The position numbers and the translations under genes were made by a program. A stretch of DNA of 64,000 bases from an uncultured Pseudomonadota bacterium. Its GTDB lineage: Bacteria > Pseudomonadota > Alphaproteobacteria > RF32 > CAG-239. Numbering within the stretch: position 1 is the first letter of the stretch; every line of letters starts with the position of its first letter. Under the pieces are notes generated by a model. It was not told where the DNA came from and did no database searches. It saw only the letters and a program-made list of their open reading frames with translations. This document shows, one piece after another, positions 1 through 64,000 of the stretch. The stretch is taken from positions 4,309-68,308 of the forward strand of contig CADAAN010000006.1 in assembly GCA_902785935.1 (NCBI GenBank), in the 5' to 3' direction.

Positions 1-9948: not shown

Positions 9949-9997
9949 TTCTAAAAAAGCAACCCGCCGGCATAGCCTGCGGGTTGTTTTTTTTGAC

Positions 9998-12169
9998 TTA
10001 TGCAGCTTTGGAAAGCTCTGATAAAACATCCTTTTTCAAGGTGACGTTATCAACCTTTCCGGTTGCGGACATCGGGATTTTATCCCGATAAATTATCTGG
10101 CGCGGCAGATAAAGCTCAGGATAGCCGTTTTGCTTGATAAATTCACGCAACATTTCGGTATTAAGCGTTTTTTCGTTGGTTACAACAACAATTTGCTCAC
10201 CTTTCTGTTCATGCGGTACGGCTACGACACCACAGCAAAAATCATCTCTACCGGAAAAAGCGCTGTTAATCATATTTTCAACCGCTTTTAATGAAATCAT
10301 CTCACCGCCGACCTTGGCAAAACGTTTGATACGGTCTTTGATCGTGATAAATCCGATTTCATCAATCTCAACAACATCACCTGTGTGATACCAACCGTTG
10401 TGCGGCGGTACCAAAACCCCCGGATTGTCGGCAAAAATATAACCCTTCATCACATTCGGCCCCTTGACCACAAGCTCACCGCCGCGTTCAATACCGTCTA
10501 CTTTTTCAAGACGACATTCCATTCCCGGACAGAGTTTGCCGATGGTGCCGAATTTATTAAATACCATGTTGTTGCCTGCAACAGCCGGAGAACATTCCGT
10601 CGTGCCATAGGCTTCCATCAGACGTGTGCCCAATCGCTCATTTAATAAATTGCGTGTATCAAGCTTGACGCCTTCTGCTCCCGCATAAACAAGCCTTAAT
10701 GACCCGAAATCAAGCGGATGCGAAATTTTGGCATAGCTTCTGAAGAATGTATCCGTACCAATCATCACTGTTGCACTTAATTCATAAAGCAAATCCGAAA
10801 TGACGCGAAAATGGAGCGGAGAGGGGTACAAAAAGACTTTTGCACCTTGATAAAGAGCATAAAGTGTGCCTAATACAAGCCCGAAACTGTGGAAAATCGG
10901 CATTGAATTTAAGACAATATCACGCTTGTTTAAGGTTTCAAAAGTCGCAATTTGCCATACGTTTGAAATCACGTTTTGATTTGACAATACAACGGCTTTC
11001 GGTGCACCTTCCGAGCCTGAGGTAAACAAAATAACGGCTGCATCGTCAGGGGTTGCTTTATATGGCACATATTTGACTTTGTATTGCAATAAGGCCAAAA
11101 TTTTTGCAAAAATCGAAACAGACCGTCCGACTTCTTCTAAAAAAATCACCTCAAATCCGGCATTTGTAATCGCTTCAGCCAGCGGTTCTAATCCCGCTTT
11201 TTTGATAAACATTTTTGATGTAATCACTTTTTTTGCCTGAACGGTTTTAAGCCCGCTTATTACATTCTGTGCACCGGCAGAAAAGTTAATCATGACAGGC
11301 ACTTGTCCATAGGCATTTAAGCCGAAAAATGTGCATATAGCCGCAACGGAATTCGGAAGCATCACGGCAACCGGCTCTTTCTTGTCCGAAATGAGAGAAA
11401 AATGACGCCCCAAAACATACGATGCAAGCATAATATCCTTAAAAGTTTTGGGTTTGCGCGTAATATCTTCCAAAACGTATGGACGACGCAGGCCAAAGCA
11501 TCTCTTTGCATGAATTTTTGAGGCTTTAATCAATTGTGTAAAGACCGTCATTTTTTTATCATAAATCGATTCAAACATTTGCTCACGCATAATCATGTAA
11601 ATTTCATTTGAAATGTGATTACGTTGATGCCTGAGCTCTGCCTTAAGCTTTAAGGGACGGGGTGCGTCAACAACAATTTTGACATGCGGAAAATAACGAT
11701 GCGGTAATTTTCCGCCTGTTTTTGAAAAATGGCAATACTGCAAGCCGTTAATCCAAATCGGTATGACGGGCGAATCCGTTTTATCGGCAAGAAGCCCCGC
11801 TGATTCATAAATCTTCATAATATTACCGTTGGTTGTCATACGTCCTTCCGGAAAAATGACGCAAAGGCGGCCGGAATTAACCGTTGAAATCAAATGCTTT
11901 AAGTCCGGTACGTCAATATTGTCATGTTTGACAACATCAGCCGTTTTTAAAAACAAACGTACCCAATAGTTGCGATAGAGTTGCCCGTGCAATGCAAAAA
12001 CCGGATTGCCGGGTAAAAACGCAAAAAGCACAATCGGATCAACCCATGATACGTGGTTTGAAATATATACGCCCTTTTTGGGAAGTTTATCAACGTCAAA
12101 ACGCATTTCAAAACGAACCTTAAAGGTCTTAAAAAAACATCTTAAAAGAAAGCGAACAATATCGCGCAT
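9998..12169 (-). CDS. aas: bifunctional 2-acylglycerophosphoethanolamine acyltransferase / acyl-ACP (AMP-forming) synthetase
   Basis: N-terminal PlsC motif NHVSWVDP and FPEGRMT; C-terminal AMP-binding motifs (FTSGSEGAPKAV, YGTTEC, TGDVVEIDEIGF); 723 aa. Confidence 0.8.
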   Translation of the reverse strand: MRDIVRFLLRCFFKTFKVRFEMRFDVDKLPKKGVYISNHVSWVDPIVLFAFLPGNPVFALHGQLYRNYWVRLFLKTADVVKHDNIDVPDLKHLISTVNSGRLCVIFPEGRMTTNGNIMKIYESAGLLADKTDSPVIPIWINGLQYCHFSKTGGKLPHRYFPHVKIVVDAPRPLKLKAELRHQRNHISNEIYMIMREQMFESIYDKKMTVFTQLIKASKIHAKRCFGLRRPYVLEDITRKPKTFKDIMLASYVLGRHFSLISDKKEPVAVMLPNSVAAICTFFGLNAYGQVPVMINFSAGAQNVISGLKTVQAKKVITSKMFIKKAGLEPLAEAITNAGFEVIFLEEVGRSVSIFAKILALLQYKVKYVPYKATPDDAAVILFTSGSEGAPKAVVLSNQNVISNVWQIATFETLNKRDIVLNSMPIFHSFGLVLGTLYALYQGAKVFLYPSPLHFRVISDLLYELSATVMIGTDTFFRSYAKISHPLDFGSLRLVYAGAEGVKLDTRNLLNERLGTRLMEAYGTTECSPAVAGNNMVFNKFGTIGKLCPGMECRLEKVDGIERGGELVVKGPNVMKGYIFADNPGVLVPPHNGWYHTGDVVEIDEIGFITIKDRIKRFAKVGGEMISLKAVENMINSAFSGRDDFCCGVVAVPHEQKGEQIVVVTNEKTLNTEMLREFIKQNGYPELYLPRQIIYRDKIPMSATGKVDNVTLKKDVLSELSKAA

Positions 12170-12352
12170 TTTATTTGTCCTTATCTGTTTTATATTTTAT
12201 GATGTTAAAATACATATGATAGTGCAAAATGTAAAGTAGGCACTTTGGGGAAACTATTGAAAATCTGTGCATAAATTTATCATTTCGGTAAATTTGGCTT
12301 GAGCTTGATTTATGCATAAAATTATGCTATATTTAAGTAAAGGAGAAGAGTT

Positions 12353-12736
12353 TTGAAAAAAAAATTTTTGTTACTTGCAACCATATTGTTGCTTTTTGCC
12401 TGCAAACCCGATGTTTTAAGCCTCAATGATGACGGCAAAACGTTTCGTACCAATGTGGGAAAAAGCTTTCAGCTTTCACTGCCCGAAAATACTACAACCG
12501 GATATCGTTGGCATTTTAAAACAGAACCTGAAAGCCAAATGGTTATCACCTTTGTTTCAGACGAAACCGTAAGACCTCAGACAAAACGCTTGGGCGCCGG
12601 TTCTAACAGAATTTTTACCTATCAGGCAACAAACAGCGGTGTCGTCAAGCTTAAAGGTTTTCATTCCCGCCCGTGGGAAAGCAGCGAAAATCAACAAATT
12701 CCCGCTGTCGAATATACAATTATCGTCAGACCGTAA
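12353..12736 (+). CDS. chagasin-family (I42) peptidase-inhibitor-like lipoprotein
   Basis: Signal peptide with lipobox LFAC; PENTTTGYRWHF resembles chagasin NPTTGY.W motif. Confidence 0.5.
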   Translation: MKKKFLLLATILLLFACKPDVLSLNDDGKTFRTNVGKSFQLSLPENTTTGYRWHFKTEPESQMVITFVSDETVRPQTKRLGAGSNRIFTYQATNSGVVKLKGFHSRPWESSENQQIPAVEYTIIVRP

Positions 12737-12742
12737 CAGTTA

Positions 12743-13306
12743 TCAGATTGCTTTTGATATCATTAAGGCTAAATCTGCCAAAAGACGGCTTTGTGCCTTG
12801 GCATAATCGGCATATTTGCGGCCGGCCGGTGTCTTGAATTCAAAATCAGATTGCTTTATCACTTTGTTTGACGGTGTCAAAATTTGATAAACGCCTCTCA
12901 AAACAGCGTCTTGTCCGAAATATCCGCTCATTTTTTCGATGTTGACTTTGATGATGTACTGTGCATTCGAGCCGTATAAAAGCGGCTTGATGGTTGACTG
13001 AGGCATAATAGTTTGCAAATCTTCAATCAATGTATTTTGAATCATAGCCTCTAAATCAGAAGCCCAACGATTAAACTCTGAAACCTTAAGCTCGGGCGAA
13101 TCGCTTTTTTGCAAGACAATCTGCGGCTTTTGCAAATAATCGGGCAGAGTGATGTCATAAACCGCAATGTTTATTTTTTTCTTTGAAATGCTGCTTGCGG
13201 TATTCGTGCTTTCAAGCAGATAAAATGTGCTGTTCGGAGTTGCAAAAAAACAACCTTCAAGCATTAAAATCATCAAAAAAAGTACAATTTTTTTCATGTT
13301 ATTCAC
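12743..13306 (-). CDS. ABC-transport auxiliary lipoprotein (DUF330/YmbA-like)
   Basis: Lipobox LEGC; last gene of mla-like operon. Confidence 0.55.
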   Translation of the reverse strand: MNNMKKIVLFLMILMLEGCFFATPNSTFYLLESTNTASSISKKKINIAVYDITLPDYLQKPQIVLQKSDSPELKVSEFNRWASDLEAMIQNTLIEDLQTIMPQSTIKPLLYGSNAQYIIKVNIEKMSGYFGQDAVLRGVYQILTPSNKVIKQSDFEFKTPAGRKYADYAKAQSRLLADLALMISKAI

Positions 13307-14105
13307 CTTTTTTACCTTTAATGACAGAATCCGGATGACGTTCTAAATAATCCGCCAAATTTTTAATAGATTTAGATGCATTTGACACATCTTTCAAGGT
13401 TTGATTGAGCTGATTTAAGCTTTGGTTTGTTTGCGGTATGGACTTGTCAAGATATGACCCGAGCTTTGTCCCTGTCGTTTCATACGTTTTAATCAGGCCG
13501 GGCAAATCATTTTCAAGCTTTTCAAGCACATTATCAAAGCGCCTGATAATTTGCTTTAAGGGCAAATCCTGAATATCACGCGCAAAGTTGCCGAAGGCTG
13601 ACAATGTCGTCGGAATTTCAAGTATTTTATGACCATCGTCATCGGCATCATCTTCATTGACGTGATAAATGATTGGTGAAGTTTCATCCCAGAAAAGATC
13701 AATCATCAATTGACCCGTCAAAAAGTTTTGCGTATCAAGTCTTGCGCGCAAGCCTTTTTTAATCAAGAGCTCTAAAAACTCACGGCGCGTGACATGATTT
13801 GAAAAACTCATGTGGCTGAAATCGTTGTCTTGCGAAAAGCGAACATATACGGGAATTGAAAATTCAAGTGTTTTCGGGTCTGTTTTAATCTCTATTTTAA
13901 CAACCTTTCCGACCTGAACACCTTCATACACAACGTTTGAACCGATATTCAGTCCGGCAATCGATTCCGAAAAATACATCACAACAAGGTTGCGCTTGCT
14001 TGCCATGTAATTTTGCACAATGTTTTTGCCGATAAGAAAAATCAGCAAAACAAGTGATGCAAGCATAAAAAAGCCGATAAGTTTTTTGTTGGGTTCTTTT
14101 TTCAT
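13299..14105 (-). CDS. mlaD: MCE-domain substrate-binding protein (MlaD-like)
   Basis: N-terminal TM anchor then Mce domain (YFSESIAGLNIGSNVVYEGVQVGKV). Confidence 0.75.
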   Translation of the reverse strand: MKKEPNKKLIGFFMLASLVLLIFLIGKNIVQNYMASKRNLVVMYFSESIAGLNIGSNVVYEGVQVGKVVKIEIKTDPKTLEFSIPVYVRFSQDNDFSHMSFSNHVTRREFLELLIKKGLRARLDTQNFLTGQLMIDLFWDETSPIIYHVNEDDADDDGHKILEIPTTLSAFGNFARDIQDLPLKQIIRRFDNVLEKLENDLPGLIKTYETTGTKLGSYLDKSIPQTNQSLNQLNQTLKDVSNASKSIKNLADYLERHPDSVIKGKKGE

Positions 14106-14857
14106 TAATCTTTTCCTCTCAATAAAAATTGTTTGACACGCTCATTCGGCGGATTTTTTAAGATATCATGCGGGTTGCCGGAGGCTGTGATGGTTTTTGT
14201 TGTTGCATCAAGATAAATTGAGTTGCTTGCAATGGCAAAAATTGATTGCAACTCGTGTGTGACAACAACAAGTGTTGTATTTAAGTTTTTGTTAATCTCA
14301 ATCATCAATTCATCAAGTCTTGCGGAACTGACAGGGTCAAGACCGGCGGAAGGCTCATCAAAATACACAATTTCAGGATCAAGCGCCAAGGCTCTGGCAA
14401 GGCCTGCACGCTTTTTCATGCCGCCGCTGATTTCGGAGGGATAATAATCTTCATAACCCGAAAGCCCGACAAGTGCCAGCTTTAAGGCCACAAGTTCATC
14501 AATCGTTTTTTGATTATAATCACTGTATTGATTGAGCGGTAGGGCAATGTTCTCTTTTAATGTCATGGATGAAAATAAAGCACCGCTTTGATATAAAATG
14601 CCTGTTTTTTGACGCAATGCCTCTTTTTGAACAGCATTTGAAGTGTTAAAATCAAGCCCCAATAAGTCAAATGACCCGTTAAGCGGCGGCATCAATCCCG
14701 TTAAAACTTTCAATAAACTGCTTTTGCCGCAACCAGATCCGCCCATAATGATAAAAATATCGCCTTTTTTAACCTCAAAATCAGCATTTTGAAGCAAAAC
14801 TTTTTTACCATAACCGATACTTAAATTTTTGGCTTTAATCACTGCGTTTGTCATATG
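14105..14857 (-). CDS. mlaF: ABC transporter ATP-binding protein (MlaF-like)
   Basis: Walker A GGSGCGKSS, signature ISGGMKKRAGLARAL, Walker B IVYFDEP; start set to MTNAVIKAKNL. Confidence 0.8.
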   Translation of the reverse strand, partial: HMTNAVIKAKNLSIGYGKKVLLQNADFEVKKGDIFIIMGGSGCGKSSLLKVLTGLMPPLNGSFDLLGLDFNTSNAVQKEALRQKTGILYQSGALFSSMTLKENIALPLNQYSDYNQKTIDELVALKLALVGLSGYEDYYPSEISGGMKKRAGLARALALDPEIVYFDEPSAGLDPVSSARLDELMIEINKNLNTTLVVVTHELQSIFAIASNSIYLDATTKTITASGNPHDILKNPPNERVKQFLLRGKD

Positions 14858-15957
14858 CCCATCCTTTGAAAACAAAAAGTGATTAAACCCGTTGCGATAA
14901 TCATCCAAACAATGCTGTACACCACGGCAGAAGTCGTTGATTTACCGACGCTGTCCGCATCTCTACCGCAATTGATACCGAAATAGCATCCTGACAATGC
15001 AATGATAAAACCGAACACAAACGCATGAAAAAGACCGACCAAAAAATGCTTCAAAAACCACGCGTTATAAGCATATTTGAAAAACTCACTGTAAGGAATG
15101 TTTAAGGCTAAAATACCGACGGCGGCACCACCTAAAATACCTGCAAAGTCAGCAAGCATTGTAAGTAGGGGCATTGTTACGACAAGTGCTTTGAGGCGCG
15201 GTAAAACCAAAAATTCAGATACGTTGATGCCCATCGTTTTTAAGGCATCAATTTCTTCATTGACCTGCATGGTACCGATTGTCGCGGCAAATGATGCACC
15301 CGTACGGCCGGCCATAATGATACCGACCATAATGGCACCCATGATGCGCGTCATACCGATTGTTACCAAACTTGCAACATAAACTTCGGCACCGAACATT
15401 TGCAACTGTACCGCACCGACAAAAGCCAAAATGAGCCCGACCATAAAGCTGATTAACAAAACAATCGGAAGCGCTTTCGGCCCGCAATCTTGCAAGGCAA
15501 ACAAAAAGTCAACATCGCGTGTGGTTGTCCTTCTCAAAAATGAGGAAAAAAATATCCTCAAATTATGCAAAGTAAATTTTGTTGTTTTACGAATCGTCTG
15601 ATAAACGCGAATGGTCAAATCACCCGCTTTTTCCAAAAAGCCGATGCGCGGGGCAGGGGCAAGTTCGGATGCTCTCGGTACGGAAAGCGCAAGCTTAATC
15701 AAAGCCTCAACGCCGTTCGGCAATTTTGATGCTTTGATAACAATATTTTTTTGACTTGCCTTTTGATACAGTTCATACAGCATCACTAAAAATGAGGAAT
15801 CCCATTTTTCAAGCAAAGAAGAATCAATTAAAATTTTGGTGATTTTTTGCGCGTTGATTTGTTCAAACAAAGCCTGCGGCAAATCTTGTTTTACAAAATC
15901 ACCGACAAGATAAATGTTGAGCGCATCGCCCTTTATGTCAAATTTCATCGTTTCCAT
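14851..15957 (-). CDS. mlaE: ABC permease (MlaE-like) with N-terminal STAS/MlaB-like domain
   Basis: C-terminal multi-TM permease; ~100-aa N-terminal STAS-like module. Confidence 0.7.
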   Translation of the reverse strand: METMKFDIKGDALNIYLVGDFVKQDLPQALFEQINAQKITKILIDSSLLEKWDSSFLVMLYELYQKASQKNIVIKASKLPNGVEALIKLALSVPRASELAPAPRIGFLEKAGDLTIRVYQTIRKTTKFTLHNLRIFFSSFLRRTTTRDVDFLFALQDCGPKALPIVLLISFMVGLILAFVGAVQLQMFGAEVYVASLVTIGMTRIMGAIMVGIIMAGRTGASFAATIGTMQVNEEIDALKTMGINVSEFLVLPRLKALVVTMPLLTMLADFAGILGGAAVGILALNIPYSEFFKYAYNAWFLKHFLVGLFHAFVFGFIIALSGCYFGINCGRDADSVGKSTTSAVVYSIVWMIIATGLITFCFQRMGI

Positions 15958-16074
15958 TTTCTTTTGATAAATAAACCCTCAAATTTTGAATGTCAAAGAA
16001 AAATCATCGTTTTTCAGATGTATTTTTAATTTTTTTGTTTGACTTTTATTTTAAAGTATGCCATAATCAAAAGC

Positions 16075-16236
16075 GTAACCAAAATGGTTATGGTGTTTAG
16101 ATAACACATTCGAGTTAAGGCTCCTTTGAAAGAGGAGTTGTTGATATAAGGCAATTTTTGCTCGAATAAGACAAACTGTAACTCGACAGTTATCTAGCTC
16201 CTCCATTTTGAGATTTTTCAAGATGGATTTTTTTTT
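16075..16236 (+). promoter_or_regulatory. type-1 conserved 5' leader (structured RNA with terminal attenuator hairpin) upstream of LRR gene
   Basis: Begins GTAACCAAAATGGTT 7 nt after promoter TTGACT-17-CATAAT (16039..16067); conserved boxes CTCCTT..AGGAG, GATATAAGG, TCGAATAAG, AGCTCCTCC; ends in hairpin ccattttg..caagatgg + T9. Confidence 0.7.
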
Positions 16237-16265
16237 CGATGGTTTAAAAAATAAGGAGAAAAAAT

Positions 16266-17324
16266 ATGAAGAAATATGTTTGGGTTTTTGGACTTATTTT
16301 AAGTTATAATGCACAAGCTTATGATTATAATGATTGTTTTGGTGCAAGCGGATGTCAGCCCTGTCCGAATAGTACGGACGGCAAATGTTTTTATGCTGTT
16401 GAAGGCAGCAAAATGACAATTTATGGCCCGACATCAACCGAACAAAATGCAGATGGCAGCTTAAAAGAAACAACATCGATTCCGCGTTATGCCTTTACCA
16501 ACAGCGATAATGCCAGCAATTTGCCGGAAAATATCACTTCTCTTGAAATAACAGGTAATATCACAACCGTTGAAGGTTATGCTTTTTGCTCTGCCCCTCT
16601 GACAAATGTACAATTTCCTGAGACACTTGAAACAATATCGGAATTGGCTTTTTGGAACAATAATTTATCACAAATCAATTTTCCTAATTCGCTTAAAAAT
16701 ATAGAAGAAGGTGCTTTTAATTGGAATCCATTTTCAGAAATTAATTTACCCGACGGATTAATGACGCTGGAGGGGTTAACAGGTGTTCCCCTGGGGCATG
16801 TTGTTATTCCGGATTCGATTGCAGAGGTTAAAGATGCGATTTTTTCTTCAAACTATCGTTTGCAATCATTGGTTGTCGGCGCAGACACAATGCTTGGCAA
16901 TATTTTTACCTACACAACAGGGGCTGTTAGTGTGCAATTTGATAAATTCAAGATGTTTTGCGCAGAAAATAACGGCTCATGCACAACAGCTTTGCAAAGT
17001 GCCGGTGCAACACAAGAACAAATTGCGCAAATACTGATAAGTTATACAAAAGATGACGCAACAGGCGTTTATCAAACAAGTGACGGAAAATATTATGCCG
17101 ATGTCAATTTGATGGCAAGACAAATGGCTTGCGAAAATAAGCAAAGCTGTGAAATTGCCAGTGCTGATATTCGGGCAGGTCGTCCTTTTGATATGAAAGG
17201 AAAATCTTACGCATCTGTCGATGATTTCATTCAAGGAAAATATATTCCAAAGCGTATCTATACCATCGATGAAGCCAATCATGTCGCGGGCAAGACAAAC
17301 ACTTTTACGATTCGGTATCGATAG
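16266..17324 (+). CDS. secreted BspA-type leucine-rich-repeat protein with conserved C-terminal tail
   Basis: Signal peptide MKKYVWVFGLILSYNAQA; Cys-rich N-module; LRR_5-like repeats (ITSLEITGNITTVEGYAF...); C-terminus PKRIYTIDEANHVAGKTNTFTIRYR shared with 4 paralogs. Confidence 0.8.
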   Translation: MKKYVWVFGLILSYNAQAYDYNDCFGASGCQPCPNSTDGKCFYAVEGSKMTIYGPTSTEQNADGSLKETTSIPRYAFTNSDNASNLPENITSLEITGNITTVEGYAFCSAPLTNVQFPETLETISELAFWNNNLSQINFPNSLKNIEEGAFNWNPFSEINLPDGLMTLEGLTGVPLGHVVIPDSIAEVKDAIFSSNYRLQSLVVGADTMLGNIFTYTTGAVSVQFDKFKMFCAENNGSCTTALQSAGATQEQIAQILISYTKDDATGVYQTSDGKYYADVNLMARQMACENKQSCEIASADIRAGRPFDMKGKSYASVDDFIQGKYIPKRIYTIDEANHVAGKTNTFTIRYR

Positions 17325-17353
17325 AAAAAAATACATTATGAGCTTAAAACTTT

Positions 17354-17827
17354 TTAAAAAAACGGATTATAAGCCCATTGAAGCAGAGCTTGTCTTTGTT
17401 TTTTTCGGCAATCCAAGTCATACATCTGACAGTTCAAAAAAACTTGAGCTTTATGTCTTTTGAAAGCCTTCCAACGCTTGATTTGCAATTTATCAATTTC
17501 ATCAATACGGCGTCCCATATAATAGCGACAATACCACTGAAACCAACCGCGCGGATCAGGACCGATAATCCAACCGCGTTTTTGCCATTCTTGCAGGCTC
17601 ATACGTGATTTAACCCTAAAATAATTACACTCAACACACGGTTTTTCTTTGCTCAAAGGAGCATTTGTAAACCAATTTAAAGGAAATTCTTTGATGCAAT
17701 CATTTAAATAATGTCCCTCAAACACGCCGAGTTTAAGCATTTCATACGGAGTGAGCTCCGGGACAAAATCAGGTGCAAAGTCTTGTCCTTGCGGGGCGGC
17801 ATATGTATAGTGATAGCCTTTTTGCAT
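17354..17827 (-). CDS. hypothetical conserved protein
   Basis: ORF track; start trimmed to MQKGYHYTY; N-terminal extension in track looks spurious. Confidence 0.4.
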   Translation of the reverse strand: MQKGYHYTYAAPQGQDFAPDFVPELTPYEMLKLGVFEGHYLNDCIKEFPLNWFTNAPLSKEKPCVECNYFRVKSRMSLQEWQKRGWIIGPDPRGWFQWYCRYYMGRRIDEIDKLQIKRWKAFKRHKAQVFLNCQMYDLDCRKKQRQALLQWAYNPFF

Positions 17828-17944
17828 TTTATCTGAAACAACAATCATCAAGCAAAGATAATGGCGCATATTCGTTTTTTCAATAAATGCGATATAAAAA
17901 AAAGCCCCGCAAAATGCGGAGCATATCAATTTTATCAAATCAAA

Positions 17945-18187
17945 TTACATATCAAGTGCTTTTCGATATGTATCAATCAAAAATTCCTGCTCATCGCGAG
18001 AGGCAGCGTCCATCTTGCGCAATTTTAAGATGGCGCGCATAATTTTGACATCAAATCCGGCACTTTTTGCCTCAGCAAAAACCTCACGGATATCTGTTGA
18101 GATTTCTTTTTTATCTTCTTCCAATTTTTCAATTCTTTCGATAAGCGAACGCAATCTGTCGCTTGCAATACCACCGACTTCGGCCAT
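17945..18187 (-). CDS. gapR: DUF2312/UPF0335 nucleoid-associated protein (GapR-like)
   Basis: LRSLIERIEKLEEDKKEISTDIREVFAEAKSAGFDVKIMRAILKLRKMD closely matches alphaproteobacterial GapR family. Confidence 0.8.
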   Translation of the reverse strand: MAEVGGIASDRLRSLIERIEKLEEDKKEISTDIREVFAEAKSAGFDVKIMRAILKLRKMDAASRDEQEFLIDTYRKALDM

Positions 18188-18404
18188 TTTTTTCCTCCGT
18201 ATAAAATATGGTTAAACTTTTTTTCTGAGCTATGAGATAACAAAAAAAACAAAGTTTGACAAGAGATATTTTTGAATTTTTTTTTGTTTGATTGAGCTTT
18301 GAAGCATTTAAAACCAAAAATTATACCCCGCCCGTCAAATTTTGCTTGACGGGTTGTTTCTTTTTTTATACAAACCGATATATAGATAACAACGGAGAAA
18401 TATT

Positions 18405-20579
18405 TTGAAAAACTTTGTGAGATTTTGTCTGCGTACGTTCTTTTATATCTTCAAGGTCAGATGCAACATCAAGTTTGACTTGAAGAAATTGCCTAAAAAA
18501 GGTGTTTATGTTTCAAACCACGTGTCTTATTTAGACCCGATTTTGCTCTTTGCCTTTTTGCCGGGCAATCCGATTTTTGCCTTAAACGGGCATTTGTATC
18601 GTCGAAGATTTATCCGTTTTTTGATGAAAACGGCTGATATTGTGGAATTTAATCCGATTGAACCGTCTGATTTGAAGGATTTAATCAATAAGGTGAACGA
18701 TAATCGTCTTGTGGTGATTTTTGCCGAAGGACGTATCACCGAAAGCGGCGGCTTGATGAAGATTTATGAGGCGCCGGGGCTTTTGGCGGACAAAACCAAT
18801 GCACCGATTATCCCGATTTGGATTGAAGGTCCGCAATATGGTTATTTTTCAAAGACAAAAGATAAATTGCCCCACAGACCGCTTCCTAAAATGCTGATTA
18901 CGGTCGGCAATCCGAAACCCTTAAAGCTTAAAGATGAGCTTCGTCGTCAGCGTGACCACTTAAGCAATGAAGTGTATCATATTTTGACGGATATGCAGTT
19001 TTCAATTACCTACAATCCGAATATTTCGATTTTTGCACAGCTTGTCAAAACATCTAAAGTATATTCAAAAACGGGCTTTTTCTTTAAACGTCCGATGGTG
19101 ATTGAAGATATTAACCGCAAACCGATGAGCTATAAGGATTTGTTGCTCCGTGTTTATTTACTCGGTAAGTTTTTTAAGAAAAAAGCCGCGCATATGGAGC
19201 ATGTCGGCTTGATGTTGCCGAATACAATCGCGGCTGCGGCAACGTTTTTGGGGTTATCCGCGTATGAGCGAATCCCTGTCATGCTGAACTTTTCAGTAGG
19301 TGCCAAAAACCTGATTTCAATGTGCAAAACAGCGGAAGTAAAGCTTGTGATTACGTCAATCGCCTTTATTAAAACGGCAAAAATGGAGCCGGTGATTGAA
19401 GTCTTAAAATCAAATGGTATCGAGGTCTTTTATCTTGAAAGTTTGGCTAAAAAATTAGGGATTATCAGCAAATTGGGTGCCATGCTTCGTTATAAAACAA
19501 AGCGTATCCCGCACCGTCACGGCGGCAACAGAAAAGCGGCTATTTTATTTACGTCAGGCTCTGAAGGTGCTCCGAAGGCCGTTGTTTTAAGCCATGCCAA
19601 CATTATCTCTAACATCAAACAAGTTACAACGGTCGAAACAATCAATATGAAGGATTTGGTCTTTAATGCCATGCCGATGTTCCACAGCTTCGGACTGACA
19701 ATCGGTACATTGTTCCCGCTTTTAGAGGGGGGCAGGGTGTTTTTGTATCCTTCGCCGTTGCATTATCGCGTGATTGCTGAATTGATTTATGAGCTGGGTG
19801 CGACAATTTTGTTCGGGACAGATACCTTTTTCAGAGGTTATGGACGAATCGCGCATCCGTACGATTTTTATAACGTTCGGTTTATGTATGCCGGTGCTGA
19901 GGCTGTTAAACTTGATACGCGTAATTTGTTTATGGAGCGGATGGGCGTGCGCATTATGGAAGCATACGGTGTGACGGAATGTGCGCCGTTTGTGGCAGCC
20001 AACAATCACGTTTACAGTCGATTCGGCTCAATCGGCAAAATTGTGCCGGGGATTGAGTATAAGTTAGAGCCTGTGCCCGGGATTGAAAAAGGCGGAGAGC
20101 TTGTCGTTAAAGGTCCGAATATTATGATGGGCTATATCATGCCTGATAAACCCGGGGTTTTGGTACCCTTAAAAGACGGCTGGTATCATACGGGTGATGT
20201 GGTTGAAATTGATGAAATCGGCTATGTCTTTATCAAAGACCGCATCAAACGCTTTGCTAAAATCGGCGGTGAGATGGTGTCCTTAAATGCCGTACAGGAT
20301 ATGGTTATCAAGGCTTATGAATGGATGGGGCCTGACTTTAGTTATGGTATTGTTTCCGTACCGCATGAAAGCAAGGGTGAGCAAATCGTCTTGGTCACGA
20401 ACAACAATCAGGTCAAACAGGAAGTTTTGCATGACTATATCAAAAACAATGGTATGTCTGAGCTGTTTTTGCCTCGAACCATCCTGTATCATGAAAAAAT
20501 TCCGGCCTTTTTGACAGGTAAAACCGATAACGTTACCTTGAAAAAAGAAGTGATGGAAGAATTGGGCTTAAATAAATAA
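18405..20579 (+). CDS. aas: bifunctional acyltransferase / acyl-ACP synthetase (Aas paralog)
   Basis: Paralog of 9998..12169 (same motifs NHVSYLDP, FAEGRIT, FTSGSEGAPKAV, TGDVVEIDEIGY); TTG start with GGAG RBS. Confidence 0.8.
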   Translation: MKNFVRFCLRTFFYIFKVRCNIKFDLKKLPKKGVYVSNHVSYLDPILLFAFLPGNPIFALNGHLYRRRFIRFLMKTADIVEFNPIEPSDLKDLINKVNDNRLVVIFAEGRITESGGLMKIYEAPGLLADKTNAPIIPIWIEGPQYGYFSKTKDKLPHRPLPKMLITVGNPKPLKLKDELRRQRDHLSNEVYHILTDMQFSITYNPNISIFAQLVKTSKVYSKTGFFFKRPMVIEDINRKPMSYKDLLLRVYLLGKFFKKKAAHMEHVGLMLPNTIAAAATFLGLSAYERIPVMLNFSVGAKNLISMCKTAEVKLVITSIAFIKTAKMEPVIEVLKSNGIEVFYLESLAKKLGIISKLGAMLRYKTKRIPHRHGGNRKAAILFTSGSEGAPKAVVLSHANIISNIKQVTTVETINMKDLVFNAMPMFHSFGLTIGTLFPLLEGGRVFLYPSPLHYRVIAELIYELGATILFGTDTFFRGYGRIAHPYDFYNVRFMYAGAEAVKLDTRNLFMERMGVRIMEAYGVTECAPFVAANNHVYSRFGSIGKIVPGIEYKLEPVPGIEKGGELVVKGPNIMMGYIMPDKPGVLVPLKDGWYHTGDVVEIDEIGYVFIKDRIKRFAKIGGEMVSLNAVQDMVIKAYEWMGPDFSYGIVSVPHESKGEQIVLVTNNNQVKQEVLHDYIKNNGMSELFLPRTILYHEKIPAFLTGKTDNVTLKKEVMEELGLNK

Positions 20580-20593
20580 GCCCAACCTGCTTT

Positions 20594-21493
20594 TTATCTG
20601 TACCTGATTTTGACCGAATTGACTTTGCCTGCGATGGCATTTGCTTCATCGATGGTGTAGATACGCTTTGGGATATAATCTCCTTTTTGCATCGCGGAAA
20701 TTGAGGCATAAGTTTTCTCACCGATACGATATTTCCCGTCAGGTGTCTTAGAATAATGAATAATTTTCGGGTTTTTACCCGTTTGAAGCGCTATTCTTGA
20801 ACATACCTCTTCGGAAGCCGCACAATATAGTTTTTGAAGGTTTGTGTTTGTAAAAGCTTCATCATCAATATTTGTCACACTATTCGGAATAACAAGTGTT
20901 TCAAGTGTTGAAATATCAGCAAGAGACGTCCAACCGATTGAGGTTACACCTTCAGGGATTTCCAGATTTTTAAGTTTTGTTCCGACAAAAGCTCTATCAG
21001 GAATTTCTGTTTGAGCCTGCCCAAGCATCAAATAATCTATTTTTGTTGCCGCAAAACTCCAAGCACCGACATATTGAAGATTTAGAGGTGTATTAATTTC
21101 TTTTAATAAATCTGCACCCTGAAATGCAGCACCGCCAATTTGTTCAATAGAATCCGGCAAATCAATACTGCTGATTTTTGTATAAGCAAGTGTATAACTA
21201 CCGATATTGGTTAAAGAATCCGGCAATGAGACACTTCGAATAGTTTCAAGTTTTTCAACCCATGGTGTTCCCGGCCTTTGGTTTTTAGAATCCCATTCGT
21301 AATTTGTCATTTTTCCGACAGGTGCATTTTCATCTTTGGCTTCAATTGAAAAAAGACCTGTCTGCTCATTTAGTCTGGCAAGGCAATTAGCGCCGCAATC
21401 CCAACAATTGATGTTTAAATCATCACCGCAAGTATTGACTGCTTTAGCTTGAGAGCTCATTGTCAGTAAAAAAAATAAAATCCATTTTCTCAT
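20594..21493 (-). CDS. secreted BspA-type LRR protein with conserved C-terminal tail
   Basis: Signal peptide MRKWILFFLLTMSSQAKA; LRRs; C-terminus PKRIYTIDEANAIAGKVNSVKIRYR. Confidence 0.8.
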   Translation of the reverse strand: MRKWILFFLLTMSSQAKAVNTCGDDLNINCWDCGANCLARLNEQTGLFSIEAKDENAPVGKMTNYEWDSKNQRPGTPWVEKLETIRSVSLPDSLTNIGSYTLAYTKISSIDLPDSIEQIGGAAFQGADLLKEINTPLNLQYVGAWSFAATKIDYLMLGQAQTEIPDRAFVGTKLKNLEIPEGVTSIGWTSLADISTLETLVIPNSVTNIDDEAFTNTNLQKLYCAASEEVCSRIALQTGKNPKIIHYSKTPDGKYRIGEKTYASISAMQKGDYIPKRIYTIDEANAIAGKVNSVKIRYR

Positions 21494-21676
21494 ATTTTTT
21501 CTCCATTATGCAAAATAAAAAACCGTTTAAGATAAACCAAAAACGGAGGAGCTAAACGAACTGCACTAAATCAGTTAAGCTTATTCGAGGTATTAACCCT
21601 TATATCACTTACTCCTCTCTAAAGGAGTATATTTTTAGTGCAAGTGTCGTTTAAACACCGCAACCATTTTGGTTAC
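21494..21676 (-). promoter_or_regulatory. type-1 conserved 5' leader with terminator-like hairpin
   Basis: Minus-sense GTAACCAAAATGGTTGCGGTGTTTAAAC...GATATAAGG...CTCGAATAAG...AGCTCCTCCGTTTTTGGTT; promoter TTGACA-17-TTAAAT (21683..21711) puts TSS at the GTAACC; terminal hairpin ccgttt..aaacgg + T6. Confidence 0.7.
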
Positions 21677-21846
21677 GCTTTCATTTAAGCATATATCAAA
21701 ATACTTGTCAAGATGTTTTTAGCCTCTGTCACAATCGGCAACAAAATGTGCATTGATAATTGGGGCTAACGCGGCAATATCAGTTGATATATCTGAAAAT
21801 CATTTTATAATCAGCGTATGTTTTTGAACTTTGGAGAACTTTAAAT

Positions 21847-22812
21847 ATGTCTGAAAATAAAGATATTATCGTCGCAAAAGAGGCGATTGATCGCGAAGTT
21901 GAAGCTTTGGAAATGATGAAAGATGAACTTGATGATACGTTGAGCAAAGTCTTGGATGTCATCTTAAAATGCAAGGGTCGCGTGATTGTGACAGGCATGG
22001 GCAAATCCGGTCATATCGGTCGCAAAATTGCGGCAACGTTTGCCTCGACAGGTACGCCGTCTTTCTTTGTTCACCCCGGTGAGGCCAGTCATGGTGACCT
22101 TGGGATGCTTACCGATGAAGATGTTGTTTTGGCGATTTCAAATGGTGGTGAATCAAAGGAATTGTCTGATATTTTGATGTATTGCAAACGCTATAATATC
22201 CCGTTGATTGCTATGACGAAAAATCCAAACAGCACCCTTGGCAAAGCAGGTGATTATCTGTTAAAATTGCCTGATGATGGTGAAGCCTGTCCTTTGGGCT
22301 TGGCACCGACATCATCAACAACCGCAACGCTCGTGATGGGTGATGTGATTGCAATTGCTTTGATGGAGCGCAAAGGTTTTTCTGAAACGGATTACAAACG
22401 TCGTCATCCTGGTGGAAAATTGGGCGCCATGCTTTGCAAAGTTTCAGATTTAATGCATTCGGGCGATGAAATGCCGATTATCCACGATGACGCCATTATG
22501 CAAGAGGCTTTGATGGTCATGAGCGAAAAAATGCTTGGTTGCGTTGGTATTGTTGATAAAAAAGGCTTGCTTGTCGGGATGATTACCGATGGCGATTTAC
22601 GCCGCTGGATGTCACCGAATTTGATTGAAGAAAAAGTGTCAACAGTGATGACCAAAAATCCGAAAACCATTCGCCCCGATGTATTGGCAAGTGAGGCCGT
22701 CTATGTAATGAATAATACGGGCCGAGGTATCACAAACCTGTTTGCAGTTGAAGACGGTAAACCTGTCGGATTAATTCACATTCATGATTGTTTGCGTGCC
22801 GGAGTGATTTAA
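21847..22812 (+). CDS. kdsD: arabinose-5-phosphate isomerase (SIS + tandem CBS)
   Basis: SIS motif VTGMGKSGHIGRKIAATFASTGTPSFF, two C-terminal CBS domains. Confidence 0.8.
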   Translation: MSENKDIIVAKEAIDREVEALEMMKDELDDTLSKVLDVILKCKGRVIVTGMGKSGHIGRKIAATFASTGTPSFFVHPGEASHGDLGMLTDEDVVLAISNGGESKELSDILMYCKRYNIPLIAMTKNPNSTLGKAGDYLLKLPDDGEACPLGLAPTSSTTATLVMGDVIAIALMERKGFSETDYKRRHPGGKLGAMLCKVSDLMHSGDEMPIIHDDAIMQEALMVMSEKMLGCVGIVDKKGLLVGMITDGDLRRWMSPNLIEEKVSTVMTKNPKTIRPDVLASEAVYVMNNTGRGITNLFAVEDGKPVGLIHIHDCLRAGVI

Positions 22813-23748
22813 TTGGTTGATGTAAAAAAAATAGATGCTTTTTTTGAGCATGCGCAGCCTCTCAAAACACACCAGAAAGCTCATCAAAGCAAGCGTGAGC
22901 GTTATTATAAAATACTCAAACTTCTGATGCCGTCGGTTGCGGCCGTTTTGATTTCGCTGATTTTGATCTTCCCGCATTTAAAGAAAAATAATTTTGTGTC
23001 GCAGTACGATTTAACGGCGCCAAAAATGGGTGAATTAGAAAAATTGCATGTTGAAAAAACATCGTTTTCAATGACGGATATCGATGGCAAAATCAGCACA
23101 TTTACTGCAGAGTTGATGGAAGAAACGGCGCCTTCGTCGAAGGTTGTGCGTCTAACCCGTCCGAAAGGAAAAATCGCACTTGATCAAGATAAATATGCCG
23201 ACATCAGTGCTGATACGGGTTATTATGACCAGAATGGCAATATTGTCACGGCACAAAATAACGTTTTGGCCGTATACGATAATGATACAACGATTGAAAC
23301 ATCTGCCGCAGAATATGATTTTTCAAAAAATTACGGCAAAGGCGATGCGGCCGTTTATGCCTTCGGCAGTTGGGGAAAGTTGTGGGCAGATGCTTTTGCA
23401 TTTGACAAGACAAGCGAAATATTATACTTAAAAGGCAAATCAAAGGTAGAGCATTTGGAAAACACCTTAACTTCGACCGATGAAATGCGTTACAACAAGC
23501 CGCAAAACAAGCTGGAGGCATTCGGCAACGTTGTCTTAAGAAGACCCGATATGACGCTTTACGCCGATAAAGCCGTATTGTTTTTAGAGGATTTAAAAAA
23601 CAATACGATTAAGCAAATTGAAGCGTTCGGCAATGGCGATAAGGCTGTGTTTAATACAAAAACATCGGTTGCAAAAATGCTTTCATACTCAAAAAACAAC
23701 CGCGTTACAGGTGTTATTCGCGGGACACAAATCAAAGGAAAAAAATAA
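22813..23748 (+). CDS. LptC/LptA (OstA-like) LPS-transport protein
   Basis: N-terminal TM helix (LptC-like) then OstA-like beta-jellyroll repeats; sits between kdsD and lptB; TTG start. Confidence 0.55.
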   Translation: MVDVKKIDAFFEHAQPLKTHQKAHQSKRERYYKILKLLMPSVAAVLISLILIFPHLKKNNFVSQYDLTAPKMGELEKLHVEKTSFSMTDIDGKISTFTAELMEETAPSSKVVRLTRPKGKIALDQDKYADISADTGYYDQNGNIVTAQNNVLAVYDNDTTIETSAAEYDFSKNYGKGDAAVYAFGSWGKLWADAFAFDKTSEILYLKGKSKVEHLENTLTSTDEMRYNKPQNKLEAFGNVVLRRPDMTLYADKAVLFLEDLKNNTIKQIEAFGNGDKAVFNTKTSVAKMLSYSKNNRVTGVIRGTQIKGKK

Positions 23749-24491
23749 TGAAAAAAAATAATCAGGACAATCGTGTTTTAGAAATTTTTAACATCGGTAA
23801 AAAATACAAAAACCGTTCTGTTTTAAAAAATGTTTCTTTACATGTCAAACAAGGCGAGGCTGTCGGCTTGCTCGGGCCGAACGGCGCCGGTAAAACCACG
23901 TGTTTTTATTGTGTCATCGGTTTGATTACACCTGATTACGGTGATGTGCATTTGGGCGGTGAAGATATTACAAATATGCCGATGTATCAGCGTGCGCGTA
24001 TGGGTATCGGATATTTGCCGCAAGAAGCATCTATTTTCAGAGCTTTAACGGTTGAAGACAACATTAAAGCGATTTTAGAAATTATCGAAAACGATGAAAA
24101 TAAACGCGAAGCAAAGCTTGAGGAATTGCTTGATGAGTTTTCAATTGCGCATTTGAGAAAATCACCGGCAGTCGCACTTTCCGGCGGCGAGCGCAGGCGT
24201 CTTGAAATTGCACGTGCGCTGGCTTCAAACCCTGATTTTATTTTGCTTGATGAGCCGCTTGCCGGTATTGACCCGATTGCTGTCGGCGAGATTAGATCTC
24301 TTGTATCGCAACTCAAAAACAGGGGTTTAGGTGTTTTGATTACGGATCATAACGTCAGAGAAACGCTTGACATTATTGATAGAGCATACATTCTCCACGG
24401 CGGAAGCGTTTTGATGGAGGGTACACCTGATGAAATTGTTAAGAATAAAGAAGTTCGTCAGGTCTATCTTGGCGAAGATTTCTCGATGTAG
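23748..24491 (+). CDS. lptB: LPS export ABC transporter ATP-binding protein
   Basis: GLLGPNGAGKTT, LSGGERRRLEIARAL, ILLDEP; ~247 aa; synteny with kdsD/lptC-A. Confidence 0.85.
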   Translation: MKKNNQDNRVLEIFNIGKKYKNRSVLKNVSLHVKQGEAVGLLGPNGAGKTTCFYCVIGLITPDYGDVHLGGEDITNMPMYQRARMGIGYLPQEASIFRALTVEDNIKAILEIIENDENKREAKLEELLDEFSIAHLRKSPAVALSGGERRRLEIARALASNPDFILLDEPLAGIDPIAVGEIRSLVSQLKNRGLGVLITDHNVRETLDIIDRAYILHGGSVLMEGTPDEIVKNKEVRQVYLGEDFSM

Positions 24492-24683
24492 TGCAATTTT
24501 TTCTTGACGCTCGGCAAAAGATGTTATATGGTGCAAAAAGTTTAGGAAAAAGAGATGCTTTATTTAAATATTCAAATACCATTCATCATTATCCCCTAAG
24601 GGGATGCATCTTTTTATATAAAATCAAAAACTTAATCAATCAAATTCAATTAATAATTTAAATTTTAAATGTAGGTTAAAACA

Positions 24684-27600
24684 ATGAAACATTATGCCGA
24701 AATAGGAGCAAAACCTGATTTTGTGAAACTTGAAAAAGAAGTCTTGAAATTTTGGGATGAGGATAAAACTTTTGAAAAATCCGTTCACAATCGTGACGGT
24801 GCCGCTGAGTTTGTGTTTTACGACGGCCCTCCGTTTGCAAACGGAACGCCGCACTATGGTCATATTATGGTCAGCTATGTCAAAGATGTTGTCGCACGCT
24901 TTCAGACCATGATGGGCAAAAAGGTTGAGCGTCGCTTGGGCTGGGATTGTCACGGACTTCCGGCCGAAATGTCGGCTGAAAAACAGCTTGGTGTTTCGGG
25001 GCGCAAGCAGATTGAAGAATACGGCGTTGAAAAATTTAATGATTTTTGCAGAGCTGACGTTTTGAAATATTCTTCAATTTGGGTTGATATGTTCAAGCGT
25101 ATCGGGCGTTGGGTCGATTTCAGCCATGATTATAAAACGATGGATTTGAGCTTTATGGAAAGCGTGATTAAAAACTTTAAGACCCTTTATGACAAAGGCC
25201 TTGTATATGAAGATTATCGCGTTTTGCCGTATTCTTGGGCAGCTCAAACGCCGCTTTCAAATTTTGAGGTCAATCAAGGCTATCAGGAAAAAACGGATAA
25301 CGCCATTACCGTGATGTTTGAGCTGGAAACGGGTGATAAAATTCTTGTTTGGACGACAACGCCATGGACGCTTCCTTCAAACTTAATGCTTGCGGTGGGC
25401 AAAGATATTGATTATGCCGTGATGCAAGAAGAAGACGGACAAAAATATATCATTGCCGAAGCTCGTTTAGGCGCATACAAAAAACAGCTTGAACATGCGG
25501 TCAAGGTCGGCTCTGTGAAAGGTGCTGATTTGGTCGGGCTTTCATATAAGCCGATGTTTAAATATTTTGAAGGCTTAAAAGCAAAAGGTGCATTTAAGGT
25601 ACTTTCGGGTGAATTTGTTTCAACCGAAGACGGTACGGGTGTTGTGCATATTGCCCCGGGATTTGGACAGGATGACTTTGATGCCTGCCGTGCATACGAT
25701 GAAAATTTTCCGATTGTTTGCCCTGTTGATGAGGCAGGTAAGTTTACGTCTGAAGTGCCTGATTATGAAGGCAAACAGGTTTTTGAAACAAATGAGCCGA
25801 TTATGACCTGGCTTAAAACAAACGGACTTCTTGTGAAAAAAGAGCAATATACGCACTCTTATCCGTTTTGCTGGCGCACCGACACCCCGCTTATTTATAA
25901 AGCGATGTCATCTTGGTTTGTCAAAGTCACTGATTTTAAGGATGAGATGGTCAGGAACAATCAAGAAATTAACTGGGTGCCAGAGCATATCAAAGACGGC
26001 CGTTTCGGAAAATGGCTTGAGGGTGCAAGAGATTGGTCGATTTCGCGCAATCGTTTTTGGGGTACGCCGATTCCCGTTTGGAAATCTGACAATCCGAAAT
26101 TCCCCCGCATTGATGTTTTCGGCTCGATTAATGAAATTAAAGAAAAAACAGGCTTTGATGTCAAAAATTTGCACAAGCCGTATATTGATGAGGTTGTTTA
26201 CCCTAACCCCGACGATCCGTCTGGTCAGACCATGATGCGCAGAGTTTCGGATGTGTTTGACTGTTGGTTTGAATCGGGCTCAATGCCGTATGCGCAGGTG
26301 CATTATCCGTTTGACAACAAAGCGTGGTTTGAAAATCACTTTCCGGCAGATTTTATTGTTGAAGCGATGGATCAGACAAGAGGTTGGTTTTACACATTGA
26401 CCGTTTTATCAACGGCTTTGATGGGCAAACCGGCATTTAAGAATTGCATTTGCACGGGGCTTTTGATGGCCGAAGGCGGACAAAAGCTTTCTAAAAGGCT
26501 TAAAAACTATCCTGACCCGAACGAGGTTTTAGAAAACATCGGTTCTGAGGCTTTGAGATGGTTTTTGGTTTCATCACCTGTCTTGAAGGGCGGCAATTTA
26601 GCTGTTGATAAAGAAGGCAAAGAGATATCAAAAGCGTTGCGCTCGGCATTAATTCCGCTGTGGAATGCGTTTTATTTCTTCGTTTTGTATGCCAATGCGG
26701 AAGAATATCAAGCCAAAGAAATCACTTCTTCAAGCGAGGCGATTGATAATTACATTTTATCAAAACTCAAAGTTTTGCGCGACCATGTAGAACACGGTCT
26801 TTCGACCTATGATGTATCTGAGGCCACGACAGAAGCAACAAACTTTATGGAAGTTTTGAACAACTGGTATATTCGCCGCACGCGCGATCGTTTTTGGTCA
26901 GGCGACAAGCAAGCTTTTGATACGCTTTATACCGTGCTTGTGGTTTTAAGCAAAATTCTGGCACCGTTGATGCCGTTTTTGAGTGAGTATGTTTATAAAA
27001 ATCTGACCAAGGGCGAATCAGTGCATTTGATTGATTTTCCAAAACTTGAAGATATCAAGGTTGATGAAGAATTGGTCAAAGATATGGATTTTGTGCAGTC
27101 ACTTTGTTCGGCCGGTAAATTTATCCGTGAAGAGAAAAATTTAAGAGGCCGTCTGCCGCTTGCATCATTGACGCTTGTCGGGGCTGAATTAACACCGGCT
27201 TATCAGGATATTGTCAAAGACGAGCTTAATGTCAAAGAGGTCAGGTTTGATAACAATTTGAGCCTTTATGCCGACAAAAAGCTATACCTTTATACGCCGC
27301 TTTTGGGCAAAACGCTCGGCAAAGATATGGGCAAAGTCATGGCCGCATACAAGCAAAATGAGTGGAGCTTGAACGATGACGGCACTTTAAATATTGCAGG
27401 GCTAAATTTGGCAAAAGACTTGTTTGAAGTTCGCCTTGATATGAAAGAGGGTATCGCGGGGCTTTCTTTTGCAGACAACAAGGCTGTTGTGATGCTTGAT
27501 ACCAATTTAACGCCTGAACTTAAGCGTGAGGGTATGGCGCGTGACTTTGTGCGTATGGTACAAACGATGCGTAAAGAAAAAGACTTTAACATTTCAGACC

Positions 27601-27776
27601 GCATCAAGCTTTGCTGGCATACGGACGATGCGGAGCTTGCACAAGCCTTAAATGACAATAAGGCCTATATTGCTCAGCAGGTTTTGGCGCTTGAGACGTC
27701 TGATGTTTGCACATCCGGCACGACCGATACCATTGAAGGGCAAAACATCACCTTTGATGCTGTCGTTGCAAAATAA
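24684..27776 (+). CDS. ileS: isoleucine--tRNA ligase (eukaryote-like/type 2)
   Basis: 1030 aa; PPFANGTPHYGH (HIGH-class), KLSKRLKNYPDP (KMSKS-class), editing domain; length and KLSKR variant typical of type-2 IleRS. Confidence 0.9.
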   Translation: MKHYAEIGAKPDFVKLEKEVLKFWDEDKTFEKSVHNRDGAAEFVFYDGPPFANGTPHYGHIMVSYVKDVVARFQTMMGKKVERRLGWDCHGLPAEMSAEKQLGVSGRKQIEEYGVEKFNDFCRADVLKYSSIWVDMFKRIGRWVDFSHDYKTMDLSFMESVIKNFKTLYDKGLVYEDYRVLPYSWAAQTPLSNFEVNQGYQEKTDNAITVMFELETGDKILVWTTTPWTLPSNLMLAVGKDIDYAVMQEEDGQKYIIAEARLGAYKKQLEHAVKVGSVKGADLVGLSYKPMFKYFEGLKAKGAFKVLSGEFVSTEDGTGVVHIAPGFGQDDFDACRAYDENFPIVCPVDEAGKFTSEVPDYEGKQVFETNEPIMTWLKTNGLLVKKEQYTHSYPFCWRTDTPLIYKAMSSWFVKVTDFKDEMVRNNQEINWVPEHIKDGRFGKWLEGARDWSISRNRFWGTPIPVWKSDNPKFPRIDVFGSINEIKEKTGFDVKNLHKPYIDEVVYPNPDDPSGQTMMRRVSDVFDCWFESGSMPYAQVHYPFDNKAWFENHFPADFIVEAMDQTRGWFYTLTVLSTALMGKPAFKNCICTGLLMAEGGQKLSKRLKNYPDPNEVLENIGSEALRWFLVSSPVLKGGNLAVDKEGKEISKALRSALIPLWNAFYFFVLYANAEEYQAKEITSSSEAIDNYILSKLKVLRDHVEHGLSTYDVSEATTEATNFMEVLNNWYIRRTRDRFWSGDKQAFDTLYTVLVVLSKILAPLMPFLSEYVYKNLTKGESVHLIDFPKLEDIKVDEELVKDMDFVQSLCSAGKFIREEKNLRGRLPLASLTLVGAELTPAYQDIVKDELNVKEVRFDNNLSLYADKKLYLYTPLLGKTLGKDMGKVMAAYKQNEWSLNDDGTLNIAGLNLAKDLFEVRLDMKEGIAGLSFADNKAVVMLDTNLTPELKREGMARDFVRMVQTMRKEKDFNISDRIKLCWHTDDAELAQALNDNKAYIAQQVLALETSDVCTSGTTDTIEGQNITFDAVVAK

Positions 27777-27796
27777 ATGAAGTGTAACATATAAAA

Positions 27797-27831
27797 ACAG
27801 GCGCCTTGATGATATTTAAGGTGCCTGTTTA
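27797..27831 (+). terminator. intrinsic terminator after ileS
   Basis: aacaggcgcc...ggtgcctgttt hairpin with T-run. Confidence 0.6.
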
Positions 27832-28090
27832 AATATTTTGTTGATAAGAAAAGTACTAAAAAATAAGGAAAAAATGCATTTTTATACAAAAAATAAACAA
27901 AAAAATAAAATTTTTTGCATTTTTTGCTTGTTTTTCGATTCAAAATGTGATACATTGACAACATAAAAGTACCATAAGTTATGTTTATAAGAATTAATAA
28001 CTATTGTGAACGGGTTGAAGATTTTTTTGAAGTCTTGCCTGCGTTGTACTTTTGAAATTTGAAAAATTAATCATCAAATATTTTACAATT

Positions 28091-29188
28091 ATGGCAGACA
28101 TTAAAAAGATCGCGGTATGTGTCCTTATGACCATGGCCGCAACAACCATGAAAATTAACGCGCAAAATTTAAGCCAGCAGGTGGCATCAGACGGAGCACG
28201 CTCCATCGCCGCTCAGACCTTCAAAAAGGCTCAGGTATGGCGGACTGAAGAATTTCAGGTCTACGCCGACTGTAGCCTTACCGAACGGGAAGCCACGCTT
28301 CCGACCGGAGAGATTGTCAAAGTGAAAATCGACAAGTCGGAACGGGTTTACGGGCCGATGCAGTCGGTCGCCAAAGACGGATTTTCCGTCGCCGTGGGCG
28401 GAGGTTTGAACTACATGGCGCAAAGAGGTGCGCCTGAGTTCTTCAATAACTTCCAGCCGCAGGCCGGCATCAGCCTCCGTGCAGACGGAATTGGCTGGTG
28501 TAAAACGGAAACGCAGACCCGCGTTTATCGTGAGGTCTACGCTTATGCCGTTGGTGGAACCATCCTCATGGCAGTGATGCCGTGGGAATGGAAAGGCGAG
28601 ATGCCTGGCATCGTTTGGTTCGAAAGAACCAATGAGGGCTATTTCGTCTGGCTCACTCGCCCGAGCGGCCGTGAGGTGGTGGAAGGACAGATCCTTTACC
28701 GTGAGGTGGAGGAAGAGGTCCCCGTTATCACATCCCAGCATCGCCCCTTTGCGGCTGAGCTGGCTGTGAGTGGAAGCTTCCGCCGCTATGAGCCGGGTGC
28801 CGAGTCCGCTTCGAAAAACTATATCAGCTACAGCACCACGCTGTACCTGAAATATCGTTTGTTCGAGGACAAATGGCTCCGCCACCGCCTGAATCTTGTT
28901 GGTTCCGCGGGTTATCAATTCTGCAAGGATGACACCAATGTCGTCCTTGACAAGGAATATCCCATGTACTACATGGGAAGTGGAATAACCTTCGGGGGCG
29001 GGCTGGAATATCGTTTCCAGTTCCCCGCCACCATCAACAAGGCGGGCAAAATTAATAAATTCATGGCAGGTTCTGCCTTGAATTTATACGTAGGAGCCCA
29101 GTCGGTGCCTATCGTGACCCCCGGCTACACAAGGCGGGAAGTCATGGTCATGACGACCCTTTCGTGGTCGTTCGGAATGTTCCGTTAA
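28091..29188 (+). CDS. putative outer-membrane beta-barrel protein on an abruptly GC-rich (~55%) insert
   Basis: Signal peptide MADIKKIAVCVLMTMAATTMKINA; alternating amphipathic strands, C-terminal ...SWSFGMFR; GC content sharply above flanks. Confidence 0.55.
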   Translation: MADIKKIAVCVLMTMAATTMKINAQNLSQQVASDGARSIAAQTFKKAQVWRTEEFQVYADCSLTEREATLPTGEIVKVKIDKSERVYGPMQSVAKDGFSVAVGGGLNYMAQRGAPEFFNNFQPQAGISLRADGIGWCKTETQTRVYREVYAYAVGGTILMAVMPWEWKGEMPGIVWFERTNEGYFVWLTRPSGREVVEGQILYREVEEEVPVITSQHRPFAAELAVSGSFRRYEPGAESASKNYISYSTTLYLKYRLFEDKWLRHRLNLVGSAGYQFCKDDTNVVLDKEYPMYYMGSGITFGGGLEYRFQFPATINKAGKINKFMAGSALNLYVGAQSVPIVTPGYTRREVMVMTTLSWSFGMFR

Positions 29189-29406
29189 TTTGCGCAAAAG
29201 TTAAAGCACTCCCCTTAAAAGGAGTGCTTTTTCTGTTTTAAAACTTAAAAAAGCAACCTGCCTGCTAAACCGGAGCATTGCTTTTTTTATATTATTTTTT
29301 ATAAAGGGGATAAATTATGAGAAAACGGATTTTGGTTTTAGGATTGATACGTATTAATAACGACCTTGCTTCTTAACTTTATCCGCACACAAAAAGAAAT
29401 TTTTGC

Positions 29407-30540
29407 CTAACGATATCGAATCGAGAAGGTGTTTGTTTTGCCCGCCACCTGATTCGCCTCATCGACGGTATAAATGCGCTTGCCCTCATAGCCGATAATC
29501 TTGCCATCTTCATAAATGGCCGTACTTCCATCGGCTAATTTTTTAGAGTATTTAACTGCCATAATGTCAGCAAAGTCATTCGGGTCAAGCCCTGCCGCCT
29601 CAATATTTCTTTGGCACTTAGCGACAGATCCGGCACACTGTATTTCTATGTTGCTTATATCAAGGTTATCGAAAGGAGAATAAATTCTGTCATAACTAAA
29701 AAATACTTCACAGCTATCCATTTCATATGTACAGCCGGCTTCTAAAGCTTTACTATAAAGTTGTGTATAATCTTCTTCGCTCATATGGCTACGGTTATTT
29801 TCTACATTTTCTAAGCTGTAAAAATCATCTTCTATCACATATCTGCTGAATGCAAAATTAAAATCATCTGATACTGTGATTCTTTCAAGATTTTTAATAC
29901 CCTTAAAAGCACCTTCATCAATATACTCAACCGAATCTGGCAATGTAAGGCTTATCAAACCTGACATACCCATAAAAGCATCTCTCTCTATATTTGTAAC
30001 CGAATCCGGAATAGTAAGATTAGTAACGTTTCTCATATACGCAAATGCAGTATCTTCAATATTTTTCAGTGAATTTGGTAAAGTTAAATTTGTAACAGCA
30101 GTAACATCATAAAATGCACCGCTACCGATATCTTCCACCGCATTACCGATTGTTAAATTTGTTACGTTAATCATATTACTAAAAGCACGATCACCAATAG
30201 AAACCACAGAATCTGAAATTTCAATGGATGTAGCATTTGTAGCTTCTCTAAAAGCATTATTTCCAATTGTCGTTATACCTTTTTCTACAACAACAGAGGT
30301 GATATCTTCGCGAATAGCATGCCATGGCATACTGTAATGATACCAACCAGAATAATTCTTATTTTCAAAATCATCCATAGCACCAGTGCCGGAAATAGTC
30401 AAAATACCGCTATCCGTATCCAAGCTCCAATAGCAATTCTCGCCGCATTTTTTGTAGCCGCTGTTTGTACCAATAATATCTGCTTTGACGCCTGAGGATA
30501 ACAAAATAAATCCCATCATCAGAATACATTTATTTTTCAT
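29407..30540 (-). CDS. secreted BspA-type LRR protein with conserved C-terminal tail
   Basis: Signal peptide MKNKCILMMGFILLSSGVKA; ~8 LRR_5 repeats (VTNLTIGNAVEDIGSGAF...); C-terminus KRIYTVDEANQVAGKTNTFSIRYR. Confidence 0.85.
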   Translation of the reverse strand: MKNKCILMMGFILLSSGVKADIIGTNSGYKKCGENCYWSLDTDSGILTISGTGAMDDFENKNYSGWYHYSMPWHAIREDITSVVVEKGITTIGNNAFREATNATSIEISDSVVSIGDRAFSNMINVTNLTIGNAVEDIGSGAFYDVTAVTNLTLPNSLKNIEDTAFAYMRNVTNLTIPDSVTNIERDAFMGMSGLISLTLPDSVEYIDEGAFKGIKNLERITVSDDFNFAFSRYVIEDDFYSLENVENNRSHMSEEDYTQLYSKALEAGCTYEMDSCEVFFSYDRIYSPFDNLDISNIEIQCAGSVAKCQRNIEAAGLDPNDFADIMAVKYSKKLADGSTAIYEDGKIIGYEGKRIYTVDEANQVAGKTNTFSIRYR

Positions 30541-30828
30541 AATTTTTTCCCTTTTAAAGATGTTAATATAAAAAAGTTTAACCGCGCCTTTTTAAGTGCG
30601 GCGGGGAGTGAAGAAATCATGTAAACCTAAATGACTCTTGCAACCTTTAGAATAACTCTTGTACATCCTTTGCAAGCTCCCCAACCAAAACTTTGGGGAT
30701 AATCGGCATTTTATACAAAAACACCTTCAAAACAAACAGTGTTATCCGTCACTGAGGTTTACAAAAGCTTCTTCAAAGCTCCGCACCCAATACATAGGCA
30801 CTAAATGATAAGATTTCTCCCATCACTT
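30541..30828 (-). promoter_or_regulatory. type-2 conserved 5' leader (long structured RNA ending in attenuator hairpin)
   Basis: ~85% identical to 41674..41952 and 61231..61513; promoter TTGACA-17-TCTAAT (30836..30864); 3' end forms ccccgccgcac-ttaaaaa-ggcgcgg hairpin + T-rich run ~40 nt before ATG. Confidence 0.7.
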
Positions 30829-30946
30829 AAGATTTATTAGAACACGTTTTGATTTAATTGTCAAATAAAAAAGCAAAATTTTATGTACTTTTACTTTTTT
30901 TTGAAGTATAGTAATGCCAGTTGAGGAAATATTTGGAAAAAAATAA

Positions 30947-32410
30947 ATGAATTTTATCAAAAAATATCCGTTTCAAATTTTTTTAAGCCTGCATTTTTTG
31001 CTTTGGAGCTTTTTACCCCTTTTGCGCAAAAGCCTGCCGATGGACAGTATTGAAGCTGTCGTGTGGGGGATGTATTGCGATTTCGGTACAAACAAACATC
31101 CGCCTTTATCGGGTTGGCTTGCCGATTTTGTTTATAACATCATCGGTTTTGAACAGCCCCTTGCCATTTATATGTTAAGTCAGCTTTGTGTGCTTTTGGG
31201 ATTTATTTATATTTATCGTTTGGCACGTGAATTTATCTCTAAAGAGCGTGCAACATTTGCCGTAATGGTGCTTGCCGGCGTGATTTATTATGGTTTCAGC
31301 GCGATTGAATATAATGTCAACGTGGTATCCTTGGCTTTGTGGCCGATGACGGCCTTTTACTTTTACAAGGCCTTAGATGAAGACAAGCTTACGGATTGGG
31401 TTTTAACGGGGCTTTTTGCGGGGCTTAATCTGTTCAATAAATACACAAGCGGTATTTTGCTTTTTTCTATGGGCGTGATGATGCTTTTTGATAAAAAAGC
31501 ACGCAAACATCTGACAAGCTATAAGCCTTATGTCTGTGCACTTGTATGTACAATAACGATTTTGCCGCATCTTTTGTGGCTTATTGATCATCAGTTTTTT
31601 TCGCTCGGCTATTTTATAGGCCGTGGCTCAAAGGGCGGATTTGACAACTTTCCGCTCTTAAAGCATATTGTTTATCCCATAAAATTTATCGGGGCGCAGT
31701 TGCTTTTCGGTCTTGGCGCATTTTTGGTTTATTTTACGGCATATTACAAGCAAAAACGCTTTGATGTGAAGGCAAACCGTTTTCAAAAAAACTTTTTATT
31801 TTTTCTGGGGTTGATGCCTGTTTTATTAATGACGCTGATAAGCTTTGTTTTCGGCTTAAAGCTCAAAAGCATGTGGGGATTTCCGTGTTATTATCTTGCG
31901 GGCGTAATGCTTTTTGTGTTTTTTCCATGCAAATTAACAAGCGTGTTTAAAAAAAGGATGTATATCGGCGTCTATGCGATGCTCTTTTTGCTCTTTTTTG
32001 CGCAGGGGTGTGTCATTTTGTTTAACAAAAGCGATAAATTTCACTTAAATCAGCAGGCCTACGGGCAAATGCTTGAAGATTTGTGGCACAAAAAATACGG
32101 CCGTTTTGATTTTGCTTATGTCGCAGGCGATGTTTGGTGGGCAGACAATGCCGCACTTTTTGCTCCATCAAGGCCAAAGCCGCTGATTTGGGGTGATATC
32201 AAACAAAATCCGTGGCTTGATGAACATGATATCAATGATAAAGGCGCCTTGGTTGTGACAAGTGACAAGTTTGAATATGATGATATCAAAAATAAGCTCA
32301 AATTTGTTTCAAAGCCTGAGATTTTGGAAATTGTGGTCACAAACAGACTTGGCAAAATCAAGAAAAAAACACTTTATTATGGTTTTTATAACGTTTACGG
32401 AGAAAGATAA
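30947..32410 (+). CDS. ArnT/PMT-family (GT39/GT83) membrane glycosyltransferase
   Basis: 487-aa polytopic membrane protein with N-terminal ArnT-like topology; sits beside an ArnC-like GT2 and a YdjC deacetylase. Confidence 0.6.
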   Translation: MNFIKKYPFQIFLSLHFLLWSFLPLLRKSLPMDSIEAVVWGMYCDFGTNKHPPLSGWLADFVYNIIGFEQPLAIYMLSQLCVLLGFIYIYRLAREFISKERATFAVMVLAGVIYYGFSAIEYNVNVVSLALWPMTAFYFYKALDEDKLTDWVLTGLFAGLNLFNKYTSGILLFSMGVMMLFDKKARKHLTSYKPYVCALVCTITILPHLLWLIDHQFFSLGYFIGRGSKGGFDNFPLLKHIVYPIKFIGAQLLFGLGAFLVYFTAYYKQKRFDVKANRFQKNFLFFLGLMPVLLMTLISFVFGLKLKSMWGFPCYYLAGVMLFVFFPCKLTSVFKKRMYIGVYAMLFLLFFAQGCVILFNKSDKFHLNQQAYGQMLEDLWHKKYGRFDFAYVAGDVWWADNAALFAPSRPKPLIWGDIKQNPWLDEHDINDKGALVVTSDKFEYDDIKNKLKFVSKPEILEIVVTNRLGKIKKKTLYYGFYNVYGER

Positions 32411-33364
32411 ATGAAAAAAGTCAGTATTGTAATTTCGGCTTATAACGAAGAAGGCAATATCGAAAAATTGTATCAGGAACTTGATAAAGAACTCAAAAAA
32501 ATCGAAAAGGTTGGCTTTGAGATTTTGTTTGTCAATGATGGTAGCAAAGACACTACATTTTTTAAAATACAAAATTTGGTCGATAAAGACAACCGCGTTA
32601 AAATGGTCAACTTAAAACGCAATTTCGGCCATGAAATTGCCATGACGGCCGGTATGGACTATGCCAAAGGCGATGCCGTGATTTTTATGGATGCCGATTT
32701 GCAACATCCTCCGCTTTATATCCCCGAGATGGTCAAAGCGTGGCAGGAAGGTTATGAAATTGTTTTGACAAAGCGGGTAGACAATGTTGCCACCTCACGA
32801 TTTTATAAATTCTGCGCCAAGACATTTTATTTTATCTTAAACCTGCTTTCTGAAACAAAAATTGGCGAAAGTATGCCCGATTTCAGATTAATTGATCGTA
32901 AATATGTCGATTTTTTAAAGGGTTTTAATGAGCAAGACAGGCTTTTCAGAGGATTGCTCAGTTGGATTATGCCCAATGACAAGGTCAAAATTATTGATTT
33001 TGTCGCACCCGAAAGATTTAGCGGTACAACAAAATATAATTTTTTCAAAAGCTTAAAACTTGCGATTGACAGCATTACACAATTTTCGGTCAGGCCGCTT
33101 CATTTAGCGACATACTTCGGTTTTTTAGGCGCAGCATGTTCTGTTTTGCTCGGACTGTATGTGATTTTTGAGCATTTTATCGAGCATAATCCGACCCCCG
33201 GATACGCTACGATTGTTTGCGTCGTCGGATTTGTCGGCGCGGTACAGCTCATCACACTCGGGATTATCGGTGAGTATATCGGCAAAATCCATATTGAAGT
33301 CAAAAAGCGCCCGCTCTATTTGGCTGATTTAATTGAACAAAAAGACAAGAACGATGACAAATAA
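32411..33364 (+). CDS. polyprenyl-phosphate glycosyltransferase, GT2 (ArnC/DPM1-like)
   Basis: VSIVISAYNEEGNI, NDGSKDTT, MDADLQHPP (DXD region), two C-terminal TM helices. Confidence 0.8.
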   Translation: MKKVSIVISAYNEEGNIEKLYQELDKELKKIEKVGFEILFVNDGSKDTTFFKIQNLVDKDNRVKMVNLKRNFGHEIAMTAGMDYAKGDAVIFMDADLQHPPLYIPEMVKAWQEGYEIVLTKRVDNVATSRFYKFCAKTFYFILNLLSETKIGESMPDFRLIDRKYVDFLKGFNEQDRLFRGLLSWIMPNDKVKIIDFVAPERFSGTTKYNFFKSLKLAIDSITQFSVRPLHLATYFGFLGAACSVLLGLYVIFEHFIEHNPTPGYATIVCVVGFVGAVQLITLGIIGEYIGKIHIEVKKRPLYLADLIEQKDKNDDK

Positions 33365-34628
33365 AGTGATTTTCAATGCCGATGATTTCGGTATTTCAAA
33401 AGGCGTCAATGCCGCGATTAAAAAAGCATATGATGAAGGCATATTAAATGCCGCAAGCTTGATGGTTGGCCAAAAATATGCAAAAGAGGCTGTTGAACTT
33501 TCCAAAGAGATGAAAGATTTAGACTTAGGCTTGCACGTCAATTTAACAAACGAATATCCTGTTTCAAAGGCTCAAAATTTATCTTTACTGACGGGCGAAG
33601 ACGGTAAATTTAAGAACGGATTTGTTAAGCTTTTATGGCTCTCGATTTTCAAGCCGAAAGCCTTGCGAGATGAAGTTTATGCTGAAACAGAGGCTCAAAT
33701 ATTAAAAGCTCAAGAAATGGGGGTTCGGCTCACGCACATTGACAGCCACCGCCATGTGCATATGATACCTCTAATTTTTAAGGTTATGCTTGAATTAAAA
33801 GAAAAATACCACATCAAGCGCATACGTGTTATCAATGAATGTGCCTTTTTGACAATGAAGACAAATGCCTCAAAGTCTTATCTTTTTGACGGCGGTTTGA
33901 TTAAGTATTGTCTTTTGCGTTTTTTTGCCGTACTGAACGGATATGCTTCAAAAACCTATTTTTATACCATGCTCTACACCTGCAAGCTTTCTCAAGAACA
34001 TTTCAAAAAAGTTTTGGTCCCCGCTTGTTTTGATGATGTTGAAGTTATGATTCATCCCTCCATCACGGATATTGACAAGCCTTGCAAAGAGGATATTTTT
34101 GATGAAAGTGTGATTTCGCCGTGGCGTGAGGCAGAATTGGCAACTTTGCTTGATAAATCACTTGTCAAAAATTTTGAATTTAATGCAAAATATCCCTATC
34201 TTTACAGGCTTTATTTCAAAGTCGAGCACTTGTGGTTTAAATTTGTTCCCGAAAAATTGCGTTATTTGCTTGTGGGCGGATTTAACACGGTATTTGCATA
34301 TTTGGTTTTTGTGCTTTTGCTTCAAATCCTAAAGATGCCGTATCTTTTGGCTTTAACCGTTCAATATTTTATCACGGTTAATGTTTCAATCGCAACGATG
34401 CGTTATTACGTCTTTCAAAGCAAGGGTGATATCATCAAAGAATTTATCAAAGCGTGGGGCGTATACATTGGTGTGTTTTTGCTCAATTCCGTCGGTCTGT
34501 CGTTTTTGGTTGAAGTATGCAAAATCGAACCTGTTTGGGCTCAGGCAATTTATCTGATTTTTTCAACGATTTTGACATATATTTTGCACAAATATTTTTC
34601 TTTTCACAAAAAAATTAAGCAAAAATAA
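33354..34628 (+). CDS. YdjC-family carbohydrate deacetylase fused to GtrA-like membrane domain
   Basis: N-terminus VIFNADDFGISKGVNAAI...HIDSHRHVH (YdjC motifs); C-terminal 4-TM GtrA-like module LRYLLVGGFNTVFAYLVFVLLL. Confidence 0.7.
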   Translation: MTNKVIFNADDFGISKGVNAAIKKAYDEGILNAASLMVGQKYAKEAVELSKEMKDLDLGLHVNLTNEYPVSKAQNLSLLTGEDGKFKNGFVKLLWLSIFKPKALRDEVYAETEAQILKAQEMGVRLTHIDSHRHVHMIPLIFKVMLELKEKYHIKRIRVINECAFLTMKTNASKSYLFDGGLIKYCLLRFFAVLNGYASKTYFYTMLYTCKLSQEHFKKVLVPACFDDVEVMIHPSITDIDKPCKEDIFDESVISPWREAELATLLDKSLVKNFEFNAKYPYLYRLYFKVEHLWFKFVPEKLRYLLVGGFNTVFAYLVFVLLLQILKMPYLLALTVQYFITVNVSIATMRYYVFQSKGDIIKEFIKAWGVYIGVFLLNSVGLSFLVEVCKIEPVWAQAIYLIFSTILTYILHKYFSFHKKIKQK

Positions 34629-34676
34629 AGAGTCATGTGCTTCAATAAAAGCCATAAAATTTGAGGATAAATTAAA

Positions 34677-35528
34677 ATGAAACCTATTGTGCCGATCGTC
34701 GGGATATCTAAAATCATAGCCCCTTATGATGTTGTGATAACGGGGTTCGACGGCGTTCTGACAAAAGGTGGTGATTTTTTTGAAGAATCTTTGGATGCCT
34801 TAAAAAAAATCAAGGCACTCGGCAAAGACATTGTTTTGCTTTCAAATACACCTTTAAGAATTTATGAGATTGTGGCGCGTTTTGAAGCGGCAGGTTTTGA
34901 TGTACGCAATTTTAAGGCCGTGATGACAGCCGGAGAAATGGCGCACTTCATGCTTAAATCTCAAAAAAGATTGAAGAATAACTATTACAATATCGGCGGA
35001 GCAGATGCTTCAGGGATATTTAAGGGGTTGAATTATCAAAAAGTATCTGATATCAATAAGGCGGATTTTGTTTTTATTGCTTATGCCGATCCGTCAAAAG
35101 AAGTTATTGAAGATTATGTGCCTCAATTGCAAGAAGCACTTGCGCTTAATCTTGAAATGTTTTGTGTCGGGACGGATGTCGCAAGGCATATCTCAGGACA
35201 AGTGGCCATCGGAGTCGGACACATTGCAGAACAATATGCAGCCATGGGCGGCAAAATCATAACTATCGGCAAAGCAGATCCAAAAGTCTTAAATTATATC
35301 CAGGAAACACTGTCACCCTCGCTAAAAAATATTTTATTCATCGGAGACAGCTTTACAAGTGATATGAAATGTGCTAGCATGATGAAAACGGATATGCTTT
35401 TTGTTTCAAAAGGTGTGCATATGTCGGCACTTGGTGAGGGATATATTCCTGATGTACAAAAAACACGCCTTCTTGCCATGAATCACGGAGTATATCCTGA
35501 TTATGTCATTTCATCACTGAGGTTTTAA
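34677..35528 (+). CDS. HAD-superfamily (class IIA-like) hydrolase
   Basis: DVVITGFDGVLTKGG (motif I DxDGVL), LLSNTP, C-terminal IGDSFTSD. Confidence 0.5.
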   Translation: MKPIVPIVGISKIIAPYDVVITGFDGVLTKGGDFFEESLDALKKIKALGKDIVLLSNTPLRIYEIVARFEAAGFDVRNFKAVMTAGEMAHFMLKSQKRLKNNYYNIGGADASGIFKGLNYQKVSDINKADFVFIAYADPSKEVIEDYVPQLQEALALNLEMFCVGTDVARHISGQVAIGVGHIAEQYAAMGGKIITIGKADPKVLNYIQETLSPSLKNILFIGDSFTSDMKCASMMKTDMLFVSKGVHMSALGEGYIPDVQKTRLLAMNHGVYPDYVISSLRF

Positions 35529-35538
35529 GGGATAAAAA

Positions 35539-36069
35539 ATGAAAAAATCCGTCATTTTATTTTTGAGTTTTTTATTTTTATTTCATATCCTTTCCATACG
35601 CTTAATTGATATCAAATTAAGGCGGGTATGTCCTATTGTTCCGACAAGTATTGAAGTGTCTCAAAATGAGGCTGACGTATTTTTGCAAAACTTTCAGGAA
35701 TATGTTGCACGTGGCTATGATAAAAAGATTCCTGAAGATTTTTCCTACGATGCGACGGATGTCACGGCAAGGCTTCCTTGGATTGTCAAAAAATGGTTTG
35801 AAAAAGGATGCATTAATCCCGAGCGTTTTTATTACATCGAACAGCGTCTTCGTACCGGCCTGAAAGCTTATGAGCTTAAAAAGCATGCGGATCATGTTGC
35901 CTCTGTTTTATCACAAAAAATAACAAAAAAGATGGACGCGGAACAAAAAAAGTGGTACAATGACATGATTGAAAACCAAAAGAAAATGTCAAAAATTGAG
36001 GGTATTTCAGATCAGGAATTTGATTATATCGCATCAAAAGAAGAAAAAATCAGAGCAATTTTGAGGTAA
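35539..36069 (+). CDS. hypothetical secreted protein
   Basis: ORF track; N-terminal hydrophobic signal. Confidence 0.4.
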   Translation: MKKSVILFLSFLFLFHILSIRLIDIKLRRVCPIVPTSIEVSQNEADVFLQNFQEYVARGYDKKIPEDFSYDATDVTARLPWIVKKWFEKGCINPERFYYIEQRLRTGLKAYELKKHADHVASVLSQKITKKMDAEQKKWYNDMIENQKKMSKIEGISDQEFDYIASKEEKIRAILR

Positions 36070-36072
36070 AAA

Positions 36073-36960
36073 ATGGATATCGTTCATCATATTTTGCACC
36101 ATGCCGTTCAAAACCGCCAAATTTCTCAAAAAGATGAGCTGGAAAGCTATTTTGAAAATATTTCTGCCGACGTTGAGGATTGGCCTTTTTTTGATGAAGA
36201 AAATCAAACAAATATCAATTATTTACAGGCCAAAGTCGGAACGGATCGATTTGGTTTTTCTTCAGAGCTTAACCTTGATGTGCAGGTCGATGGCAAAAAT
36301 GCGCAATACATCATATCTGAAAGAATTGCTTTAGACAGCAAAATTGAAGTAGAAATCGATTCCGTTTTCAAGAATAATCAAAAAGCTCAACTCAAAGATA
36401 ATTATGTTTATCAGCTTATTCAAAAGCATAAGCAATTTTTGAAGAATATTCTTGAAAAGAATAAAGATAGCATTACTGATGCTTTGATTAAGATTCATGC
36501 ACATTCCGGCGAAGTCAACGGCATTAAAACCCGCGGCGGATACGTTTGGGCAACTTATGGCTTTGATTTTCAAGATCCTTACCAGCTTTCTTTAGCAAAA
36601 AATGAATTTCAAAAATTTGCAAATGAGCATGGCGTTGAAATTGCGCCTAAAGATTTAAAATATTTTTGCCATCCCTGCCATTTTGCAGCGTTTCGAACCG
36701 CAAAGAAGGTCGGCGGAGAAGAGCTTGGTAAAGCATTTTTATTGCAACACGAATGGTTTGGAAAACTATCGGCTCCAAGCAAGAAGAAAAAAGATGAAAT
36801 GCGCGATTATGCACGCCTTTATCATACAAAAGGCAAAGAAGCCGCCGAAAAAGTACTTTCAAAATCTTTTTTGGCCGTACTCAACAAGTATAATCATCAA
36901 AAGTCTTCATTTGGCTTATTTCAAAAACTGTTTCAGGCAAAAAAAGCCATCAAGCGTTAA
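36073..36960 (+). CDS. hypothetical protein
   Basis: ORF track; no recognisable motifs. Confidence 0.4.
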   Translation: MDIVHHILHHAVQNRQISQKDELESYFENISADVEDWPFFDEENQTNINYLQAKVGTDRFGFSSELNLDVQVDGKNAQYIISERIALDSKIEVEIDSVFKNNQKAQLKDNYVYQLIQKHKQFLKNILEKNKDSITDALIKIHAHSGEVNGIKTRGGYVWATYGFDFQDPYQLSLAKNEFQKFANEHGVEIAPKDLKYFCHPCHFAAFRTAKKVGGEELGKAFLLQHEWFGKLSAPSKKKKDEMRDYARLYHTKGKEAAEKVLSKSFLAVLNKYNHQKSSFGLFQKLFQAKKAIKR

Positions 36961-37012
36961 TAAAATCATAACAAATATTTGTTAAAATTGCGCCATGTTT
37001 TATGACAATTAA

Positions 37013-38119
<1,107 letters not shown>

Positions 38120-38122
38120 TCA

Positions 38123-39226
38123 ATGGCCGGATTTTTTAAAAAACATCTCAAAAATTCTTCGGCGATGAAAAAAAACGCTCCGGCGCCGCATTATGCCGCC
38201 ATCGATTTGGGAACAAACTCTTGTCGTTTGGTGATTGCAACCCCGACCCCGACGTCTTTTCATGTCGTTGAAACTTTTTCGAAAATTACACGCTTGGGTG
38301 AAGGAATTATTAAGGACAATCAACTTTCAAAAGCGGCCATGCGTCGCACGGTCAATACATTAAAAGTCTGTCACAGCGTCATGAGTGAATATGCCCCGAT
38401 TGAAAGCTCGCGTTTTGTTGCAACGGCAGCCTGCAGACGCGCCAAAAATATTGATGAATTTTTAAATATGGTACATAAAGAAGCCGGCATCAATCTGGAA
38501 ATTATTTCACCTAAAGAAGAATCGCGGCTGGCAGTTGTCGGTTGTGTGCCGCTTTTAAACAGGAACATTAAACGCGCATTGATTTTTGATATCGGCGGCG
38601 GTTCGACGGAAATTTCGCTTGCACGCATTACCGAAGACGGCAAAACCTTTATTGAAGGGTATGTGTCTTTGCCTTATGGTGTCGTAACAATTTCAGAAGC
38701 TTTTCCAAATCAGGAAATGACAAGCCTTGCCTATAATACGATTATTGAGCGTACGCAAAATATCTTATCTGAATTTGATGCCAAACACCATATTTTTGAT
38801 GCGATTGAAAATCAAGAAATTCAGGTCATCGGCACATCAGGGACAGTCACGGTTTTGGGTGCGGTGCATTTGGGACTTTCAAGATATAACCGTTCTGCGG
38901 TTGACGGCCTGTCAATTTCAAGGGTGGATATCGAAAATGTCATCAACAAAATCAAAAATATGGGAGATGCCGGCCGGCGCAAGCATCGGTGCATCGGCCC
39001 GTCAAAAGCTGATTTGACAATTTCGGGTTGTGCAATCATTGAAGCTTTGATGACAAGCTTTCCGATATCAGAAATTACGATTGCCGACAGAGGCATCCGT
39101 GAAGGTATTTTGCTTGATATGATTCATAACAAAAAACATCACCAAAAGCCGTTTAAGAAACACTTTAGAAAATATCCGTATTTTAAGAGAAAGAAAAATA
39201 ATGAAAAAAAATATAGCGAGCATTGA
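38123..39226 (+). CDS. Ppx/GppA-family phosphatase
   Basis: AAIDLGTNSCRLVIA, FDIGGGSTEISL actin-like fold motifs; start may be internal ATG 38165. Confidence 0.7.
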   Translation: MAGFFKKHLKNSSAMKKNAPAPHYAAIDLGTNSCRLVIATPTPTSFHVVETFSKITRLGEGIIKDNQLSKAAMRRTVNTLKVCHSVMSEYAPIESSRFVATAACRRAKNIDEFLNMVHKEAGINLEIISPKEESRLAVVGCVPLLNRNIKRALIFDIGGGSTEISLARITEDGKTFIEGYVSLPYGVVTISEAFPNQEMTSLAYNTIIERTQNILSEFDAKHHIFDAIENQEIQVIGTSGTVTVLGAVHLGLSRYNRSAVDGLSISRVDIENVINKIKNMGDAGRRKHRCIGPSKADLTISGCAIIEALMTSFPISEITIADRGIREGILLDMIHNKKHHQKPFKKHFRKYPYFKRKKNNEKKYSEH

Positions 39227-40130
39227 TTTAGGATCCAATTCTTGTCGTTTGCGCATTGCAAATGAAAAAGGTGAAGTGCTTTATATGGATTCAAAACCCA
39301 CAATGCTCGGTCAGGGACTTCACAAAACGGGAATACTGAGCGAAGAATCATTCATGCGCGGGCAGAAAGCTTTGAGCGAATTTGCCTGTTTGATGAAAAA
39401 ATATGATGTCAAATCATATCGCGCCATCACGACAGAAGCCTGCAGATCAGCTTTAAACGGCTCTGATTTTATCCGTATGATTGAAAAAGAAACGGGTATT
39501 GTGCTTGAAATAATTGATGCCAAAGAAGAGGCGCGTCTGAATTTAAAAGGAGCAAGCCTCAATGCCCCGAAAGACAAAGAATATATCGCCCTTTATGATT
39601 TGGGCGGTGCTTCGACGGAAATTTCCCTGAGTAAAAATGACGGCAAGTGTCAAATTTTGCACACCGTTTCTATCCCTTGGGGCGCACGCAACGCAGCAGA
39701 AGCATATTGCTTGCGTGAATTTTCGCAGAAACAAGCTCACCGTTTAAGCACGGACATCAAAAAATATGTCGATGATTTTATGAAAAAATGTGATTTTGAA
39801 AAATATCGCGATAAATGCTGTTTGCTTGCAACCTCAAGCACACCTCTTCGCCTTTGCGCCATGGTCAAAAACGACGGAGAATATTCAAGAGACAAAAATG
39901 ACGGTGCATGCGTTATGTGCTTTGATTTTGATAAAGCAATTGATGCGGTGTGCCACATGGATTTACATCAAAGACAGCAATCCGCCTATATCGGCGAGGA
40001 TCGAGCGCCGATTTTTATTGCCGCCGGAATTATTTTTCAGACAATATACAAACAGCTTGGTTTTAATCAGATGATTGTATCATTTAAAGGTGCTCAAGAT
40101 GCGATTATAGAGGAGTTATGCCATGGCTAA
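39201..40130 (+). CDS. Ppx/GppA-family phosphatase (tandem paralog)
   Basis: IASIDLGSNSCRLRIA, YDLGGASTEISL. Confidence 0.7.
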   Translation: MKKNIASIDLGSNSCRLRIANEKGEVLYMDSKPTMLGQGLHKTGILSEESFMRGQKALSEFACLMKKYDVKSYRAITTEACRSALNGSDFIRMIEKETGIVLEIIDAKEEARLNLKGASLNAPKDKEYIALYDLGGASTEISLSKNDGKCQILHTVSIPWGARNAAEAYCLREFSQKQAHRLSTDIKKYVDDFMKKCDFEKYRDKCCLLATSSTPLRLCAMVKNDGEYSRDKNDGACVMCFDFDKAIDAVCHMDLHQRQQSAYIGEDRAPIFIAAGIIFQTIYKQLGFNQMIVSFKGAQDAIIEELCHG

Positions 40131-40812
40131 AATGACAAAGTCGGCAAAACTGATTCGCGGGCAAAAAACCCTGACGGTCAGAGTTAAAACGTCAAAATAT
40201 CGCAAAACATCATCAAACAGATGGCTTGAGCGGCAATTAAACGATCCTTATGTGCTTCAATCAAAACGCCTCGGTTATCGCTCAAGAGCGGCATTTAAGC
40301 TTATACAGCTTGATGAAAAATACCATTTTTTAGGCAAGGGCAAAACCATTGTCGATTTAGGGTGCGCCCCGGGCGGTTGGACGCAAATTGCGGTTGAAAA
40401 AAACAAGGGCACGGGGCAGGTTGTCGGTATTGATATCTTAGAAACACAGCCTGTTGAAGGGGCAACGCTGATTTGTCAGGATTTTACCTCTGCTGATGCA
40501 CCGGAAAAGCTCAAAGCACTTTTAAAAGGTCCTGCCGATATTGTGATGAGCGATATGGCTGCCAATACAACGGGACACCAACAAACCGACCACTTGCGCA
40601 CAATCGCACTTGTTGAGGCCGCATATGCTTTTGCCAAAGAAGTTTTGGCTCCAAACGGTATATTTATCGCCAAGGTCTTTCAGGGCGGCGCAGAAGGTGA
40701 ACTTTTGGCAGATATGAAAAAAAATTTTGCGAAAGTATCACATTTCAAACCTGATGCCAGCCGCCAAACGTCGCCCGAAATATATGTCGTCGCCCAGGGA
40801 TTTAGGAAATAA
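40123..40812 (+). CDS. rlmE: 23S rRNA (uridine-2'-O)-methyltransferase RlmE/FtsJ
   Basis: RSRAAFKLIQLDEKYHF, VVDLGCAPGGWTQ, DIVMSDMAAN, IAKVFQG. Confidence 0.85.
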   Translation: MAKMTKSAKLIRGQKTLTVRVKTSKYRKTSSNRWLERQLNDPYVLQSKRLGYRSRAAFKLIQLDEKYHFLGKGKTIVDLGCAPGGWTQIAVEKNKGTGQVVGIDILETQPVEGATLICQDFTSADAPEKLKALLKGPADIVMSDMAANTTGHQQTDHLRTIALVEAAYAFAKEVLAPNGIFIAKVFQGGAEGELLADMKKNFAKVSHFKPDASRQTSPEIYVVAQGFRK

Positions 40813-40815
40813 AAC

Positions 40816-41673
40816 TTAGCGATACCGAATCGAAAAAGTGTTTGTCTTGCCTGCAACTTGATTGGCCTCATCGATGGTGTAAATGCGCTTTGGTGCGTAA
40901 TGTTGATTGTAAATATCATTTGGGGAACTGTAAAACCTTCCGTTATAATAATAACCTGTTGAGTATTTTTGATAAAATTTAATTTTATCGCCAATTTCTT
41001 CATCGTCTAAAAGAGCCTGACAACTGGCATTTGTGTCTTCGCAATAAATAGCCAAAGATTCTGACAATGCTTTATTTATGGAATTAGTAAGCATTTTTTT
41101 TGTAATCATGGTCGAACCGGATATGGTTAAAGATTTCAATTCCGTGCCGCCTAATGTCCAATCTTCATCTTCAAGAATAACATCTTTGGGTAATACAATA
41201 TCTTCAACTTTTGTACGATTAAAATTAGCCCCTCCGATAAAAGTCAGACTATTTGGTAAATTAATTTTTTCAAGTGATTGAGTATCATTAAAAGCACCAC
41301 CCGAAATCTTTTGAAGTCCTTCGGGTAAAACAGCCTCTCGCAAATCAAACAAATATTCAAAAGCAGAAGAACCAATTGATTTAAATATTTTATCACTTGA
41401 TTCGTTTTCGATAACGACTTTATAAATTTGTGAAGAATAGGCTCCCCAATCGGCTGTATTATGGCACCATGGGTCACAGCTGTGACTATAATTTTTCATA
41501 TCACCATAACCTTTAATGGTTAATGTATTCGTGTTTTTATCAAGTGTTGCTGTACAACTATCATTTGAGGTTGCCGCACAGTCAAATGTACAAATATCAC
41601 TGTTATCACAAAGTGTATCAGCATATGTATTAAAAGCCGTAAATATACAAAAAATATAAATTACTTTTCTCAT
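40816..41673 (-). CDS. secreted LRR-family protein with conserved C-terminal tail
   Basis: True start MRKVIYIFCIFTAFNTYA (signal peptide) at 41673 with GGAG RBS; track ORF extends spuriously into leader; C-terminus PKRIYTIDEANQVAGKTNTFSIRYR. Confidence 0.8.
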   Translation of the reverse strand: MRKVIYIFCIFTAFNTYADTLCDNSDICTFDCAATSNDSCTATLDKNTNTLTIKGYGDMKNYSHSCDPWCHNTADWGAYSSQIYKVVIENESSDKIFKSIGSSAFEYLFDLREAVLPEGLQKISGGAFNDTQSLEKINLPNSLTFIGGANFNRTKVEDIVLPKDVILEDEDWTLGGTELKSLTISGSTMITKKMLTNSINKALSESLAIYCEDTNASCQALLDDEEIGDKIKFYQKYSTGYYYNGRFYSSPNDIYNQHYAPKRIYTIDEANQVAGKTNTFSIRYR

Positions 41674-41952
41674 ATCTTTTCTCCAAAATTTATTAAACGA
41701 AAAAACCACTCTAAAATGAGCGGCGGGGAGTAAAAGAATCATGTAATGGAAAATGACTTCCGTAACCTTTAGGTCAAAACCTTGAACATACGCCACGGAC
41801 TCCCCAACCAAAATATCGGGGATAAGCATTGTTTTAAAATAAAAAAACAACACTAAAACAGCGTTATCTCTCACTGTCCATTACAAAAGCTCTTTTAAAG
41901 CCCCGCACCCTTTTCGGGTACTTGATAGAAAAAGCCAAAACCTTCCTATCTG
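41674..41952 (-). promoter_or_regulatory. type-2 conserved 5' leader with attenuator hairpin
   Basis: Promoter TTGACA-17-AATAAT (41959..41987); conserved blocks identical to other two copies; terminal hairpin ccgctc-atttta-gagtgg + T6. Confidence 0.7.
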
Positions 41953-42027
41953 ATTTATATTATTACATATCAAAAACATCTTGTCAAGAAATTTTAAAAT
42001 ATTTTAATACGTGATTTGGCTGTGAAC

Positions 42028-42214
42028 GTAAATAAAAGCTTAGAATGAGCTAGATGCGACGGAAGCTCTTTTACGAAGTGTACAAAAGAGGTTGTATACG
42101 TAAATAAAAGCTTAGAATGAGTCAAGTACGACGTACGGCCGCTTGCGCAGTGTACAAAAAGGGTACATAAGCAAGCGGCCGCACAAGTAATTGGCCATTA
42201 TAAGCTTTTATTTT
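42028..42214. repeat. repeat region: two ~66-75-bp direct repeats plus inverted terminal 15-mer; contains strong GC-rich hairpin
   Basis: cgtaaataaaagcttagaatgag at 42028 and 42094; inverse copy ataagcttttatttta at 42199; 12-bp perfect stem gcggccgcttgc/gcaagcggccgc. Confidence 0.5.
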
Positions 42215-42741
42215 ACTTTTTCTACTTGAGAAAATTCTAATTCCACCGGCGTGTAACGCCCGAAAATGGAAACTGAAACTTTAAGACGCGTCTTTTCTGT
42301 GTCTACTTCTTCGACAACACCGACGAAGGAGGCAAACGGACCATCTGTCACACGAACATTTTCACCGATTTCAAAGGTGGCCACAACTTCAGGACGCTCA
42401 ACACCTTCCTGCATTTGCTTTAAGATGTGATCAACCTCTTTATCGCTGATCGGCTGAGGTTTGTTGCGGCTACCCAAAAATCCGCTGACACGAGGCGTAT
42501 TTTTCACGACATGCCAAACATCATCGGACATTTCCATTTTCACTAAGATATAGCCGGGGAAAAACTTGCGCTCTGAAGCAACTTTTTTGCCTTTTTTGAC
42601 CTCAACGACATCTTCGGTCGGTACCAAGACGTCTAAAATGCGATCTTCCATCTTTTTAATGACAGCCTGTTCTTTTAAAGAATCGGCAACTTTTTTTTCA
42701 GAACCGGAATAAACATTTATCACATACCAACGAGCACTCAT
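42208..42741 (-). CDS. nusG: transcription termination/antitermination factor NusG
   Basis: NGN domain WYVINVYSGSEKKV, KOW motif; follows secE. Confidence 0.9.
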   Translation of the reverse strand: MSARWYVINVYSGSEKKVADSLKEQAVIKKMEDRILDVLVPTEDVVEVKKGKKVASERKFFPGYILVKMEMSDDVWHVVKNTPRVSGFLGSRNKPQPISDKEVDHILKQMQEGVERPEVVATFEIGENVRVTDGPFASFVGVVEEVDTEKTRLKVSVSIFGRYTPVELEFSQVEKVK

Positions 42742-42743
42742 CG

Positions 42744-42938
42744 TTACACCCCTAAACCTAAAATAAGTTTAACAACCCAAGCCAAGACAACATCAACCGC
42801 AAAGAAAAAAATCGCCGCAAGCGTCACAATAAACAGAACAACAGTCGTGACCTGCGTAACCTCTTTCTTTGAAGGCCAAGTGATTTTTTTCACCTCTTGG
42901 CGAACTTGTCTGAAAAACTGTATCGGACTGACTTTCAA
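42744..42938 (-). CDS. secE: preprotein translocase subunit SecE
   Basis: 64 aa, single TM, KVSPIQFFRQVRQEVKKITWPSKKE. Confidence 0.85.
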   Translation of the reverse strand: MKVSPIQFFRQVRQEVKKITWPSKKEVTQVTTVVLFIVTLAAIFFFAVDVVLAWVVKLILGLGV

Positions 42939-42981
42939 GTTATAATCCTTTTTGTTAAATCATGAAACACAATGGAAAAAG

Positions 42982-43057
42982 TGGCAGGGGCGGCAGGACT
43001 TGAACCCACGACACTCGGTTTTGGAGACCGATGTTCTACCAACTGAACTACGCCCCT
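42982..43057 (-). tRNA. trnW: tRNA-Trp (CCA)
   Basis: 76-nt cloverleaf on minus strand AGGGGCGTAGTTCAGTTGGTAGAAC...CT-CCA-AA...GGTTCAAGTCCTGCCGCCCCTGCCA; upstream of secE-nusG as usual. Confidence 0.9.
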
Positions 43058-43151
43058 AATAATTCTCCATCAAACAATTTTTCTTATTGATACACACATC
43101 TTCTTATAAAATCAAGCATTTTTTTTATCTGTGTGCACGTTTTTTATTTTT

Positions 43152-44969
43152 TTAACCTTCCACTTCGGGCTTAAAGCGTTTTCTTGCGAGCGGATCTAAT
43201 ATTTTTTTACGCAATCTCAGTGATTTAGGCGTCACTTCCAACAGCTCGTCCGACTGAATATAAGAAAGCGCTTGTTCTAAGCTGAGTTTTCTCGGAGGAA
43301 TAAGGTCAATCGCCTCATCTTTACCGGCGGCACGAATGTTTGTGAGCTGTTTTGTTTTGGTCGGGTTGACTTCAATATCGTTTGATTTTGTGTGTTCACC
43401 GATAATCATGCCGACATAAACGGGCGAGTTATGTTCAACAAACATCGGACCTCTGTCTTGCAATTTCCAAAGAGCATACGCAACAGCGGTTCCGTTTTCG
43501 GAAGAAATCAAAACACCTGTTCTGCGGCCTTCAATATCCCCCTTAAAGGGCTCATAAGCATAAAAAATTCTGTTCATCACACCCGTGCCGCGTGTGTCGG
43601 TTAAAAATTCGCTATGATAACCGATTAAACCGCGTGACGGCGCATGAAAGATTAAGCGCACTTTATTGCCGAGCTCGGAAGGAATCATATCCGTCATTTC
43701 AGCACGGCGAAGTCCCATTTTTTCAACCACCGTGCCTGAAAATTCTTCATCAACGTCAACAACAACTTCTTCCACAGGCTCCAAAAGATTGCCGTTTTCG
43801 TCTTTTTTGAACAAAACGCGCGGTCTTGAAATCGAAAGTTCAAACCCTTCGCGACGCATTGTTTCAATCAAAACACCAAGCTGGAGTTCTCCCCTGCCCG
43901 CAACTTCAAACGAATCGGTTTTATCCGTCTTTGAAATTTTAAGGGCAATATTGCTTTCCGCCTCTTTCTCTAACCTGTCCCAAATCATACGCGATGTGAC
44001 TTTGTCACCCTCACGACCGGCAAGCGGCGAATCGTTGACGCTAAAGGTCATTGCAAGCGTTGGCGGATCAATCGGCTGAGCTTTTATCGGCATATCCACC
44101 TCATAAGCGCAAATCGTATCAGCCACCGTGCCTTTGACAACACCTGCCACAGCCACAATATCGCCGGCATGTGCCTCATTAAGCGCCACACGCTCAAGCC
44201 CTTTATAAGCCAAAATCTTAGAAATACGTGTCTTTTCGACCTCACCGTCTTTGTTGATGACTTTGACGGCATCATTTAATTTTAACGTACCGGACCAAAT
44301 TTTACCCGTTAAGATACGCCCTAAAAACTTATCACCTTCCAATGTGGTCACAAGCATCGAAAACGGCTTGTCTTTTTCACATTTCGGTTCGCTGACATAT
44401 GATAAAATCAGTTCAAAAAGAGGCGTCAAATCCTTTCTTTCATCATTTAAGTCTTTAACGGCCCAACCATTGCGCCCTGAAGCATAAAGCACCGGAAAAT
44501 CAAGCTGCTCATCAGTGGCATTTAAGCTGACAAAAAGGTCAAAAACCTCATTTAAAACTTCATCGGGACGTGCGTCTGCTTTGTCCGCCTTATTGATGAC
44601 AACAATCGGTTTTAAGCCGATTTTCAAGGCTTTGCCCAACACAAATTTTGTCTGCGGCATCGGCCCTTCGGACGAATCCACAAGCAAAACAACACCGTCA
44701 ACCATGGATAAAATGCGTTCGACCTCACCGCCGAAATCCGCGTGACCCGGGGTGTCAACGATATTGATATGATTGCCGTTCCATTCAACCGATGTACATT
44801 TTGATAAAATCGTAATACCGCGTTCACGTTCCAAATCATTGCTGTCAAGCACACAATCAACAACTTTTTGATTGTCGCGAAATGTGCCGCTTTGTTTGAG
44901 TAAACCATCGACAAGCGTCGTTTTGCCGTGGTCAACGTGGGCGATAATTGCAATATTTCTCATAGACAT
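43152..44969 (-). CDS. typA: translational GTPase TypA/BipA
   Basis: IAIIAHVDHGKTTLVD, DTPGHADFGGEV, NKAD; start set to MSMRNIAII. Confidence 0.9.
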   Translation of the reverse strand: MSMRNIAIIAHVDHGKTTLVDGLLKQSGTFRDNQKVVDCVLDSNDLERERGITILSKCTSVEWNGNHINIVDTPGHADFGGEVERILSMVDGVVLLVDSSEGPMPQTKFVLGKALKIGLKPIVVINKADKADARPDEVLNEVFDLFVSLNATDEQLDFPVLYASGRNGWAVKDLNDERKDLTPLFELILSYVSEPKCEKDKPFSMLVTTLEGDKFLGRILTGKIWSGTLKLNDAVKVINKDGEVEKTRISKILAYKGLERVALNEAHAGDIVAVAGVVKGTVADTICAYEVDMPIKAQPIDPPTLAMTFSVNDSPLAGREGDKVTSRMIWDRLEKEAESNIALKISKTDKTDSFEVAGRGELQLGVLIETMRREGFELSISRPRVLFKKDENGNLLEPVEEVVVDVDEEFSGTVVEKMGLRRAEMTDMIPSELGNKVRLIFHAPSRGLIGYHSEFLTDTRGTGVMNRIFYAYEPFKGDIEGRRTGVLISSENGTAVAYALWKLQDRGPMFVEHNSPVYVGMIIGEHTKSNDIEVNPTKTKQLTNIRAAGKDEAIDLIPPRKLSLEQALSYIQSDELLEVTPKSLRLRKKILDPLARKRFKPEVEG

Positions 44970-45038
44970 CGTTTTATCCTTTTTAAAAATTTCGACGTAC
45001 AATACCGCATTTTTTTTTAAATTCAAGTTTTTTTTACA

Positions 45039-45072
45039 AAAAAAAGAGGCTTTTTGTGATAAAAGCCTCTTC
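45039..45072 (-). terminator. intrinsic terminator after surface-protein gene 45087..45986
   Basis: aagaggcttttatcacaaaaagcctctt hairpin + T8 on minus strand. Confidence 0.6.
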
Positions 45073-45086
45073 TGTCCGAAATATCT

Positions 45087-45986
45087 TTATCGATACCTTA
45101 TTTTGAAAGAATTAACCTTGCCCGCGACGGCATTCGCCTCGTCGATGGTATAAATGCGGATATCGGCACGAGCAGGAACAGATGGCAAGACAGATGGAGA
45201 AACAGTTCCTGATGCTGAAGCAATTTTTGCTCTGCAAGAAGTCTCCGTTTCGCAACCCTCTTCCGTTCCTCCCAACATCATTTTTGCTGCTGAAGAGTAA
45301 TAATTATCACCAACTTTATATACCCCATCTTCTTTAGTATATTGTTCAATTTTTGACGTCCCATGGCCTTTACAAATATTAACATCTTCGCAAAAAAGTT
45401 TTGTGTTGCTGGCAAACGGAAAGTTAACAATTGTTGTTCCTCTGCTAATAATGACATTGTTCAAGGATTCATTTTGAAAGCTACTTCCAAAAGCATCCTG
45501 ATTAATTTTCGTTACACCGCTTAAATCAATATCATGCAGGTTGGTTGTATATGTAAAAGCGCCACTTCCAATTTCTTTAACTCCTGTAAAATCCACACTC
45601 GACAAAGCAGATCGCGAAAAAGCGGTTCCGCCGATTGATGTAACACCGCTTGCAAAAGCAAGTGAGGTTACACCTTGAGGAAGCATTGATGTCCCATAAG
45701 TGTCATCTGCAAAAGCTGATCTCGGTACTTTGTATGTGAGATTGCCGTTTGAATCTGTTGAAGTAATTGATGACCCCTGAATGGTCATTTTTCCGTTATC
45801 AATAGTGTAGTATGTGAGCATATGAGAGGCATAGCTACTGGCTTGCGACAAACATCCTTCGCCATAAGTTGAAACACAAGCCTGACAAAATGTGTTCCCT
45901 TCAGGGCACTCAATTAAAGCAATGGAAATTTTTGAAAATGAAACTGTTGCTACTAATGCCGAGGTTAAAAAAATATTTCTAGTCAT
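45087..45986 (-). CDS. secreted surface protein, member of the conserved-C-tail family
   Basis: Signal peptide MTRNIFLTSALVATVSFS; Cys-rich N-module, degenerate LRR-like repeats; C-terminus RIYTIDEANAVAGKVNSFKIRYR. Confidence 0.75.
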   Translation of the reverse strand: MTRNIFLTSALVATVSFSKISIALIECPEGNTFCQACVSTYGEGCLSQASSYASHMLTYYTIDNGKMTIQGSSITSTDSNGNLTYKVPRSAFADDTYGTSMLPQGVTSLAFASGVTSIGGTAFSRSALSSVDFTGVKEIGSGAFTYTTNLHDIDLSGVTKINQDAFGSSFQNESLNNVIISRGTTIVNFPFASNTKLFCEDVNICKGHGTSKIEQYTKEDGVYKVGDNYYSSAAKMMLGGTEEGCETETSCRAKIASASGTVSPSVLPSVPARADIRIYTIDEANAVAGKVNSFKIRYR

Positions 45987-46177
45987 AACTTTTCTCCTAT
46001 TTTTCTTATTTACACTGTTGAAAAAATCACTTCAGAAGATATCCGAAGTGGGAGCTAGAAAACTGTATACATTCAGTCAGACTTATTCGACATTTCAAAA
46101 CGCTTATATCATCTACTCCCGGTAAAAGGAGCGATATGTATAAGGTGTTTTCTAGACACCGCAACCATTTTGGTTAC
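45987..46177 (-). promoter_or_regulatory. type-1 conserved 5' leader with terminator-like hairpin
   Basis: Minus-sense GTAACCAAAATGGTTGCGGTGTCTAGAAAACAC...GATATAAGC...TCGAATAAG...AGCTCC; promoter TTGACA-17-GAAAAT at 46184..46212; terminal hairpin cacttcgga..tgaagtg + T6. Confidence 0.65.
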
Positions 46178-46353
46178 TTTTTTATTTTCACATAAAAAAC
46201 GTAGCTTGTCAAATAAATTTTGTAAAAAATATCTTTTTTTGCTTGAAAAATAAAACTTTAATGATAAATTGTGCTTGAAATTTAAATTAACCCCCGTGCG
46301 GGGAATCCGCACAGCTCTTTTCTTAAGAGTTTACTTTTTTATAAGGATACTAA

Positions 46354-47364
<1,011 letters not shown>

Positions 47365-47433
47365 AAACAAAATCCAATCAAGAATTTCCCCGCCTTTTGA
47401 CGGGGAAATTTCTAAAATCAAAAGGAAAAATAA

Positions 47434-48639
47434 ATGGAATATAAAACAATTGATGATTTAGGTGATTTGAACGGCAAAGTCGTGATGTTAAGAGCCGATT
47501 TGAATGTACCGATGAATGACAAATTTGAAGTTACAAATACCGCGCGTATCGACCGCACCGTGCCGACGATCAGGCTTTTGATGCAAAAAGGCGCTAAGGT
47601 TGTGGTGATTTCGCATTTCGGACGTCCTGAAGGTAAAGGCGATATGAAAAATTCGCTCAGCCATGTCGCACCTGAACTGCAAAAAGCTTTGGGTTGCAAG
47701 GTCGTTTTTGTCAGCGACTGCCTTGGACAAGAAGTCAAAGACGCCGTTTGCAACATGAAGGGTGATGAGGTTTTGCTTCTTGAAAATCTTCGCTTTTATG
47801 ATGAAGAAAAGAAAGGCAATGAAGCTTTTGCAAAAGAGCTTGTCAGCGTCGCCGATGCTTATGTTTCAGATGCATTTTCAACCGCACACCGTGCGCATGC
47901 CTCTATGGTTGCGGCCGCAAAAGAATTGCCTTCTGCCATGGGTCTTTTGATGAGCGAAGAGGTTGAGGCCTTGACAAAGGGGTTGAACAACCCTGCTCGC
48001 CCGTTGATAGCAATTGTCGGCGGGTCAAAAGTATCGACAAAGCTTGATTTGTTAAATAACCTTGTCAAAAAAGTTGATAAACTTGTCATTTCAGGCGGTA
48101 TGGCTCATACATTTTTAAAAGCCAAAGGCGTTGAGGGTATCAACGAAACAAATTCTTTGTTGCAACCTGATATGCTTGATACCGCACGTGAGATTATGAA
48201 GACGGCCGAGGGTGCGGATTGTGAAATTTTGTTGCCGCTTGACTTGGTTTGGGCAAAAGAATTTGCCGCAAATGCCGAGCACAAAACAGTTGACTTGGAT
48301 CATATTCCCGAAGGCGGTACACTTCTTGATGTCGGCAATCAGACGGTTGAGCTGATTAAGGCAAAGATGCAGTCATGTCAAACGCTTGTTTGGAACGGGC
48401 CTTTGGGTGCGTTTGAATTAAAGCCGTTTGATGCGGCGACAAATGCCGTTGCTCTTGAGGCGGCCAAGTTGACGAAAGCCGGCAGATTGACAACGGTGGC
48501 CGGTGGCGGTGATACGGTTTCCGCTCTTGAATGTGCCGGAGTTGCAAAAGATTTCACATACATTTCAACGGCCGGCGGTGCCTTTTTGGAATGGATGGAA
48601 GGCAAAGAACTTCCGGGTGTTGCTGTCTTGAAAAAATAA
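47434..48639 (+). CDS. pgk: phosphoglycerate kinase
   Basis: RADLNVPM, VVISHFGRP, GGGDT hinge; gap-pgk synteny. Confidence 0.95.
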   Translation: MEYKTIDDLGDLNGKVVMLRADLNVPMNDKFEVTNTARIDRTVPTIRLLMQKGAKVVVISHFGRPEGKGDMKNSLSHVAPELQKALGCKVVFVSDCLGQEVKDAVCNMKGDEVLLLENLRFYDEEKKGNEAFAKELVSVADAYVSDAFSTAHRAHASMVAAAKELPSAMGLLMSEEVEALTKGLNNPARPLIAIVGGSKVSTKLDLLNNLVKKVDKLVISGGMAHTFLKAKGVEGINETNSLLQPDMLDTAREIMKTAEGADCEILLPLDLVWAKEFAANAEHKTVDLDHIPEGGTLLDVGNQTVELIKAKMQSCQTLVWNGPLGAFELKPFDAATNAVALEAAKLTKAGRLTTVAGGGDTVSALECAGVAKDFTYISTAGGAFLEWMEGKELPGVAVLKK

Positions 48640-48717
48640 TATTTTCATATTTTATCTTAAGAAAAAAACTTGTATTGATAAAAAACAATGCAAGTTTTTT
48701 TGGATTTTTTACATAAT

Positions 48718-49971
48718 CTAATAAACCGCGGCAATTTCGGGATCTTTAAAGTATTTATCAATTGCGTTTGCCGCAGATGTTGCCAATTTTTTGCGATAAG
48801 AGGCCTGTTTTAAGAGATTTTCTTCTTCTTTGTTTGAAAGATATCCCATTTCCAAAAGAGCCGACGGAATATCCGGCGCTTTTAAGACGGCAAAACCCGC
48901 AAAACGATGCGTATCATCAACAAGCTTAACCGACTTTTTCATTTCACCGACAACATAAGCCGCAAATTTTGAAGATTTATTACGGCAATCCGTTTGTGAT
49001 AAAGAAATCAAAATATCATTAATTTCTTTTGAATTTTCAGAAAAATCCATTCCGCCGATGATATCCACTTTGTTTTCACGTTCAGCCAAAGCTGCCGCCT
49101 CTTTGTCCGATGCTTTTTCCGAAAGCGTATAAACCGACAGACCTTTGGCTTTTCTATTAACAGCAGAATCGGCATGCAATGACATAAATAAATCCGCCTT
49201 GTACTTTTGCGCAATCTTAACACGTTGTCTTAAAGGAATAAAAACATCGGTTGAGCGCGTTAAATAGACTTTATAACCTTTTTTTTCAAGCTGAGATTTA
49301 AGTTCTTTACCCATGGCAAGCGTCACATTTTTTTCATACGTTTTACCATATGCCCCGATTGCGCCGGGATCTTTGCCGCCATGACCGGGATCCAAAACGA
49401 CGATACGTTGACGCGCCTTAGATTTGACCGGTTTATCCGATGAAAACAGCCAACTGCTTTTTGAAGAATCTTTGGTCGCCGTTTTTGTTTGCTTTGGGGC
49501 GCTTTTATTTGAAATCGCATATTTTGCACCGACTTTGCCTTCAAAATCACGTTCGGAAGCCACAGCCAAATCAACGACAAACCGCCAATTTGTATTTTTA
49601 CTCGGCTCTAACATAAACGCCTGCTTTATCAAAACAGGTTTTTTAAGGTCAAAAACAACGCGCTTGTCTTTGTCGTTTAATTTACCGATTCTGGTCGAAT
49701 CGATTAAATTATTTTTATCCGCGGTCAATGTCTTTTTGATTTCGCAATGATGCGCGTCAACAACAAGCCTTTTAGGCGAAGAAAGCAAAAATACTTCATA
49801 ATCAAATTTTTCATCAGCGTCAAACACAATCCGAACACTGCCGATTTGTTGTCCGATGCGCATATTTGTAATGTTTGCGGCTCTTGCAAAAAGAGGCAAA
49901 ATCAAGCACATCATAAAAGCAAACAAAAAGATATATGCTTTTTTGACCAATGTATTCATCAAATTTTTCAT
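48718..49971 (-). CDS. amiC: N-acetylmuramoyl-L-alanine amidase (AMIN + Amidase_3)
   Basis: Signal peptide, AMIN-like N-domain, VLDPGHGGKDPGAIG Amidase_3 motif. Confidence 0.85.
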   Translation of the reverse strand: MKNLMNTLVKKAYIFLFAFMMCLILPLFARAANITNMRIGQQIGSVRIVFDADEKFDYEVFLLSSPKRLVVDAHHCEIKKTLTADKNNLIDSTRIGKLNDKDKRVVFDLKKPVLIKQAFMLEPSKNTNWRFVVDLAVASERDFEGKVGAKYAISNKSAPKQTKTATKDSSKSSWLFSSDKPVKSKARQRIVVLDPGHGGKDPGAIGAYGKTYEKNVTLAMGKELKSQLEKKGYKVYLTRSTDVFIPLRQRVKIAQKYKADLFMSLHADSAVNRKAKGLSVYTLSEKASDKEAAALAERENKVDIIGGMDFSENSKEINDILISLSQTDCRNKSSKFAAYVVGEMKKSVKLVDDTHRFAGFAVLKAPDIPSALLEMGYLSNKEEENLLKQASYRKKLATSAANAIDKYFKDPEIAAVY

Positions 49972-50126
49972 TGCCCATATTTTAACAATGAGATATTACC
50001 AATTTATTAAAAAGCACAAAAATCAACCCATAAAAGTTGAGCATTAAAAAAATGCATAATGTGATTATTTTGCTTGATTTTGGTATTTTTTTTGAATAAT
50101 ATCCCTAAAAGTTATAACATTTAACC

Positions 50127-50211
50127 GCGGACGTGGCGAAATTGGCAGACGCGCCAGACTTAGGATCTGGTGCCGAAAGGCGTGCGGGTTCAAGTCCCTC
50201 CGTCCGCACCA
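50127..50211 (+). tRNA. tRNA-Leu (TAG)
   Basis: 85 nt with long variable arm; acceptor gcggacg/cgtccgc, anticodon loop cTTAGga, GGTTCAAGTCC T-loop, CCA. Confidence 0.9.
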
Positions 50212-50228
50212 TTTGTAAAGAGAAAAAA

Positions 50229-51551
50229 ATGAAAGTTACTGAAGAAAAATCAAAAGGTTTGATTAAAAAATTTAAGGCTGTTGTTGATGCCGCCGATTTT
50301 GAAAAAGAAGTTCAAGCACGTATCCAAAAGCTTGCCAAAGAAACAAAACTTCCCGGTTTCAGACCCGGCAAGGCACCGGCCTCAATCATCAATCAAAAAT
50401 TCCGCGGTACGGCTTTGGGCGAGGCTTTGGATAGAGTTGTTCAAAAAGGTGTTGCCGAGATTATCGACTCAAACAAGTTGCGTGTTGCTCGTGAACCTGA
50501 CGTTAAGCTTGAAAAGTTTGAAGACGGCAAAGATGTTGCCTTTAATATAGAAATTGAAACATTGCCTGAAGTCAAATTAAATGATTTTTCTAAAATTAAG
50601 TTAGAAAAACAGATGGCCGACGTCCCTGAAGAAGAAATCAACAAATCTTTGGAATATGTTGCCGCTTCACGTCGCGATAGTGAAGTTGCTCCTGATGATA
50701 AAAAGGCCGCAAAAGGTGATATTACGGTGATTGATTTCAACGGATCGATTGACGGTGTTGAATTTGACGGCGGCAAAGGCAAAGATTATCCTTTAGAGCT
50801 TGGCTCAAATGCATTTATCCCCGGTTTTGAAGATCAGCTTGTCGGCCTTAAAAAAGGTGATAAAAAAGATGTAAAAGTCGCTTTTCCGAAAGATTATCAT
50901 GCTCAAAACTTAGCCGGTAAAGACGCCGTTTTTGCAGTTGAGGTCAAAGAAGTCCGTATCTTAAAAAAGACTGAAATCAATGATGAATTTGCGAAATCAC
51001 TCGGTGCAAAAGATTTGGCCGATTTGAAAGAAAAGGTCGCCGAGCGTATCAAACAAGACTATGAAAGCGCCTCAAAAATGAAGGTTAAACGTGCTTTGTT
51101 GGATGTTTTGGATAAAGAATATAAGATTGAGTTGCCCGAAAGCTTGGTTAAGGCTGAATATGACGGCATTATCAAACAGTATGAGCATGCCAAGGCGCAC
51201 AATGAACTCGACGAATACGAAAAATCCAAAAAAGAAAAGGATCTTTTGAAAGAATATCAGGAGATTGCCGAGCGTCGCGTTAAATTGGGCTTGATTTTGT
51301 CAGAAGTCGGTGCTTTGGAAAAAATCCAAATCACCTCAGATGACTTAAACAAGGCCATTATGAATGAGGCTCGCAGATATCCCGGACAGGAAAAAGCCGT
51401 TTTTGACTTTTATCTCAAAAACAAAAATGCCGTTGAAGCATTAAAGGCGCCTGTGATGGAAGAAAAAATCGTTGATGCCATCCTTGCAAAAGTTCAGTTA
51501 ACCGAGAAAAAAGTTTCGGTCAAAGAACTTTATACTTTTGACGAGAAATAA
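50229..51551 (+). CDS. tig: trigger factor
   Basis: N-terminal GFRPGKAP ribosome-binding motif, PPIase domain; track ORF start 50133 reads through the tRNA, so real start is ATG 50229. Confidence 0.9.
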   Translation: MKVTEEKSKGLIKKFKAVVDAADFEKEVQARIQKLAKETKLPGFRPGKAPASIINQKFRGTALGEALDRVVQKGVAEIIDSNKLRVAREPDVKLEKFEDGKDVAFNIEIETLPEVKLNDFSKIKLEKQMADVPEEEINKSLEYVAASRRDSEVAPDDKKAAKGDITVIDFNGSIDGVEFDGGKGKDYPLELGSNAFIPGFEDQLVGLKKGDKKDVKVAFPKDYHAQNLAGKDAVFAVEVKEVRILKKTEINDEFAKSLGAKDLADLKEKVAERIKQDYESASKMKVKRALLDVLDKEYKIELPESLVKAEYDGIIKQYEHAKAHNELDEYEKSKKEKDLLKEYQEIAERRVKLGLILSEVGALEKIQITSDDLNKAIMNEARRYPGQEKAVFDFYLKNKNAVEALKAPVMEEKIVDAILAKVQLTEKKVSVKELYTFDEK

Positions 51552-51570
51552 TTTTTTCTTAAACTCAACA

Positions 51571-51601
51571 AAACCGTATGTGTGATACATGCGGTTTTTT
51601 T
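51571..51601 (+). terminator. intrinsic terminator after tig
   Basis: aaaccgtatgtgtgatacatgcggttttttt. Confidence 0.7.
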
Positions 51602-51655
51602 ATTGACAAAAGTCAAATAATACCTTATAATGAAGGTGCTTAAAAATTATTATAT

Positions 51656-52186
51656 ATGAAAAATTTAAAAATTAAAAAGGGAGCCCTGCGCATTCGCCAG
51701 GCCTCTTTGGTGCTCGACACCAGAAAAACATTGCTAGCCATCAAGCTCACTGAGGCAGAAGCGTTTTCGCCTGAGGTGTTCTCCAAAAAATTCAAGGATT
51801 ATCCTTTAGGAAAACGCCTTGAATTTGGAGAAAAATACGAGGGATACATTGCCATCTGGCACCTCGGAAGACCGGAGATTAATTTTCTCCGCGGCACGCT
51901 TGAGCTTCAAACGGAGCGTGCCATCTGGAATACCCGGATCAATGAGCTCCTACAGGAAGAAAGGTACCTCCGCGTCGACGGCTCGCTGGAGTATGTTTGG
52001 GCCTTTGCCGATTGTTCATCAGAGATGATGGACACGGTAAAAGAAAAGCTCACAACAGCCCTGAGAATGTCCGCCCTCACCGGTGATGATCCTATTGCCC
52101 GGCTGACGGATGAAGAAGACAGGAACCTCAGGAAATACCTGGGGAGCTCGTACTATAAGACCTTCTTCACTGAACTGGAAGACTAG
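51656..52186 (+). CDS. hypothetical protein on a GC-rich (~52%) insert
   Basis: ORF track; first ~25 nt AT-rich then abrupt GC-rich coding; followed by GC-rich terminator 52204..52235. Confidence 0.5.
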   Translation: MKNLKIKKGALRIRQASLVLDTRKTLLAIKLTEAEAFSPEVFSKKFKDYPLGKRLEFGEKYEGYIAIWHLGRPEINFLRGTLELQTERAIWNTRINELLQEERYLRVDGSLEYVWAFADCSSEMMDTVKEKLTTALRMSALTGDDPIARLTDEEDRNLRKYLGSSYYKTFFTELED

Positions 52187-52252
52187 CGCGAGCACAAGAC
52201 GATAACCGGCAACCTTTAAAAGTTGCCGGTTTTTTCTTCATTTAAAAAGTAT

Positions 52253-52843
52253 TTAGTAGTCCCCTCTGATTACATGATAAAACCGACAGCTATCTAAACT
52301 TGTTTCACATGCCTGACAGCCCTCAATGATATCAGACATTTTGACCTCCGTAATACCTCCTGTAGGCCAATATATATCCTTACCGCCCACCTCTATCAAT
52401 CCGCCTGTCCACCATTCAACCGGGACGGCATTTTCCCATCCTGCAGAGGCAAAAGCAATACACGATTTTGAATCGGTGAAATGGATAACAAATTCACCCT
52501 GAACATATGAACCACCGCTATCATAAAAATCCATATTCAGCGTTCCTATCGGAAGTTTGCAAGCCTCGTCTCCATTAAGATCCGTTGTTACTTGACAATC
52601 CGGTAAAAGCCCGTATTGAATTAAATCTTCGGCATCACGAATCTCAATACCTTCTCCCCAGCCTTTTTGCTCCAACTCCATAAAGCGTTGAAGAATTTGA
52701 TTATATGTGTCAATTGTTTGATTCATTTTGTATTTAAACATTGCGGCAGAATAACCTTTGAGTGCGCCCGCCGACAACACACCGACAATAGCCAACACGC
52801 CCAGCATTTCAACCATACTTCTACCTATTTCATTAATTTTCAT
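52253..52843 (-). CDS. type IV pilin-like protein (prepilin N-terminus, Arg at +1)
   Basis: MKINEIG|RSMVEMLGVLAIVGVLSAGAL: short basic leader, Gly-1, Glu+5, hydrophobic alpha1 helix. Confidence 0.65.
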   Translation of the reverse strand: MKINEIGRSMVEMLGVLAIVGVLSAGALKGYSAAMFKYKMNQTIDTYNQILQRFMELEQKGWGEGIEIRDAEDLIQYGLLPDCQVTTDLNGDEACKLPIGTLNMDFYDSGGSYVQGEFVIHFTDSKSCIAFASAGWENAVPVEWWTGGLIEVGGKDIYWPTGGITEVKMSDIIEGCQACETSLDSCRFYHVIRGDY

Positions 52844-53036
52844 TGGTTATACCTTTCTTTCATAAAAAAAATTCCGTTTTATATAACCAAAAACGGAGGA
52901 GCTAACTAACTGCCATTGTACAGCTTGCTTTATTCGCGCATCACTAAAATACCTTATATCAGCAACTCCTCATCAAGGAGCTATACAATGGATGTGTTAG
53001 TTAAACACCGCAACCATTTTGGTTACATCCTGATTA
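52844..53036 (-). promoter_or_regulatory. type-1 conserved 5' leader with terminator-like hairpin
   Basis: Minus-sense GTAACCAAAATGGTTGCGGTGTTTAACTAACAC...CTCCTTGATGAGGAG...GATATAAGG...GCGAATAAAG...AGCTCCTCCGTTTTTGGTT; promoter TTGACT-17-AATAAT at 53043..53071; terminal hairpin ccgttt..aaacgg + T8. Confidence 0.7.
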
Positions 53037-53253
53037 TTTCATACAAAAGCATAAAAGTCAAATACTTTTTTGTACATACAAAAAAAATAAATTTTTTTTG
53101 TAACAAAGTACTTGCAAAATTAAAAAAAATGTATATCATATAAAAAAGTGATGCAGATGTTTTTGATTTTGTCTGCACTTTGTTTCTCATTTTAACGAAG
53201 ATTTTTTTAGTATTAACAAAAGCTGCAAGGCTTTGCTTTTAGGTGTTTAAGGT

Positions 53254-53811
53254 ATGAAAAAAAACAACAACAACAAATTTCGGAACAATAACAACAATAA
53301 TATGTACAATTTAAACTATCGTTTTGACAGTTTAAGCCCTGCGGGTAAATGTTGCGGAACGGCACTTGATTTGATTAAACGCTACAACGACCTTGCAAAA
53401 GAAGCAGGCCTTGGAGGAAATTATGTTGAGATGGAAGTTTTTCGTCAATATGCCGAACATTATCGTAAAATTGTGACTGAAATCAATGAGCGCAAAAACT
53501 TTAATCAAAATCAACAGCGTCTTAAAAATCAATCTCAAGAGCAAGATTTGCCTGAACAAGAAGCTCAAGAAGATCAAGTTCAATCAGAAGCACAAGAGAC
53601 ATCTGCTGATAATGAACCCTCTCAGGCACCTATTGCCGAGCCCAAAATTTTGGTTGCAAAACCTTTGTCGCTTAAAAAGAAAAAATTTGAAATTGTTGAA
53701 GTCAGCTCTTCTGATTTAGAACAAAAGCAAGAAGAAGCATCGAAGCCGAAGCGCACTGTCAAGCGCAAAGCAAAAAGTACCGAGCAGGCACAGGAAGTTG
53801 CCGCGGTATAA
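53254..53811 (+). CDS. DUF4167-domain protein
   Basis: Asn-rich N-terminus then LSPAGKCCGTALDLIKRYNDLAKEAG..VEMEVFRQYAEHYRK, an alphaproteobacterial conserved family. Confidence 0.55.
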   Translation: MKKNNNNKFRNNNNNNMYNLNYRFDSLSPAGKCCGTALDLIKRYNDLAKEAGLGGNYVEMEVFRQYAEHYRKIVTEINERKNFNQNQQRLKNQSQEQDLPEQEAQEDQVQSEAQETSADNEPSQAPIAEPKILVAKPLSLKKKKFEIVEVSSSDLEQKQEEASKPKRTVKRKAKSTEQAQEVAAV

Positions 53812-53817
53812 TTTGAT

Positions 53818-54954
53818 ATGAAGGAGAAAATGATGATTTTTTTTATCGGTATGACGATTCTCGTCTTGGCGGCAATTGCGGTTGTTTATAAAACACTGAC
53901 CGGATATATTGATTTTGCATGGTACACAAAGCTTTGTATTTTAGCATTTTTGTTTGTGTCGTGGTTTGCACCGATGTGGCTCAGATGGTTGCGCCACGGA
54001 CCTGATTTTTTGGGCGGGACTTTTTATGATGTTGCCTATAAAGCAGGCTATTTTTTGATGGGTTTTGTGCTGATTTTATCGATGCTTTTAATTGCACGTG
54101 ATATTATTTGGCAAATACTTTACCTGATTGTCAGAAAATCAGCGCTTAATCCGGACAACGCACATCATATCAATATTTTGAACTTTGTTACGATAGCTTT
54201 GGCTCTTGTTATTTCAGGATATGGTGTTTATGAGGCACACAAAACGCCTGTTGTGCAAAATTTGACCATCAAAGACGCACGTATCAGAGAAAAATTAAAA
54301 TTTGTAGCGGCATCTGATTTTCACATCAATCAGTCAACACCCGATTTTCATATCAAAAAAATGGTAGATGTTATCAACGCGCAAAATCCGGATTATATTT
54401 TGCTTGTTGGTGATATTGTTGACGATGACCCTGAATTTACGATCAAAAAATTTGAACAACTCAAAGATTTAAAAGCTCAAAAGATTTATATTTCACTAGG
54501 CAATCATGAGTATTATCACAGACCGTACGCTTGGATTATTGAGTTTGCAAAACTCGGCTTTGAAGTCTTGCAAAATTCGGGCGAAAAAATCAATGGCAGC
54601 GGTATTTATGTTGCTGGTGTGCCGGATGTCGGTTCAACAAATGTCAATTATGAGCGTGCATTTGCCGCATCTGATGAAGATAACTACAAAATTTTGCTGT
54701 CACACGCACCGACCGATTTTAAGGATTTGGATAAGTCAAAGTTAGATATTCAGCTTTCTGGACATACGCACGGCGGGCAAATTTTTCCGTTTCAATACAT
54801 CACCAAAAAAGCAAATGACGGTTATCTTGCCGGTCTTTATGATGAAAAAGATGCCAAAATTTATGTTATGAAGGGTACAGGTTATTGGGGACCTCCGATT
54901 CGTTTGATGTCCGAGCCTGACATTTTGGTCTTAAACTTAGAGCCTGAAGAATAA
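53818..54954 (+). CDS. membrane-anchored calcineurin-like metallophosphoesterase
   Basis: 4 N-terminal TM helices; GDIVDD, GNHEY, GHTHGGQ motifs. Confidence 0.8.
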   Translation: MKEKMMIFFIGMTILVLAAIAVVYKTLTGYIDFAWYTKLCILAFLFVSWFAPMWLRWLRHGPDFLGGTFYDVAYKAGYFLMGFVLILSMLLIARDIIWQILYLIVRKSALNPDNAHHINILNFVTIALALVISGYGVYEAHKTPVVQNLTIKDARIREKLKFVAASDFHINQSTPDFHIKKMVDVINAQNPDYILLVGDIVDDDPEFTIKKFEQLKDLKAQKIYISLGNHEYYHRPYAWIIEFAKLGFEVLQNSGEKINGSGIYVAGVPDVGSTNVNYERAFAASDEDNYKILLSHAPTDFKDLDKSKLDIQLSGHTHGGQIFPFQYITKKANDGYLAGLYDEKDAKIYVMKGTGYWGPPIRLMSEPDILVLNLEPEE

Positions 54955-55373
54955 TGTCATTTGATATCAAACAGGCCATGGATATTGCCTTAAATGAAGA
55001 TGTATCAACATCGCCTGACGGGGCTGTTTTGTATTCTGTCAGTTATCTTAAAACAACAAAAAACAGAGATGATGCGTACGCTTTTGTTCAAAAAAACAAA
55101 GATTGCAAAACACTTGATCATACGCCTTGCGGCAAAGCATTATGTGAAATGGATACTCGGAGAACAAACGACGTTTTACCAGAGGCCGTAAAAGAAGTTT
55201 GGAAAAAAGCATCTCAAAGATTTATTGCCTCCGCATCCGGCAACGTAACAGCTTTTGTTGATGGTGCCGATAAGAGAAGTACGTTTTGCAGCGTTGAAGT
55301 CCCTGCTATCCTAAAAAACAATAAAATCAAAACAATCAACGGTATTGATAAGTTTGAATTTTTGAATAAGTGA
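54954..55373 (+). CDS. hypothetical protein (translationally coupled, TAATG overlap with upstream phosphoesterase)
   Basis: ORF track; start overlaps upstream stop. Confidence 0.4.
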   Translation: MSFDIKQAMDIALNEDVSTSPDGAVLYSVSYLKTTKNRDDAYAFVQKNKDCKTLDHTPCGKALCEMDTRRTNDVLPEAVKEVWKKASQRFIASASGNVTAFVDGADKRSTFCSVEVPAILKNNKIKTINGIDKFEFLNK

Positions 55374-55490
55374 CAATATATTCATATTTTTTTAAGGCAA
55401 AACAATATTTTTTCTTGACAAACGGACAAAAGTGAAGTATAAGCTATTTTAATACAGTATACATATGTTTCACTTAAATTTATAATAATT

Positions 55491-56090
55491 ATGGAAAAGA
55501 TTAAATCTGCTGTCAATGAAGCAGCGTTTATTCAAAGCGCTGACAGAGAAACTGTCAAGGAGTACATCTCCAGACACCCCCTCCACATAGAAGCTGATAT
55601 CCAGCTCCTTGAACGTGGAGATAAGGAACTTATTAAGCTTTACATCTCGCAGTTTTGCTTTTTGAGCAAGGCTGAAATCAAGCTCATCGAGCTTAAAGAT
55701 AAGGAACTTATTAAGCTTTATATCTCTCGCTGCGGCTTTGAGGATGAGGCCAAAATCAAGTTCCTGGAGATGAAGGATGTGGAGCTGATTAAGTTTTATA
55801 TCTCGAAACGGCCGTTTTTCAAAGCGGACATTAAGTTCCTTGAGCTCGGAAACAAAGAACTTATCGAGCTTTACATCTCGAAGTACAGATTTGAGGCTGA
55901 AGCGGAAATCAAGCTCATCGAGCTTAAAGATAAGGAACTTATCAAGCTTTACATCAAAAATCATCGCCTGAGAGATGATGCTGAGATGAAGCTCCTCGAT
56001 CTGAAGGATATGGAGCTGATTAAGATGTATGCCTTATATCAAGGCTTTTCTGTAAGCACGCAGATAAACATCTGTGAACTTATTGTTTAG
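55491..56090 (+). CDS. tandem-repeat protein (6-7 x 26-aa ELIKLYIS..E.KLIELKDK repeats)
   Basis: 78-bp DNA tandem repeats from ~55600..56050; the antisense frame is also open because of the repeats, so strand is uncertain. Confidence 0.4.
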   Translation: MEKIKSAVNEAAFIQSADRETVKEYISRHPLHIEADIQLLERGDKELIKLYISQFCFLSKAEIKLIELKDKELIKLYISRCGFEDEAKIKFLEMKDVELIKFYISKRPFFKADIKFLELGNKELIELYISKYRFEAEAEIKLIELKDKELIKLYIKNHRLRDDAEMKLLDLKDMELIKMYALYQGFSVSTQINICELIV

Positions 56091-56206
56091 AATTTTCTCA
56101 TTTACAATGTCCCCGCTGCAGTAAAAAGCCGCGGGGATTTTTTTAACTGAAATTTATTCTTTTTATGCTTAAACTTGATGTATCTGAACTTTAAGGAGTC
56201 ATCATT

Positions 56207-56614
56207 ATGTATTTAGAACGATTTGTAAACAAAAAAGAATTTGATCAATATGTCAATATTGTGAAATTGGCAGATGATATTGATGAAGACCAAAATCCGC
56301 CTCTTCGACTTAGAAATGAGATGGAAAAGGCTTTTGATTATACCTCTTCTTTGCCGCAGGATTACAGTTTAAGCATCGGGCCTTGGGTTTTGTATGCGTT
56401 GCGAACGGATGAAGGCAAGCTTATCGGAACGATTTGTATCACCGAAGACGGGCATTTCGGCAAGTGGGCGCAAATTGAATATGTCTCAATCTTAAAAAGT
56501 TATCAGCATCAAGGTTGCGGGCGTTTTATGATGCAGGAAATATTCAAAAAAATCAAGCAACATTCCGACTTTGATTGCGCTGTTTTGACAACCGTGCAAA
56601 GCGGAAAAAATTAA
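56207..56614 (+). CDS. GNAT-family N-acetyltransferase-like protein
   Basis: YQHQGCGRFMMQEIFKKI resembles GNAT motif A (Q/RxxGxG). Confidence 0.45.
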   Translation: MYLERFVNKKEFDQYVNIVKLADDIDEDQNPPLRLRNEMEKAFDYTSSLPQDYSLSIGPWVLYALRTDEGKLIGTICITEDGHFGKWAQIEYVSILKSYQHQGCGRFMMQEIFKKIKQHSDFDCAVLTTVQSGKN

Positions 56615-56733
56615 GAAAAATGCGCCATGAATTATGCCGGAACAATCTCGTTTAACAATCGGTTGCGCCAATTTTATATTTGCAAAATATAAAAAAATAA
56701 CAAAAAATCTCTATTGTTTCAGATCCGCGCTGA

Positions 56734-57753
56734 TTATAAAAACACCTCATAGTCGTAATGATTTAAAATCGCATTTTTGAAAAACAGCACGTCATCTTCG
56801 CTGACAGGGGCAAAATGGTTGGCATCAACGCCGACATTAAGCCCGTTTTGGCTTACTTTTCTAAGGCCGTGAATATGCCCGAACAAGTTGAACATATCCT
56901 TTTTGCATTCGCTCGGCTTATGGGTTAAATAAACCGTATCGCCGTTTTTTAACGTCAGCGTGGTGTGCTCTAAAACGCTTTCAAAGCATTTTTCAAGCTC
57001 ATTATGCAATGCCGGATTTTCGCTTAAAGCATCGGTTTCGTAATTGCCCAAAATAAAATGAATCTTGCCGTGCAGATAAGGGCGCACACTCAAATTTCCG
57101 AAATCGCCCAAGTGATAAACCACGTCATCGGAAGCCACCTCATTGTTCCAATTTAAGATAAGCGCGGCGTCCATCTCTTTTGTGGTCGCAAACGGGCGGC
57201 GCGATAAATTCATCGCACGCTCGCTGCCAAAATGCGTGTCGGACGTAAAGAAAACGCGGCCGCCGGTTTTTAAGAGCGAGCGCACTTTTTCTAATGTTTC
57301 TTGATAGGTGTGATAAACATTGACATTTTCCGCTTGTAACCGCTTGATGATATAGCTTTTGCCGAAAAAAGCATCATCAATGCCGACAACAACCTGTTTT
57401 CTTGTGTGGTTATAATGGGTTTTTGCCATCCACTCTGCCAATTCAAAACGCGAGGTTTGCGCATAGTCGCGACCGGCGACATCGCTTTCCTTTGCAGGAA
57501 TCCAAAACATAATGACATCGGCAAGCGCCAAAAACTTACTTTCCCAATCAACCTGCATATCAAGGTTAAAATTCATCACATTTTCACGGCGCGGGTTGGC
57601 GACATAAACATCTAAATCCGCAAAATCTTTAACGGCTTGAGATTGCCAATCGGGCGCACCTTTAATGGGACCTGCCAAAAAGACGATTTTTTTATTAAAA
57701 TAATTTTGAACGGGCGATGTCGGCGTGATGAGTTCCATAATATTGTCCTTCAT
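56734..57753 (-). CDS. fusion protein: nucleoside 2-deoxyribosyltransferase-like (SLOG-type) N-domain + metallophosphoesterase C-domain
   Basis: N-terminus KKIVFLAGPIKGAPDWQ...ADVIMFWIP; C-terminus VFFTSDTHFG, VYHLGDFGN, GNYETD, GHIHG. Confidence 0.5.
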   Translation of the reverse strand: MKDNIMELITPTSPVQNYFNKKIVFLAGPIKGAPDWQSQAVKDFADLDVYVANPRRENVMNFNLDMQVDWESKFLALADVIMFWIPAKESDVAGRDYAQTSRFELAEWMAKTHYNHTRKQVVVGIDDAFFGKSYIIKRLQAENVNVYHTYQETLEKVRSLLKTGGRVFFTSDTHFGSERAMNLSRRPFATTKEMDAALILNWNNEVASDDVVYHLGDFGNLSVRPYLHGKIHFILGNYETDALSENPALHNELEKCFESVLEHTTLTLKNGDTVYLTHKPSECKKDMFNLFGHIHGLRKVSQNGLNVGVDANHFAPVSEDDVLFFKNAILNHYDYEVFL

Positions 57754-57920
57754 ATCTTAAAATCTCGCTTTATGAAAACAAAACAAGCCTTGCCTGTCAA
57801 CATAATTATTGACAGTTTGTGCAAAATTTCATATCATCTGAAAAAAAGGAAAACCTCATGAATTTGTAGAAATCACGAAAGACACCATTATTTATCCGAA
57901 AATTTTGGAGAAGATATAAA

Positions 57921-58523
57921 ATGAAAATGGAATATATCATTTTTGGAACAACTTACGGATTTGCCAGCACCGAAACAACTGATGAAGAACAACGCTATAT
58001 TGAGCAGTTTTATCATGATGATGAGGGAAAGAGAACGTACGTGCACAAAAGGCGCAACAACAAAGTTTATTACACACGCACAATTTACGGCGATAAACAA
58101 AACCGGTTTTGCGACTCGAAGGGACGTCCGGGTGGCTTTTTTGGCATGACCATCGGTTTTGACGGACAATATTGCCGCGATTTTAACAAAATCAATGCGC
58201 TGATGGACAGAGTTTATGAAAACTTTATAAAAAAAGGATTCATCACAGAAAAAAACGGCACACACCAATATCATATTGCTGATTTTCAAACATATAATGC
58301 GCAAATACACGAGATTATGGCAGATGCCGTACAGTATGCAAACTTAAGCTCTGCCGATTTGGAAAAATTTACCTTTCACGAGCTTAAAGGCACATATCGC
58401 TGTCACCCAAATGATATGCCTTCGCTCAACAAGGCGCTGATGGATATGCCATATCATATTGATATTTCAGAAAAATATCCGACTCAGGCTATGCTGCGTG
58501 AAAAATTATCAAAAGTTAAATAA
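57921..58523 (+). CDS. hypothetical protein
   Basis: ORF track only. Confidence 0.4.
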   Translation: MKMEYIIFGTTYGFASTETTDEEQRYIEQFYHDDEGKRTYVHKRRNNKVYYTRTIYGDKQNRFCDSKGRPGGFFGMTIGFDGQYCRDFNKINALMDRVYENFIKKGFITEKNGTHQYHIADFQTYNAQIHEIMADAVQYANLSSADLEKFTFHELKGTYRCHPNDMPSLNKALMDMPYHIDISEKYPTQAMLREKLSKVK

Positions 58524-58637
58524 TCGTCCAAATTCAGCCAAAGCAAAAAAAGTTGAAAAAAAACTAAAAAAAATATTGACAAAATAAAAAAAACGTGATA
58601 ACTTGAGGACAATAGAGTTCAATTTAGGAGAAAAAAA

Positions 58638-59234
58638 ATGAGTAAAATGAAAACAGCCGTTGTAACAGCACTAGTCACAGCTGCTGCTTTATTAGCCGCC
58701 AAAGGAGCTCAGGCTCAGACAAAAAGTGACGGCCCGCAAAGAGTGAATAAAGAAGCCACGGTCAATCAAAATAAAGCAAACGCTCAAGAGCTACTTAATG
58801 TAATGAATACGTTTTTGGGTAATCTTCCTGACATACATCACGATAATGGTGAAGTTTTAAAGCAAAGCGAATATGAGCTTACCGATTCCGGACTTTGGAG
58901 AACAGCAATGATTAATGTCGGTTCGTCTTATATATGCTTTTCAGATACTAGGGATGTTGATTATTCGAACCAGGAGGTGAGTATAACCATAGGTAATGAA
59001 GGTAGCAAGGACTACGTAGCCTATAGTGTCACGGATAATGGAATCAATAAGGTAGGATCTGAAGTACCTCTTTCAAACAAAAGCTATAATGAATTGGCAA
59101 GTATTATGGCAGGCTTTTTCAAGAGAGACGGACAAGATAAAACCCCTGAAGTTAAAGACTTCTGCTCAAATCACCAATCGACTTTGGATTTATCTCCTCT
59201 TCTCATAGCTAAGGCTTCGCAGAGAGGTAAGTAA
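58638..59234 (+). CDS. hypothetical secreted protein
   Basis: Signal peptide MSKMKTAVVTALVTAAALLAAKGAQA; RBS AGGAG upstream. Confidence 0.5.
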   Translation: MSKMKTAVVTALVTAAALLAAKGAQAQTKSDGPQRVNKEATVNQNKANAQELLNVMNTFLGNLPDIHHDNGEVLKQSEYELTDSGLWRTAMINVGSSYICFSDTRDVDYSNQEVSITIGNEGSKDYVAYSVTDNGINKVGSEVPLSNKSYNELASIMAGFFKRDGQDKTPEVKDFCSNHQSTLDLSPLLIAKASQRGK

Positions 59235-59399
59235 TTTCCCGCGCATAACGCAGAGATTTTTATCAAAAGCAACCCGCCGGCTATGCCGGCGGTTCTGCAT
59301 TAACGGCTAAAAGCCTTTACCACTTGCAGCCCCTAAACGGGGCTGTTTTGCGTCTGACAGACGCAATCTGTTACTTCCTACCCCTCTGAAAGCTGGTCT

Positions 59400-59770
59400 T
59401 CCCTTAGTTGTTGTGATATATAGTTTTGTATCTTTTGGCTATCTTTACCTACCATATCCACATAGTACCCTCGACACCAAAATTCTCGATTTCGATATTT
59501 GTACCGCATTTGACACCACTGCTCGTATATCATTACCTTTTAAGAATCCCATAAAACTGGTGGTATCTCTACTAAATGATGTATATGATCCGGATAAGCT
59601 TCTCCTTCTATAATATTTACTCCTTTCCAGCTACATAACTCTTTTAATATTTTTACTATCTCCAGTCTTTTACTTCCGTAAAATACTTTTCTTCTGTATT
59701 TCGGCGCAAATACGATATGGTATTTACAATTCCAGCTCGTATGTGCTATACTTTTTACGTCATTTTTCAT
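59400..59770 (-). pseudogene. tnpA: IS200/IS605-family tnpA (Y1 transposase) pseudogene
   Basis: N-terminal 76 aa MKNDVKSIAHTSWNCKYHIVFAPKYRRKVFY...DHIHHLVEIPP match IS200 TnpA; premature stop at 59540, the rest (..KGN..; RILVSRVL ~ FWCRGYYV) only in shifted frames; GC-rich subterminal hairpins 59276..59390. Confidence 0.75.
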
Positions 59771-59994
59771 GATTAAATTCCTTATGTTTCTTGTTGCGTC
59801 TGCCAGACACTTCTTTCTAACTTAAGGAATTTATTTTTTCCACCCCTCGCTATAAGCTCTTTCGAACTACCAGCCTTGCCGGTGCTTTTCACAATATAAA
59901 GAACCGCGGGTGAGGAAACCCGCGGCGGATTACAATGTAATGAATTTTTTTAAAGATCATAATAATTTTTGGCAAATCCCACTAAGCTTTGCGC

Positions 59995-60609
59995 TTAGTA
60001 GAATTTCCAAGAAACCGTTGCTTGTTCGGTGCATGTAGCTACAGCACCTGTACCCGAAGCTCCGCCCATCGGATAAGGTTTACCCTCATCAGCACCTAGT
60101 ACTTTACCTTTGGCATAATTTGTACCGGTAGAAGCTTCAATTTCTACACCGATAAAACCCGAACCGGCACCCGAACCAAAATCAGCCGTTGCAAGTGCAA
60201 TGCAAGCCTCCTTAGGTAATCCTTTGTAACTGATTACAAAGGCTGTTGGTTTTGCATCACCAGTAATTGCTGTATTGACAGCAGAAATTGTATTTGAAGT
60301 AGCCATAGCTTCTAAAATTTGAACACTTCCTTTAAATGGGTTTGTTAAAGCGGCAGGAGATGTACCCATTACAGGCGGAACAATTCCTAAACTGACAGCT
60401 TGTGTCGCCAAGCCGGCGTAGTTACCCTGCTGTCCATACATTGTTCGGATGTTTGTCACAAGCATTGTGATTTGTTCCATTGTCGTGTTGAGTTTGTGTT
60501 TGAACATCGCTTTTGAATAGCCTGCCAAACCGCCGGCTGACAAAACACCGATAATCGCCAAAACACCAAGCATTTCAACCATTGAACGACCATTTTGATT
60601 ATTCTTCAT
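59995..60609 (-). CDS. type IV pilin-like protein
   Basis: MKNNQNG|RSMVEMLGVLAIIGVLSAGGLAGYSKAMF; second gene of a two-pilin operon. Confidence 0.65.
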   Translation of the reverse strand: MKNNQNGRSMVEMLGVLAIIGVLSAGGLAGYSKAMFKHKLNTTMEQITMLVTNIRTMYGQQGNYAGLATQAVSLGIVPPVMGTSPAALTNPFKGSVQILEAMATSNTISAVNTAITGDAKPTAFVISYKGLPKEACIALATADFGSGAGSGFIGVEIEASTGTNYAKGKVLGADEGKPYPMGGASGTGAVATCTEQATVSWKFY

Positions 60610-60648
60610 TTTTTTATTCCTTTATTAAACTGTTAAAAACTTATATGA

Positions 60649-61230
60649 TTAATAGAACTTCCAAATGATTGTGTTTTTTGCACCTGCACAATCACTAACT
60701 GCATCAGCCATTTCATACGCTTTTCCCTCAGCACGTTTGTTTGCAATGCCTGTACCAATGACTATAGAAGATCCATCTGCTGAGGCTGCTGCAGTACCTG
60801 TTTTATCGGCTATAACACCTACAAAACCTGAACCTGCGCCTGAACCAAAGTCAGACGTTGCCAAAGCAATACAAGCTTCTGTTGGTAAACCATCAAAAGC
60901 GACTGTAAATGATTCATTGTTTGTACCTGTAGCAACAATATTAACATTACCCTTAAATGGGTTTGTAAGTGTGGCTCCACTACCCATAACAGCCGGAACA
61001 ACACCAAGACTTGATGCTTCTGTATTTGTTAATCCCGCATAATTTCCCTGTGTGCCGTACATTGTACGGATATTCGTCACAAGCATTGTGATTTGATCCA
61101 TGGTGGTATTGAGTTTGTGCTTGAACATGGCCTTTGAATAACCTGCCAAACCGCCGGCTGACAAAACACCGATGATGGCAAGTACGCCAAGCATTTCGAC
61201 CATACTACGGCCGTTTTCGTTATTTTTCAT
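60649..61230 (-). CDS. type IV pilin-like protein
   Basis: MKNNENG|RSMVEMLGVLAIIGVLSAGGLAGYSKAMF; N-terminal 60 aa nearly identical to 59995..60609. Confidence 0.65.
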   Translation of the reverse strand: MKNNENGRSMVEMLGVLAIIGVLSAGGLAGYSKAMFKHKLNTTMDQITMLVTNIRTMYGTQGNYAGLTNTEASSLGVVPAVMGSGATLTNPFKGNVNIVATGTNNESFTVAFDGLPTEACIALATSDFGSGAGSGFVGVIADKTGTAAASADGSSIVIGTGIANKRAEGKAYEMADAVSDCAGAKNTIIWKFY

Positions 61231-61513
61231 TTTTCAATTCCTTTTAAAAATTATTACGTAAAACCGCCCCTAAAAGAGCGGTCGGAGAGTTAAACAATCA
61301 TGGATTAGAAAATGACTCCGACAACCTTTAGATTAAAAATCCTGAACATTCGCTACCGGCTCCCCGACACTTTTCGGGGATAATGTGCTATATTTAAAAT
61401 AAAAAATAACACCACATCAATACAGTGTTATCCTCACTGTCTAATCCAAGAGTTGTTTAAAACTCCGCGCCCGTCTCAGGCACTTGATAGAAAAAGTCAC
61501 CTCTTTCTATCCG
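61231..61513 (-). promoter_or_regulatory. type-2 conserved 5' leader with attenuator hairpin
   Basis: Promoter TTGACA-17-TTAAAT (61520..61548) puts TSS at the leader 5' end; terminal hairpin ccgctc-ttttag-gggcgg + T-run ~35 nt before ATG. Confidence 0.7.
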
Positions 61514-61613
61514 ACCATTATTTAACAACACAAATGCTTAATTGTCAATTAAAAAAAACTATAACTTTAGTCATAGTTTTGCATTTGAACAATGTCTTCA
61601 TCAAATGCAGGCT

Positions 61614-63419
61614 TTATAAAAAATATTTCAAAAACAGGCCTACTTCGTGATGATGACGAGGCCCGTTTGAACGATATTTCAAATGTGCTTGAAGATCAAT
61701 GTTGCGCTTGATGTGATAACTTGACGTTACACGGCTTTCAAAGGCCGTACCGACTTTTTCGCTTGCAAGTGTTTGCTTAATTTCTGCTTGAAGGCCAAGC
61801 TTTTGTGTTGAAAACAAAATACCACCGATGGCTGAAATGCCGGCATAAGCATTATGTCTTAAAAATCCGCCGTATGCACCGTCGAGGCTTGAAAGAGCGT
61901 ATACAAAAAAGTTGTCTGAAAAAGCATAAGCTCCGCCCAAAGCCAATTCAGTCCGACCGATATGTCCGTATTTTTTTGTATAAAGGTTTTGTATGCGAGG
62001 CACATCAACATTTATTCTGTATGAAGGTGCGTGAAAAGTTTTATCTATCGGGGAAAGTGATACAAGCTCAAGCACCTTTAAGTTTTGCAATACATATCTG
62101 TCTTTGTTATCCAAATGCCTGATATGTGTTTCTAAAAAATTGATGGCCGCACCTTTTAAATAACCTTTCGGATTATCGCTCAAGCTATGATAAGCCGGCC
62201 GGATTTGAAACTCTTGAAAAGCTTCGCCGTTTTCAAAACCGAGACCGAAAGCAATTTTTCCGCTTTCGTGCGAAAGAACGGGATTTTGCCCCTCATGCAA
62301 TTCATCAAATGTTTGTCCGGCATTCATTTGATTGCGTTTTCTTAAGATAAAAAAACTTTTTTTGCGATATTCTTTAAGGTCTAAATCTTTTTTGATGTAT
62401 TGATATTGCACATATTGATATGCTGTTTCCAAAACATCGGCTTGTTTTTCTTTTTCCAAAGCCTCAAGAGGGGCAGAATCGTCTTTAATCAAGCTTAAAA
62501 ATGCGTGATATTGCGATTTATTCATCTGTTTGAGGCGATGTTTGATTTTGTTCATACGTGATGGGCGATAAGTTGTGTCTTTGACAATACCTCGTTGATT
62601 GACAGCCTTAATTGTATCAAGCGGTATAACGTATGTCTTAAAATCTTGCGCAAGTCTTAAATCCGGCTTAACGGCATCTAAAATTTCAAGCAACATATAA
62701 GAACAGTTTTGCGAGAAAAAATAATACGGCGTTGTTATATGCCCGATTTCCCAAATATGCGCCACAAATAAATCAAGCTCATCTTGACTCAAATCAAGGT
62801 GATATTCCCAAATATCACGATTTTCGATGTTGTTATAGGTGTTGATGATGTCATAATAAGGTTTTGTCGTGAGACCGCCTTGAAAAAAGCCCAATAACCC
62901 ATAGATGGCATAAAACGGACTGTCTTCAAAGCCTCTTGTGTATGCACCGTAATTGACCCCGTGAGCTAAAAGTTGCGTGCCTTTGCGCGATGTGTCAATG
63001 CGTATCAGCGTATGACCGAAAAGCGATGAAGAATTGTTCATATACGCATCGGTAAAAAGCAAAGTCACTCCGCTTGGTGATAAATCTTTTTGAAATTGAG
63101 CAAATTCTTCGCATTTTGGAAAAGGTTTTTTGATAATCCCTTTTTCTTTTAAAAGAAGATAGCGTGCCGGAAAAAGGCATTTTTTTTCATTTTGTTCATC
63201 GTTTTCAAAAAGGCTGATTGTTGCCTCAAGCTCTGCTTTCGGATCAGTTTGCCCGTTTTTTGAAAGATAAAAATCGGGGCTTTTGATTGTTCCTTGATAG
63301 GCGCCGAATATCCTCGGCTGATAATGAATGAGGGCAAGCCATTGCCTTGAAAAGGCTAAATCATCGCTTGATTGAAAACCGCATAAAAACAAGCAAAATA
63401 TTAAAACGAATCGACGCAT
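61614..63419 (-). CDS. hypothetical secreted/outer-membrane protein
   Basis: Start set to MRRFVLIFCLFLCGFQS (signal peptide); ~600 aa; ends ...GLFLKYFL. Confidence 0.45.
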   Translation of the reverse strand: MRRFVLIFCLFLCGFQSSDDLAFSRQWLALIHYQPRIFGAYQGTIKSPDFYLSKNGQTDPKAELEATISLFENDEQNEKKCLFPARYLLLKEKGIIKKPFPKCEEFAQFQKDLSPSGVTLLFTDAYMNNSSSLFGHTLIRIDTSRKGTQLLAHGVNYGAYTRGFEDSPFYAIYGLLGFFQGGLTTKPYYDIINTYNNIENRDIWEYHLDLSQDELDLFVAHIWEIGHITTPYYFFSQNCSYMLLEILDAVKPDLRLAQDFKTYVIPLDTIKAVNQRGIVKDTTYRPSRMNKIKHRLKQMNKSQYHAFLSLIKDDSAPLEALEKEKQADVLETAYQYVQYQYIKKDLDLKEYRKKSFFILRKRNQMNAGQTFDELHEGQNPVLSHESGKIAFGLGFENGEAFQEFQIRPAYHSLSDNPKGYLKGAAINFLETHIRHLDNKDRYVLQNLKVLELVSLSPIDKTFHAPSYRINVDVPRIQNLYTKKYGHIGRTELALGGAYAFSDNFFVYALSSLDGAYGGFLRHNAYAGISAIGGILFSTQKLGLQAEIKQTLASEKVGTAFESRVTSSYHIKRNIDLQAHLKYRSNGPRHHHEVGLFLKYFL

Positions 63420-63477
63420 TTGATAAACAAAAAGCACGGTTTAATCAAATCCCGTGCTTTTATCCTTTTATAAAAAA

Positions 63478-63936
63478 CTATGCTTTCATAATTTCGCAGA
63501 ATTTTAATGTGACATCAGCAACATCAACATTTTCATTCGGGAATAAAACTGCAAAGTTTTGATAAGCCCTTTGTGCAACAACTTTTTCATCCATATCAAG
63601 GATGCCCGCAAGTGTTGTCAAAGTTTCACCTTCACCGGCAGCAACGTCAATAGCGAACTGTTCCATATTATTTTCCAAAAATGAAAAGACCATTTTTTGT
63701 GTGCCGCCCGAAATGCGTCCGTTCGGATCGCAACCCGATGTACCGAAAGTAATACCGAATGTTTGGTTGCCGAAAGTTTCATTTGTCGTTACGGCCAAAA
63801 TTTGCGGCAAAATACCGCTTTGTCCGCGCCAAGCCATTGAGCCCAAACCGCAACCCGTGCTGTCATAAGCATTTGCAGCGTTTGACAAAGCCAAAGCCAC
63901 GCAAAAACCGGCAGATGCCAAAAGTAAATTTTTCAT
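63478..63936 (-). CDS. DUF3015-family secreted protein
   Basis: Signal peptide MKNLLLASAGFCVALALSNAANA; GCGLGSMAW...TTNETFGNQTFGITFGTSGC pattern typical of DUF3015. Confidence 0.55.
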   Translation of the reverse strand: MKNLLLASAGFCVALALSNAANAYDSTGCGLGSMAWRGQSGILPQILAVTTNETFGNQTFGITFGTSGCDPNGRISGGTQKMVFSFLENNMEQFAIDVAAGEGETLTTLAGILDMDEKVVAQRAYQNFAVLFPNENVDVADVTLKFCEIMKA

Positions 63937-64000
63937 TATATTTCTCCAATCTGAATATAAAATATCACACCTCTTTAATTTACCAAAATACATAAAATTG

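Follow-up and report, generated by a model that had tools for sequence, protein, structure and literature searches.

A multiplied leader RNA with a coupled terminator and two sets of kept pairings precedes surface-protein genes in gut and rumen Alphaproteobacteria

Results

Leader copies and promoters

The window, that is the whole stretch of 64,000 nucleotides that was analysed, contains four copies of one leader, named c1, c2, c3 and c4 (Table 1; each range starts at the predicted +1 and closes with the U-run). Alignment of the four copies showed 74% mean column identity across promoter, leader and ribosome-binding site, with long invariant blocks in common. The 15-mer GTAACCAAAATGGTT has four exact occurrences in the window. 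When up to two mismatches were allowed five matches were observed against 0.25 expected, and none of 100 shuffles reached five; the fifth match, at 7957-7971 and one base off, lies inside a coding region and thus marks no leader. A scan of the window with a covariance model (R1, built from the four window copies), with filters off, gave exactly c1-c4 with 117-140 bits, the next match having 14 bits. The preliminary description of this DNA had reported four copies with a common promoter layout, conserved boxes and a terminator. All of these are present at the places given and there is no further copy in the window; among its copy ranges the four loci stand, and the start of c4 has to be moved from 53036 to 53026.

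Every window copy is preceded by TTGAC(T/A), 17 nt and a -10 hexamer, after which the G of GTAACC follows. The gap between the -10 hexamer and GTAACC had been described as 6 nt throughout, which is correct for c2-c4 and not for c1, where it is 7 nt. The same geometry is found in the whole family of 104 units described below. A -35/-10 pair with at least 8 of 12 positions matching is present in 95 of the 104 units, and in 92 of those 95 the first base of the 5'-terminal hairpin (P0) comes 6-7 nt after the promoter, while a control anchored 14 nt upstream gave 16 of 104 units. The layout is that of a sigma-70 promoter, with hexamers 16-18 nt apart and a start 6-8 nt past the -10, and +1 stands here for the predicted start. 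The ATG of the window genes lies 20-46 nt past the U-run (29 nt in c1), therefore there is no space for a separate promoter. Three of the four genes match BspA-type LRR_5, one more than was thought before, and the gene said to code for a pilin is only pilin-like by its domain score (Table 1).

Table 1. Coordinates of the leader copies, their promoters, structural elements and downstream genes in the window
Feature	Position	Strand	Remarks
c1 leader	16075-16236	+	predicted +1 to U-run end
c2 leader	21512-21676	-	covariance model 117 bits
c3 leader	46021-46177	-	covariance model 137 bits
c4 leader	52863-53026	-	covariance model 136 bits
c1 promoter	16039..16067	+	-35 TTGACT 16039-16044, 17-nt spacer, -10 CATAAT 16062-16067
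c2 promoter	-35 21711-21706; -10 21688-21683	-	-35 TTGACA; -10 TTAAAT; whole c2 unit 21512..21711
c3 promoter	-35 46212-46207; -10 46189-46184	-	-35 TTGACA; -10 GAAAAT; whole c3 unit 46021..46212
c4 promoter	-35 53061-53056; -10 53038-53033	-	-35 TTGACT; -10 AATAAT; whole c4 unit 52863..53061
c1 P0	16075..16091	+	5'-terminal hairpin GUAACCA/UGGUUAU at predicted +1
c1 P1 5' strand	16092..16105	+	GGUGUUUAGAUAAC; alternative H1 hairpin with ACAC (16093-16107)
c1 P2 5' strand	16110..16117	+	UCGAGUUA
c1 P3	16120..16138	+	hairpin GCUCCUUU-GAA-AGAGGAGU; 3' arm alternatively pairs with GCUCCUC box (P1')
c1 P4-P5 arm	16139..16173	+	P4 = 16139-16142 with 16170-16173; P5 hairpin 16151-16161
c1 internal loop	16143-16150 / 16162-16169	+	GAUAUAAG / UCGAAUAA
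c1 P2/P1 3' side	16176..16201	+	CUG 16176-16178; P2 3' strand 16179-16186; CAG and P1 3' strand GUUAUCUAGCUCC 16187-16201
c1 3' box	16196..16204	+	AGCUCCUCC; P1 base, anti-SD-like element, terminator start
c1 terminator	16202..16236	+	UCCAUUUUGAG...UUCAAGAUGGA then U9; -11.2 kcal/mol
c3 terminator	ends 46021	-	class-b, CACUUCGGA...UCUGAAGUG
c1 SD and start	16255..16268	+	SD GGAG 16255-16258; ATG 16266
c1 gene	16266-17324	+	BspA-type LRR; LRR_5, E = 6e-21
c2 gene	21493-20594	-	LRR gene (LRR_5)
c3 gene	45986-45087	-	LRR gene (LRR_5)
c4 gene	52843-52253	-	pilin-like; prepilin N-terminal domain 11.3 bits, below cut-off 16.3

Size and distribution of the family

One genome per species was scanned for the 5' 22-mer of the leader, and 38 true copies were found in three rumen Alphaproteobacteria MAGs; a match in L021 was rejected as a chance hit. 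Thirty of the 38 copies are in the MAG RGIG5118, in which the covariance model detected three extra copies with a different P0, so that this MAG has at least 33 copies. As the 22-mer pattern fixes the 5' hairpin by construction, metagenomes were scanned with a pattern from the interior of the leader, in which 5' end, box and terminator play no part, and at least 120 stretches were obtained from rumen and human-gut assemblies. The covariance model gave 104 matches, comprising 103 distinct sequences, in 89 loci of rumen and human-gut assemblies. The leader thus has copies far beyond local paralogues. Housekeeping genes of the gut loci are syntenic with those of the rumen MAG loci and the proteins are 60-88% identical; the rumen and gut loci all belong to one alphaproteobacterial lineage. 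There were 0 matches to the family in the viral contigs scanned, and a phage origin of the leader was rejected on this ground.

It had been proposed that the leader belongs to no known RNA family, and no Rfam family matched the window, 15 diverse metagenome loci or c1. At the gathering threshold Rfam 15 gave only two tRNAs in the window and only one tRNA in the 15 loci, and in the E-value scan of c1 the best match was PyrR (E = 0.79), whose 21.7 bits stay below its gathering threshold of 54. A full-text literature search found no description of the leader family, and Weinberg 2017 contained nothing relevant to it. Among the candidate RNAs listed in a microbiome survey are 100 unnamed ones located near HTH-XRE genes (Fremin & Bhatt 2021). 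These may include the present family, although the box sequences of the leader were not found in the text files of that survey's supplement, 200 of 408 files. The family is previously uncatalogued; its kind, the terminator-coupled structured leader, is already known.

The dominant fold

RNAalifold applied to the four window copies gave long-range helices in which the variable bases differ wholly between copies and complementarity is kept. The covarying domain is ~130 nt long and consists of P0, P1, P2, P3 and a P4-P5 arm, together called Fold A. In the 104-sequence alignment, which was fitted to Fold A for the purpose of counting, 93.8% of the cells are paired in Fold A as compared to 68.6% in column shuffles and 42-48% in slid-partner controls. 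Two-sided changes occur in 1,039 cells (274 in shuffles) and in 37 of the 42 pairs. An own-versus-cross test, in which the helix strand of each unit is compared with its own partner and with the partners of other units, does not depend on column placement; for P1 and P2 the median rank was 0.000 and 88-93% of the units were in the best 5%. RNAalifold on the alignment recovered P0-P5 with a covariation term of -13. The covariation that the preliminary description had suggested looking for is therefore massive. G.U pairs outnumber A.C combinations in the helices by 401 to 46, and it follows that selection acts on the RNA of the leader strand. The leader has, in the 5' UTR, the conserved covarying structured domain that is one mark of a riboswitch.

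P0 has seven pairs, every one with two-sided changes, and 99% of its cells are paired. Its sequence is wholly different between clades, gut clades having GCAGCCGG-GAGA-CCGGUUGU and others, and many of its loops are GAGA or GAAA-like. P1 begins with zero linker after P0. It has a base of GG(U/A)G:CUCC followed by ~9 unit-specific pairs, and the partner of GGTGT and the variable bases is ...GTT-variable-AGCTCC, ~100 nt downstream; 9 of its 12 pairs have two-sided changes and 96.7% of the cells are paired. P2 joins the variable stretch 5' of CTCCTT to the segment flanked by CTG and CAG in eight unit-specific pairs, all with two-sided changes, and 93% of units are in the best 5% when compared with the partners of others. 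P3 is the CUCCU/AGGAG hairpin. Two-sided changes are found in all four pairs of P4 and in three of the four of P5. The G.U pair with which the first model closed P5 was given up (GU in 29, other in 72) in favour of a better-fitting G-C pair with C97, which leaves one base bulged. In c1, P1 and P2 also come out in the minimum-energy fold. It should be noted here that the conserved boxes reported earlier are real, and that they are strands of these helices. GGTGT...ACAC is not the main structure but a local alternative hairpin (H1), GGTGT being paired in P1 in the dominant fold. A single internal loop has GATATAAG on one side and CGAATAA on the other.

This internal loop, located between P4 and P5, has the invariant sequence GAnAUAA(G) / (C)GAAUAA, and its bases are near-invariant in the 42 copies that were recovered via the 5' end only. 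UAA/GAN internal-loop modules take part in long-range A-minor docking, and their signatures in the leader loop would point to a compact tertiary fold. The loop, written 5'-GAn-A-UAA-G / 5'-C-GAA-UAA, fits the UAA/GAN module at the level of sequence only; the consensus of the module is ccUAAg/uGAagg (Lee, Gutell & Russell 2006, as given in PMC2615604). The leader differs in having two facing signatures, each closed by a Watson-Crick pair, and such a back-to-back double version is absent from PMC2615604.

The terminator

A hairpin and a U-run at the 3' end had been described for each copy and are present in all four. Across the family an intrinsic terminator begins 0-3 nt past P1, that is past the CUCC box, in ~100 of 104 units. 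At least four U were demanded for calling a terminator, and the window copies have 6-9. Among the 97 units whose folds were analysed, the 5' arm of the terminator hairpin has 8-12 paired bases and the stability ranges from -5.5 to -17.7 kcal/mol; the full-length minimum-energy fold has the terminator, together with P0 and Fold A, in 97 of 97. A stable hairpin directly followed by a U-run is the form of a Rho-independent terminator. With the terminator 0-3 nt past P1, and with the association between box and Shine-Dalgarno (SD) sequence shown below, an expression platform is physically coupled to the conserved domain.

Alternative pairings

A second set of pairings is also kept in the family. 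H1 is formed by GG(U/A)GU with AC(A/U)CC just downstream; its pair 36-50 is UA in 74 and AU in 11 cases, and its partner switches from ACAC to ACUC where GGUG is replaced by GGAG. H1 and P1 are mutually exclusive. In P1' the 3' arm of P3, (G/A)(A/G)GGAGU, pairs with GCUCC and a further 1-3 bases, with which the terminator stem begins. In P1', pair 124-221 is GC in 49, AU in 40 and GU in 4 cases, with two-sided changes in 46 cells, and pair 123-222 is GC in 67 and AU in 10. P1' was also seen when 42 copies, mostly of a single MAG, were aligned with MAFFT alone (AU in 22, GC in 12 and GU in 6 with 2 mismatches), and RNAalifold on that alignment itself picked the P1' fold. When P1' was imposed, Fold B resulted, which consists of P0, H1, P1', P4/P5 and a hairpin of CUG with CAG and in which the base of the terminator is shortened. 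Compared with Fold A plus the terminator, Fold B costs ~12 kcal/mol of stability on average, therefore either kinetic trapping or a stabilising factor would be needed. Kinetic trapping is conceivable as both H1 and the hairpin of CUG with CAG are local structures that fold before the others. Between P1' and the terminator the overlap amounts to 1-3 nt only, so that an antiterminator effect of P1' is no more than a tentative reading. As the covariation of H1 and P1' tracks clade or class differences, it may stem from few evolutionary events.

The mutually exclusive pairings proposed in the preliminary description were different ones, between the 5' end of the transcript and the 5' arm of the terminator. 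Mutually exclusive pairings do exist, and those in which family-wide covariation is seen are H1 and P1'. The 5' end had been said to be complementary to the terminator arm in three copies; this is so in c1, c2 and c4, with c3 matching at no more than 7 of 9 positions. When the transcript is made to end 5' of the 3' arm of the terminator, the 5'-end pairing is the minimum-energy fold in c1 and c4 and not in c2 and c3. In c1 and c4 the 5' end unzips P0, joins the 5' arm of the terminator and lengthens P1. Folding of cut transcripts across the family gave this pairing in 23 of 97 units, all of the clade with AU-rich P0. When the terminator 5' arm was tested against its own and other leaders, the energies were -7.6 and -7.2 kcal/mol with a median rank of 0.49, and no unit-specific antiterminator was detected. 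Where the P0 loop is altered, as in units with CCGGUUGG and CCAGCAAGG, the terminator arm does not follow and is unrelated (read from the fold table), and the 5' end of gut clades with GC-rich P0 offers no partner for the terminator arm. The 5'-end switch is feasible in c1 and c4 and does not hold family-wide. Confined to one clade and not unit-specific, it is therefore at most a clade-specific add-on; in the AU-rich clade of the window it may serve as a second antiterminator.

Downstream genes and link to translation

The gene classes behind the leader form a narrow set. The 87 distinct downstream proteins include 41 with LRR_5, 12 with LRR_8, 13 with HTH_31 (other HTH models also match) and 3 with RHS repeats, and pilin-like genes are also among the genes downstream. 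The small XRE genes code for 75-103 aa and are monocistronic. No transporter or enzyme genes were found among the 87, which speaks for a regulon of lifestyle or signalling and not for a sensor of metabolites. Of 138 unique units, 118 are followed on the same strand by an ORF that is preceded by an SD, has 60 codons or more and starts within ~330 nt, and most units without such an ORF are tandem or cut-off units. Tandem standalone units, which have their own promoter and terminator and are ORF-less, occur in L042 (four units, ~255 nt apart), in L116 (three units) and also in L071, L097 and L119. These arrays suggest a possible further role of the terminated RNA, either in trans or in titrating a factor.

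Gut clades have two forms of the SD, GGAGCU and GGAGUU, and two of the box, AGCUCC and AACUCC. When the two bases before the CUCC of the box were tabulated against the two bases after the GGAG of the SD, the combinations AA/UU, AG/CU, AG/UU and AA/CU were seen 18, 16, 7 and 0 times respectively. This dinucleotide association ties the RNA to its own gene; it appears in the dinucleotide table only, the box-SD duplex energy being -8.5 kcal/mol for own and -8.1 kcal/mol for cross combinations, which is not significant overall. The extended complementarity is missing from the clade of the window. The SD is paired with the box in the minimum-energy folds of 53 of 93 units when the 5' strand of P1 is blocked, as compared to 29 of 93 when it is free. 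The terminator sequence UUUUGUUUU can pair with AAAACAAAA downstream, and box and SD would then close a junction over two hairpins. Two short reading frames in the leader were considered and rejected. A leader peptide beginning ATG GTT GCG GTG TTT... at +9 is not conserved, P0 being wholly different in other clades, and in the mini-ORF NUG-AUA-UAA after the SD-like GAGGAG the 'start' is the freely covarying end of P4 (UCG in L010 and L028).

Discussion

The present study describes a leader RNA that is found upstream of genes for surface proteins, pilin-like proteins and small regulators, and it probably decides whether these genes are read. The reading that we favour on balance, though with some reserve, is that the leader acts in cis, as an attenuator or in the way of a riboswitch, and is switched between two folds by a putative effector. 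The data show the geometry of the promoter, the two sets of pairings, the terminators and the association with genes, and we infer from them that the folds are functional states, which of them is 'on', and that there is an effector. Transcription from the sigma-70-type promoter would start at the first base of P0, and the ~115 nt past P0 fold into a closed three-way-junction domain formed by P1, P2, P3 and the P4-P5 arm. The default product, being that of lowest energy, would be a terminated RNA of ~160 nt, with the gene off. No promoter fits between terminator and gene, and expression therefore needs read-through. In Fold B, GGNGU would be held in H1, the AGGAGU arm of P3 would move to GCUCC and 1-3 bases of the terminator (P1'), and CUG and CAG would make a small hairpin; the base of the terminator would be shortened and the CUCC box kept from the SD sequence. 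An effector, either a small molecule or an RNA-binding protein, could shift the balance between Fold A and Fold B; only a leader that senses a small molecule would be a riboswitch in the strict sense. This balance would set the extent of read-through and, in clades with XRE genes, also the access of the ribosome. The 5' half could be playing the role of a strand-by-strand clamp on Fold B, in which the 5' arm of P3, the 5' strand of P2 and the 5' strand of P1 would each hold one element. It is possible, and no more than tentatively put forward here, that the leader is a new riboswitch class which responds to a signalling molecule, such as a cyclic dinucleotide or a cue from the host or the community, and which switches a 'surfaceome' of adhesins, pilins and RHS proteins along with XRE regulators from at least 30 copies per genome by an unusual two-fold design, the 5' half being a clamp on an antiterminator junction.

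The standalone tandem units suit a trans-acting or decoy RNA at least as well as a cis leader. The RNA could be mainly a stable trans-acting or decoy sRNA of ~160 nt, for instance a sponge for an RNA-binding regulator, and the gene leaders would be secondary targets of the same protein. Such a role would go well with units that carry their own promoter (95 of 104) and terminator (~100 of 104), with the ORF-less arrays of L042, L116, L097 and L071, and with the terminator being part of every full-length minimum-energy fold (97 of 97) while no family-wide antiterminator made of RNA only was seen; a dimeric protein could be accommodated by the conserved internal loop, which is pseudo-symmetric. 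We nevertheless regard it as unlikely, as 118 of 138 unique units precede an SD-led ORF with no space for another promoter there, the box-SD association links the RNA to the gene that it precedes, and neither a candidate protein nor a gene for a cognate protein next to the units was found.

Another explanation would do without any signal. The element could be constitutive and non-switching: its 5' part would be a folded cap, stabilising the mRNA and insulating the promoter, and its leaky terminator would fix a low expression of costly surface proteins. Protection of the 5' end is classically achieved by a hairpin right at +1, and P0 is placed exactly at the predicted +1. Fold A with the terminator is the minimum-energy state in every unit (97 of 97) and ligand-type genes such as transporters and enzymes are missing from the gene context. 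What this explanation leaves without a reason are the ~20 invariant unpaired bases, the kept alternative pairings H1 and P1' and the extended box-SD complementarity, and for this we consider it more doubtful still than a decoy RNA.

A pairing of the 5' end AACCAAAAUGG with the 5' arm of the terminator, extending P1, could be thought of as the universal switch, given that it would stack directly onto P1 and is the minimum-energy fold of cut transcripts in c1 and c4 (23 of 97 units overall). It is very improbable in that role, being absent in all gut clades with GC-rich P0 and in the class-b terminators of the same genomes; own and cross complementarity could not be told apart and terminator arms stay unrelated where P0 loops are altered. 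A DNA-level element, be it a palindromic operator, a site of recombination or a mobile cassette that carries a promoter and has spread by duplication, could account for the AACC-N5-GGTT inverted repeat at +1, the many copies per genome and the near-identical coding sequences with different leader classes (L016 vs L025), but can practically be dismissed, the excess of G.U over A.C ruling out a palindrome or operator, the helix strands being 100 nt apart and unit-specific, and no terminal repeats, transposase genes or matches in viral contigs having been seen.

The attenuator or riboswitch-like leader favoured here resembles the c-di-GMP-I (GEMM) riboswitches in several respects. In both, a promoter-proximal conserved and covarying domain is followed by an intrinsic terminator, and dozens of copies per genome lie before genes for pilins, adhesin-like proteins and transcription factors, not before metabolic ones. 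Unlike GEMM, the leader matches neither the GEMM model nor another Rfam model, its terminator abuts P1 without overlap, its competing strands are in the 5' half and standalone tandem copies exist. PyrR sites and ANTAR targets are protein-dependent attenuation leaders, and EutX/Rli55 are decoy RNAs. They share with the present leader the logic of a leader hairpin and a terminator and the many targets per genome, and free-standing copies of the leader could titrate a regulator in the manner of EutX/Rli55. The best score of the leader against PyrR stays well below the gathering threshold (see above), and the pair of hexaloop hairpins of ANTAR targets was not seen by eye in the leader sequences. 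The window has a further leader, called type-2, which stands before genes of the same families, namely two LRR genes and one that is pilin-like, is likewise promoter-proximal and has no Rfam match at gathering. Its sequence is unrelated, as the preliminary description had also stated, its length is roughly double and the model R1 does not detect it. New features of the design are the terminator abutting P1, the competition among three interchangeable GGAG and CUCC partners, the competing strands in the 5' half, the double UAA/GAN loop and the standalone arrays.

With at least 33 copies in one MAG the leader would rank among the most multiplied cis-regulatory RNAs of any genome. The host lineage is uncultured but common in the human gut and the rumen, and the genes behind the leaders, coding for BspA-type LRR, pilin-like and RHS proteins, are the likeliest mediators of contact with host or partner. 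The leader is a covariation-validated RNA ready for a search for its ligand or protein. It gives a handle on the co-regulation of a large variable surface-protein family in gut and rumen Alphaproteobacteria, and the covariance model can be used for annotating genomes of the lineage. A minor observation concerns L016 and L025, where the difference in leader class before near-identical coding sequences suggests recombination between leader and gene.

A second leader in the window

The window contains a second conserved leader, type-2, which at about 300 nt is longer than the type-1 leader and lies upstream of two LRR genes and one pilin-like gene. Boxes common to its copies include CTATCAAGTRCC, GCGGAGYTTT, CAGTGAsGGATAACACTGT, ATTATCCCC..GGGGAGC and GAGTCATTT. 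An Rfam scan of the window gave no match to the type-2 sites at the gathering threshold, and they were not picked up when the window was searched with R1, the covariance model of the type-1 leader. Two pilin-like paralogues of the gene that follows c4, a type-1 copy in the window, were also found; their N-termini share 45–78% identity with that of the c4 gene. The sequence GCAACCAAAATGGTT at 7957-7971 (-) matches the first 15 bases of the type-1 leader with one mismatch. It lies within a coding region, lacks the leader features (R1, E = 0.85) and is not a further type-1 copy.

Coordinates of leaders, paralogues, arrays and insert (L, locus from rumen MAGs or rumen and human-gut metagenome assemblies)
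Feature	Position	Strand	Remark
Type-2 leader	window ~30541-30850	-	
Type-2 leader	window ~41875-41990 and upstream	-	
Type-2 leader	window ~61231-61530	-	
Pilin-like paralogue of c4 gene	window 59995-60609	-	
Pilin-like paralogue of c4 gene	window 60649-61230	-	served by a type-2 leader
Tandem array	L042 389-1297	-	
Tandem array	L116 507-1159	-	
Tandem array	L097 4119-4515	+	
Tandem array	L071 160-560	+	
~85-nt palindromic insert	L020 3985-4085	-	further copies: L010, L017, L024, L027, L039

Variation among type-1 leaders

Complete type-1 leader-like units also occur in tandem, two to four per array, each with its own promoter and terminator and with no ORF between units; a small XRE gene follows the final unit. 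In six leader copies a GC-rich palindromic insert (GGTTTGGGTTAATATTTGCCACCCC...GCGCCAAAGGCGC...GGGGAGG) separates the terminator from the RBS. The insert resembles a REP or MITE-like element, and the E-value scan of the L020 copy gave no credible Rfam match. Gut-clade units, among them L045 1071-1203 (-), show complementarity between UUUUGUUUU, the U-run of the terminator, and AAAACAAAA, immediately 5' of the SD. In read-through transcripts, this complementarity and pairing between the SD and the CUCC-containing box at the base of P1 would together enclose two hairpins.

L016 5038-6022 (-) and L025 2655-3634 (+), from the same MAG, encode proteins with almost identical N-termini, whereas their leaders differ in terminator and P3 class (class a versus class b), which suggests recombination between leaders and coding regions. 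L159 1223-1354 (-) is a decayed relative of c4, identical to it in the core from P3 on and deleted from the -35 box through the 5' strand of P2.

Follow-up and report, generated by a model that had tools for sequence, protein, structure and literature searches.

A conserved C-terminal peptide and a structured leader RNA in an expanded family of Sec-exported leucine-rich repeat proteins from uncultured ruminant-gut Alphaproteobacteria

We analyzed a 64,000-nucleotide stretch (the window) of contig CADAAN010000006.1 from an uncultured Pseudomonadota bacterium (assembly GCA_902785935.1). Within 30 kb of it lie five open reading frames (ORFs) whose coordinates, as given in the original prediction, we verified and which all end, immediately ahead of the stop codon, in a 23-aa tail. 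Scanning the whole window in six frames revealed no copies of the tail besides these five.

16266-17324, plus strand: family member 1, with signal peptide, Cys-rich cap, LRR_5 body, and C-terminal module; tail at 17253-17321, stop codon at 17322-17324
20594-21493, minus strand: family member 2; tail at 20597-20665
29407-30540, minus strand: family member 3; tail at 29410-29478
40816-41673, minus strand: family member 4, starting with the ATG at 41673; tail at 40819-40887
45087-45986, minus strand: family member 5; tail at 45090-45158

For member 4, a longer ORF starting from a GTG and extending to 41874 was rejected because it runs over the leader RNA described below, and the start was therefore placed at the ATG.

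We then looked at the architecture of the five proteins, which share only 27 to 32% identity over their whole lengths. The signal peptides, Cys-rich N-terminal modules, and leucine-rich repeat (LRR) bodies described earlier were present in 5/5: each protein starts with a Sec-type signal peptide (called heuristically, by inspection and a crude hydrophobicity and charge score) followed by a Cys-rich cap, and each matches the BspA-type LRR_5 domain (Pfam entry PF13306) with 42 to 170 bits, against a cutoff of 27.7. The protein continues with four to eight LRR_5 repeats, a Cys-containing C-cap, one or two hairpin-helix units (motif G-K-x-Y-x-S-x-x-D-x-x-x-G, duplicated in many members), and finally the tail. 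Proteins of the family measure 250 to 400 aa, a length filled by the LRR body, the fold of which matches those of PcpA, TpLRR, and Bacteroides LRR proteins. Conservation extends beyond the 23 to 25 aa first proposed: ahead of the tail, it takes in a G-K-x-Y-x-S-x-x-D-[IL]-x-x-G-x-Y-x-x-[KR] segment as well as a Y-C...C cap, and the tail is contained in a conserved C-terminal module of 85 aa at most.

The tails of the five ORFs conform to the consensus RIYT[IV]DEANx[VI]AGK[TV]N[TS][FV]xIRYR-stop, with 16 of the 23 positions invariant. That the tail goes beyond what chance would yield was borne out by an exhaustive profile search, which retrieved 604 protein clusters (defined at 50% identity) at an E value of ≤1e-3 and 274 at ≤1e-10. 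Family-wide, the tail takes the form [KR]-R-I-Y-T-I-D-E-A-N-x-V-A-G-x-x-N-x-[VF]-x-I-[RK]-Y-[RK]-COOH and reaches 62% pairwise identity, versus 30% for the mature body. Tyr(-2) is universal (161/161 sequences), Asn(-8) is missing from one sequence only (160/161), and the proteins end in Arg or Lys in 160/161 cases and in His in the remaining one. The tail is the extreme C terminus in the best 150 of the 604 clusters, where the match ends on the last residue, and it is strictly C-terminal in 68 genome-derived ORFs.

At the DNA level, the originally reported identity of ∼85% holds for the best pairs only: the quoted pair (members 1 and 4) is at 0.87, and the ten pairs of window tails span 0.59 to 0.87, with a mean of 0.74. 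This exceeds the 0.64 to 0.69 of gapped body alignments, so that the tail is indeed better conserved than the rest of the gene, if modestly. Synonymous differences between the window tails are near saturation (pS 0.42 to 0.99), versus a pN of 0.02 to 0.23, and the longest exact DNA runs that they share are 8 to 18 nt. Likewise, 21 tails of one peptide type in the metagenome-assembled genome (MAG) RUG11221 have a pS of 0.73 and a pN of 0.065, without any pair of identical DNA sequence. The conservation of the tail is due to purifying selection on the peptide and not to DNA homogenization alone.

Matches in GTDB came from four ruminant Alphaproteobacteria MAGs, one of which contains at least 57 copies. 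Markers of the window's own host are also alphaproteobacterial, namely, a CcrM-like methylase with a RAMA domain, GapR, and a BipA whose nearest relatives are in Alphaproteobacteria MAGs. An LRR_5 body is present in 131 of the 132 tail bearers scanned. A single bearer without an LRR_5 match, L064, was seen and suggests some modularity. The proposed check of whether all tail-bearing proteins carry signal peptides showed that nearly all do: we called a Sec signal peptide, by the same heuristic, in 45/46 complete genome-derived proteins and in 112/125 Met-starting metagenome-derived ones. Paralogs lacking the tail are essentially absent (the exceptions are truncations at contig ends and one 162-aa fragment), and the paralogs are dispersed in the genome, syntenic, and stable between species. 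The tail terminates the proteins of a single BspA-type LRR family that is Sec exported, lineage specific, and greatly expanded and whose hosts are uncultured ruminant-gut Alphaproteobacteria.

Each family gene is a solo transcription unit, in which a sigma70-like promoter and a structured leader RNA with an intrinsic terminator precede the region encoding the signal peptide and the Cys-rich cap. The upstream neighbor of the leader is divergent in 4/5 cases in the window. The same leaders occur in front of type IVb pilin genes.

16039-16236, plus strand: leader of member 1; promoter at 16039-16067, type A core at 16075-16201 (127.8 bits), terminator with T-run at 16202-16236
21510-21676, minus strand: leader of member 2; type A core at 21548-21676 (116.4 bits), with a terminator-like stem and T-run
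30583-30788, minus strand: leader of member 3; type B
41700-41987, minus strand: leader of member 4; promoter at 41959-41987, type B at 41700-41916, terminator at 41705-41724
46028-46212, minus strand: leader of member 5; promoter at 46184-46212, type A core at 46051-46177 (117.4 bits), terminator at 46028-46050
52253-53061, minus strand: type IVb pilin-like gene without the tail (52253-52843), with type A leader at 52898-53026 (122.3 bits) and promoter at 53033-53061
59995-61476, minus strand: two tandem type IVb pilin genes, at 60649-61230 (Pfam PilS and Bundlin matches) and 59995-60609, with type B leader at 61260-61476

In genomes, the leader precedes 44 complete tail genes; in metagenome loci, 26/26 complete downstream genes have it, and so do the two pilin loci. 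Its two classes, A and B, differ in sequence and share a common architecture of several helices with conserved junction nucleotides. Compensatory changes were found in 18 of the 36 pairs of type A and in 29 of the 47 pairs of type B, and 96.1% of type A cells were paired, compared to 77.7% after shuffling (0/500 shuffles reached the observed value) and 34 to 49% with the partner slid. The leader RNA has both the covariation-supported structure expected of a riboswitch aptamer and an expression platform in the 5' untranslated region, with the sigma70-like promoter upstream and an intrinsic terminator and T-run 20 to 60 nt before the ribosome binding site. None of the 4,227 Rfam families matched the leaders near threshold, even at an E value of ≤10; permissive scans of two leaders gave matches with E values of ≥0.4 throughout, far below gathering scores, and a scan of the whole window at gathering thresholds retrieved two tRNAs only. 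We regard the leader RNA as a strong candidate for a riboswitch-like element; an antiterminator that depends on a protein is just as possible. The shared leaders, as the only link, suggest that the tail genes and the type IVb pilin genes form one regulon.

We next compared tails between genomes. The variable positions of the tail differ by genome and not by individual gene, as expected for a peptide fitted to one genome-encoded partner. The genome-specific variants could also partly reflect lineage-specific expansion and conversion without any partner. Member 2 has a syntenic ortholog in RUG11221 (L009:90-986), and the two bodies are 88% identical, while 5 of the last 12 residues are switched to the type of the respective host genome; pS is 0.18 in the body and about 1.1 in the last 12 codons. 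This is short-patch gene conversion, seen clearly once, and a second likely ortholog pair shows the same swap to the host-type tail. Gene conversion without functional constraint had been named as a scenario that would speak against a sorting role. Conversion does occur, at least in this one short patch, but it leaves the sorting reading unrefuted because it is superimposed on clear functional constraint.

That the tail is of no recognized kind was supported by searches of Pfam, NCBIfam, and PDB, in which no known C-terminal sorting or anchoring family was found, and neither the tail nor the 85-aa module matched an entry of these databases by sequence or fold. The following known systems were rejected. 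For cargo of the type IX secretion system (T9SS), no C-terminal domain (CTD) family matched at an E value of ≤1 in Pfam or NCBIfam, the predicted structure consists of helices and hairpins, and the host is alphaproteobacterial. Autotransporters (type V) have a C-terminal beta-barrel translocator of at least about 250 aa; the proteins of the family consist of LRR over their 250 to 400 aa, have no autotransporter match in Pfam, and show no barrel in the AlphaFold2 (AF2) model. LPXTG, PEP-CTERM, and GlyGly-CTERM signals (sortase, exosortase, and rhombosortase), in which a short motif precedes a hydrophobic transmembrane helix and a C-terminal basic cluster, were discarded, as the tail logo has no hydrophobic stretch and no NCBIfam sorting model matched. 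The canonical beta-signal of outer membrane proteins (OMPs) does not fit LRR solenoids that end in Arg or Lys instead of an aromatic residue, with Tyr at -2, and type I secretion of RTX proteins, by an uncleaved C-terminal signal usually accompanied by GGxGxD repeats, does not fit proteins that have Sec signal peptides and no RTX matches. The proposal of a covalent anchoring motif found no support, for lack of a sortase-type or exosortase-type motif and of a hydrophobic helix. The recommended look for a co-conserved gene turned up no partner candidate and no protease or other processing, secretion, or anchoring gene that recurs near about 60 tail genes.

We also inspected AF2 models. The model of member 1 has a mean pLDDT of 89.8, with values of 73 dropping to 55 in the tail; in two models, the body is above 90 and the tail, at 55 to 77, is not docked on the body. 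The C-terminal module is modeled as helices and short hairpins and the tail as a short helix (DEANxVAG) followed by coil, which suggests that the tail is exposed and flexible. Low AF2 confidence is equally expected for a segment involved in homo-oligomerization or strand swapping.

We propose, at about even chances, that one conserved envelope partner recognizes the tail as a handle for docking or sorting. The sorting or secretion signal of the original prediction is upheld insofar as the tail belongs to no known family, is always C-terminal on Sec-exported proteins, is selected as a peptide, is modeled as undocked, has genome-specific variable positions, and is lacking from essentially no paralog; it is weakened by the restriction of 131/132 bearers to one LRR_5 family and by the lack of linked machinery. 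Were the tail a general sorting signal, cargo of many kinds should carry it, and, from the sequences scanned, the tail as a modular tag on diverse cargo is not supported. After Sec export, the proteins would fold in the periplasm in a disulfide-dependent manner and leave the tail exposed and flexible. The tail would then serve as a common handle that a single envelope component recognizes, be it an export machine or a receptor at the surface or outer membrane, and the many LRR heads would therefore use a single route to the surface. We infer that recognition probably consists in the addition of a terminal amphipathic strand to a beta-sheet of the partner, with hydrophobic residues at -6, -4, and -2 followed by a basic residue with its free carboxylate. 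The putative partner would be encoded once per genome, selection would keep the variable positions of the tail matched to it, and occasional short-patch gene conversion would spread tail variants among paralogs. The leader RNA may gate the whole family and the type IVb pilin genes by transcription attenuation.

The restriction to one LRR_5 family means that the tail could instead be a structural element intrinsic to the family, either an oligomerization or strand-swap peptide or a last copy of the hairpin-helix repeat, giving dimers, trimers, or mixed multimers without any sorting machine. The first half of the tail (K-R-I-Y-T-I-D-E-A-N-x-V-A-G) indeed resembles the hairpin-helix unit that precedes it, AF2 monomers give low confidence to folds that form only in the oligomer, and hetero-oligomerizing paralogs would also yield concerted, genome-wide tail variants. 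However, one non-LRR bearer exists, and polar residues (T, D, E, N, N, and K/R) make up most of the invariant positions, a pattern that fits specific recognition better than a simple hydrophobic zipper. We regard this explanation as rather unlikely.

By analogy with TcpF and CofJ, in which a terminal peptide hooks the minor-pilin trimer at the tip, the tail might also be an export or docking signal for a type IVb pilus, here C-terminal and carried by dozens of cargoes. The same two leader classes precede type IVb pilin genes and tail genes, the tail is modeled as flexible, ends Sec-exported proteins, and contains invariant Tyr residues, its genome-specific variants parallel the system specificity of TcpF, and one metagenome protein (L070) has a prepilin-like N terminus fused to an LRR body and the tail. 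Against this, the known signals for export by type IVb pili are N-terminal, with one exoprotein each that is encoded in the pilus operon, whereas the tail genes lie outside any pilus operon; neither the pilins nor the tail genes had a minor pilin, secretin, or assembly ATPase nearby, and coregulation is based on the shared leaders only. A pilus signal is improbable in our view. A long shot of the same kind is the combined view that the tail is a new Gram-negative sorting signal, a C-terminal docking peptide through which one machine would export or display more than 50 paralogous LRR heads per genome. In its most specific form, the heads would be loaded onto a type IVb pilus or secreted by it, which would widen the one-cargo TcpF/CofJ model to an entire cargo family, with a pilus-plus-cargo regulon under a novel two-class riboswitch superfamily.

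It is very improbable that the tail is a C-terminal signal for a VirB/D4-like type IV secretion system (T4SS) or for type I secretion (T1SS), delivering LRR proteins to a eukaryote, e.g., a rumen protist, or to the medium. In its favor, the tail has basic residues at both ends (K-K-R... and ...[RK]-Y-[RK]), C-terminal tails of positive charge are among the T4SS signals of Alphaproteobacteria (PMC6509941), and expansions of BspA-like LRR proteins are typical of host-associated microbes (PMC2843621). Yet the Sec signal peptides and Cys-rich caps imply periplasmic folding and are lacking in T1SS and most T4SS substrates, and ORF clustering of about 670 kb of related sequence, a nonexhaustive annotation, detected no genes of either system. 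Least probable of all, the tail may be a roleless by-product of conversion or recombination between paralogs through the conserved 5' leader and 3' tail flanks, by which the variable middle would be shuffled in the manner of antigenic-variation cassettes. This view is in line with the conservation of both gene ends around a diverged middle and with the one converted patch but is largely refuted by a pN much lower than pS. The shortness of the exact DNA runs, the absence of identical DNA among the 21 same-peptide copies, and the dispersed, syntenic, and stable paralogs also speak against it.

As a handle for docking or sorting, the tail would represent an undescribed route by which a diderm outside Bacteroidota could bring a large, variable repertoire of binding proteins to its surface or beyond, and the partner of the tail would be new envelope machinery. 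Since the family is large (604 clusters and at least 57 copies in one MAG) and confined to ruminant-gut Alphaproteobacteria, it is probably central to attachment, be it to feed particles, other microbes, protists, or host surfaces. The leader RNA, with its two covariation-rich, terminator-coupled classes absent from Rfam, may outweigh the tail in importance: predicted to control an adhesin-like family together with type IVb pilins, it is a candidate orphan riboswitch or antiterminator with about 100 natural variants. The IYTIDEAN peptide and the covariance model of the leader could serve as markers with which to detect and quantify the surface repertoire of this lineage in metagenomic, metatranscriptomic, and metaproteomic data.

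Among known systems, the family resembles BspA/TpLRR-type proteins (BspA of Tannerella forsythia, pneumococcal PcpA [PDB 4cp6], and TpLRR of T. pallidum [6mlx]) in the sequence and fold of the LRR_5 body and in the combination of a variable LRR head with a separate C-terminal module that sets localization. In BspA this module is a T9SS CTD, and in PcpA it consists of choline-binding repeats. The C-terminal module of the window proteins is unrelated to these and tiny, and the family occurs in Alphaproteobacteria, with at least 57 copies in one genome, each with its own leader RNA. Like the tail, the T9SS CTD is a conserved element at the C terminus of surface proteins that are Sec exported and otherwise diverse, and one machine recognizes it (PMC4804311). 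However, it is an Ig-like beta-sandwich of about 70 to 100 aa found on many unrelated cargo families in Bacteroidota only, whereas the tail has 23 aa, with a predicted short helix and terminal strand, and belongs to essentially one family in an alphaproteobacterium. The export signal of TcpF lies in a disordered stretch at one terminus, includes a critical Tyr, and binds the minor pilin TcpB in a system-specific manner (PMC10120004, PMC9565799, PMC6048534). TcpF (Vibrio cholerae) and CofJ (enterotoxigenic E. coli [ETEC]) are akin to the tail proteins in being Sec exported and in having a terminal peptide with Tyr. This peptide is disordered in TcpF and CofJ, and the tail is modeled with low to moderate pLDDT; TcpF and CofJ are expressed together with a type IVb pilus, and the tail genes share leader classes with type IVb pilin genes. 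The TcpF and CofJ signals are N-terminal (PMC10120004), with one cargo per system encoded in the pilus operon. The tail is C-terminal, is carried by dozens of dispersed genes, and is tied to pilins via the leader RNA only.

The beta-signal of OMPs, read by BAM, and the C termini of chaperone-usher pilins are recognized by beta-strand addition and a free carboxylate. The tail shares with them alternating hydrophobic residues at the extreme C terminus and a Tyr near the end, and it differs in its last residue (Arg or Lys), in a Gly spacing off the beta-signal consensus, and in being borne by soluble LRR solenoids. Finally, the leader RNA is comparable to transcription-terminating riboswitches ahead of adhesin or pilus genes, e.g., the cyclic di-GMP classes, in being a covariation-supported 5' leader followed by an intrinsic terminator in front of surface-protein and pilin genes; it is set apart from them by having no Rfam match, by its two sequence classes, and by the presence of an own copy for each of dozens of paralogs.

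The five ORFs and C-terminal tails proposed from the window sequence proved correct in coordinates and translation, and the observation can be extended to a wider family. The genes encoding the tail (tail genes) are as follows.

16266-17324 (+), member 1
20594-21493 (-), member 2
29407-30540 (-), member 3
40816-41673 (-), member 4
45087-45986 (-), member 5

All five proteins have a BspA-type LRR_5 (Pfam) body and end in the consensus R-I-Y-T-[IV]-D-E-A-N-x-[VI]-A-G-K-[TV]-N-[TS]-[FV]-x-I-R-Y-R, directly followed by the stop codon, and a six-frame scan of the 64 kb found exactly these five copies. The five proteins, with a whole-protein identity of 27 to 32%, all agree at 16 of the 23 tail positions. 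The DNA identity of about 85% initially reported between tails holds for the best pairs; over the ten pairs it ranges from 0.59 to 0.87, with a mean of 0.74. Nearly all differences are synonymous (tail pS of 0.42 to 0.99 versus pN of 0.02 to 0.23 for window pairs), and the conservation is at the peptide level, not the DNA level. The conserved unit reaches upstream of the tail, into a G-K-x-Y-x-S-x-x-D-[IL]-x-x-G-x-Y segment and a Y-C...C cap.

We searched 1.84 billion representatives exhaustively with an HMM of the tail and obtained 604 clusters at an E value of ≤1e-3 and 274 at ≤1e-10; in all 150 matches listed, of the 604 clusters, the match reaches the last residue. Architectures were taken from this search, as word-indexed protein searches, run with the profile of the tail or of the module, yielded short fragments only, an apparent limitation of the index. 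Counting back from the C terminus (-1 being the last residue), the most conserved residues of the logo are Tyr(-2) (161/161 sequences), Asn(-8) (160/161), Ile(-4) (155/161), and Gly(-11) (139/161), with alternating hydrophobic residues at -6, -4, and -2 and Arg or Lys as the last residue in 160/161. LRR_5 was found in 131/132 tail bearers, without any other recurring domain, so that the tail belongs, as its constant end, to a single expanded family and is not a tag on diverse cargo. With one genome scanned per GTDB species, the tail occurred in four metagenome-assembled genomes (MAGs) only, all from ruminants, one of which (RUG11221) contains at least 57 copies. The tail was C-terminal in 68/68 genomic copies, a crude score assigned a Sec-type signal peptide to 45 of the 46 complete proteins, and the family members devoid of the tail were contig-end truncations and one 162-aa fragment. 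A literature search for the tail, for a BspA-like family in rumen Alphaproteobacteria, and for the leader RNA described below found no earlier description.

Family-wide, pairwise identity is 62% in the tail versus 30% in the mature body, and the variable tail positions are genome specific, yielding the types AGEKNRVSIKYR, AGKTNTFSIRYR, and KPTGNTFKIRYK.

Tail endings by genome
RUG11221 (21 of 57 copies): AG[ED]KNRVSI[KR]YR
Window (5 copies): AGK[TV]N[TS][FV]xIRYR
RGIG5118, another tail-bearing MAG (3 copies): K[KP][TQ]GN[TI]F[RK][IL]RYK

Since the 21 RUG11221 copies have a pS of 0.73 versus a pN of 0.065 and include no DNA-identical pair, the peptide is kept by selection and not by recent homogenization. 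A syntenic ortholog pair, window 20594-21493 and L009:90-986 (a RUG11221 locus), has bodies with 88% amino acid identity (pS, 0.18; pN, 0.058). In its last 12 codons, 5 amino acids are altered to the type of the host genome, and 5 of the 7 codons for conserved residues carry synonymous changes. This short patch has a history of its own with respect to the body, which points to short-patch conversion from a paralog. In a second likely ortholog pair, each tail is also of its own genome's type. Because the types are genome specific and orthologs carry the tails of their own genomes, the tail, in these alignments, follows the genome rather than the gene, as would be expected of a peptide matching one genome-encoded partner. 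Gene conversion, which the original prediction envisaged as acting without constraint, is represented by one real patch and was rejected as the sole cause of tail conservation: pN is far below pS, and exact runs span just 8 to 18 nt.

About 200 nt upstream of the gene are also conserved in all five window tail genes, and a conserved upstream region was found in 44/51 family genes across genomes, with 72 to 87% DNA identity. This region corresponds to a structured leader RNA, preceded by a TG-extended TTGAC[AT]-17-xATAAT promoter, starting near GUAACC, and ended by an intrinsic terminator with a T-run located 20 to 60 nt before the RBS. Two classes share one architecture: each has conserved junction sequences and internal hairpins, a long helix that is hypervariable, and a long-range helix that closes the structure. 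The type A core measures about 127 nt, with the junction sequences GAUAUAAG, CGAAUAAG, and CUG...CAGUU, and type B is about 210 nt long, with extra hairpins and the junction sequences GUAUGUACAGG, CUAAAGG, and AGUCAUU...UGAUU. The following leaders lie in the window, ahead of each of its tail genes and of type IVb pilin genes.

16075-16236 (+), type A leader
21510-21676 (-), type A leader
46028-46177 (-), type A leader
52898-53026 (-), type A leader
30583-30788 (-), type B leader
41700-41916 (-), type B leader
61260-61476 (-), type B leader

A mechanical ORF call from a GTG (40816-41874, -) is too long and crosses a type B leader; the correct start codon is the ATG at 41673. Compensatory changes were found in 18/36 pairs of type A and 29/47 pairs of type B. 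In type A, 96.1% of cells are paired versus 77.7% after shuffling (0/500 shuffles reached the observed value) and 34 to 49% with the partner slid, and 153 double-change cells were observed versus 48 expected. By constrained folding, the terminator's 5' arm could pair with the conserved 5' AACCAAAAUGG, and from this potential pairing we infer a candidate antiterminator. No Rfam family matched the leader, either at the gathering threshold over the whole window or in permissive scans (E value of ≤10) of two leaders, whose hits all had E values of ≥0.4 and lay far below gathering scores. The leader is a strong candidate to represent a new family of cis-regulatory RNAs.

A covariance model recovered 24 type A leaders in the window and GTDB loci and 46 further ones in JGI metagenome contigs, and nhmmer recovered 33 type B leaders, giving about 100 copies in genomes and metagenomes for both classes together. 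Downstream of the leaders lie 44 complete tail genes in genomes, and the tail is present in 26/26 complete genes downstream of leaders in metagenome loci. Two metagenome genes are unusual: one (L064, leader at 2107-2230) encodes a signal peptide and a divergent tail, KRIYTVKEAT...VSLKYK, with no LRR_5 match, and the other (L070, leader at 767-890) combines a prepilin-like N terminus (GQSMAEMLGILA) with an LRR body and the tail. Leaders without a tail gene precede two type IVb pilin loci of the window, one 687-aa protein, and one LRR fragment. The gene for the 687-aa protein (L016:2296-4356, -; leader L016:4419-4544, -), which has no signal peptide, tail, or Pfam match, is the sole nonfamily, nonpilin gene found behind a type A leader. 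Two window pilin loci are located behind leaders common to the LRR-tail family. The pilin-like paralogs, which match PilS and Bundlin in Pfam, are dispersed and have the prepilin motif G|RSMVEMLGVLAI; no pilus assembly genes adjoin them in the window or in locus L008.

52253-52843 (-), type IVb pilin-like
59995-60609 (-), type IVb pilin-like
60649-61230 (-), type IVb pilin-like
L008:7505-8134, type IVb pilin-like

The five tail genes are solo units among housekeeping genes, with neighbors that include MlaE, LptC/A, LptB, IleRS, a CcrM-like methylase, Ppx/GppA, RlmE, NusG, BipA, GAPDH, and PGK, and the upstream neighbor is divergent in 4/5 cases. A linked processing or secretion gene, which the original prediction had proposed looking for, does not recur around about 60 tail genes: all-against-all clustering of the 411 surrounding ORFs gave no recurrent neighbor family, and no secretion or protease gene adjoins a tail gene in the window. 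A partner, if it exists, is encoded elsewhere than beside the tail genes. The window falls within an 89-kb cattle rumen metagenome scaffold. NCBI has a protein with 94% identity, from an Alphaproteobacteria MAG, whose sole annotation is "leucine-rich repeat domain-containing protein," and the closest named relatives of BipA are from gut Alphaproteobacteria MAGs, the nearest being "Acetobacter sp. 46_36" (88%). Sequence comparison places the host among gut Alphaproteobacteria and no finer; we presume that it belongs to order RF32.

Several other features of the window were recorded.

1-9552, low-GC block (30 to 35% versus about 40% elsewhere), probably an integrated element, with a tyrosine integrase (8395-9552) at its end and genes for an AbiEi antitoxin-like protein, a pentapeptide/HTH protein, an Hsp70-like protein, a glycosyltransferase, and an ATP-grasp protein
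9998-12169 (-) and 18405-20579 (+), two Aas-like paralogs (acyltransferase plus AMP-binding), the second of which converges on tail gene 20594-21493, in an order that is syntenic in RUG11221 (L009)
30947-34628 (+), cluster of PMT_2 (ArnT/protein mannosyltransferase-like), GT2, and YdjC-GtrA fusion genes, divergent from tail gene 29407-30540; the cluster may serve to glycosylate lipid A or proteins in the periplasm
38123-39226 (+) and 39201-40130 (+), overlapping tandem Ppx/GppA phosphatase paralogs, an arrangement kept in a related MAG (L029:2799-4800)
50127-50211 (+), region with a trigger factor ORF call that is too long; its GTG start at 50133 overlaps tRNA-Leu, and the Trigger_N domain starts at residue 33

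An AlphaFold2 model of member 1, built from a 132-sequence alignment, has a mean pLDDT of 89.8, with values above 90 in the body and falling from 73 to 55 in the tail, which is modeled as a short helix (DEANxV) followed by coil only. The 85-aa C-terminal module, which includes the tail, gave an agreeing picture when modeled separately. Foldseek retrieved only LRR_5 bodies (PcpA, TpLRR, and Bacteroides proteins) with the full model and no PDB match with the 85-aa module (best E value, 0.25). Scanned against Pfam and NCBIfam (E value of ≤1), the five proteins matched LRR-type families only, leaving the tail uncovered, and the sole PDB sequence match to the tail profile, the N terminus of ribosomal protein L1 (E value of about 0.1), was attributed to chance. 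A hairpin-helix unit before the tail, G-K-x-Y-x-[ST]-x-x-D-x-x-x-G, occurs in many members as two copies separated by a Cys pair (examples, P0020-P0022; window 17067-17321, +), and one more such unit is suggested by the first half of the tail. Among known signals, a canonical OMP beta-signal was rejected because the last residue is basic, and a defining feature is likewise lacking for each of T9SS CTDs, autotransporters, sortase- or exosortase-type signals, and T1SS signals. The invariant Asn residues are not N-glycosylation sequons, as N(-15)-x-V and N(-8)-x-[VF] have no Ser/Thr at +2 in the logo.

The original prediction is partly supported: the tail is an unrecognized C-terminal element of secreted proteins and is under selection, but it is nearly exclusive to one family, and its sorting role is one that we infer. 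The reading that fits best is that many LRR heads bear a common C-terminal handle, which a single conserved envelope partner would recognize for export or attachment, probably by strand addition, in which the partner takes up the terminal amphipathic strand with its free carboxylate. The chief competing reading is that the tail is an element intrinsic to the family, for oligomerization or strand swapping. A narrower and more novel form of the handle reading would link the tail to a type IVb pilus, because the pilin genes share leaders with the tail genes, and it may find an analogy in the export signals of TcpF and CofJ, which are disordered, Tyr dependent, and system specific (PMC10120004, PMC9565799, PMC6048534); however, no pilus machinery is seen nearby. 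Constant C-terminal modules on variable surface proteins are a kind already known, of which the tail would be an example. It differs from the TcpF and CofJ signals, which are N-terminal and serve a single cargo each, whereas the tail is C-terminal and borne by many LRR proteins.

Follow-up and report, generated by a model that had tools for sequence, protein, structure and literature searches.

A hypervariable gene for a probable outer-membrane beta-barrel, with a family-wide GC excess in AT-rich gut and rumen Alphaproteobacteria

Proteobacterial outer-membrane proteins (OMPs) usually end in an aromatic residue. The eight-stranded outer-membrane barrels of PF13505 include Brucella Omp25/Omp31 and rhizobial RopB and are related to Opacity (PF02462) and Surface_Ag_2 (PF01617). 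This is the nearest known superfamily to the protein described here. At the level of the locus, Neisseria PorB/PorA/Opa and Borrelia OspC are monocistronic surface-protein genes whose alleles diverge far more than their flanks and form mosaic blocks between conserved bounding sequences. Borrelia vlsE/vls is an antigenic-variation locus that works by gene conversion; segments are converted from adjacent silent cassettes, the locus has ~50% GC in a genome of ~28% GC with strong GC skew, and the product is a lipoprotein. Phage 'morons' and genomic islets (lambda Lom/Bor, Ail-like) consist of one OMP gene that brings its own promoter and terminator and deviates in composition. The gene reported here shares features with each of these systems. 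We consider it likely that it encodes a lineage-restricted surface barrel of the PF13505 superfamily, that its GC excess is inherited and at equilibrium, and that its alleles are exchanged by homologous recombination.

The window (the whole 64-kb stretch of DNA that was analyzed) has an overall GC content of 0.388, and ORF 28091-29188 is its strongest compositional outlier. This ORF (plus strand, 365 aa, ATG start) has a GC of 0.538, with GC1 0.541, GC2 0.432, and GC3 0.642. Compared with 50 other long ORFs of the window, it lies 3.3 sd higher in GC and 3.9 sd higher in GC3, and its excess over the window is +15 points of GC and +27 points of GC3. The sliding-window and codon analyses that had been suggested placed the GC maximum at the gene (a 1.1-kb stretch from 28101, 0.537; mean 0.389, sd 0.040) and revealed a codon choice foreign to the window. 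In a 200-nt profile, GC rises from 0.225–0.25 at 27800-28099 to 0.51–0.595 at 28100-28899 and is 0.32 at 29200-29399. The preliminary description had set a block of ~55% GC against flanks of ~30%. The jump is real, but ~30% holds for the intergenic spacers only (22–32% GC). The neighbors had been named correctly, as ileS (24684-27776) and the gene of a BspA-type LRR_5 protein (29407-30540, minus strand); these have 43% and 37% GC, which puts the true contrast near +15 points instead of +25. The drop to 22–32% coincides exactly with the start and stop codons, the first ~10 codons of the ORF are still AT-rich, and GC skew inside the ORF is weak. High GC3 was also seen in two other window ORFs, 51656-52186 and 55491-56090; since their products are not secreted and gave no Pfam match, they form no class together with the barrel gene.

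The features of the locus are as follows.

27795..27830, plus strand: intrinsic terminator of ileS (15-bp stem, then a T-run), which bounds the unit on its upstream side and lies outside it
27884..27927, plus strand: conserved A/T-tract block, ACAAAAAATAAACAAAAAAAT...TTTTTTGC, directly 5' of the promoter, from alignment across loci
27928..27956, plus strand: putative sigma-70 promoter with an extended -10, assigned by conservation, not experiment
27963..28090, plus strand: 5' leader of ~128 nt, with an inferred start, carrying the conserved box TGTGAACGGGTTGA at 28005-28018 and ...TCTTGCCTG...
28091..29188, plus strand: CDS of a secreted, probable outer-membrane beta-barrel of a small lineage-restricted family (from the ORF, homologs, an AF2 model, and the PF13505 matches of relatives)
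28091..28162, plus strand: predicted Sec signal peptide, aa 1–24, with a signal peptidase I site between INA and Q
28500..28740, plus strand: ~80-aa insertion (about aa 137–216), from the alignment and variability map
29203..29240, plus strand: intrinsic terminator that closes the unit (AAAGCACTCCCC..GGAGTGCTTT, then a T-run), conserved in the family
28187..28918, minus strand: antisense 'shadow' ORF of 243 aa, not considered a gene on the basis of frame conservation and Pfam

The single-gene unit that had been proposed proved to be self-contained, with its own conserved promoter, leader, and terminator. Positions ~27884-29240 would form one monocistronic unit made up of the A/T tracts and extended -10 promoter, a ~130-nt leader, the 365-aa ORF, and the intrinsic terminator. 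Likeness to other loci of the family (fetched loci are given L numbers) starts only 3' of the ileS terminator. The A/T-tract block may serve as an UP-like element. It can be aligned to L001, L007, and L095 despite protein identities of 34–48%, and similar tracts are found in L101, L103, and L104. The 15-mer AAAAATAAACAAAAA occurs once in the window and, in 103 loci, only 5' of family genes. The putative promoter comprises a -35 element TTGTTT (27928-27933), a 17-nt spacer ending in TGa (TG at 27948-27949), and a -10 element TACATT (27951-27956). Identical architecture and spacing are seen 5' of family genes in six contexts (the window, L001, L095, L101, L103, and L104); a generic promoter scan did not list the promoter because of its weak -35.

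Among all fetched loci, the leader box TGTGAACGGGTTGA is present only 5' of family genes, and a comparison of the window with L001 shows higher conservation in the leader than in the ORF. ATG 28091 has no Shine-Dalgarno motif in front of it; it was preferred over TTG 28052 as the start, and all homologs begin MA(D/K)..KKI at this ATG. A structured-RNA leader was considered and dropped. An alignment of five leaders hinted at a closing stem and a hairpin with a few compensatory pairs, but ten leaders yielded no consensus structure; the leader had no Rfam family above threshold, and its single-sequence fold was no better than those of shuffled sequences (z -0.42). At the other end of the unit, the terminator aligns with those of L001, L095, and L100, and likeness to these loci stops just past it. 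The AT-rich promoter, leader, and terminator have been kept together with the gene across species and loci.

The product of the ORF is very probably an outer-membrane beta-barrel. The signal peptide of the preliminary description was recognizable in the sequence, as MADIKKIAVCVLMTMAATTMKINA followed by Q, with a basic n-region, a hydrophobic core, and an NAQ motif found family-wide; the OMP-like strands were recovered as an all-beta prediction. An AF2 model built with seq­uences of only seven proteins was poor (pLDDT 52.8), and the model from an 18-sequence alignment was used instead (pLDDT 79.4, all-beta). Its 50 best Foldseek matches are mostly outer-membrane barrels, each of them weak. The window protein itself has no match in Pfam (E ≤ 0.1) or NCBIfam. 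PF13505 is matched by 9 of the 18 aligned family members (E ≤ 1), and the distant members P0019 (38 bits) and P0039 (44 bits) exceed its gathering threshold of 28.7 bits; P0019 is joined to the window family profile at E = 2e-7. The tie of the window protein to PF13505 is transitive and covers the C-terminal ~140 aa only, and an hhalign profile comparison with one canonical PF13505 protein was negative.

Like the PF13505 barrels, the protein has a Sec signal peptide and an all-beta C-terminal barrel, here predicted from sequence and model, with the motif YTGSG.T.GGGLEYR; one family member is named 'opacity protein-like surface antigen'. Unlike them, it ends in Arg (...LSWSFGMFR), not in Phe or Trp, and so does not carry a C-terminal aromatic beta-signal. 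Its relatives end in ...SFGTSRKVAQ or ...FGINRWIVR. A last strand rich in aromatic residues is present, with basic residues after it. The window protein is also ~120 aa longer than the short members of the family (220–290 aa), with a variable N-terminal part and the ~80-aa insertion, which those members lack. Most of the variability lies in the N-terminal part, the insertion (among the most variable parts of the protein), and aa 280–295; identity to the P0005 group is 0.2–0.3 over aa 161–200 versus 0.65–0.75 in the C-terminal barrel core. Neither the insertion nor the N-terminal part is similar to the lipoprotein encoded upstream of the short members, and derivation from that protein was rejected. 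We suggest that the product would be exported by Sec and inserted into the outer membrane as a small barrel of the OMP_b-brl (PF13505) superfamily, resembling Opa, Omp25, and OpcA. The insertion may be an exposed beta extension, and it and the variable N-terminal part would probably lie at the cell surface.

Single-sequence, exhaustive profile, and profile word searches of 1.8–5.8 billion proteins found 7, 21, and 22 family members. The only taxon label among them is Alphaproteobacteria, from gut and rumen metagenome-assembled genomes (MAGs), and the only cluster names are 'Alphaproteobacteria bacterium' and the opacity-like name given above. The barrel family is confined to Alphaproteobacteria of gut and rumen, a group represented by MAGs alone. 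In all 10 recovered genomic contexts, each on an AT-rich alphaproteobacterial contig, the homolog is a local GC and GC3 outlier, with a gene GC of 0.49–0.54 and GC3 of 0.55–0.67 against host DNA of 0.37–0.43. The values for the contexts other than the window are listed below.

L001: gene GC/GC3 0.524/0.623, host 0.397
L007: gene GC/GC3 0.529/0.623
L091: gene GC/GC3 0.498/0.563
L094: gene GC/GC3 0.505/0.593
L095: gene GC/GC3 0.485/0.552, host 0.367
L100: gene GC/GC3 0.509/0.624, host 0.415
L101: gene GC/GC3 0.538/0.661, host 0.419
L103: gene GC/GC3 0.533/0.671, host 0.397
L104: gene GC/GC3 0.513/0.575, host 0.409

The homologs in these contexts have 29–48% amino acid identity to the window protein, and dS is saturated. 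In two-gene versions of the unit, the co-transcribed lipoprotein gene has a GC excess too. A canonical PF13505 OMP gene in the genome of L101 has an ordinary composition (GC 0.417, GC3 0.422), unlike the extreme, conserved excess of the window family. All relatives with a recovered context show this excess within AT-rich genomes of their own. High GC is therefore a trait that the family has retained over a long time, and it does not point to recent import from a donor rich in GC.

The preliminary description had read the composition as recent acquisition of a single gene from a high-GC donor, with no amelioration. All codon positions do resemble a 52–55% GC genome (GC1 0.54, GC2 0.43, GC3 0.64), and the foreign codon choice and the moron-like possession of a promoter and terminator point the same way. 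The gene was also absent from the vicinity of ileS (±10 kb) in 80 of 80 related species, whose ileS genes are 72–91% identical; however, none of these species shares the ileS gene order of the window, so this absence carries no weight. Against recent acquisition stand the equal GC excess of every divergent homolog in nine other AT-rich contexts, the conservation of the AT-rich regulatory flanks, and the synteny with HU that is kept in other lineages. No homologs from a high-GC donor lineage were found among billions of proteins; the BLASTP-type search proposed for identifying the donor returned only the small family. Mobile-element borders were rejected, as no mobility genes or terminal repeats were found at the borders of the unit, where the repeats are low-complexity A/T only and the neighbors are ileS, LRR, and PMT_2 genes. 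Carriage by a phage or plasmid was likewise rejected, with no relatives in IMG/VR, INPHARED, or PLSDB. In these respects, in its lack of a prophage setting, and in the clade-wide conservation of its regulatory flanks, the unit is unlike phage morons.

The substitution spectrum bears on the same question. Polarized synonymous singletons gave S>W:W>S counts of 58:31, 69:53, and 44:38, which are significantly under the ~3:1 of neutral decay (p = 0.02, 7e-6, and 2e-5), and two of the three are compatible with 1:1; polarization was by parsimony on recombining alleles and is crude. Synonymous changes are near compositional equilibrium and do not show the ~3:1 GC-to-AT decay of un-ameliorated foreign DNA. 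Recent import from a ~55% GC donor is already largely refuted, and we regard it as very improbable. What was found is essentially the situation that the preliminary description had named as contrary to its claim, a conserved gene under unusual compositional constraint. Deviant GC is routinely taken as evidence of recent horizontal transfer, and this rule misleads here: a native, clade-restricted family has stayed far from the composition of its genomes through saturated synonymous divergence.

The unit has been found at several locations (ileS/LRR, rplQ/HU, secA/HU, anmK/BOF, and lipoprotein/mraZ). In L001/L007, L095, and L100, which represent three or four lineages, the gene lies directly upstream of the HU gene; between these loci, HU is 95–99% identical and the OMPs 34–40%. 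In the window genome the gene is not beside HU, and its ileS context is common to no relative, so the whole cassette may possibly have been relocated or have arrived laterally in the window lineage. A rival reading is that the cassette is native to unsampled, GC-richer members of the clade, from which recombination carries it time and again into AT-rich relatives, so that every copy would be 'young' in its present host. Such circulation would fit the different loci occupied, the span of clade ileS loci from 0.32 to 0.53 GC, the conserved flanks, which could work as homology arms, and the age of the alleles, which are ~50 times older than their flanks (dS 0.83 versus 0.015). We nevertheless judge it distinctly unlikely: the 10 contexts include no GC-rich one, the GC of the flanks moving with the ORF is only 22–32%, the singleton spectrum lacks strong decay, and the GC excess is common to the co-transcribed lipoprotein gene, which suggests a property of the locus or transcript.

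The gene is hypervariable and mosaic. Between L001 and L007, which belong to the same species, the ORF has dS 0.83 and dN 0.11, whereas dS of the adjacent HU gene is 0.015 and rplQ and the spacers are ~99% identical; divergence begins 12 nt past the ATG and ends at the stop codon. The lineage of the window has four alleles with 7–15% nucleotide divergence and a nearly identical leader, the contrast between identical flank and divergent ORF being visible over ~110 nt upstream only, as the allelic contigs are ~1.2 kb long. Differences between alleles are clustered. In one comparison, at 19% divergence, identical runs reach 163 nt (permutation p < 1e-4), the window and L097 share an identical run of 218 nt (permutation p = 1e-4), and other allele pairs gave p = 0.007–0.025. 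Gene-wide dN/dS is ~0.12 in all close pairs, which gives no sign of positive selection (dN/dS > 1) at the level of the whole gene. By tblastn, the 64-kb window and each related locus (±10 kb) have a single copy, with no silent cassettes or paralogs.

These patterns suggest that old, divergent alleles (dS 0.25–0.8, dN/dS ~0.12) are shuffled as mosaics at the locus. Alleles would replace each other by homologous recombination with breakpoints in the conserved promoter/leader and terminator; replacement with such breakpoints is seen in the sister lineage (L001/L007), and the data for the window lineage are consistent with it. The likely driver would be selection on the surface protein by phages, predators, or host immunity. 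The arrangement is like that of Neisseria PorB/PorA/Opa and Borrelia OspC in its monocistronic gene, alleles far more divergent than the flanks, mosaic blocks, and conserved borders, and unlike it in that there is no sequence relationship and dN/dS is ~0.12. Those genes are not known to maintain a +15-point GC excess across species. A tentative likeness to Borrelia vls is that of an intensely recombining surface-protein locus far GC-richer than its AT-rich genome; in contrast to vls, there are no silent cassettes in the window or within ±10 kb of related loci, GC skew in the ORF is weak, and the product is a barrel.

The GC excess is general, with W to S shifts at all three codon positions; it is bounded by the start and stop codons and common to the co-transcribed lipoprotein gene. 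A persistent GC-favoring force must maintain it. High GC would be an inherited equilibrium property of the family coding sequence in AT-rich hosts, and the two candidate forces are GC-biased gene conversion (gBGC) where recombination is concentrated in a hot spot, or selection acting on the mRNA of a very abundant OMP for its stability or translation. We lean slightly toward the recombination-linked explanation.

Genes for surface proteins and OMPs typically belong to the hot regions of recombination (PMC4866539), and we tentatively put forward, as a possibility, that gBGC at such a hot spot has held the family ~25 GC3 points above its genomes for the whole history of the clade. GC correlates with intragenic recombination in bacteria irrespective of codon optimality (PMC4450053). 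Here too, GC3 is raised in the recombining gene independently of optimal codons: the shift to GC-ending codons covers codons that groEL, rplQ, and HU do not favor, the same pattern as in that study. Three points count against gBGC. The excess ends exactly at the ORF limits and does not rise into adjacent non-coding DNA, which has 22–32% GC right outside the ORF, although conserved regulatory flanks could resist the bias; +27 GC3 points is far above reported bacterial gBGC effects; and in a survey of 10 species, correlations between GC and recombination were weak and inconsistent (PMC4866539).

A purely expression-driven origin, in which recombination is irrelevant and the GC-rich codons of a major OMP are selected for translation efficiency or mRNA stability, was weighed as well. 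C-ending NNY codons are strongly preferred (TTC 0.83, GAC 0.90, ATC 0.65), and groEL, rplQ, and HU are shifted in the same way, more weakly. The excess is limited to the ORFs of the transcript, with the first ~10 codons AT-rich, the promoter architecture is strong and conserved, and the L001 gene adjoins rplQ, groEL, and HU. Other codons behave differently. NNR codons move to G, whereas highly expressed genes prefer A (CAG 0.81 versus 0.32; GAG 0.50 versus 0.21), and for Thr (ACC 0.58 versus 0.25), Val, and Leu the gene makes choices that highly expressed genes do not. GC1, too, is higher than in the canonical OMP (+0.10), and the presumably highly expressed HU, rplQ, groEL, tig, and pgk have no similar excess (GC3 0.24–0.47). 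We consider expression as the sole cause unlikely. If the gBGC reading is true, no bacterial case would be more extreme or cleaner, and it has a built-in control in the same promoter standing before GC-rich ORFs in many AT-rich species, through which population data could tell gBGC from selection for GC. Loci of this kind are rare, and nature has set them up as experiments on an old question, whether biased gene conversion or selection is the force that drives bacterial genes to GC against AT-biased mutation.

Constraint from a second, antisense gene (ORF 28187-28918, 243 aa) was also weighed as a source of the GC excess. The codon-aligned antisense frame is stop-free for 298, 366, and 323 codons in the window, L001, and L007, but it is not kept open in L095 (70 codons), L091 (137), L100 (147), L103, or L094; it has no Pfam match, and such an open frame is what avoidance of the A-ending codons TTA, CTA, and TCA would be expected to leave behind. 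An antisense gene was rejected on these grounds, and such a constraint has next to no probability.

The locus thus presents an uncharacterized surface protein, probably abundant and hypervariable, with a conserved promoter and leader, in uncultured gut and rumen Alphaproteobacteria. The barrel may be a phage receptor or a determinant of host interaction, and the gene could be a useful marker for strain typing. A metagenome scan with the leader motif returned two short contigs only, one of which carries a new allele (L099).

The preliminary description reported a sharp rise in GC content over a single gene, and this observation was correct. The open reading frame (ORF) encoding the putative barrel has a GC content of 53.8% (GC1 0.541, GC2 0.432, GC3 0.642) against 38.8% for the window overall, and the 1.1-kb stretch from 28101 (0.537; mean 0.389, SD 0.040) is the GC maximum in all 64 kb. 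Set against 50 further long ORFs, the gene deviates by +3.3 SD for GC and +3.9 SD for GC3. The 200-nt profile climbs from 0.225–0.25 (27800–28099) to 0.51–0.595 (28100–28899) and falls to 0.32 (29200–29399). Both neighbors named earlier, ileS upstream and a leucine-rich repeat (LRR) gene downstream, were identified. The flanking value of 30% holds for the intergenic spacers but not for these genes, from which the barrel gene differs by ~15 GC points.

24684–27776: ileS, GC 43%
27795–27830: ileS terminator, upstream of the barrel ORF (spacer GC 22–25%)
27928–27933: putative −35 element
27951–27956: putative −10 element
28091–29188, plus strand: barrel ORF
29203–29230 plus T-run: intrinsic terminator, downstream of the barrel ORF
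29407–30540, minus strand: BspA-type LRR gene, GC 37%

The rise had been interpreted as recent, un-ameliorated acquisition from a high-GC donor. The genomic contexts of the homologs are the decisive evidence on this question, and they do not support that interpretation: the same GC excess is seen in homologs on AT-rich contigs.

Composition and context of family genes at nine related loci (locus; protein; gene GC/GC3; host GC; gene order)
L001; P0005 (47% identity); 0.524/0.623; 0.397; rplQ – gene – HU
L007; P0003 (48% identity); 0.529/0.623; 0.365 (1.3 kb flanks only); rplQ – gene – HU
L091; P0006; 0.498/0.563; 1.26-kb contig, gene only
L095; P0010 (34% identity); 0.485/0.552; 0.367; secA – gene – HU
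L100; P0009; 0.509/0.624; 0.415; gene – HU
L101; P0014; 0.538/0.661; 0.419; anmK – gene – BOF
L103; P0013; 0.533/0.671; 0.397; lipoprotein – gene
L094; P0007; 0.505/0.593; 0.427 (2.3 kb flanks only); lipoprotein – gene – mraZ
L104; P0046; 0.513/0.575; 0.409; lipoprotein – gene – mraZ

At all nine loci the family gene is the GC3 outlier of its own contig; in L103, L104 and L094 this status is shared with the lipoprotein gene directly upstream and no other. A canonical PF13505 gene located 1.2 kb away in L101 has an ordinary composition (0.417/0.422). The window gene and P0005 have diverged to synonymous saturation (dS > 3), and GC3 of ~0.6 has therefore been retained through complete synonymous turnover. 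If GC3 were decaying neutrally from 0.64 toward the host value of 0.37, the ratio of G/C-to-A/T over A/T-to-G/C changes would be about 3:1. Polarized synonymous singletons from close alleles (58:31, 69:53 and 44:38) reject this ratio in all three sets (p = 0.02, 7e-6 and 2e-5); 1:1 fits two of them. The protein search suggested for identifying a donor lineage yielded 7 relatives (word-indexed, 5.8 billion proteins), 21 (exhaustive HMMER profile search, 1.84 billion cluster representatives) and 22 (second word-indexed search, 18-sequence profile), and the sole taxon label from any source was "Alphaproteobacteria bacterium" (MAGs). Relatives were absent from IMG/VR, INPHARED phages and PLSDB plasmids, as were repeats or mobility genes from the unit borders. 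Taken together, the homolog contexts, saturated dS, singleton spectra and negative donor and mobility results describe, in substance, a conserved gene under unusual compositional constraint. The gene is a counter-example to transfer calls based on GC.

The protein opens with a Sec signal peptide of typical form (cleavage INA|Q, read from the sequence), as had been claimed, and matches no Pfam or NCBIfam entry. The assignment as an outer-membrane β-barrel is supported by its relatives, one of which is named "opacity protein-like surface antigen": 9 of 18 aligned members match PF13505 (OMP_b-brl) at E ≤ 1, and two distant members surpass its gathering score. An AlphaFold2 model (18-sequence alignment) is almost all-β (pLDDT 79.4, pTM 0.67). 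The best 50 Foldseek matches in the PDB are mostly outer-membrane barrels and secretin pores (OpcA, NanC, OmpG, FapF, porins), alongside a few unrelated proteins, every match being weak (E ≥ 2e-3, TM ≤ 0.36). The final residue is Arg, not aromatic. Members of 220–290 aa lack an ~80-aa segment (window residues ~137–216) and part of the N-terminal region. The product is predicted, with good though not full confidence, to be a small barrel of the outer membrane that carries additional and probably exposed β elements; the feature is a compositionally aberrant, hypervariable new variant among such barrels, from an uncultured clade.

The short-barrel members lie in a two-gene unit behind the family's conserved putative promoter (L103:4396-5589, L104:7383-9788, L094:2-1402). 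The upstream lipoprotein (gene GC3 0.52–0.62) has a lipobox (..SC) and a conserved C-terminus, WNWR[DN]GNFS..V.GY...NG.L.ISYNGQ.V..L[KR]; it matches nothing in Pfam and does not resemble the insertion of the window protein.

The unit extends beyond the ORF. Some 210 nt upstream and the downstream terminator can be aligned between the window and L001, L007, L095 and L100, even though the proteins are just 34–48% identical and the surrounding genes differ. Across 103 loci and the window, the motifs TGTGAACGGGTTGA (28005–28018) and AAAAATAAACAAAAA (27889–27903) are confined to the region upstream of family genes. Six contexts share a putative promoter layout of A/T tracts, −35 TTGTTT, a 17-nt spacer ending TGn and −10 TAYATT or TAGATT, followed by a 100–140-nt leader; in L103 and L104 it precedes the lipoprotein gene, then the barrel gene, both ORFs being GC-rich. 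The leader has no Rfam match, folds no better than shuffles and has no consensus structure across 10 sequences. A high-GC donor would be hard to reconcile with flanks so extremely AT-rich and conserved in the clade. All homologs use ATG 28091 and open MA(D/K)..KKI; TTG 28052, which the ORF finder gave, is unsupported. No Shine-Dalgarno motif precedes the start (28080–28090, ..TTTTACAATTATG) or its counterpart in L001, L007 and L095; in related loci, a clear AAGGAA lies before the neighboring HU gene. Initiation on this presumably abundant protein may be Shine-Dalgarno independent.

HU, the neighbor in three or four other lineages, is not beside the gene in the window lineage. None of 80 related species (ileS 72–91% identical) has the gene near ileS, but none shares any of the window's gene order there either, which makes its absence at that site uninformative. 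The unit has therefore relocated, or the genome has rearranged around it, in the window lineage. The whole cassette could conceivably have arrived laterally from a relative; even then, a native family that was already GC-rich would have been exchanged within the clade. Gene order at ileS is not conserved even between genomes with IleRS 91% identical, DNA alignment being limited to ileS; genomes of this clade appear to be heavily rearranged. Several records labeled Bacteroidaceae, [Ruminococcus] gnavus or Lactobacillaceae encode IleRS 76–81% identical to that of the window, which suggests mislabeled bins. The sole other strong GC spike in these loci (L049:2004-6044, 0.53 vs 0.42) was rejected as the same phenomenon; it falls within the Ser/Gly-repeat tail of a secreted, Cys-rich protein of 1346 aa and is due to low-complexity repeats.

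Judged by their flanks, L001 and L007 are the same species: identity is ~99% across rplQ, HU and the two spacers (HU dS 0.015). Their barrel ORFs differ (dS 0.83, dN 0.11) from 12 nt past the ATG to the stop codon, and 100%-identity blocks (longest 163 nt) alternate with ~75% blocks (permutation p < 1e-4). The four window-lineage alleles (window, L097, L096, L099), 7–15% apart, are likewise mosaic (218-nt identical run, p = 1e-4). With dN/dS ~0.12 throughout, this is exchange of old alleles rather than a burst of positive selection. Differences are densest N-terminally, in the insertion and at residues ~280–295. Among L001, L095 and L100, HU is 95–99% identical and the adjoining barrel proteins, of differing lengths, 34–40%. 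Contigs of ~1.2 kb holding just the barrel gene recur in public assemblies (L096, L097, L099, L008–L010, L091–L093) and reach from ~100 nt before the gene to a few nt past its stop codon, which fits assembly breaks at a strain-variable locus with low-complexity AT-rich flanks.

What maintains the high GC was approached through codon usage. Relative to window background, C-ending NNY codons are raised (TTC 0.83 vs 0.15, GAC 0.90 vs 0.25, ACC 0.58 vs 0.18), as are G-ending NNR codons (CAG 0.81 vs 0.30, GAG 0.50 vs 0.26). In a related genome, groEL, rplQ and HU (GC3 0.24–0.47) show a mild C-shift in NNY boxes only and none in NNR. GC1 is ~0.10 above that of a canonical OMP, and the protein is enriched in amino acids with GC-rich codons. 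The shift looks like general A/T-to-G/C pressure rather than tRNA adaptation. GC-biased gene conversion, proposed for bacteria (PMC4450053), fits this general shift and the recombination demonstrated at the gene, but the excess is very large and ends exactly at the ORF boundaries; a ten-species survey confirmed surface and OMP genes as recombination hot, yet its GC–recombination correlations were only weak (PMC4866539). Selection on the transcript of a putative very abundant protein also fits, given the restriction of the excess to the ORF, the AT-rich first ten codons and the shared promoter. The gene is a promising test case for gene conversion versus selection. An antisense gene (window 28187–28918, minus; L001:10001-11098, minus) was rejected, as its frame is not conserved in more distant members; no stop interrupts the codon-aligned antisense frame for 298 (window), 366 (L001) and 323 (L007) codons, most likely a by-product of TTA, CTA and TCA avoidance.

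Elsewhere in the window, a very-low-GC block (289–6206; 26–34%, GC3 0.22–0.29) encodes an ATP-grasp protein, an APH-like kinase, a GT1 glycosyltransferase and an Hsp70/MreB-like ATPase, and is followed by a pentapeptide-repeat protein with an HTH_17 (excisionase-like) domain (6214–7092). Judged by base composition, this block is a stronger candidate than the barrel gene for an accessory or acquired island. The window carries at least five scattered surface-protein genes of the BspA-type LRR_5 kind (16266–17324, 20594–21493, 29407–30540, 40816–41829, 45087–45986), and similar genes are scattered in L001, L002 and L090; this paralogous family is strikingly abundant in the clade, often at synteny breaks. 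An ORF of ~25-aa repeats (55491–56090, plus; ..KELIKLYIS....F..EAEIK.LEL.D..) has no Pfam match and lies opposite a long ORF (55470–55964, minus). A tandem pair of type IVb pilin-like genes (59995–60609 and 60649–61230, minus; Bundlin/PilS N-terminal domains) has an unusually high GC2 of 0.49.

What the first reader, a model, noticed from the sequence alone, without database searches (positions are those of the whole stretch)
30541..30864. Type-2 conserved ~280-nt 5' leader (3 copies) with own promoter and terminal attenuator upstream of LRR and pilin genes
**Copies and identity.** Three copies lie at 30541-30828, 41674-41952 and 61231-61513, all on the minus strand. They are about 80-85% identical over ~280 nt. 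The genes they precede are unrelated in sequence: two LRR proteins and a two-pilin operon.

**Promoter placement.** Each copy has a canonical TTGACA-17-(TAAAT-like) promoter positioned so that transcription starts at the first conserved base.

**Terminator.** Each copy ends 30-40 nt before the ATG in a GC-rich hairpin plus U-tract:
- ccccgccgcac/ggcgcgg
- ccgctc/gagtgg
- ccgctc/gggcgg

**Covariation.** Internal hairpins show compensatory changes. Examples are CCCCAA..TTGGGG versus CCCCGA..TCGGGG, and ACCC-GAAAA-GGGT versus GCC-TGAGA-CGGC.

**Coding check.** There is no conserved reading frame. The conserved internal ATG is followed by different frames and stops in each copy.

**Interpretation.** This is the architecture of a riboswitch or protein-dependent attenuator, and I cannot match it to a known class. 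It would put surface LRR proteins and pilins under one RNA-level regulon.
Basis: seen in the sequence. Interest (0 to 1): 0.88.

Follow-up and report, generated by a model that had tools for sequence, protein, structure and literature searches.

The report
New structured leader RNA before adhesin genes
Three copies of a roughly 270-base folded RNA leader, belonging to a family absent from Rfam, sit in front of surface-adhesin and pilus genes of an uncultured rumen bacterium and look built to switch those genes on or off by stopping or releasing transcription.

Summary
The three copies are real, and they belong to a larger family. I recovered 46 more examples from rumen metagenomes and from rumen MAGs labelled Alphaproteobacteria.

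**Structure.** On an alignment of 43 full-length leaders, a nested fold is 96.7% base-paired. It consists of a 5' hairpin, a small hairpin P0b, a long closing helix (P1, P1a, P2) and a five-way junction (P3 to P6). Of its 53 pairs, 37 show compensatory double changes. None of 500 shuffles reached this, and slid controls paired only 38-47%. G·U pairs outnumber A·C by 242 to 29, so the structure belongs to the sense-strand RNA.

**Known families.** Rfam 15 has no match. Plasmid, phage and viral collections also gave none.

**Anatomy.** Each leader has its own TTGACA promoter and ends in a hairpin plus U-tract 30-40 nt before the start codon. There is no conserved reading frame.

**Downstream genes.** They are almost always BspA-type LRR proteins (26 of 41) or type IVb pilins.

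**Switch.** The P0b hairpin is complementary, loops included, to the terminator hairpin of the same leader (z = -6.4 against swapped partners). This gives a terminator/antiterminator switch stacked on the closing helix.

**Verdict.** This is a new riboswitch-like transcription attenuator. The effector is unknown.

The parts
30836..30864 (-). Copy A promoter: TTGACA (30864-30859), 17-nt spacer, then TG-n-TCTAAT (30841-30836). The predicted transcription start is near 30829.
   Evidence: Read from the sequence. It does not pass the strict scan because the -10 has C at position 2. A TTGACA-like -35 lies at the same relative place in 44 of 49 family members.
30571..30830 (-). Copy A leader RNA: P0 30804-30827; P0b 30783-30801; aptamer-like core 30603-30782; terminator hairpin 30581-30602 followed by UUAAACUUUUUU.
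   Evidence: nhmmer E=5e-51. Covariance model 207.8 bits. Column-to-coordinate map.
29407..30540 (-). Gene downstream of copy A: a secreted BspA-type LRR protein of 377 aa.
   Evidence: Pfam LRR_5, E=2.4e-50.
41959..41987 (-). Copy B promoter: TTGACA, 17-nt spacer, AATAAT with an upstream TG (11 of 12 matches).
   Evidence: Promoter scan.
41688..41957 (-). Copy B leader RNA: P0 41924-41950; P0b 41905-41921; core 41725-41904; terminator GCCGCTCATTTTAGAGTGGT at 41705-41724 followed by TTTTTT.
   Evidence: nhmmer E=6.6e-61. Covariance model 239.7 bits. The terminator scan hits 41724-41705. Map.
40816..41673 (-). Gene downstream of copy B: a BspA-type LRR protein of 285 aa.
   Evidence: Pfam LRR_5, E=7.5e-14.
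61520..61548 (-). Copy C promoter: TTGACA (61548-61543), a 17/18-nt spacer, then TG-t-TAAATA.
   Evidence: Read from the sequence. It is not found by the strict scan.
61248..61518 (-). Copy C leader RNA: P0 61486-61511; P0b 61467-61483; Px/P1 5' strand 61448-61466; P2 61441-61447 with 61302-61308; P3 61422-61440; P4 region 61383-61421; P5 61360-61382; P6 61318-61359; J6/2 AGUCAUUUU 61309-61317; P1a 3' strand 61291-61301; P1 3' strand (s4) 61282-61289; terminator 61262-61283 followed by UUUU.
   Evidence: nhmmer E=4e-65. Covariance model 247.5 bits. Map. Helices.
59995..61230 (-). Two tandem type IVb pilin genes downstream of copy C: 60649-61230 (193 aa) and 59995-60609 (204 aa).
   Evidence: Pfam PilS, Bundlin and N_methyl. 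They are paralogous (repeat D3).

Best explanation
The element is a cis-acting, highly structured 5' leader RNA of about 270 nt. It controls the downstream adhesin or pilin gene by transcription attenuation, in the manner of a riboswitch.

**Shown**
- Each leader is a transcription unit of its own: a sigma-70-type promoter, a 5'-terminal hairpin P0, and a small hairpin P0b.
- Next comes a core of about 200 nt. A long helix (P1, P1a, P2) closes a five-way junction (P3, P4, P5, P6). The junction strands and loops are nearly invariant: GGAUAAC, UUAUCCCCGA, GAAUGUUCA, CUAAAGG, AGUCAUUU and UGAUU.
- An intrinsic terminator follows, 30-40 nt before the start codon.
- The whole P0b hairpin, including its loop, is complementary to the whole terminator hairpin of the same leader. 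The two hairpins can therefore merge into one long duplex stacked on P1. That duplex is the antiterminator.
- A local hairpin Px competes with P1 for the strand GGAG. It forms first in prefix folds and gives way once the 3' strand of P1 is made.

**Inferred**
- An effector binds the five-way junction. I judge a small molecule or second messenger most likely.
- Binding decides whether P1 and P1a close in time. If they close, the P0b strand is held next to the emerging terminator 5' arm, the antiterminator duplex wins, and RNA polymerase reads through (ON).
- If they do not close, Px and P0b persist, the terminator forms, and a leader transcript of about 270 nt is released (OFF).
- The polarity (ON or OFF with ligand) and the identity of the effector are not shown.
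For: **Structure**
- 53 nested pairs are 96.7% paired. 37 pairs carry double changes in 392 cells, against 100 ± 12 in shuffles (0 of 500 reach it). Slid controls pair 38-47%.
- The strongest mutual-information pairs are exactly those of P2, P1a and P6.
- G·U 242 against A·C 29 shows the sense-strand RNA is what folds.

**Family**
- 4 loci came from rumen MAG genomes and 42 from rumen metagenomes.
- All have the promoter in register, in 44 of 49 cases.
- 36 of 43 have a terminator hairpin with at least 5 U in the next 8 nt.

**Switch**
- Own-versus-swapped-partner duplex tests support the mutually exclusive helices: P0b z=-5.6, terminator z=-7.0, P0b 3' strand with terminator 5' arm z=-4.4, Px z=-5.4, P1 z=-3.9. 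Negative controls gave z=-1.7 and -0.4.
- Whole P0b against whole terminator gives z=-6.4, and loop against loop gives z=-3.6.
- In prefix folds Px appears in 39 of 43. P1 and P1a appear in 35 of 43 once the P1 3' strand exists. The antiterminator appears in 31 of 43 when only the terminator's 5' arm is out. At full length the terminator wins in 30 and the antiterminator in 13, so the two states are near-isoenergetic.

**Regulon**
- 26 of 41 downstream ORFs are LRR_5 and at least 7 are PilS/bundlin pilins.

**Other**
- There is no conserved ORF.
Against: - There is no experimental or transcriptomic evidence. Transcription start sites, termination and read-through are all predicted.
- The downstream genes give no metabolic clue to a ligand, so a protein or RNA effector is as compatible with the data as a small molecule.
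- The U-tracts of pilin-associated leaders are weak (copy C has UUUUACG; L017 and L031 have almost none), so termination there may be inefficient.
- Relatives were collected with exact sequence patterns. P3 and the 5' half of P5 are therefore invariant by ascertainment, and the family's true diversity is unknown.
- Permutation tests do not correct for relatedness between sequences.
- One covarying pair (columns 194:271, A-U/U-A/G-U) fits an alternative helix between the P5 3' strand and the P1 3' strand, or a tertiary contact. The simple two-state model does not explain it.
Confidence: 0.62

Rival explanations
1. The architecture is the same, but the effector is a dedicated RNA-binding protein or another RNA (such as a tRNA or sRNA) that binds the junction and sets terminator read-through. 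On this view it is a protein- or RNA-dependent attenuator, not a metabolite riboswitch.
For: - The controlled genes are surface proteins, not enzymes or transporters of a metabolite.
- A second, unrelated structured leader precedes paralogues of the same gene families in the same genome. That is easy to picture with two regulators.
- Many invariant single-stranded nucleotides could form a protein-binding surface.
Against: - Known protein-dependent attenuators (RAT, ANTAR, TRAP, PyrR sites; my background knowledge) are short and simple.
- A core of about 200 nt with a five-way junction and about 50 near-invariant positions is more typical of RNAs that build their own pocket.
- No candidate regulator gene is linked to any copy.
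- No T-box-type specifier or conserved antiterminator bulge was seen.
Confidence: 0.25
2. The element is a multi-copy, free-standing small RNA gene of about 270 nt with its own promoter and terminator. It acts in trans or as an RNP, and expression of the downstream gene by read-through is incidental.
For: Each copy has its own promoter and terminator. In several loci the next ORF lies 100-300 nt away, with repeat elements inserted between.
Against: - Orientation and position are fixed relative to one of two gene families in nearly all loci. Usually 30-40 nt separate the terminator from the start codon, with no separate promoter.
- The covariation-supported antiterminator has no role in a constitutive sRNA.
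- Copies in one genome have diverged to 58-69% identity while keeping their pairs. That fits cis elements evolving with their genes.
Confidence: 0.07
3. The element is a constitutive 5' UTR module that stabilises the mRNA or helps processing or translation of highly expressed secreted proteins. The terminal hairpin would be a fixed partial attenuator or a stabiliser.
For: A 5'-terminal hairpin P0 starts a few nucleotides after the predicted transcription start. That is a classic stabiliser (my background knowledge). Some U-tracts are weak.
Against: This does not explain the invariant five-way-junction core. It also does not explain the conserved mutually exclusive pairings (Px against P1, P0b against antiterminator against terminator), which are supported by own-versus-swapped tests.
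Confidence: 0.05
4. The copies are merely co-duplicated 5' flanks or recombination homology for shuffling surface-protein cassettes, with no RNA-level function. A variant of this view is that the leader encodes a leader peptide.
For: Strain variants at the nusG locus keep the leader but carry a different terminator 3' arm and a different LRR gene. Recombination therefore does occur within or next to the leader.
Against: - 37 of 53 pairs show compensatory double changes.
- The G·U over A·C bias is strand-specific.
- Primary sequence is only about 63% identical across the family while 96.7% of pairs are kept.
- No frame is conserved.
Confidence: 0.01

Closest known systems
c-di-GMP-I and c-di-GMP-II riboswitches placed before adhesin and type IV pilus genes
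   Same: Both are cis-acting 5' leaders that control surface adhesins and type IV pilins at the RNA level, often through a terminator. In C. difficile, c-di-GMP-II elements precede a collagen-binding protein and the pilin operon CD3513-03 (PMC11477304). A c-di-GMP riboswitch precedes cbpA in B. thuringiensis (PMC7423583).
   Different: No sequence or structure match to either Rfam model, even at E<=10. This core is roughly twice as large, about 200 nt with a five-way junction. The ligand is unknown, and the host is a rumen bacterium labelled Alphaproteobacteria.
T-box leaders
   Same: Both are long (200-300 nt) multi-helix 5' leaders that end in competing terminator and antiterminator structures. 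In both, the decision depends on a distal domain capturing an effector.
   Different: No Rfam T-box match. There is no specifier loop or conserved T-box sequence or bulge. The antiterminator here is a hairpin-to-hairpin duplex. The genes are adhesins and pilins, not amino-acid genes.
Large orphan riboswitch candidates and ornate bacterial RNAs found by comparative genomics (for example raiA and ROOL from rumen data)
   Same: It was found only by covariation in uncultured or metagenomic sequence. It has a complex multi-junction fold with many invariant unpaired nucleotides and no known function (PMC5737381).
   Different: It is clearly cis-regulatory, with its own promoter, terminator and fixed downstream gene classes. 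It does not match any of those Rfam families. The text of the 224-motif paper does not mention pilin, LRR or BspA.
Classical attenuators with four competing segments (trp-type 1:2, 2:3, 3:4 logic)
   Same: The logic is the same: anti-antiterminator (P0b), antiterminator (P0b 3' strand with terminator 5' arm) and terminator.
   Different: There is no leader peptide. A structured domain of about 200 nt is inserted between segments 2 and 3, and closure of that domain brings the two segments together.

Membership tests
Any Rfam 15 family (4227 models) | Match to the family covariance model at its gathering score | tested here: not met
   A whole-window scan returned only two tRNAs. Permissive scans at E<=10 of copy A and at E<=5 of 12 related loci gave only scattered noise, with no recurrent family at the leader.
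c-di-GMP-I / c-di-GMP-II riboswitch | Sequence and structure match to the aptamer models | tested here: not met
   Neither family was hit at E<=10. The consensus fold is a five-way junction closed by a helix of about 18 bp.
c-di-GMP-I / c-di-GMP-II riboswitch | Binds c-di-GMP | not testable with these tools
   This needs in-line probing or ITC.
T-box leader | Match to the T-box model, a specifier loop, and a conserved T-box antiterminator bulge that pairs with the tRNA 3' end | tested here: not met
   No Rfam hit. The region between P1 and the antiterminator holds only a variable bulge of 0-3 nt.
Riboswitch (generic definition) | Conserved structured aptamer domain supported by covariation | tested here: met
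   37 of 53 pairs are compensatory, 96.7% are paired, and 0 of 500 shuffles reach this.
Riboswitch (generic definition) | Expression platform with mutually exclusive terminator and antiterminator overlapping the aptamer's closing helix | tested here: met
   Own-versus-swapped complementarity gives z=-4.4 to -7.0. Prefix folding shows the antiterminator in 31 of 43 before the terminator 3' arm is made. This is computational only.
Riboswitch (generic definition) | Direct binding of a small-molecule ligand without protein | not testable with these tools
   No ligand candidate can be derived from the gene context.
Leader-peptide attenuator | Conserved short ORF whose translation sets the pairing choice | tested here: not met
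   The longest ORFs differ in frame, length and sequence between copies. The 'AUG' varies to GUG, CUG and UUG.
Intrinsic terminator | GC-rich hairpin directly followed by a U-tract | tested here: met
   All 43 have a hairpin of -5.7 to -14 kcal/mol, and 36 of 43 have at least 5 U in the next 8 nt. In the window only copy B passes the strict scan.

The most novel reading that the evidence does not exclude
The leader is a new riboswitch class. Its five-way-junction aptamer of about 200 nt directly senses an unidentified small molecule or second messenger, and it governs a whole repertoire of BspA-type adhesins and type IVb pilins in uncultured rumen bacteria. Together with the second, unrelated structured leader found before paralogues of the same genes, it would form an RNA-based system for choosing which set of surface proteins is displayed.
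Probability: 0.35. Interest if true: 0.9.

Novelty: new variant of a known kind. Interest (0 to 1): 0.8.

Why it matters
This would add a large, complex and so far undescribed cis-regulatory RNA class. It has unusually clean covariation and an explicit three-part switch (anti-antiterminator, antiterminator, terminator).

The class controls host- or partner-attachment proteins, not metabolism. That gene set is rarely under riboswitch control outside the cyclic-dinucleotide classes.

It also provides a direct handle on how an uncultured rumen lineage regulates dozens of paralogous adhesins. The handle consists of three defined promoters, three terminators and a defined RNA to probe.

If a ligand exists, it would point to a signal relevant to colonisation in the rumen.

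Tried and rejected
- **Rfam.** Scans at gathering and permissive thresholds gave nothing.
- **Sequence collections.** blastn against plasmids and phages, and a pattern scan of viral contigs, gave nothing.
- **Literature.** Searches for a described motif before BspA/LRR or pilin genes in rumen bacteria gave nothing. The text of the 224-motif paper does not mention them.
- **Leader peptide.** Rejected.
- **More copies in the window.** None were found with nhmmer or the covariance model.
- **Relation to the other conserved leader ('type-1').** None. The type-2 profile, run with filters off at E<=10, returned only its own three copies and noise hits above E=0.2 at unrelated places.
- **Pairing of the P1 5' strand with the P5 5' strand (s1:s2).** No own-versus-swapped signal, z=-0.1.
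- **Pseudoknot between the P3 loop GGAUAA and UUAUCC.** Complementary, but both sides are invariant, partly through ascertainment, so it is uninformative (z=-0.2).
- **K-turn or T-loop in the internal loops.** I inspected the alignment. The sequence variation does not fit either motif, and I did not pursue it.
- **Strict promoter and terminator scan.** It supports only copy B. The other two rest on family-wide conservation.

Full report
**1. The observation**

Reading the three stated regions on the minus strand shows three similar segments of about 280 nt. Each follows a TTGACA box and ends in a GC-rich hairpin shortly before an ATG. A three-way alignment confirms the homology.

A profile built later finds exactly these three copies in the 64-kb window: 30571-30826, 41688-41957 and 61248-61518. 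A covariance model gives 208-248 bits for them and at most 12.6 bits elsewhere.

Several details needed correction:
- Pairwise identity of the three copies is 58-69%, not 80-85%.
- The -35 box is exact in all three. The -10 boxes are imperfect extended -10 elements, and only copy B passes a strict sigma-70 scan.
- All three terminal hairpins are stable, but only copy B has a canonical U-tract.
- The downstream genes are as stated: BspA-type LRR proteins at 29407-30540 and 40816-41673, and two tandem type IVb pilins at 59995-61230.

**2. It is a family**

An exact-pattern scan of one genome per species used a motif from the 3' half. It returned four true relatives in three rumen MAGs, whose records call them Alphaproteobacteria or proteobacterium (RGIG5118, RUG11221, UBA3773), plus five chance hits.

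A second scan, of metagenomes, used an independent motif from the 5' half. It returned 46 loci. Of these, 42 are true relatives, from what their contig series suggest are rumen-type samples, and four are chance hits.

The NusG protein next to copy B is encoded identically on rumen assemblies (STEW19 and PRJEB21624). The window therefore comes from a rumen bacterium.

Viral contigs, plasmids and phages hold nothing similar.

**3. It is a structured RNA**

RNAalifold on three, seven and then 43 sequences converges on one nested fold. On the 43-sequence alignment A4 the results are as follows:
- 53 pairs are 96.7% paired.
- 37 pairs carry changes on both sides, in 392 cells. Shuffles give 100 ± 12, and none of 500 reach the observed value.
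- Sliding the 3' partners by 1-3 columns drops pairing to 38-47%.

An unsupervised mutual-information scan ranks the pairs of P2, P1a and P6 first. G·U pairs (242) far outnumber A·C (29), so the fold exists on the sense RNA strand and not in DNA or the antisense strand.

The anatomy, in copy C coordinates:

| Element | Coordinates | Note |
|---|---|---|
| P0 | 61486-61511 | 5'-terminal hairpin |
| P0b | 61467-61483 | small hairpin |
| P1 | GGAG with CUCC | closing helix |
| P1a | 7 bp | closing helix |
| P2 | 7 bp | closing helix |
| P3 | 61422-61440 | invariant loop GGAUAAC |
| P4 | 61383-61421 | variable U-rich hairpin |
| P5 | 61360-61382 | CCCCGA/UCGGGG |
| P6 | 61318-61359 | conserved internal loops GAAUGUUCA and CUAAAGG |
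| J6/2 | 61309-61317 | invariant joining strand AGUCAUUU |
| terminator | 61262-61283 | hairpin followed by UUUU |

P3 to P6 form a five-way junction closed by P2.

No reading frame is conserved. The apparent AUG is really a conserved UGAUU in the 3' strand of P1a.

**4. The expression platform**

All 43 leaders end in a hairpin of -5.7 to -14 kcal/mol, and 36 have at least 5 U in the following 8 nt.

I tested competing pairings by asking whether a segment pairs better with its own partner than with the partner from another family member. Two negative controls gave z=-1.7 and -0.4. The results:

| Pairing | z |
|---|---|
| P0b hairpin | -5.6 |
| terminator | -7.0 |
| P0b 3' strand with terminator 5' arm | -4.4 |
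| local hairpin Px (GGAGCU...AGCUY), which competes with P1 | -5.4 |
| P1 | -3.9 |

The entire P0b hairpin is complementary to the entire terminator hairpin of the same leader (z=-6.4). This includes the loops (z=-3.6), which would not follow automatically from stem complementarity. In L001, L007 and L050 the minimum-energy fold is this long duplex stacked on P1.

Folding of growing prefixes gives a coherent order:
- P0b forms in 43 of 43 and Px in 39 of 43 at the start.
- Px is replaced by P1 and P1a in 35 of 43 once the P1 3' strand exists.
- The antiterminator forms in 31 of 43 when only the terminator's 5' arm has emerged.
- At full length the terminator wins in 30 and the antiterminator in 13.

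The two outcomes are close in energy and must be decided kinetically. That is the situation a bound effector can bias.

**5. The regulon**

Across the related loci, the first ORF after the leader carries a signal peptide with a CG.NC...LTISG.G.M motif, or a type IV pilin N-terminus. Pfam finds LRR_5 in 26 of 41 and PilS/bundlin in 7. Several more are truncated pilins.

The surrounding genes in the window are ordinary chromosomal genes of a Gram-negative bacterium: Mla, Lpt, IleRS, trigger factor and secE-nusG. The leaders are therefore dispersed, not part of one island.

**6. Mechanism proposed**

This is a riboswitch-like transcription attenuator.
- *Shown:* the promoter, the fold, the terminator and the competing pairings.
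- *Inferred:* an effector binding the invariant five-way junction sets whether P1 and P1a close while the polymerase is still upstream of the terminator. Closure positions the P0b strand next to the terminator 5' arm, so the long antiterminator duplex forms and the gene is transcribed. Otherwise Px and P0b persist and the terminator releases a transcript of about 270 nt.

The polarity and the effector are unknown. I rate a small molecule or second messenger as somewhat more likely than a protein. The reason is the size, the junction complexity and the number of invariant unpaired positions. The gene content, however, gives no metabolic clue.

**7. An unexplained feature**

Column 194 is the base after the P5 3' strand. 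Column 271 is the base before the P1 3' strand. They covary: A-U 28, U-A 6, G-U 5, U-G 2 and mismatches 2.

The flanking bases would extend this into an 8-bp helix, UCGGGGNG with CNCYCCGA (97.3% paired). That helix is incompatible with P5 plus P1. L052 even carries a compensating change at the next position.

This is either a third conformer or a long-range tertiary pair. The present data cannot tell which.

**8. Comparison with known systems**

No Rfam 15 family matches. I found no paper describing such a motif.

- **By function,** the nearest precedents are c-di-GMP riboswitches placed before adhesins and type IV pilus operons (PMC11477304; PMC7423583).
- **By architecture,** it recalls T-box leaders (a long multi-helix leader with a terminator/antiterminator) and trp-type four-segment attenuators.

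It is a member of none of these (see the membership table). I therefore class it as a new RNA family working by a known principle.

**9. Caveats**

- Relatives were gathered with exact patterns. This forces invariance of P3 and part of P5 and limits the diversity seen.
- The permutation and shuffle controls do not remove phylogenetic relatedness.
- Everything about transcription is predicted.

Noticed in passing
window 46016-46215(-), 52864-53065(-), 21514-21714(-), 16037-16233(+); also L002:107-267(-): A second, unrelated conserved leader of about 200 nt ('type-1') has its own TTGACA promoter and a terminal terminator. It sits before paralogues of the same gene families: LRR_5 genes at 45087-45986, 20594-21493 and 16266-17324, and an ORF at 52253-52843 with no Pfam match that shares a 135-nt repeat with the two pilin genes (family D2). 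RNAalifold on five copies gives 49 pairs, 20 with compensatory changes. It has no Rfam match at gathering score. Two different structured attenuator leaders therefore partition the adhesin and pilin paralogues.
   Followed up: partly
window 41690-41960 compared with L058 and L059 (the same nusG-downstream locus in other rumen assemblies): Strain variants keep the leader almost base-for-base up to the terminator 5' arm. They carry a different P5 loop, a different terminator 3' arm (still complementary to the same 5' arm), about 190 nt of extra spacer, and a different LRR paralogue (MKKWILILG...). This suggests cassette exchange by recombination at the end of the leader.
   Followed up: partly
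window 42018-42161: A 72-nt tandem repeat (2 copies, 75% identical) lies between nusG and the copy B promoter. Other strains appear to carry three or more units on reading the spacers (L058, L059). Its function is unknown.
   Followed up: no
window 29408-29481, 40817-40890, 45088-45161, 20595-20668: The 3' ends of four LRR genes share a conserved stretch of about 74 nt (62-85% identity). This is a common C-terminal module of the LRR proteins, whichever leader type precedes them.
   Followed up: no
L043, L045, L049, L052 (downstream of the leader); L007, L026, L055, L058: Short GC-rich palindromic repeat elements are inserted between the terminator and the downstream ORF in several loci. Examples are GAATCCTCCCCCTTGAGGG... 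and GTCATCCCGAACTTGTTTCGGGATCT. They look like REP-like or miniature mobile elements.
   Followed up: no
window 7542-9552(-): A tyrosine integrase (8395-9552) lies next to an AbiEi-type antitoxin regulator (7542-8303) and an HTH/pentapeptide protein (6214-7152). This is possibly the edge of an integrated element and is unrelated to the leaders.
   Followed up: no
L020 and L053: Two family members lack the 5' hairpin P0. Their TTGACA box lies where P0 would be, so transcription should start directly at P0b. P0 is thus dispensable for the core.
   Followed up: no

Follow-up and report, generated by a model that had tools for sequence, protein, structure and literature searches.

The three pilin-like genes found on the minus strand of the 64,000-nucleotide stretch of DNA analysed here (the window) are real pilus-subunit genes, belonging to a large undescribed family of uncultured gut and rumen Alphaproteobacteria. 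They are specifically of type IVb, the Bundlin/PilS/TcpA fold class, and probably encode the prepilins from which a chromosomal type IVb pilus is built. ORF calling returned them as first described:

60649–61230, minus strand: pilin A, ORF for a prepilin of 193 aa, first gene of the tandem pair
59995–60609, minus strand: pilin B, ORF for a prepilin of 204 aa, second gene of the tandem pair
52253–52843, minus strand: pilin 3 (gene 3), ORF for a divergent Cys-rich prepilin of 196 aa
59903–59926, minus strand: terminator-like GC-rich hairpin 3' of pilin B (consensus scan; 9 pairs, 7 of them G-C)

Pilin B starts 39 nt downstream of pilin A and the two are probably co-transcribed. None of the pilin ORFs is interrupted, and ribosome-binding sites, promoters and terminators accompany them. 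A fragment of an IS200/IS605-type transposase adjoins the tandem pair, and genes for IleRS, GAPDH and PGK were recognised in the window, by eye only.

Type IVb pilins with arginine at +1

The N-termini read MKNNENG|RSMVEMLGVLAIIGVLSAGGLAGY in pilin A, MKNNQNG|RSMVEML... in pilin B and MKINEIG|RSMVEMLGVLAIVGVLSAGALKGY in pilin 3, the part after the bar, which would be the mature protein, beginning with RSMVEML in each case. The class III signal layout seen in the first-pass annotation (Gly-1, Arg+1, Glu+5, hydrophobic helix) is borne out; its leader motif, MKNN(E/Q)NG, fits pilins A and B, whereas pilin 3, which reads MKINEIG, departs slightly from it. All three genes have a short, positively charged leader with Gly at -1, a residue invariant in 120/120 homologs. 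Glu+5 leads into a hydrophobic segment some 20 residues long (RSMVE(+5)MLGVLAIIGVLSAGGLAGY, invariant across the pilin family), and the mature lengths past the G|R site, 186 (pilin A), 197 (pilin B) and 189 (pilin 3), fall in the type IVb range of about 180–200. A six-frame motif scan of the window found the N-terminal motif at these three sites only.

With the Pfam type IVb models (PF05307, PF08805), pilin A matches PilS (7.8e-14) and Bundlin (6.8e-13), and pilin B Bundlin (1e-13) and PilS (7.6e-9), all above the gathering score; the N_methyl and TIGR02532 models score under their cut-offs, and a weak N_methyl match is all that pilin 3 obtains in Pfam. Compared with the PDB, the tandem-family profile retrieves BfpA (1zwt, 9e-12), TcpA (1e-4) and Salmonella Typhi PilS (1e-4). 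The AlphaFold prediction proposed in the first-pass annotation was run: the AF2 model of pilin A (pLDDT 79) has a 53-residue N-terminal helix (6–58) and an alpha-beta domain with the type IVb fold topology, and its top 11 Foldseek matches in the PDB are all type IVb pilins (CofA, PilS, TcpA; TM 0.44–0.65). Cys120 and Cys181, which correspond to the C-terminal disulfide of type IV pilins, are invariant in the family of pilin A. Pfam, PDB profile matches and predicted fold thus uphold the initial identification as type IV pilins. The AF2 model of pilin 3 (pLDDT 89) likewise has a helix (14–60) and a sheet, with conserved Cys, and its globular domain has no significant match among solved PDB folds. 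Its family nevertheless aligns with the tandem family (hhalign probability 100%, E 3.9e-40, 167 columns), and through this profile-profile link, the sole basis of its type IVb membership, pilin 3 is assigned by sequence as a homolog over the globular domain, a divergent Cys-rich paralog.

Type IV pilins are defined by a hydrophobic or aromatic +1 residue that is N-methylated. To our knowledge, this residue is Phe, Met, Leu, Val or Trp in every pilin characterised, and the Arg of the three window genes remains unusual by comparison. This is how the first-pass annotation had seen it; within a family of several thousand clustered sequences (5119 to 5901 matches), however, the residue is universal, being present in 120/120 close homologs, 136/137 diverse representatives and 76/76 operon-linked pilins. 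The same is true of pilin 3's own family (151 homologs), with Arg+1 in 117/117 and three more N-truncated. Leaders including Gly-1 comprise 7 residues in the window genes, 7–8 in 115/120 homologs and some 10–13 in operon-linked pilins, whereas a long leader of about 15–30 residues belongs to the textbook definition of type IVb, with which Arg+1 and a 6–7 residue leader are at odds (PMC3927602).

An assembly operon in relatives and pilins away from it

The impression that no assembly genes lie nearby was correct. A Pfam survey of window ORFs of at least 120 aa yielded no T2SSE, T2SSF, secretin or Peptidase_A24, and the next 10 kb of contig upstream contains no assembly gene either; with the contig ending about 700 bp past the window, some 75 kb of its 89 kb were read and are free of such genes. 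A T2SSF scan, by contrast, detected operon relatives in 164 GTDB species genomes. The clade is made up of uncultured Alphaproteobacteria from gut and rumen, among them CAG:495, Candidatus Scatocola and MAGs that bear the label 'Azospirillaceae' or 'Rhodospirillales'. Their conserved operon, collinear with R64 pilL-pilS, encodes a TcpQ/PilL lipoprotein, PilN secretin, PilO, a PilP-like protein, a PilQ-type ATPase, PilR (T2SSF), pilins and usually a PilT-like ATPase. Among the best 80 of the 164 species, 57 have one to four G|R pilins directly after T2SSF, and 23 have no pilin within 10 kb of the operon, as is also the case at locus L109. G|R pilins are found in the operon at L006/L007, L017-L026 and L148, and the operon-linked pilins form an N-terminal subtype, SVGGI(A/S)GYSKAMAKFK, slightly unlike the SAGGLAGYSKAMFKHKLN of the window pilins. 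In other MAGs, orphan pilins are flanked by housekeeping genes. The pilin-less operons make orphan pilins normal, and with Arg+1 universal and the operon present elsewhere in related genomes, the orphan arrangement is the norm of the clade rather than an anomaly. The first-pass annotation had foreseen that its case would weaken if Arg+1 were common in the clade and the genes belonged to an ordinary locus elsewhere, and this is largely what was found.

Canonical type IVb operons carry their own prepilin peptidase. At the operon loci checked none was found: there was no A24 peptidase among their called genes (precomputed Pfam), and a crude scan of about 110 loci, including up to 10 kb around the operon in 80 species loci, gave no multi-TM GxGD ORF.

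Comparison with known systems draws likenesses from several of them. The IncI1/R64 thin pilus has the same order, PilL/TcpQ, PilN, PilO, PilP, PilQ, PilR, PilS, the window's tandem pilins pass the Pfam PilS model, and there too +1 is not Phe, the G|W site read directly in IncI PilS and PilV having Trp where Arg is found here. R64 is, however, plasmid-borne and the relatives' system chromosomal, with an operon ATPase only about 30% identical; the relatives' operon is without PilT lytic transglycosylase, PilU peptidase, PilV tip adhesin, shufflon and Rci, has a PilT-family ATPase instead, and leaves many pilin genes outside. In the bundle-forming pilus of EPEC, whose BfpA is the best solved-structure sequence match (1zwt, E 9e-12; Pfam Bundlin), the assembly ATPase BfpD is accompanied by the PilT-like ATPase BfpF, a pairing that recurs in the relatives' operon, where the PilT-like ATPase suggests retraction. 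That system is a 14-gene plasmid operon in which a dedicated peptidase, BfpP, is also encoded, and the mature BfpA starts with Leu after a longer leader, whereas in the relatives paralogs are scattered and no operon-linked peptidase was found. Vibrio cholerae TCP (TcpA) and ETEC CFA/III (CofA) resemble the present pilins in fold (TM 0.5–0.65; 8uhf, 9iuf, 3s0t) and in a mature length of about 186–197 aa, and a TcpQ-family protein is encoded in the relatives' operon. TcpA and CofA have Met at +1 and leaders of 25–30 residues, and their operons encode a peptidase (TcpJ, CofP) and a large minor pilin (TcpB, CofB); G|R pilins have Arg there and a leader of 6–13 residues. Only one lineage, at L109, showed a giant pilin-like protein with the G|R site.

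Paralog divergence, leader RNAs and competing readings

Pilins A and B had been described as near-identical in their N-terminal halves and divergent in their C-terminal halves, and they are indeed 95% identical over the first 66 residues and 46% over the remainder, a split also reflected in DNA repeat families D2 and D3. The 'variable-region arrangement' read into this is not supported, the layout being that of any ordinary pilin, in which the alpha1 helix is conserved and the globular domain variable. The first 66 codons differ by 28 synonymous against 3 non-synonymous codon changes (dN 0.048; dS 1.67, saturated; dN/dS about 0.03), and in 120 homologs 32 consecutive positions, Gly-1 to +31, are invariant (30 strictly, 2 at 119/120). 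These substitution patterns indicate that the conserved halves are kept by purifying selection, not by cassette recombination.

The tandem operon and pilin 3 each have a promoter and a structured leader of their own:

61231–61495, minus strand: type 2 structured 5' leader of the tandem pilin operon (alignment with LRR leaders, RNAalifold)
about 61548–61517, minus strand: promoter-like TTGACA-17-TAAATAAT of the tandem operon (read by eye)
52862–53029, minus strand: type 1 structured 5' leader of pilin 3 (CM match, 156 bits)
53061–53033, minus strand: promoter-like TTGACT-17-GAAATAAT of pilin 3
52896–52864, minus strand: terminal terminator-like hairpin and T-run of the type 1 leader

That pilin and LRR genes have leaders in common, as first proposed, is confirmed by alignment and CM matches, which resolve two types. 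Type 1 precedes pilin 3 and the LRR_5 genes at 16266, 21493 and 45986 (copies at 16072–16237, plus strand, and at 21512–21679 and 46017–46180, minus strand); over 43 copies, 97.3% of cells are paired and 16/31 pairs are compensatory, a strong covariation. Type 2 precedes the tandem pair and the LRR_5 genes at 30540 and about 41675, with a further copy upstream of an LRR_5 gene in L003/L004. Aligned with the LRR leaders at 30541–30810 and 41675–41945 (both minus strand), it shows 76% mean column identity, and RNAalifold gives 77 pairs, 23 with compensatory changes. Neither type has a match in Rfam. With their own promoters and leader types common to BspA-type LRR genes, the pilins are probably co-regulated with the LRR proteins as one surface repertoire.

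With several paralogs per genome that agree almost fully in the 5' half and diverge in the 3' half, the family recalls Neisseria pilE/pilS, with its many copies of conserved 5' and variable 3' parts, and the transposase fragment lies beside the tandem pair. Antigenic variation of that kind, where gene conversion moves C-terminal cassettes into one expressed pilin locus, is nonetheless highly improbable: Neisseria pilS copies are silent, promoterless and 5'-truncated and act by gene conversion, whereas every G|R copy is complete, with start codon, ribosome-binding site and leader peptide. Recent conversion would homogenise the 5' halves and is excluded by the 28 synonymous differences and saturated dS, marks of ancient divergence, and repeat analysis of the DNA around the pilin genes revealed no invertible or recombination repeats. 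We give just as little credit to T2SS pseudopilins, subunits of a short periplasmic endopilus that drives secreted proteins out of the cell and is no surface pilus. GspG-K do share the class III signal with Gly-1 and Glu+5, some homologs are named 'type II secretion system protein' or 'pseudopilin PulG', and there are weak NCBIfam matches to GspG and GspH; these fall far under the equivalog cut-offs (GspH 14.2 bits against 80, GspG 12.2 against 88.85), while fold and profile match type IVb pilins only. The linked machinery also differs, bearing the type IVb markers TcpQ, PAP_PilO and PilP, with no GspC, L, M or D-N0 among the Pfam matches on operon genes, and many divergent paralogs with variable exposed domains are ill-suited to a secretion piston.

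It is also unlikely that the proteins are neither processed nor polymerised, the pilin-like helix being a membrane anchor for surface or periplasmic proteins or the genes decaying relics of a lost pilus system. The extreme purifying selection on the cleavage and assembly motif argues against this, as do the intact, signal-bearing ORFs and the same motif on pilins directly after T2SSF in 57 of the best 80 species, while the 23 operons devoid of a linked pilin need pilins encoded elsewhere. The atypical Arg+1, the surroundings of some 75 kb free of assembly genes and a prepilin peptidase not found in the window or at operon loci would fit an anchor or relic; so would one metagenome ORF (L122), in which a degenerate pilin N-terminus is joined to an LRR-like protein, and a pilin-like protein of relatives' operons that lacks the G|R site and has an ordinary TM anchor (L017, 12825–13376). 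A type IVb pilus whose main role is to stabilise mating pairs for a T4SS or conjugation, in the manner of the R64 thin pilus, with adhesion to host or feed surfaces secondary, deserves more weight, although we consider it rather doubtful. The collinearity with R64 speaks in its favour, the best plasmid match is typed MPF_I, TrbC/VirB2 genes flank the operon in L017-L026 and L148, with VirB4 alongside in L017-L026, and VirB10 and VirB11 lie 6–8 kb from orphan pilins in L003/L004. Yet the system belongs to the chromosome and is conserved in 164 species, has neither PilV shufflon adhesin nor rci recombinase, and its ATPase is distant from IncI PilQ; the leaders common to BspA-type LRR surface proteins point instead to a surface-interaction repertoire.

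A proposed variable surface machine in gut commensals

If the three genes are subunits of a chromosomal type IVb pilus, the assembly operon would lie on another contig of this genome, and a prepilin peptidase would remove the short leader by cutting behind Gly-1, and the mature protein would start with Arg. Its first 35 or so residues, nearly invariant, would serve as a common interface for peptidase, platform and filament core, allowing many paralogs to feed one machine, and the divergent C-terminal globular domains would form the exposed surface, with alternative adhesive or antigenic properties. The pilin genes stand dispersed among housekeeping genes, each with its own promoter and structured leader RNA.

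We put forward, tentatively, a reading that joins two ideas. Arg+1 pilins may be the signature of a type IVb lineage whose maturation and filament chemistry have changed. Its peptidase would either have its gene outside the operon or be specialised for cleavage at G|R, and the guanidinium of Arg1 might pair with Glu5 in the filament core, replacing or supplementing the N-methylated amine. Pilin paralogs and BspA-type LRR proteins may in turn constitute one variable surface repertoire, switched by the two previously undescribed classes of structured leader RNA, which could be ligand- or protein-binding attenuators.

Most of what is known of type IVb pili comes from enteric pathogens and IncI plasmids. 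In the present case a machine of this kind is a conserved chromosomal feature of a large group of uncultured gut and rumen commensal Alphaproteobacteria, accompanied by thousands of pilin variants. The combination of Arg+1, a short leader and an invariant N-terminus of about 35 residues is a natural experiment on pilin rules, raising the questions of what the prepilin peptidase, N-methylation and the filament core need. The two leader RNAs are candidate new families of cis-regulatory RNA, and scattered, individually regulated pilin paralogs that have leaders in common with LRR adhesin-like genes offer a tractable model of surface variation in a host-associated bacterium.

Prepilin genes and their family

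Three genes with prepilin-type N-termini, all on the minus strand, stand where the first-pass annotation had placed them:

Prepilin genes in the window
52253-52843 (-): gene 3, 196 aa
59995-60609 (-): pilin B, tandem pair, 204 aa
60649-61230 (-): pilin A, tandem pair, 193 aa

The tandem genes begin with MKNN(E/Q)NG|RSMVEMLGVLAIIGVLSAGGLAGY and gene 3 with MKINEIG|RSMVEMLGVLAIVGVLSAGALKGY. Aligned to the canonical layout, G|FTLIELMIVVAIIGILAA, position -1 is Gly, +1 is Arg and +5 is Glu. In a six-frame scan of the window this motif was restricted to the three sites. Both tandem proteins score above the Pfam gathering thresholds of the two type IVb pilin families, Bundlin (PF05307) and PilS (PF08805). 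They fall slightly under threshold with N_methyl and TIGR02532, and far under the cut-offs of the GspG and GspH models. Among solved chains, a profile of 116 family members matched three: EPEC bundlin BfpA (9e-12) and, at 1e-4 each, TcpA and S. Typhi PilS. In the model that AlphaFold gives for pilin A (pLDDT 79, pTM 0.72), an N-terminal helix of 53 residues rests on an alpha-beta domain; the model's best eleven PDB matches are type IVb pilins only (CofA, PilS and TcpA; TM 0.44-0.65). C120 and C181 are invariant, which fits the expectation for a pilin disulfide. Gene 3 has no Pfam domain and its confident model (pLDDT 89) found no significant structural match. Profile-profile comparison aligns its family with the tandem family over 167 columns, globular domain included (probability 100%, E 3.9e-40); gene 3 is a divergent, Cys-rich paralog. 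A truncated IS200/IS605-type Y1 transposase ORF (PF01797, 76 aa; 59540-59770, minus strand) lies directly 3' of the tandem pair.

The +1 residues known from characterised pilins are Phe, Met, Leu, Val and Trp; in IncI PilS and PilV, G|W sites were observed directly. Beside these proteins Arg+1 is indeed unusual, as had been pointed out, yet it is the rule inside its own family: it is found in 120/120 close homologs of the tandem type, in 136 of 137 diverse representatives (the sole exception having Gln) and in all 117 full-length members of the gene 3 family. From residue -1 to +31, the 120 closest homologs hardly vary at all. At E<=1e-3, homologs of the tandem type number 5119 in a collection clustered at 90%; among 50% representatives there are 5901. 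All named homologs come from uncultured Alphaproteobacteria of gut or rumen samples, and the window, too, is rumen DNA, from a metagenome scaffold of 89,354 bp (STEW19-1_SAMEA5383944).

The tandem proteins are 95% identical in their first 66 residues versus 46% in the remainder, a contrast that had suggested a variable-region arrangement. This proposal must be abandoned in favour of normal pilin architecture. Of the first 66 codons, 31 differ, 28 of them synonymously. By the Nei-Gojobori method, dN is 0.048 and dS 1.67 in the N-terminal part, against dN 0.36 and dS 1.39 in the rest, so that the duplication is old. Saturated dS rules out gene conversion between the two genes, and a repeat search around the pilins returned no cassette or inverton repeats and no invertible promoters. 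The N-terminal half is conserved by selection on the protein and not homogenised by recombination; it would form the interface for the peptidase, the platform and the filament core.

Assembly operon of the relatives

The window has no assembly genes near the pilins, in agreement with the first-pass annotation. A Pfam survey of its ORFs yields housekeeping genes, five BspA-type LRR_5 surface protein genes and a small integrase/AbiEi island, with no A24 prepilin peptidase among the matches. The next 10 kb of the contig, on the upstream side, are a defence island, likewise free of assembly genes, and the contig ends some 700 bp beyond the window. Positions 1-9600, an island of low GC (0.30), encode a tyrosine integrase, an AbiEi antitoxin-like regulator, a pentapeptide/HTH protein, a glycosyltransferase and an ATP-grasp enzyme; the contig upstream (L146, 1-10000) codes for BrxC/BrxD, TerB, a helicase and an ankyrin-repeat protein. 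Together they are probably a defence or mobile island. Elsewhere, 55491-56090 (+) is an ORF made of four copies of a ~134-nt repeat, spaced alternately by 78 and 153 nt, whose protein repeats the motif ELIKLYIS and belongs to no Pfam family. Two paralogous Aas-like acyltransferase/AMP-binding fusions of 723-724 aa (9998-12169 (-) and 18405-20579 (+)) share closely similar N-termini and point in opposite directions, some 6 kb apart.

The machinery is found in relatives. A distant homolog of gene 3 (P0233) sits within a full type IVb operon comprising, in order, TcpQ, secretin, PAP_PilO, an unassigned protein, T2SSE, T2SSF and four pilins, all four reading G|RSMIEMLGVLAIIGVLS. Alphaproteobacterial MAGs contain more than 3000 sequences related to the operon ATPase at 60-90% identity, and other lineages carry the same operon with, in addition, a PilP-like protein and a closing ATPase of 320 aa. 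The latter is PilT-like (5.6e-31); VirB11 was considered as its identity and rejected (1.8e-13). Along the operon the genes are collinear with pilL-pilS of an IncI plasmid, but IncI PilQ is only ~30% identical to the relatives' ATPase, whose best plasmid match, at 39% identity, is a Methylorubrum megaplasmid.

The T2SSF peptides MGTFDMQ and NLIKVTEG were scanned over one genome per GTDB species. Relatives appeared in 164 species, among them Proteobacteria bacterium CAG:495, Candidatus Scatocola faecipullorum and many MAGs labelled 'Alphaproteobacteria', 'Azospirillaceae' or 'Rhodospirillales'. The scan retained the best 80 of these, and the lineage of the window may be among the other 84. Of the 80 loci retained, 57 have pilin genes, between one and four, directly 3' of T2SSF, and all 76 of these pilins have Arg+1; their motif differs slightly from that of the window pilins after residue 18. 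In the remaining 23, as in one further MAG (L109), no class III pilin occurs within 10 kb of the operon, so that the pilins of those machines must be encoded elsewhere. Window-type pilin genes, for their part, stand singly or in tandem amid housekeeping genes of other MAGs (gyrB-pilin-nth, fabZ-pilin-tolQ), with at least nine in a single one (IJ830). The orphan arrangement of the window is thus ordinary for the clade, and these genes are no orphan mystery. In L109 (606-3731, plus strand), directly upstream of the pilin-less operon, a 1041-aa protein has a pilin-type N-terminus, G|RTMTEILGVLAIMG; seen in one lineage only, it could be a giant minor pilin or a tip adhesin.

No A24 peptidase was present among the called genes around any operon (precomputed Pfam), a GxGDxK regular expression had no match, and a crude scan of ~2 Mb of loci returned no small multi-TM ORF with GxGD. 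In the IncI plasmid that served as reference, pilU is disrupted. Canonical type IVb operons encode their own peptidase, which makes the negative outcome at these loci a real difference.

Leader RNAs shared with surface protein genes

The pilin genes were said to have the same leader types as the LRR genes, and this is correct. Two structured leaders are involved:

Leader copies and associated small ORFs
52862-53029 (-), 16072-16237 (+), 21512-21679 (-), 46017-46180 (-): type 1, window
L012 14929-15092, L017 21048-21215, L027, L028, L041, L043, L049, L075, L112-L145: type 1, relatives and metagenome contigs
L012 15113-15337, L017 21239-21472, L027, L028, L043, L049, L075: small HTH-like ORF 3' of type 1
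61231-61495 (-), 30541-30810 (-), 41675-41945 (-): type 2, window
L003/L004 ~3340-3590, L012/L013 ~1860-2000 (-), L082 ~18630-18730: type 2, other loci

The type 1 leader, of ~166 nt, follows a TTGAC-type promoter and terminates in a hairpin and T-run typical of an intrinsic terminator; its copies in the window stand before gene 3 and before three LRR_5 genes. Its invariant single-stranded blocks are GA(U/A)AUAAG, CGAAUAAG, CUG..CAGUU and GCUCC, and its stems covary. Across 43 copies, 97.3% of cells are paired, with compensatory changes in 16 of 31 pairs; sliding the partners lowers paired cells to 36-50%, and the observed values lie beyond every shuffle. A 20-base core pattern retrieved 34 distinct copies from JGI metagenome contigs. 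In 27 of them the downstream ORF is readable. For about 25 it encodes a Cys-rich surface protein with a Sec signal, judged by eye to resemble the LRR_5 proteins of the window; in the others it is, once each, a degenerate pilin-LRR chimera and an unrelated ORF of 70 aa. The chimera (L122 ~944-1585, plus strand, contig Ga0256405_10035212) has a degenerate pilin-like N-terminus (MKYKNESGQSMAEMLGILASV...) followed by an LRR-like surface protein, and looks like a fusion of the two. A covariance model added eight copies in loci of other species, where the RNA mostly precedes, instead of a surface protein, a 74-83 aa HTH-like protein, XRE-type in look, which may be its ancestral context or its partner.

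The type 2 leader, of ~230-260 nt, stands in the window before the tandem pilins and before two LRR genes, and in the IJ830 MAG before an LRR gene. RNAalifold folds the three copies with 77 pairs, 23 of them compensatory. The mechanical start of one LRR_5 gene (40816-41874 (-), GTG at 41874) falls inside this leader, and its true start is most likely the ATG near 41675. Neither leader type matches a family of Rfam 15: scans at E<=10 gave chance-level hits only, and at gathering threshold two tRNAs alone emerged. Type 1 is a candidate new cis-regulatory RNA, and pilins and LRR proteins would be co-regulated by transcription attenuation.

Proposed role of the pilus

The first-pass observation is confirmed, and its interpretation holds in part. 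In all, we hold it quite probable that the three genes code for subunits of the clade's type IVb pilus, the operon of which is known from relatives' genomes. Cleavage at G|R would fall to a peptidase from another locus and assembly to the PilL/N/O/P/Q/R machine; in most lineages the PilT-like ATPase would retract the pilus. Adhesion or aggregation is its likeliest role. A serious alternative is that it works together with the VirB-type type IV secretion genes nearby, in the manner of the thin pilus of the IncI plasmid R64. TrbC/VirB2 paralogs flank the operon in L017-L026 and L148, with VirB4 as well in L017-L026. In the IJ830 MAG (L003/L004 1-3250), a 1400-aa VirB10 (TrbI) and a VirB11 are encoded 6-8 kb from orphan pilins. 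Pilus and secretion system may be functionally linked.

We found no description in the literature of the motif, nor of type IVb pili in RF32 or gut Alphaproteobacteria. New are the invariant Arg+1, the short leader, operons with no peptidase linked to them, a family of many dispersed genes and the leader RNAs, the most novel item of all. The variable globular domains of the pilins would provide these bacteria with alternative surface properties.
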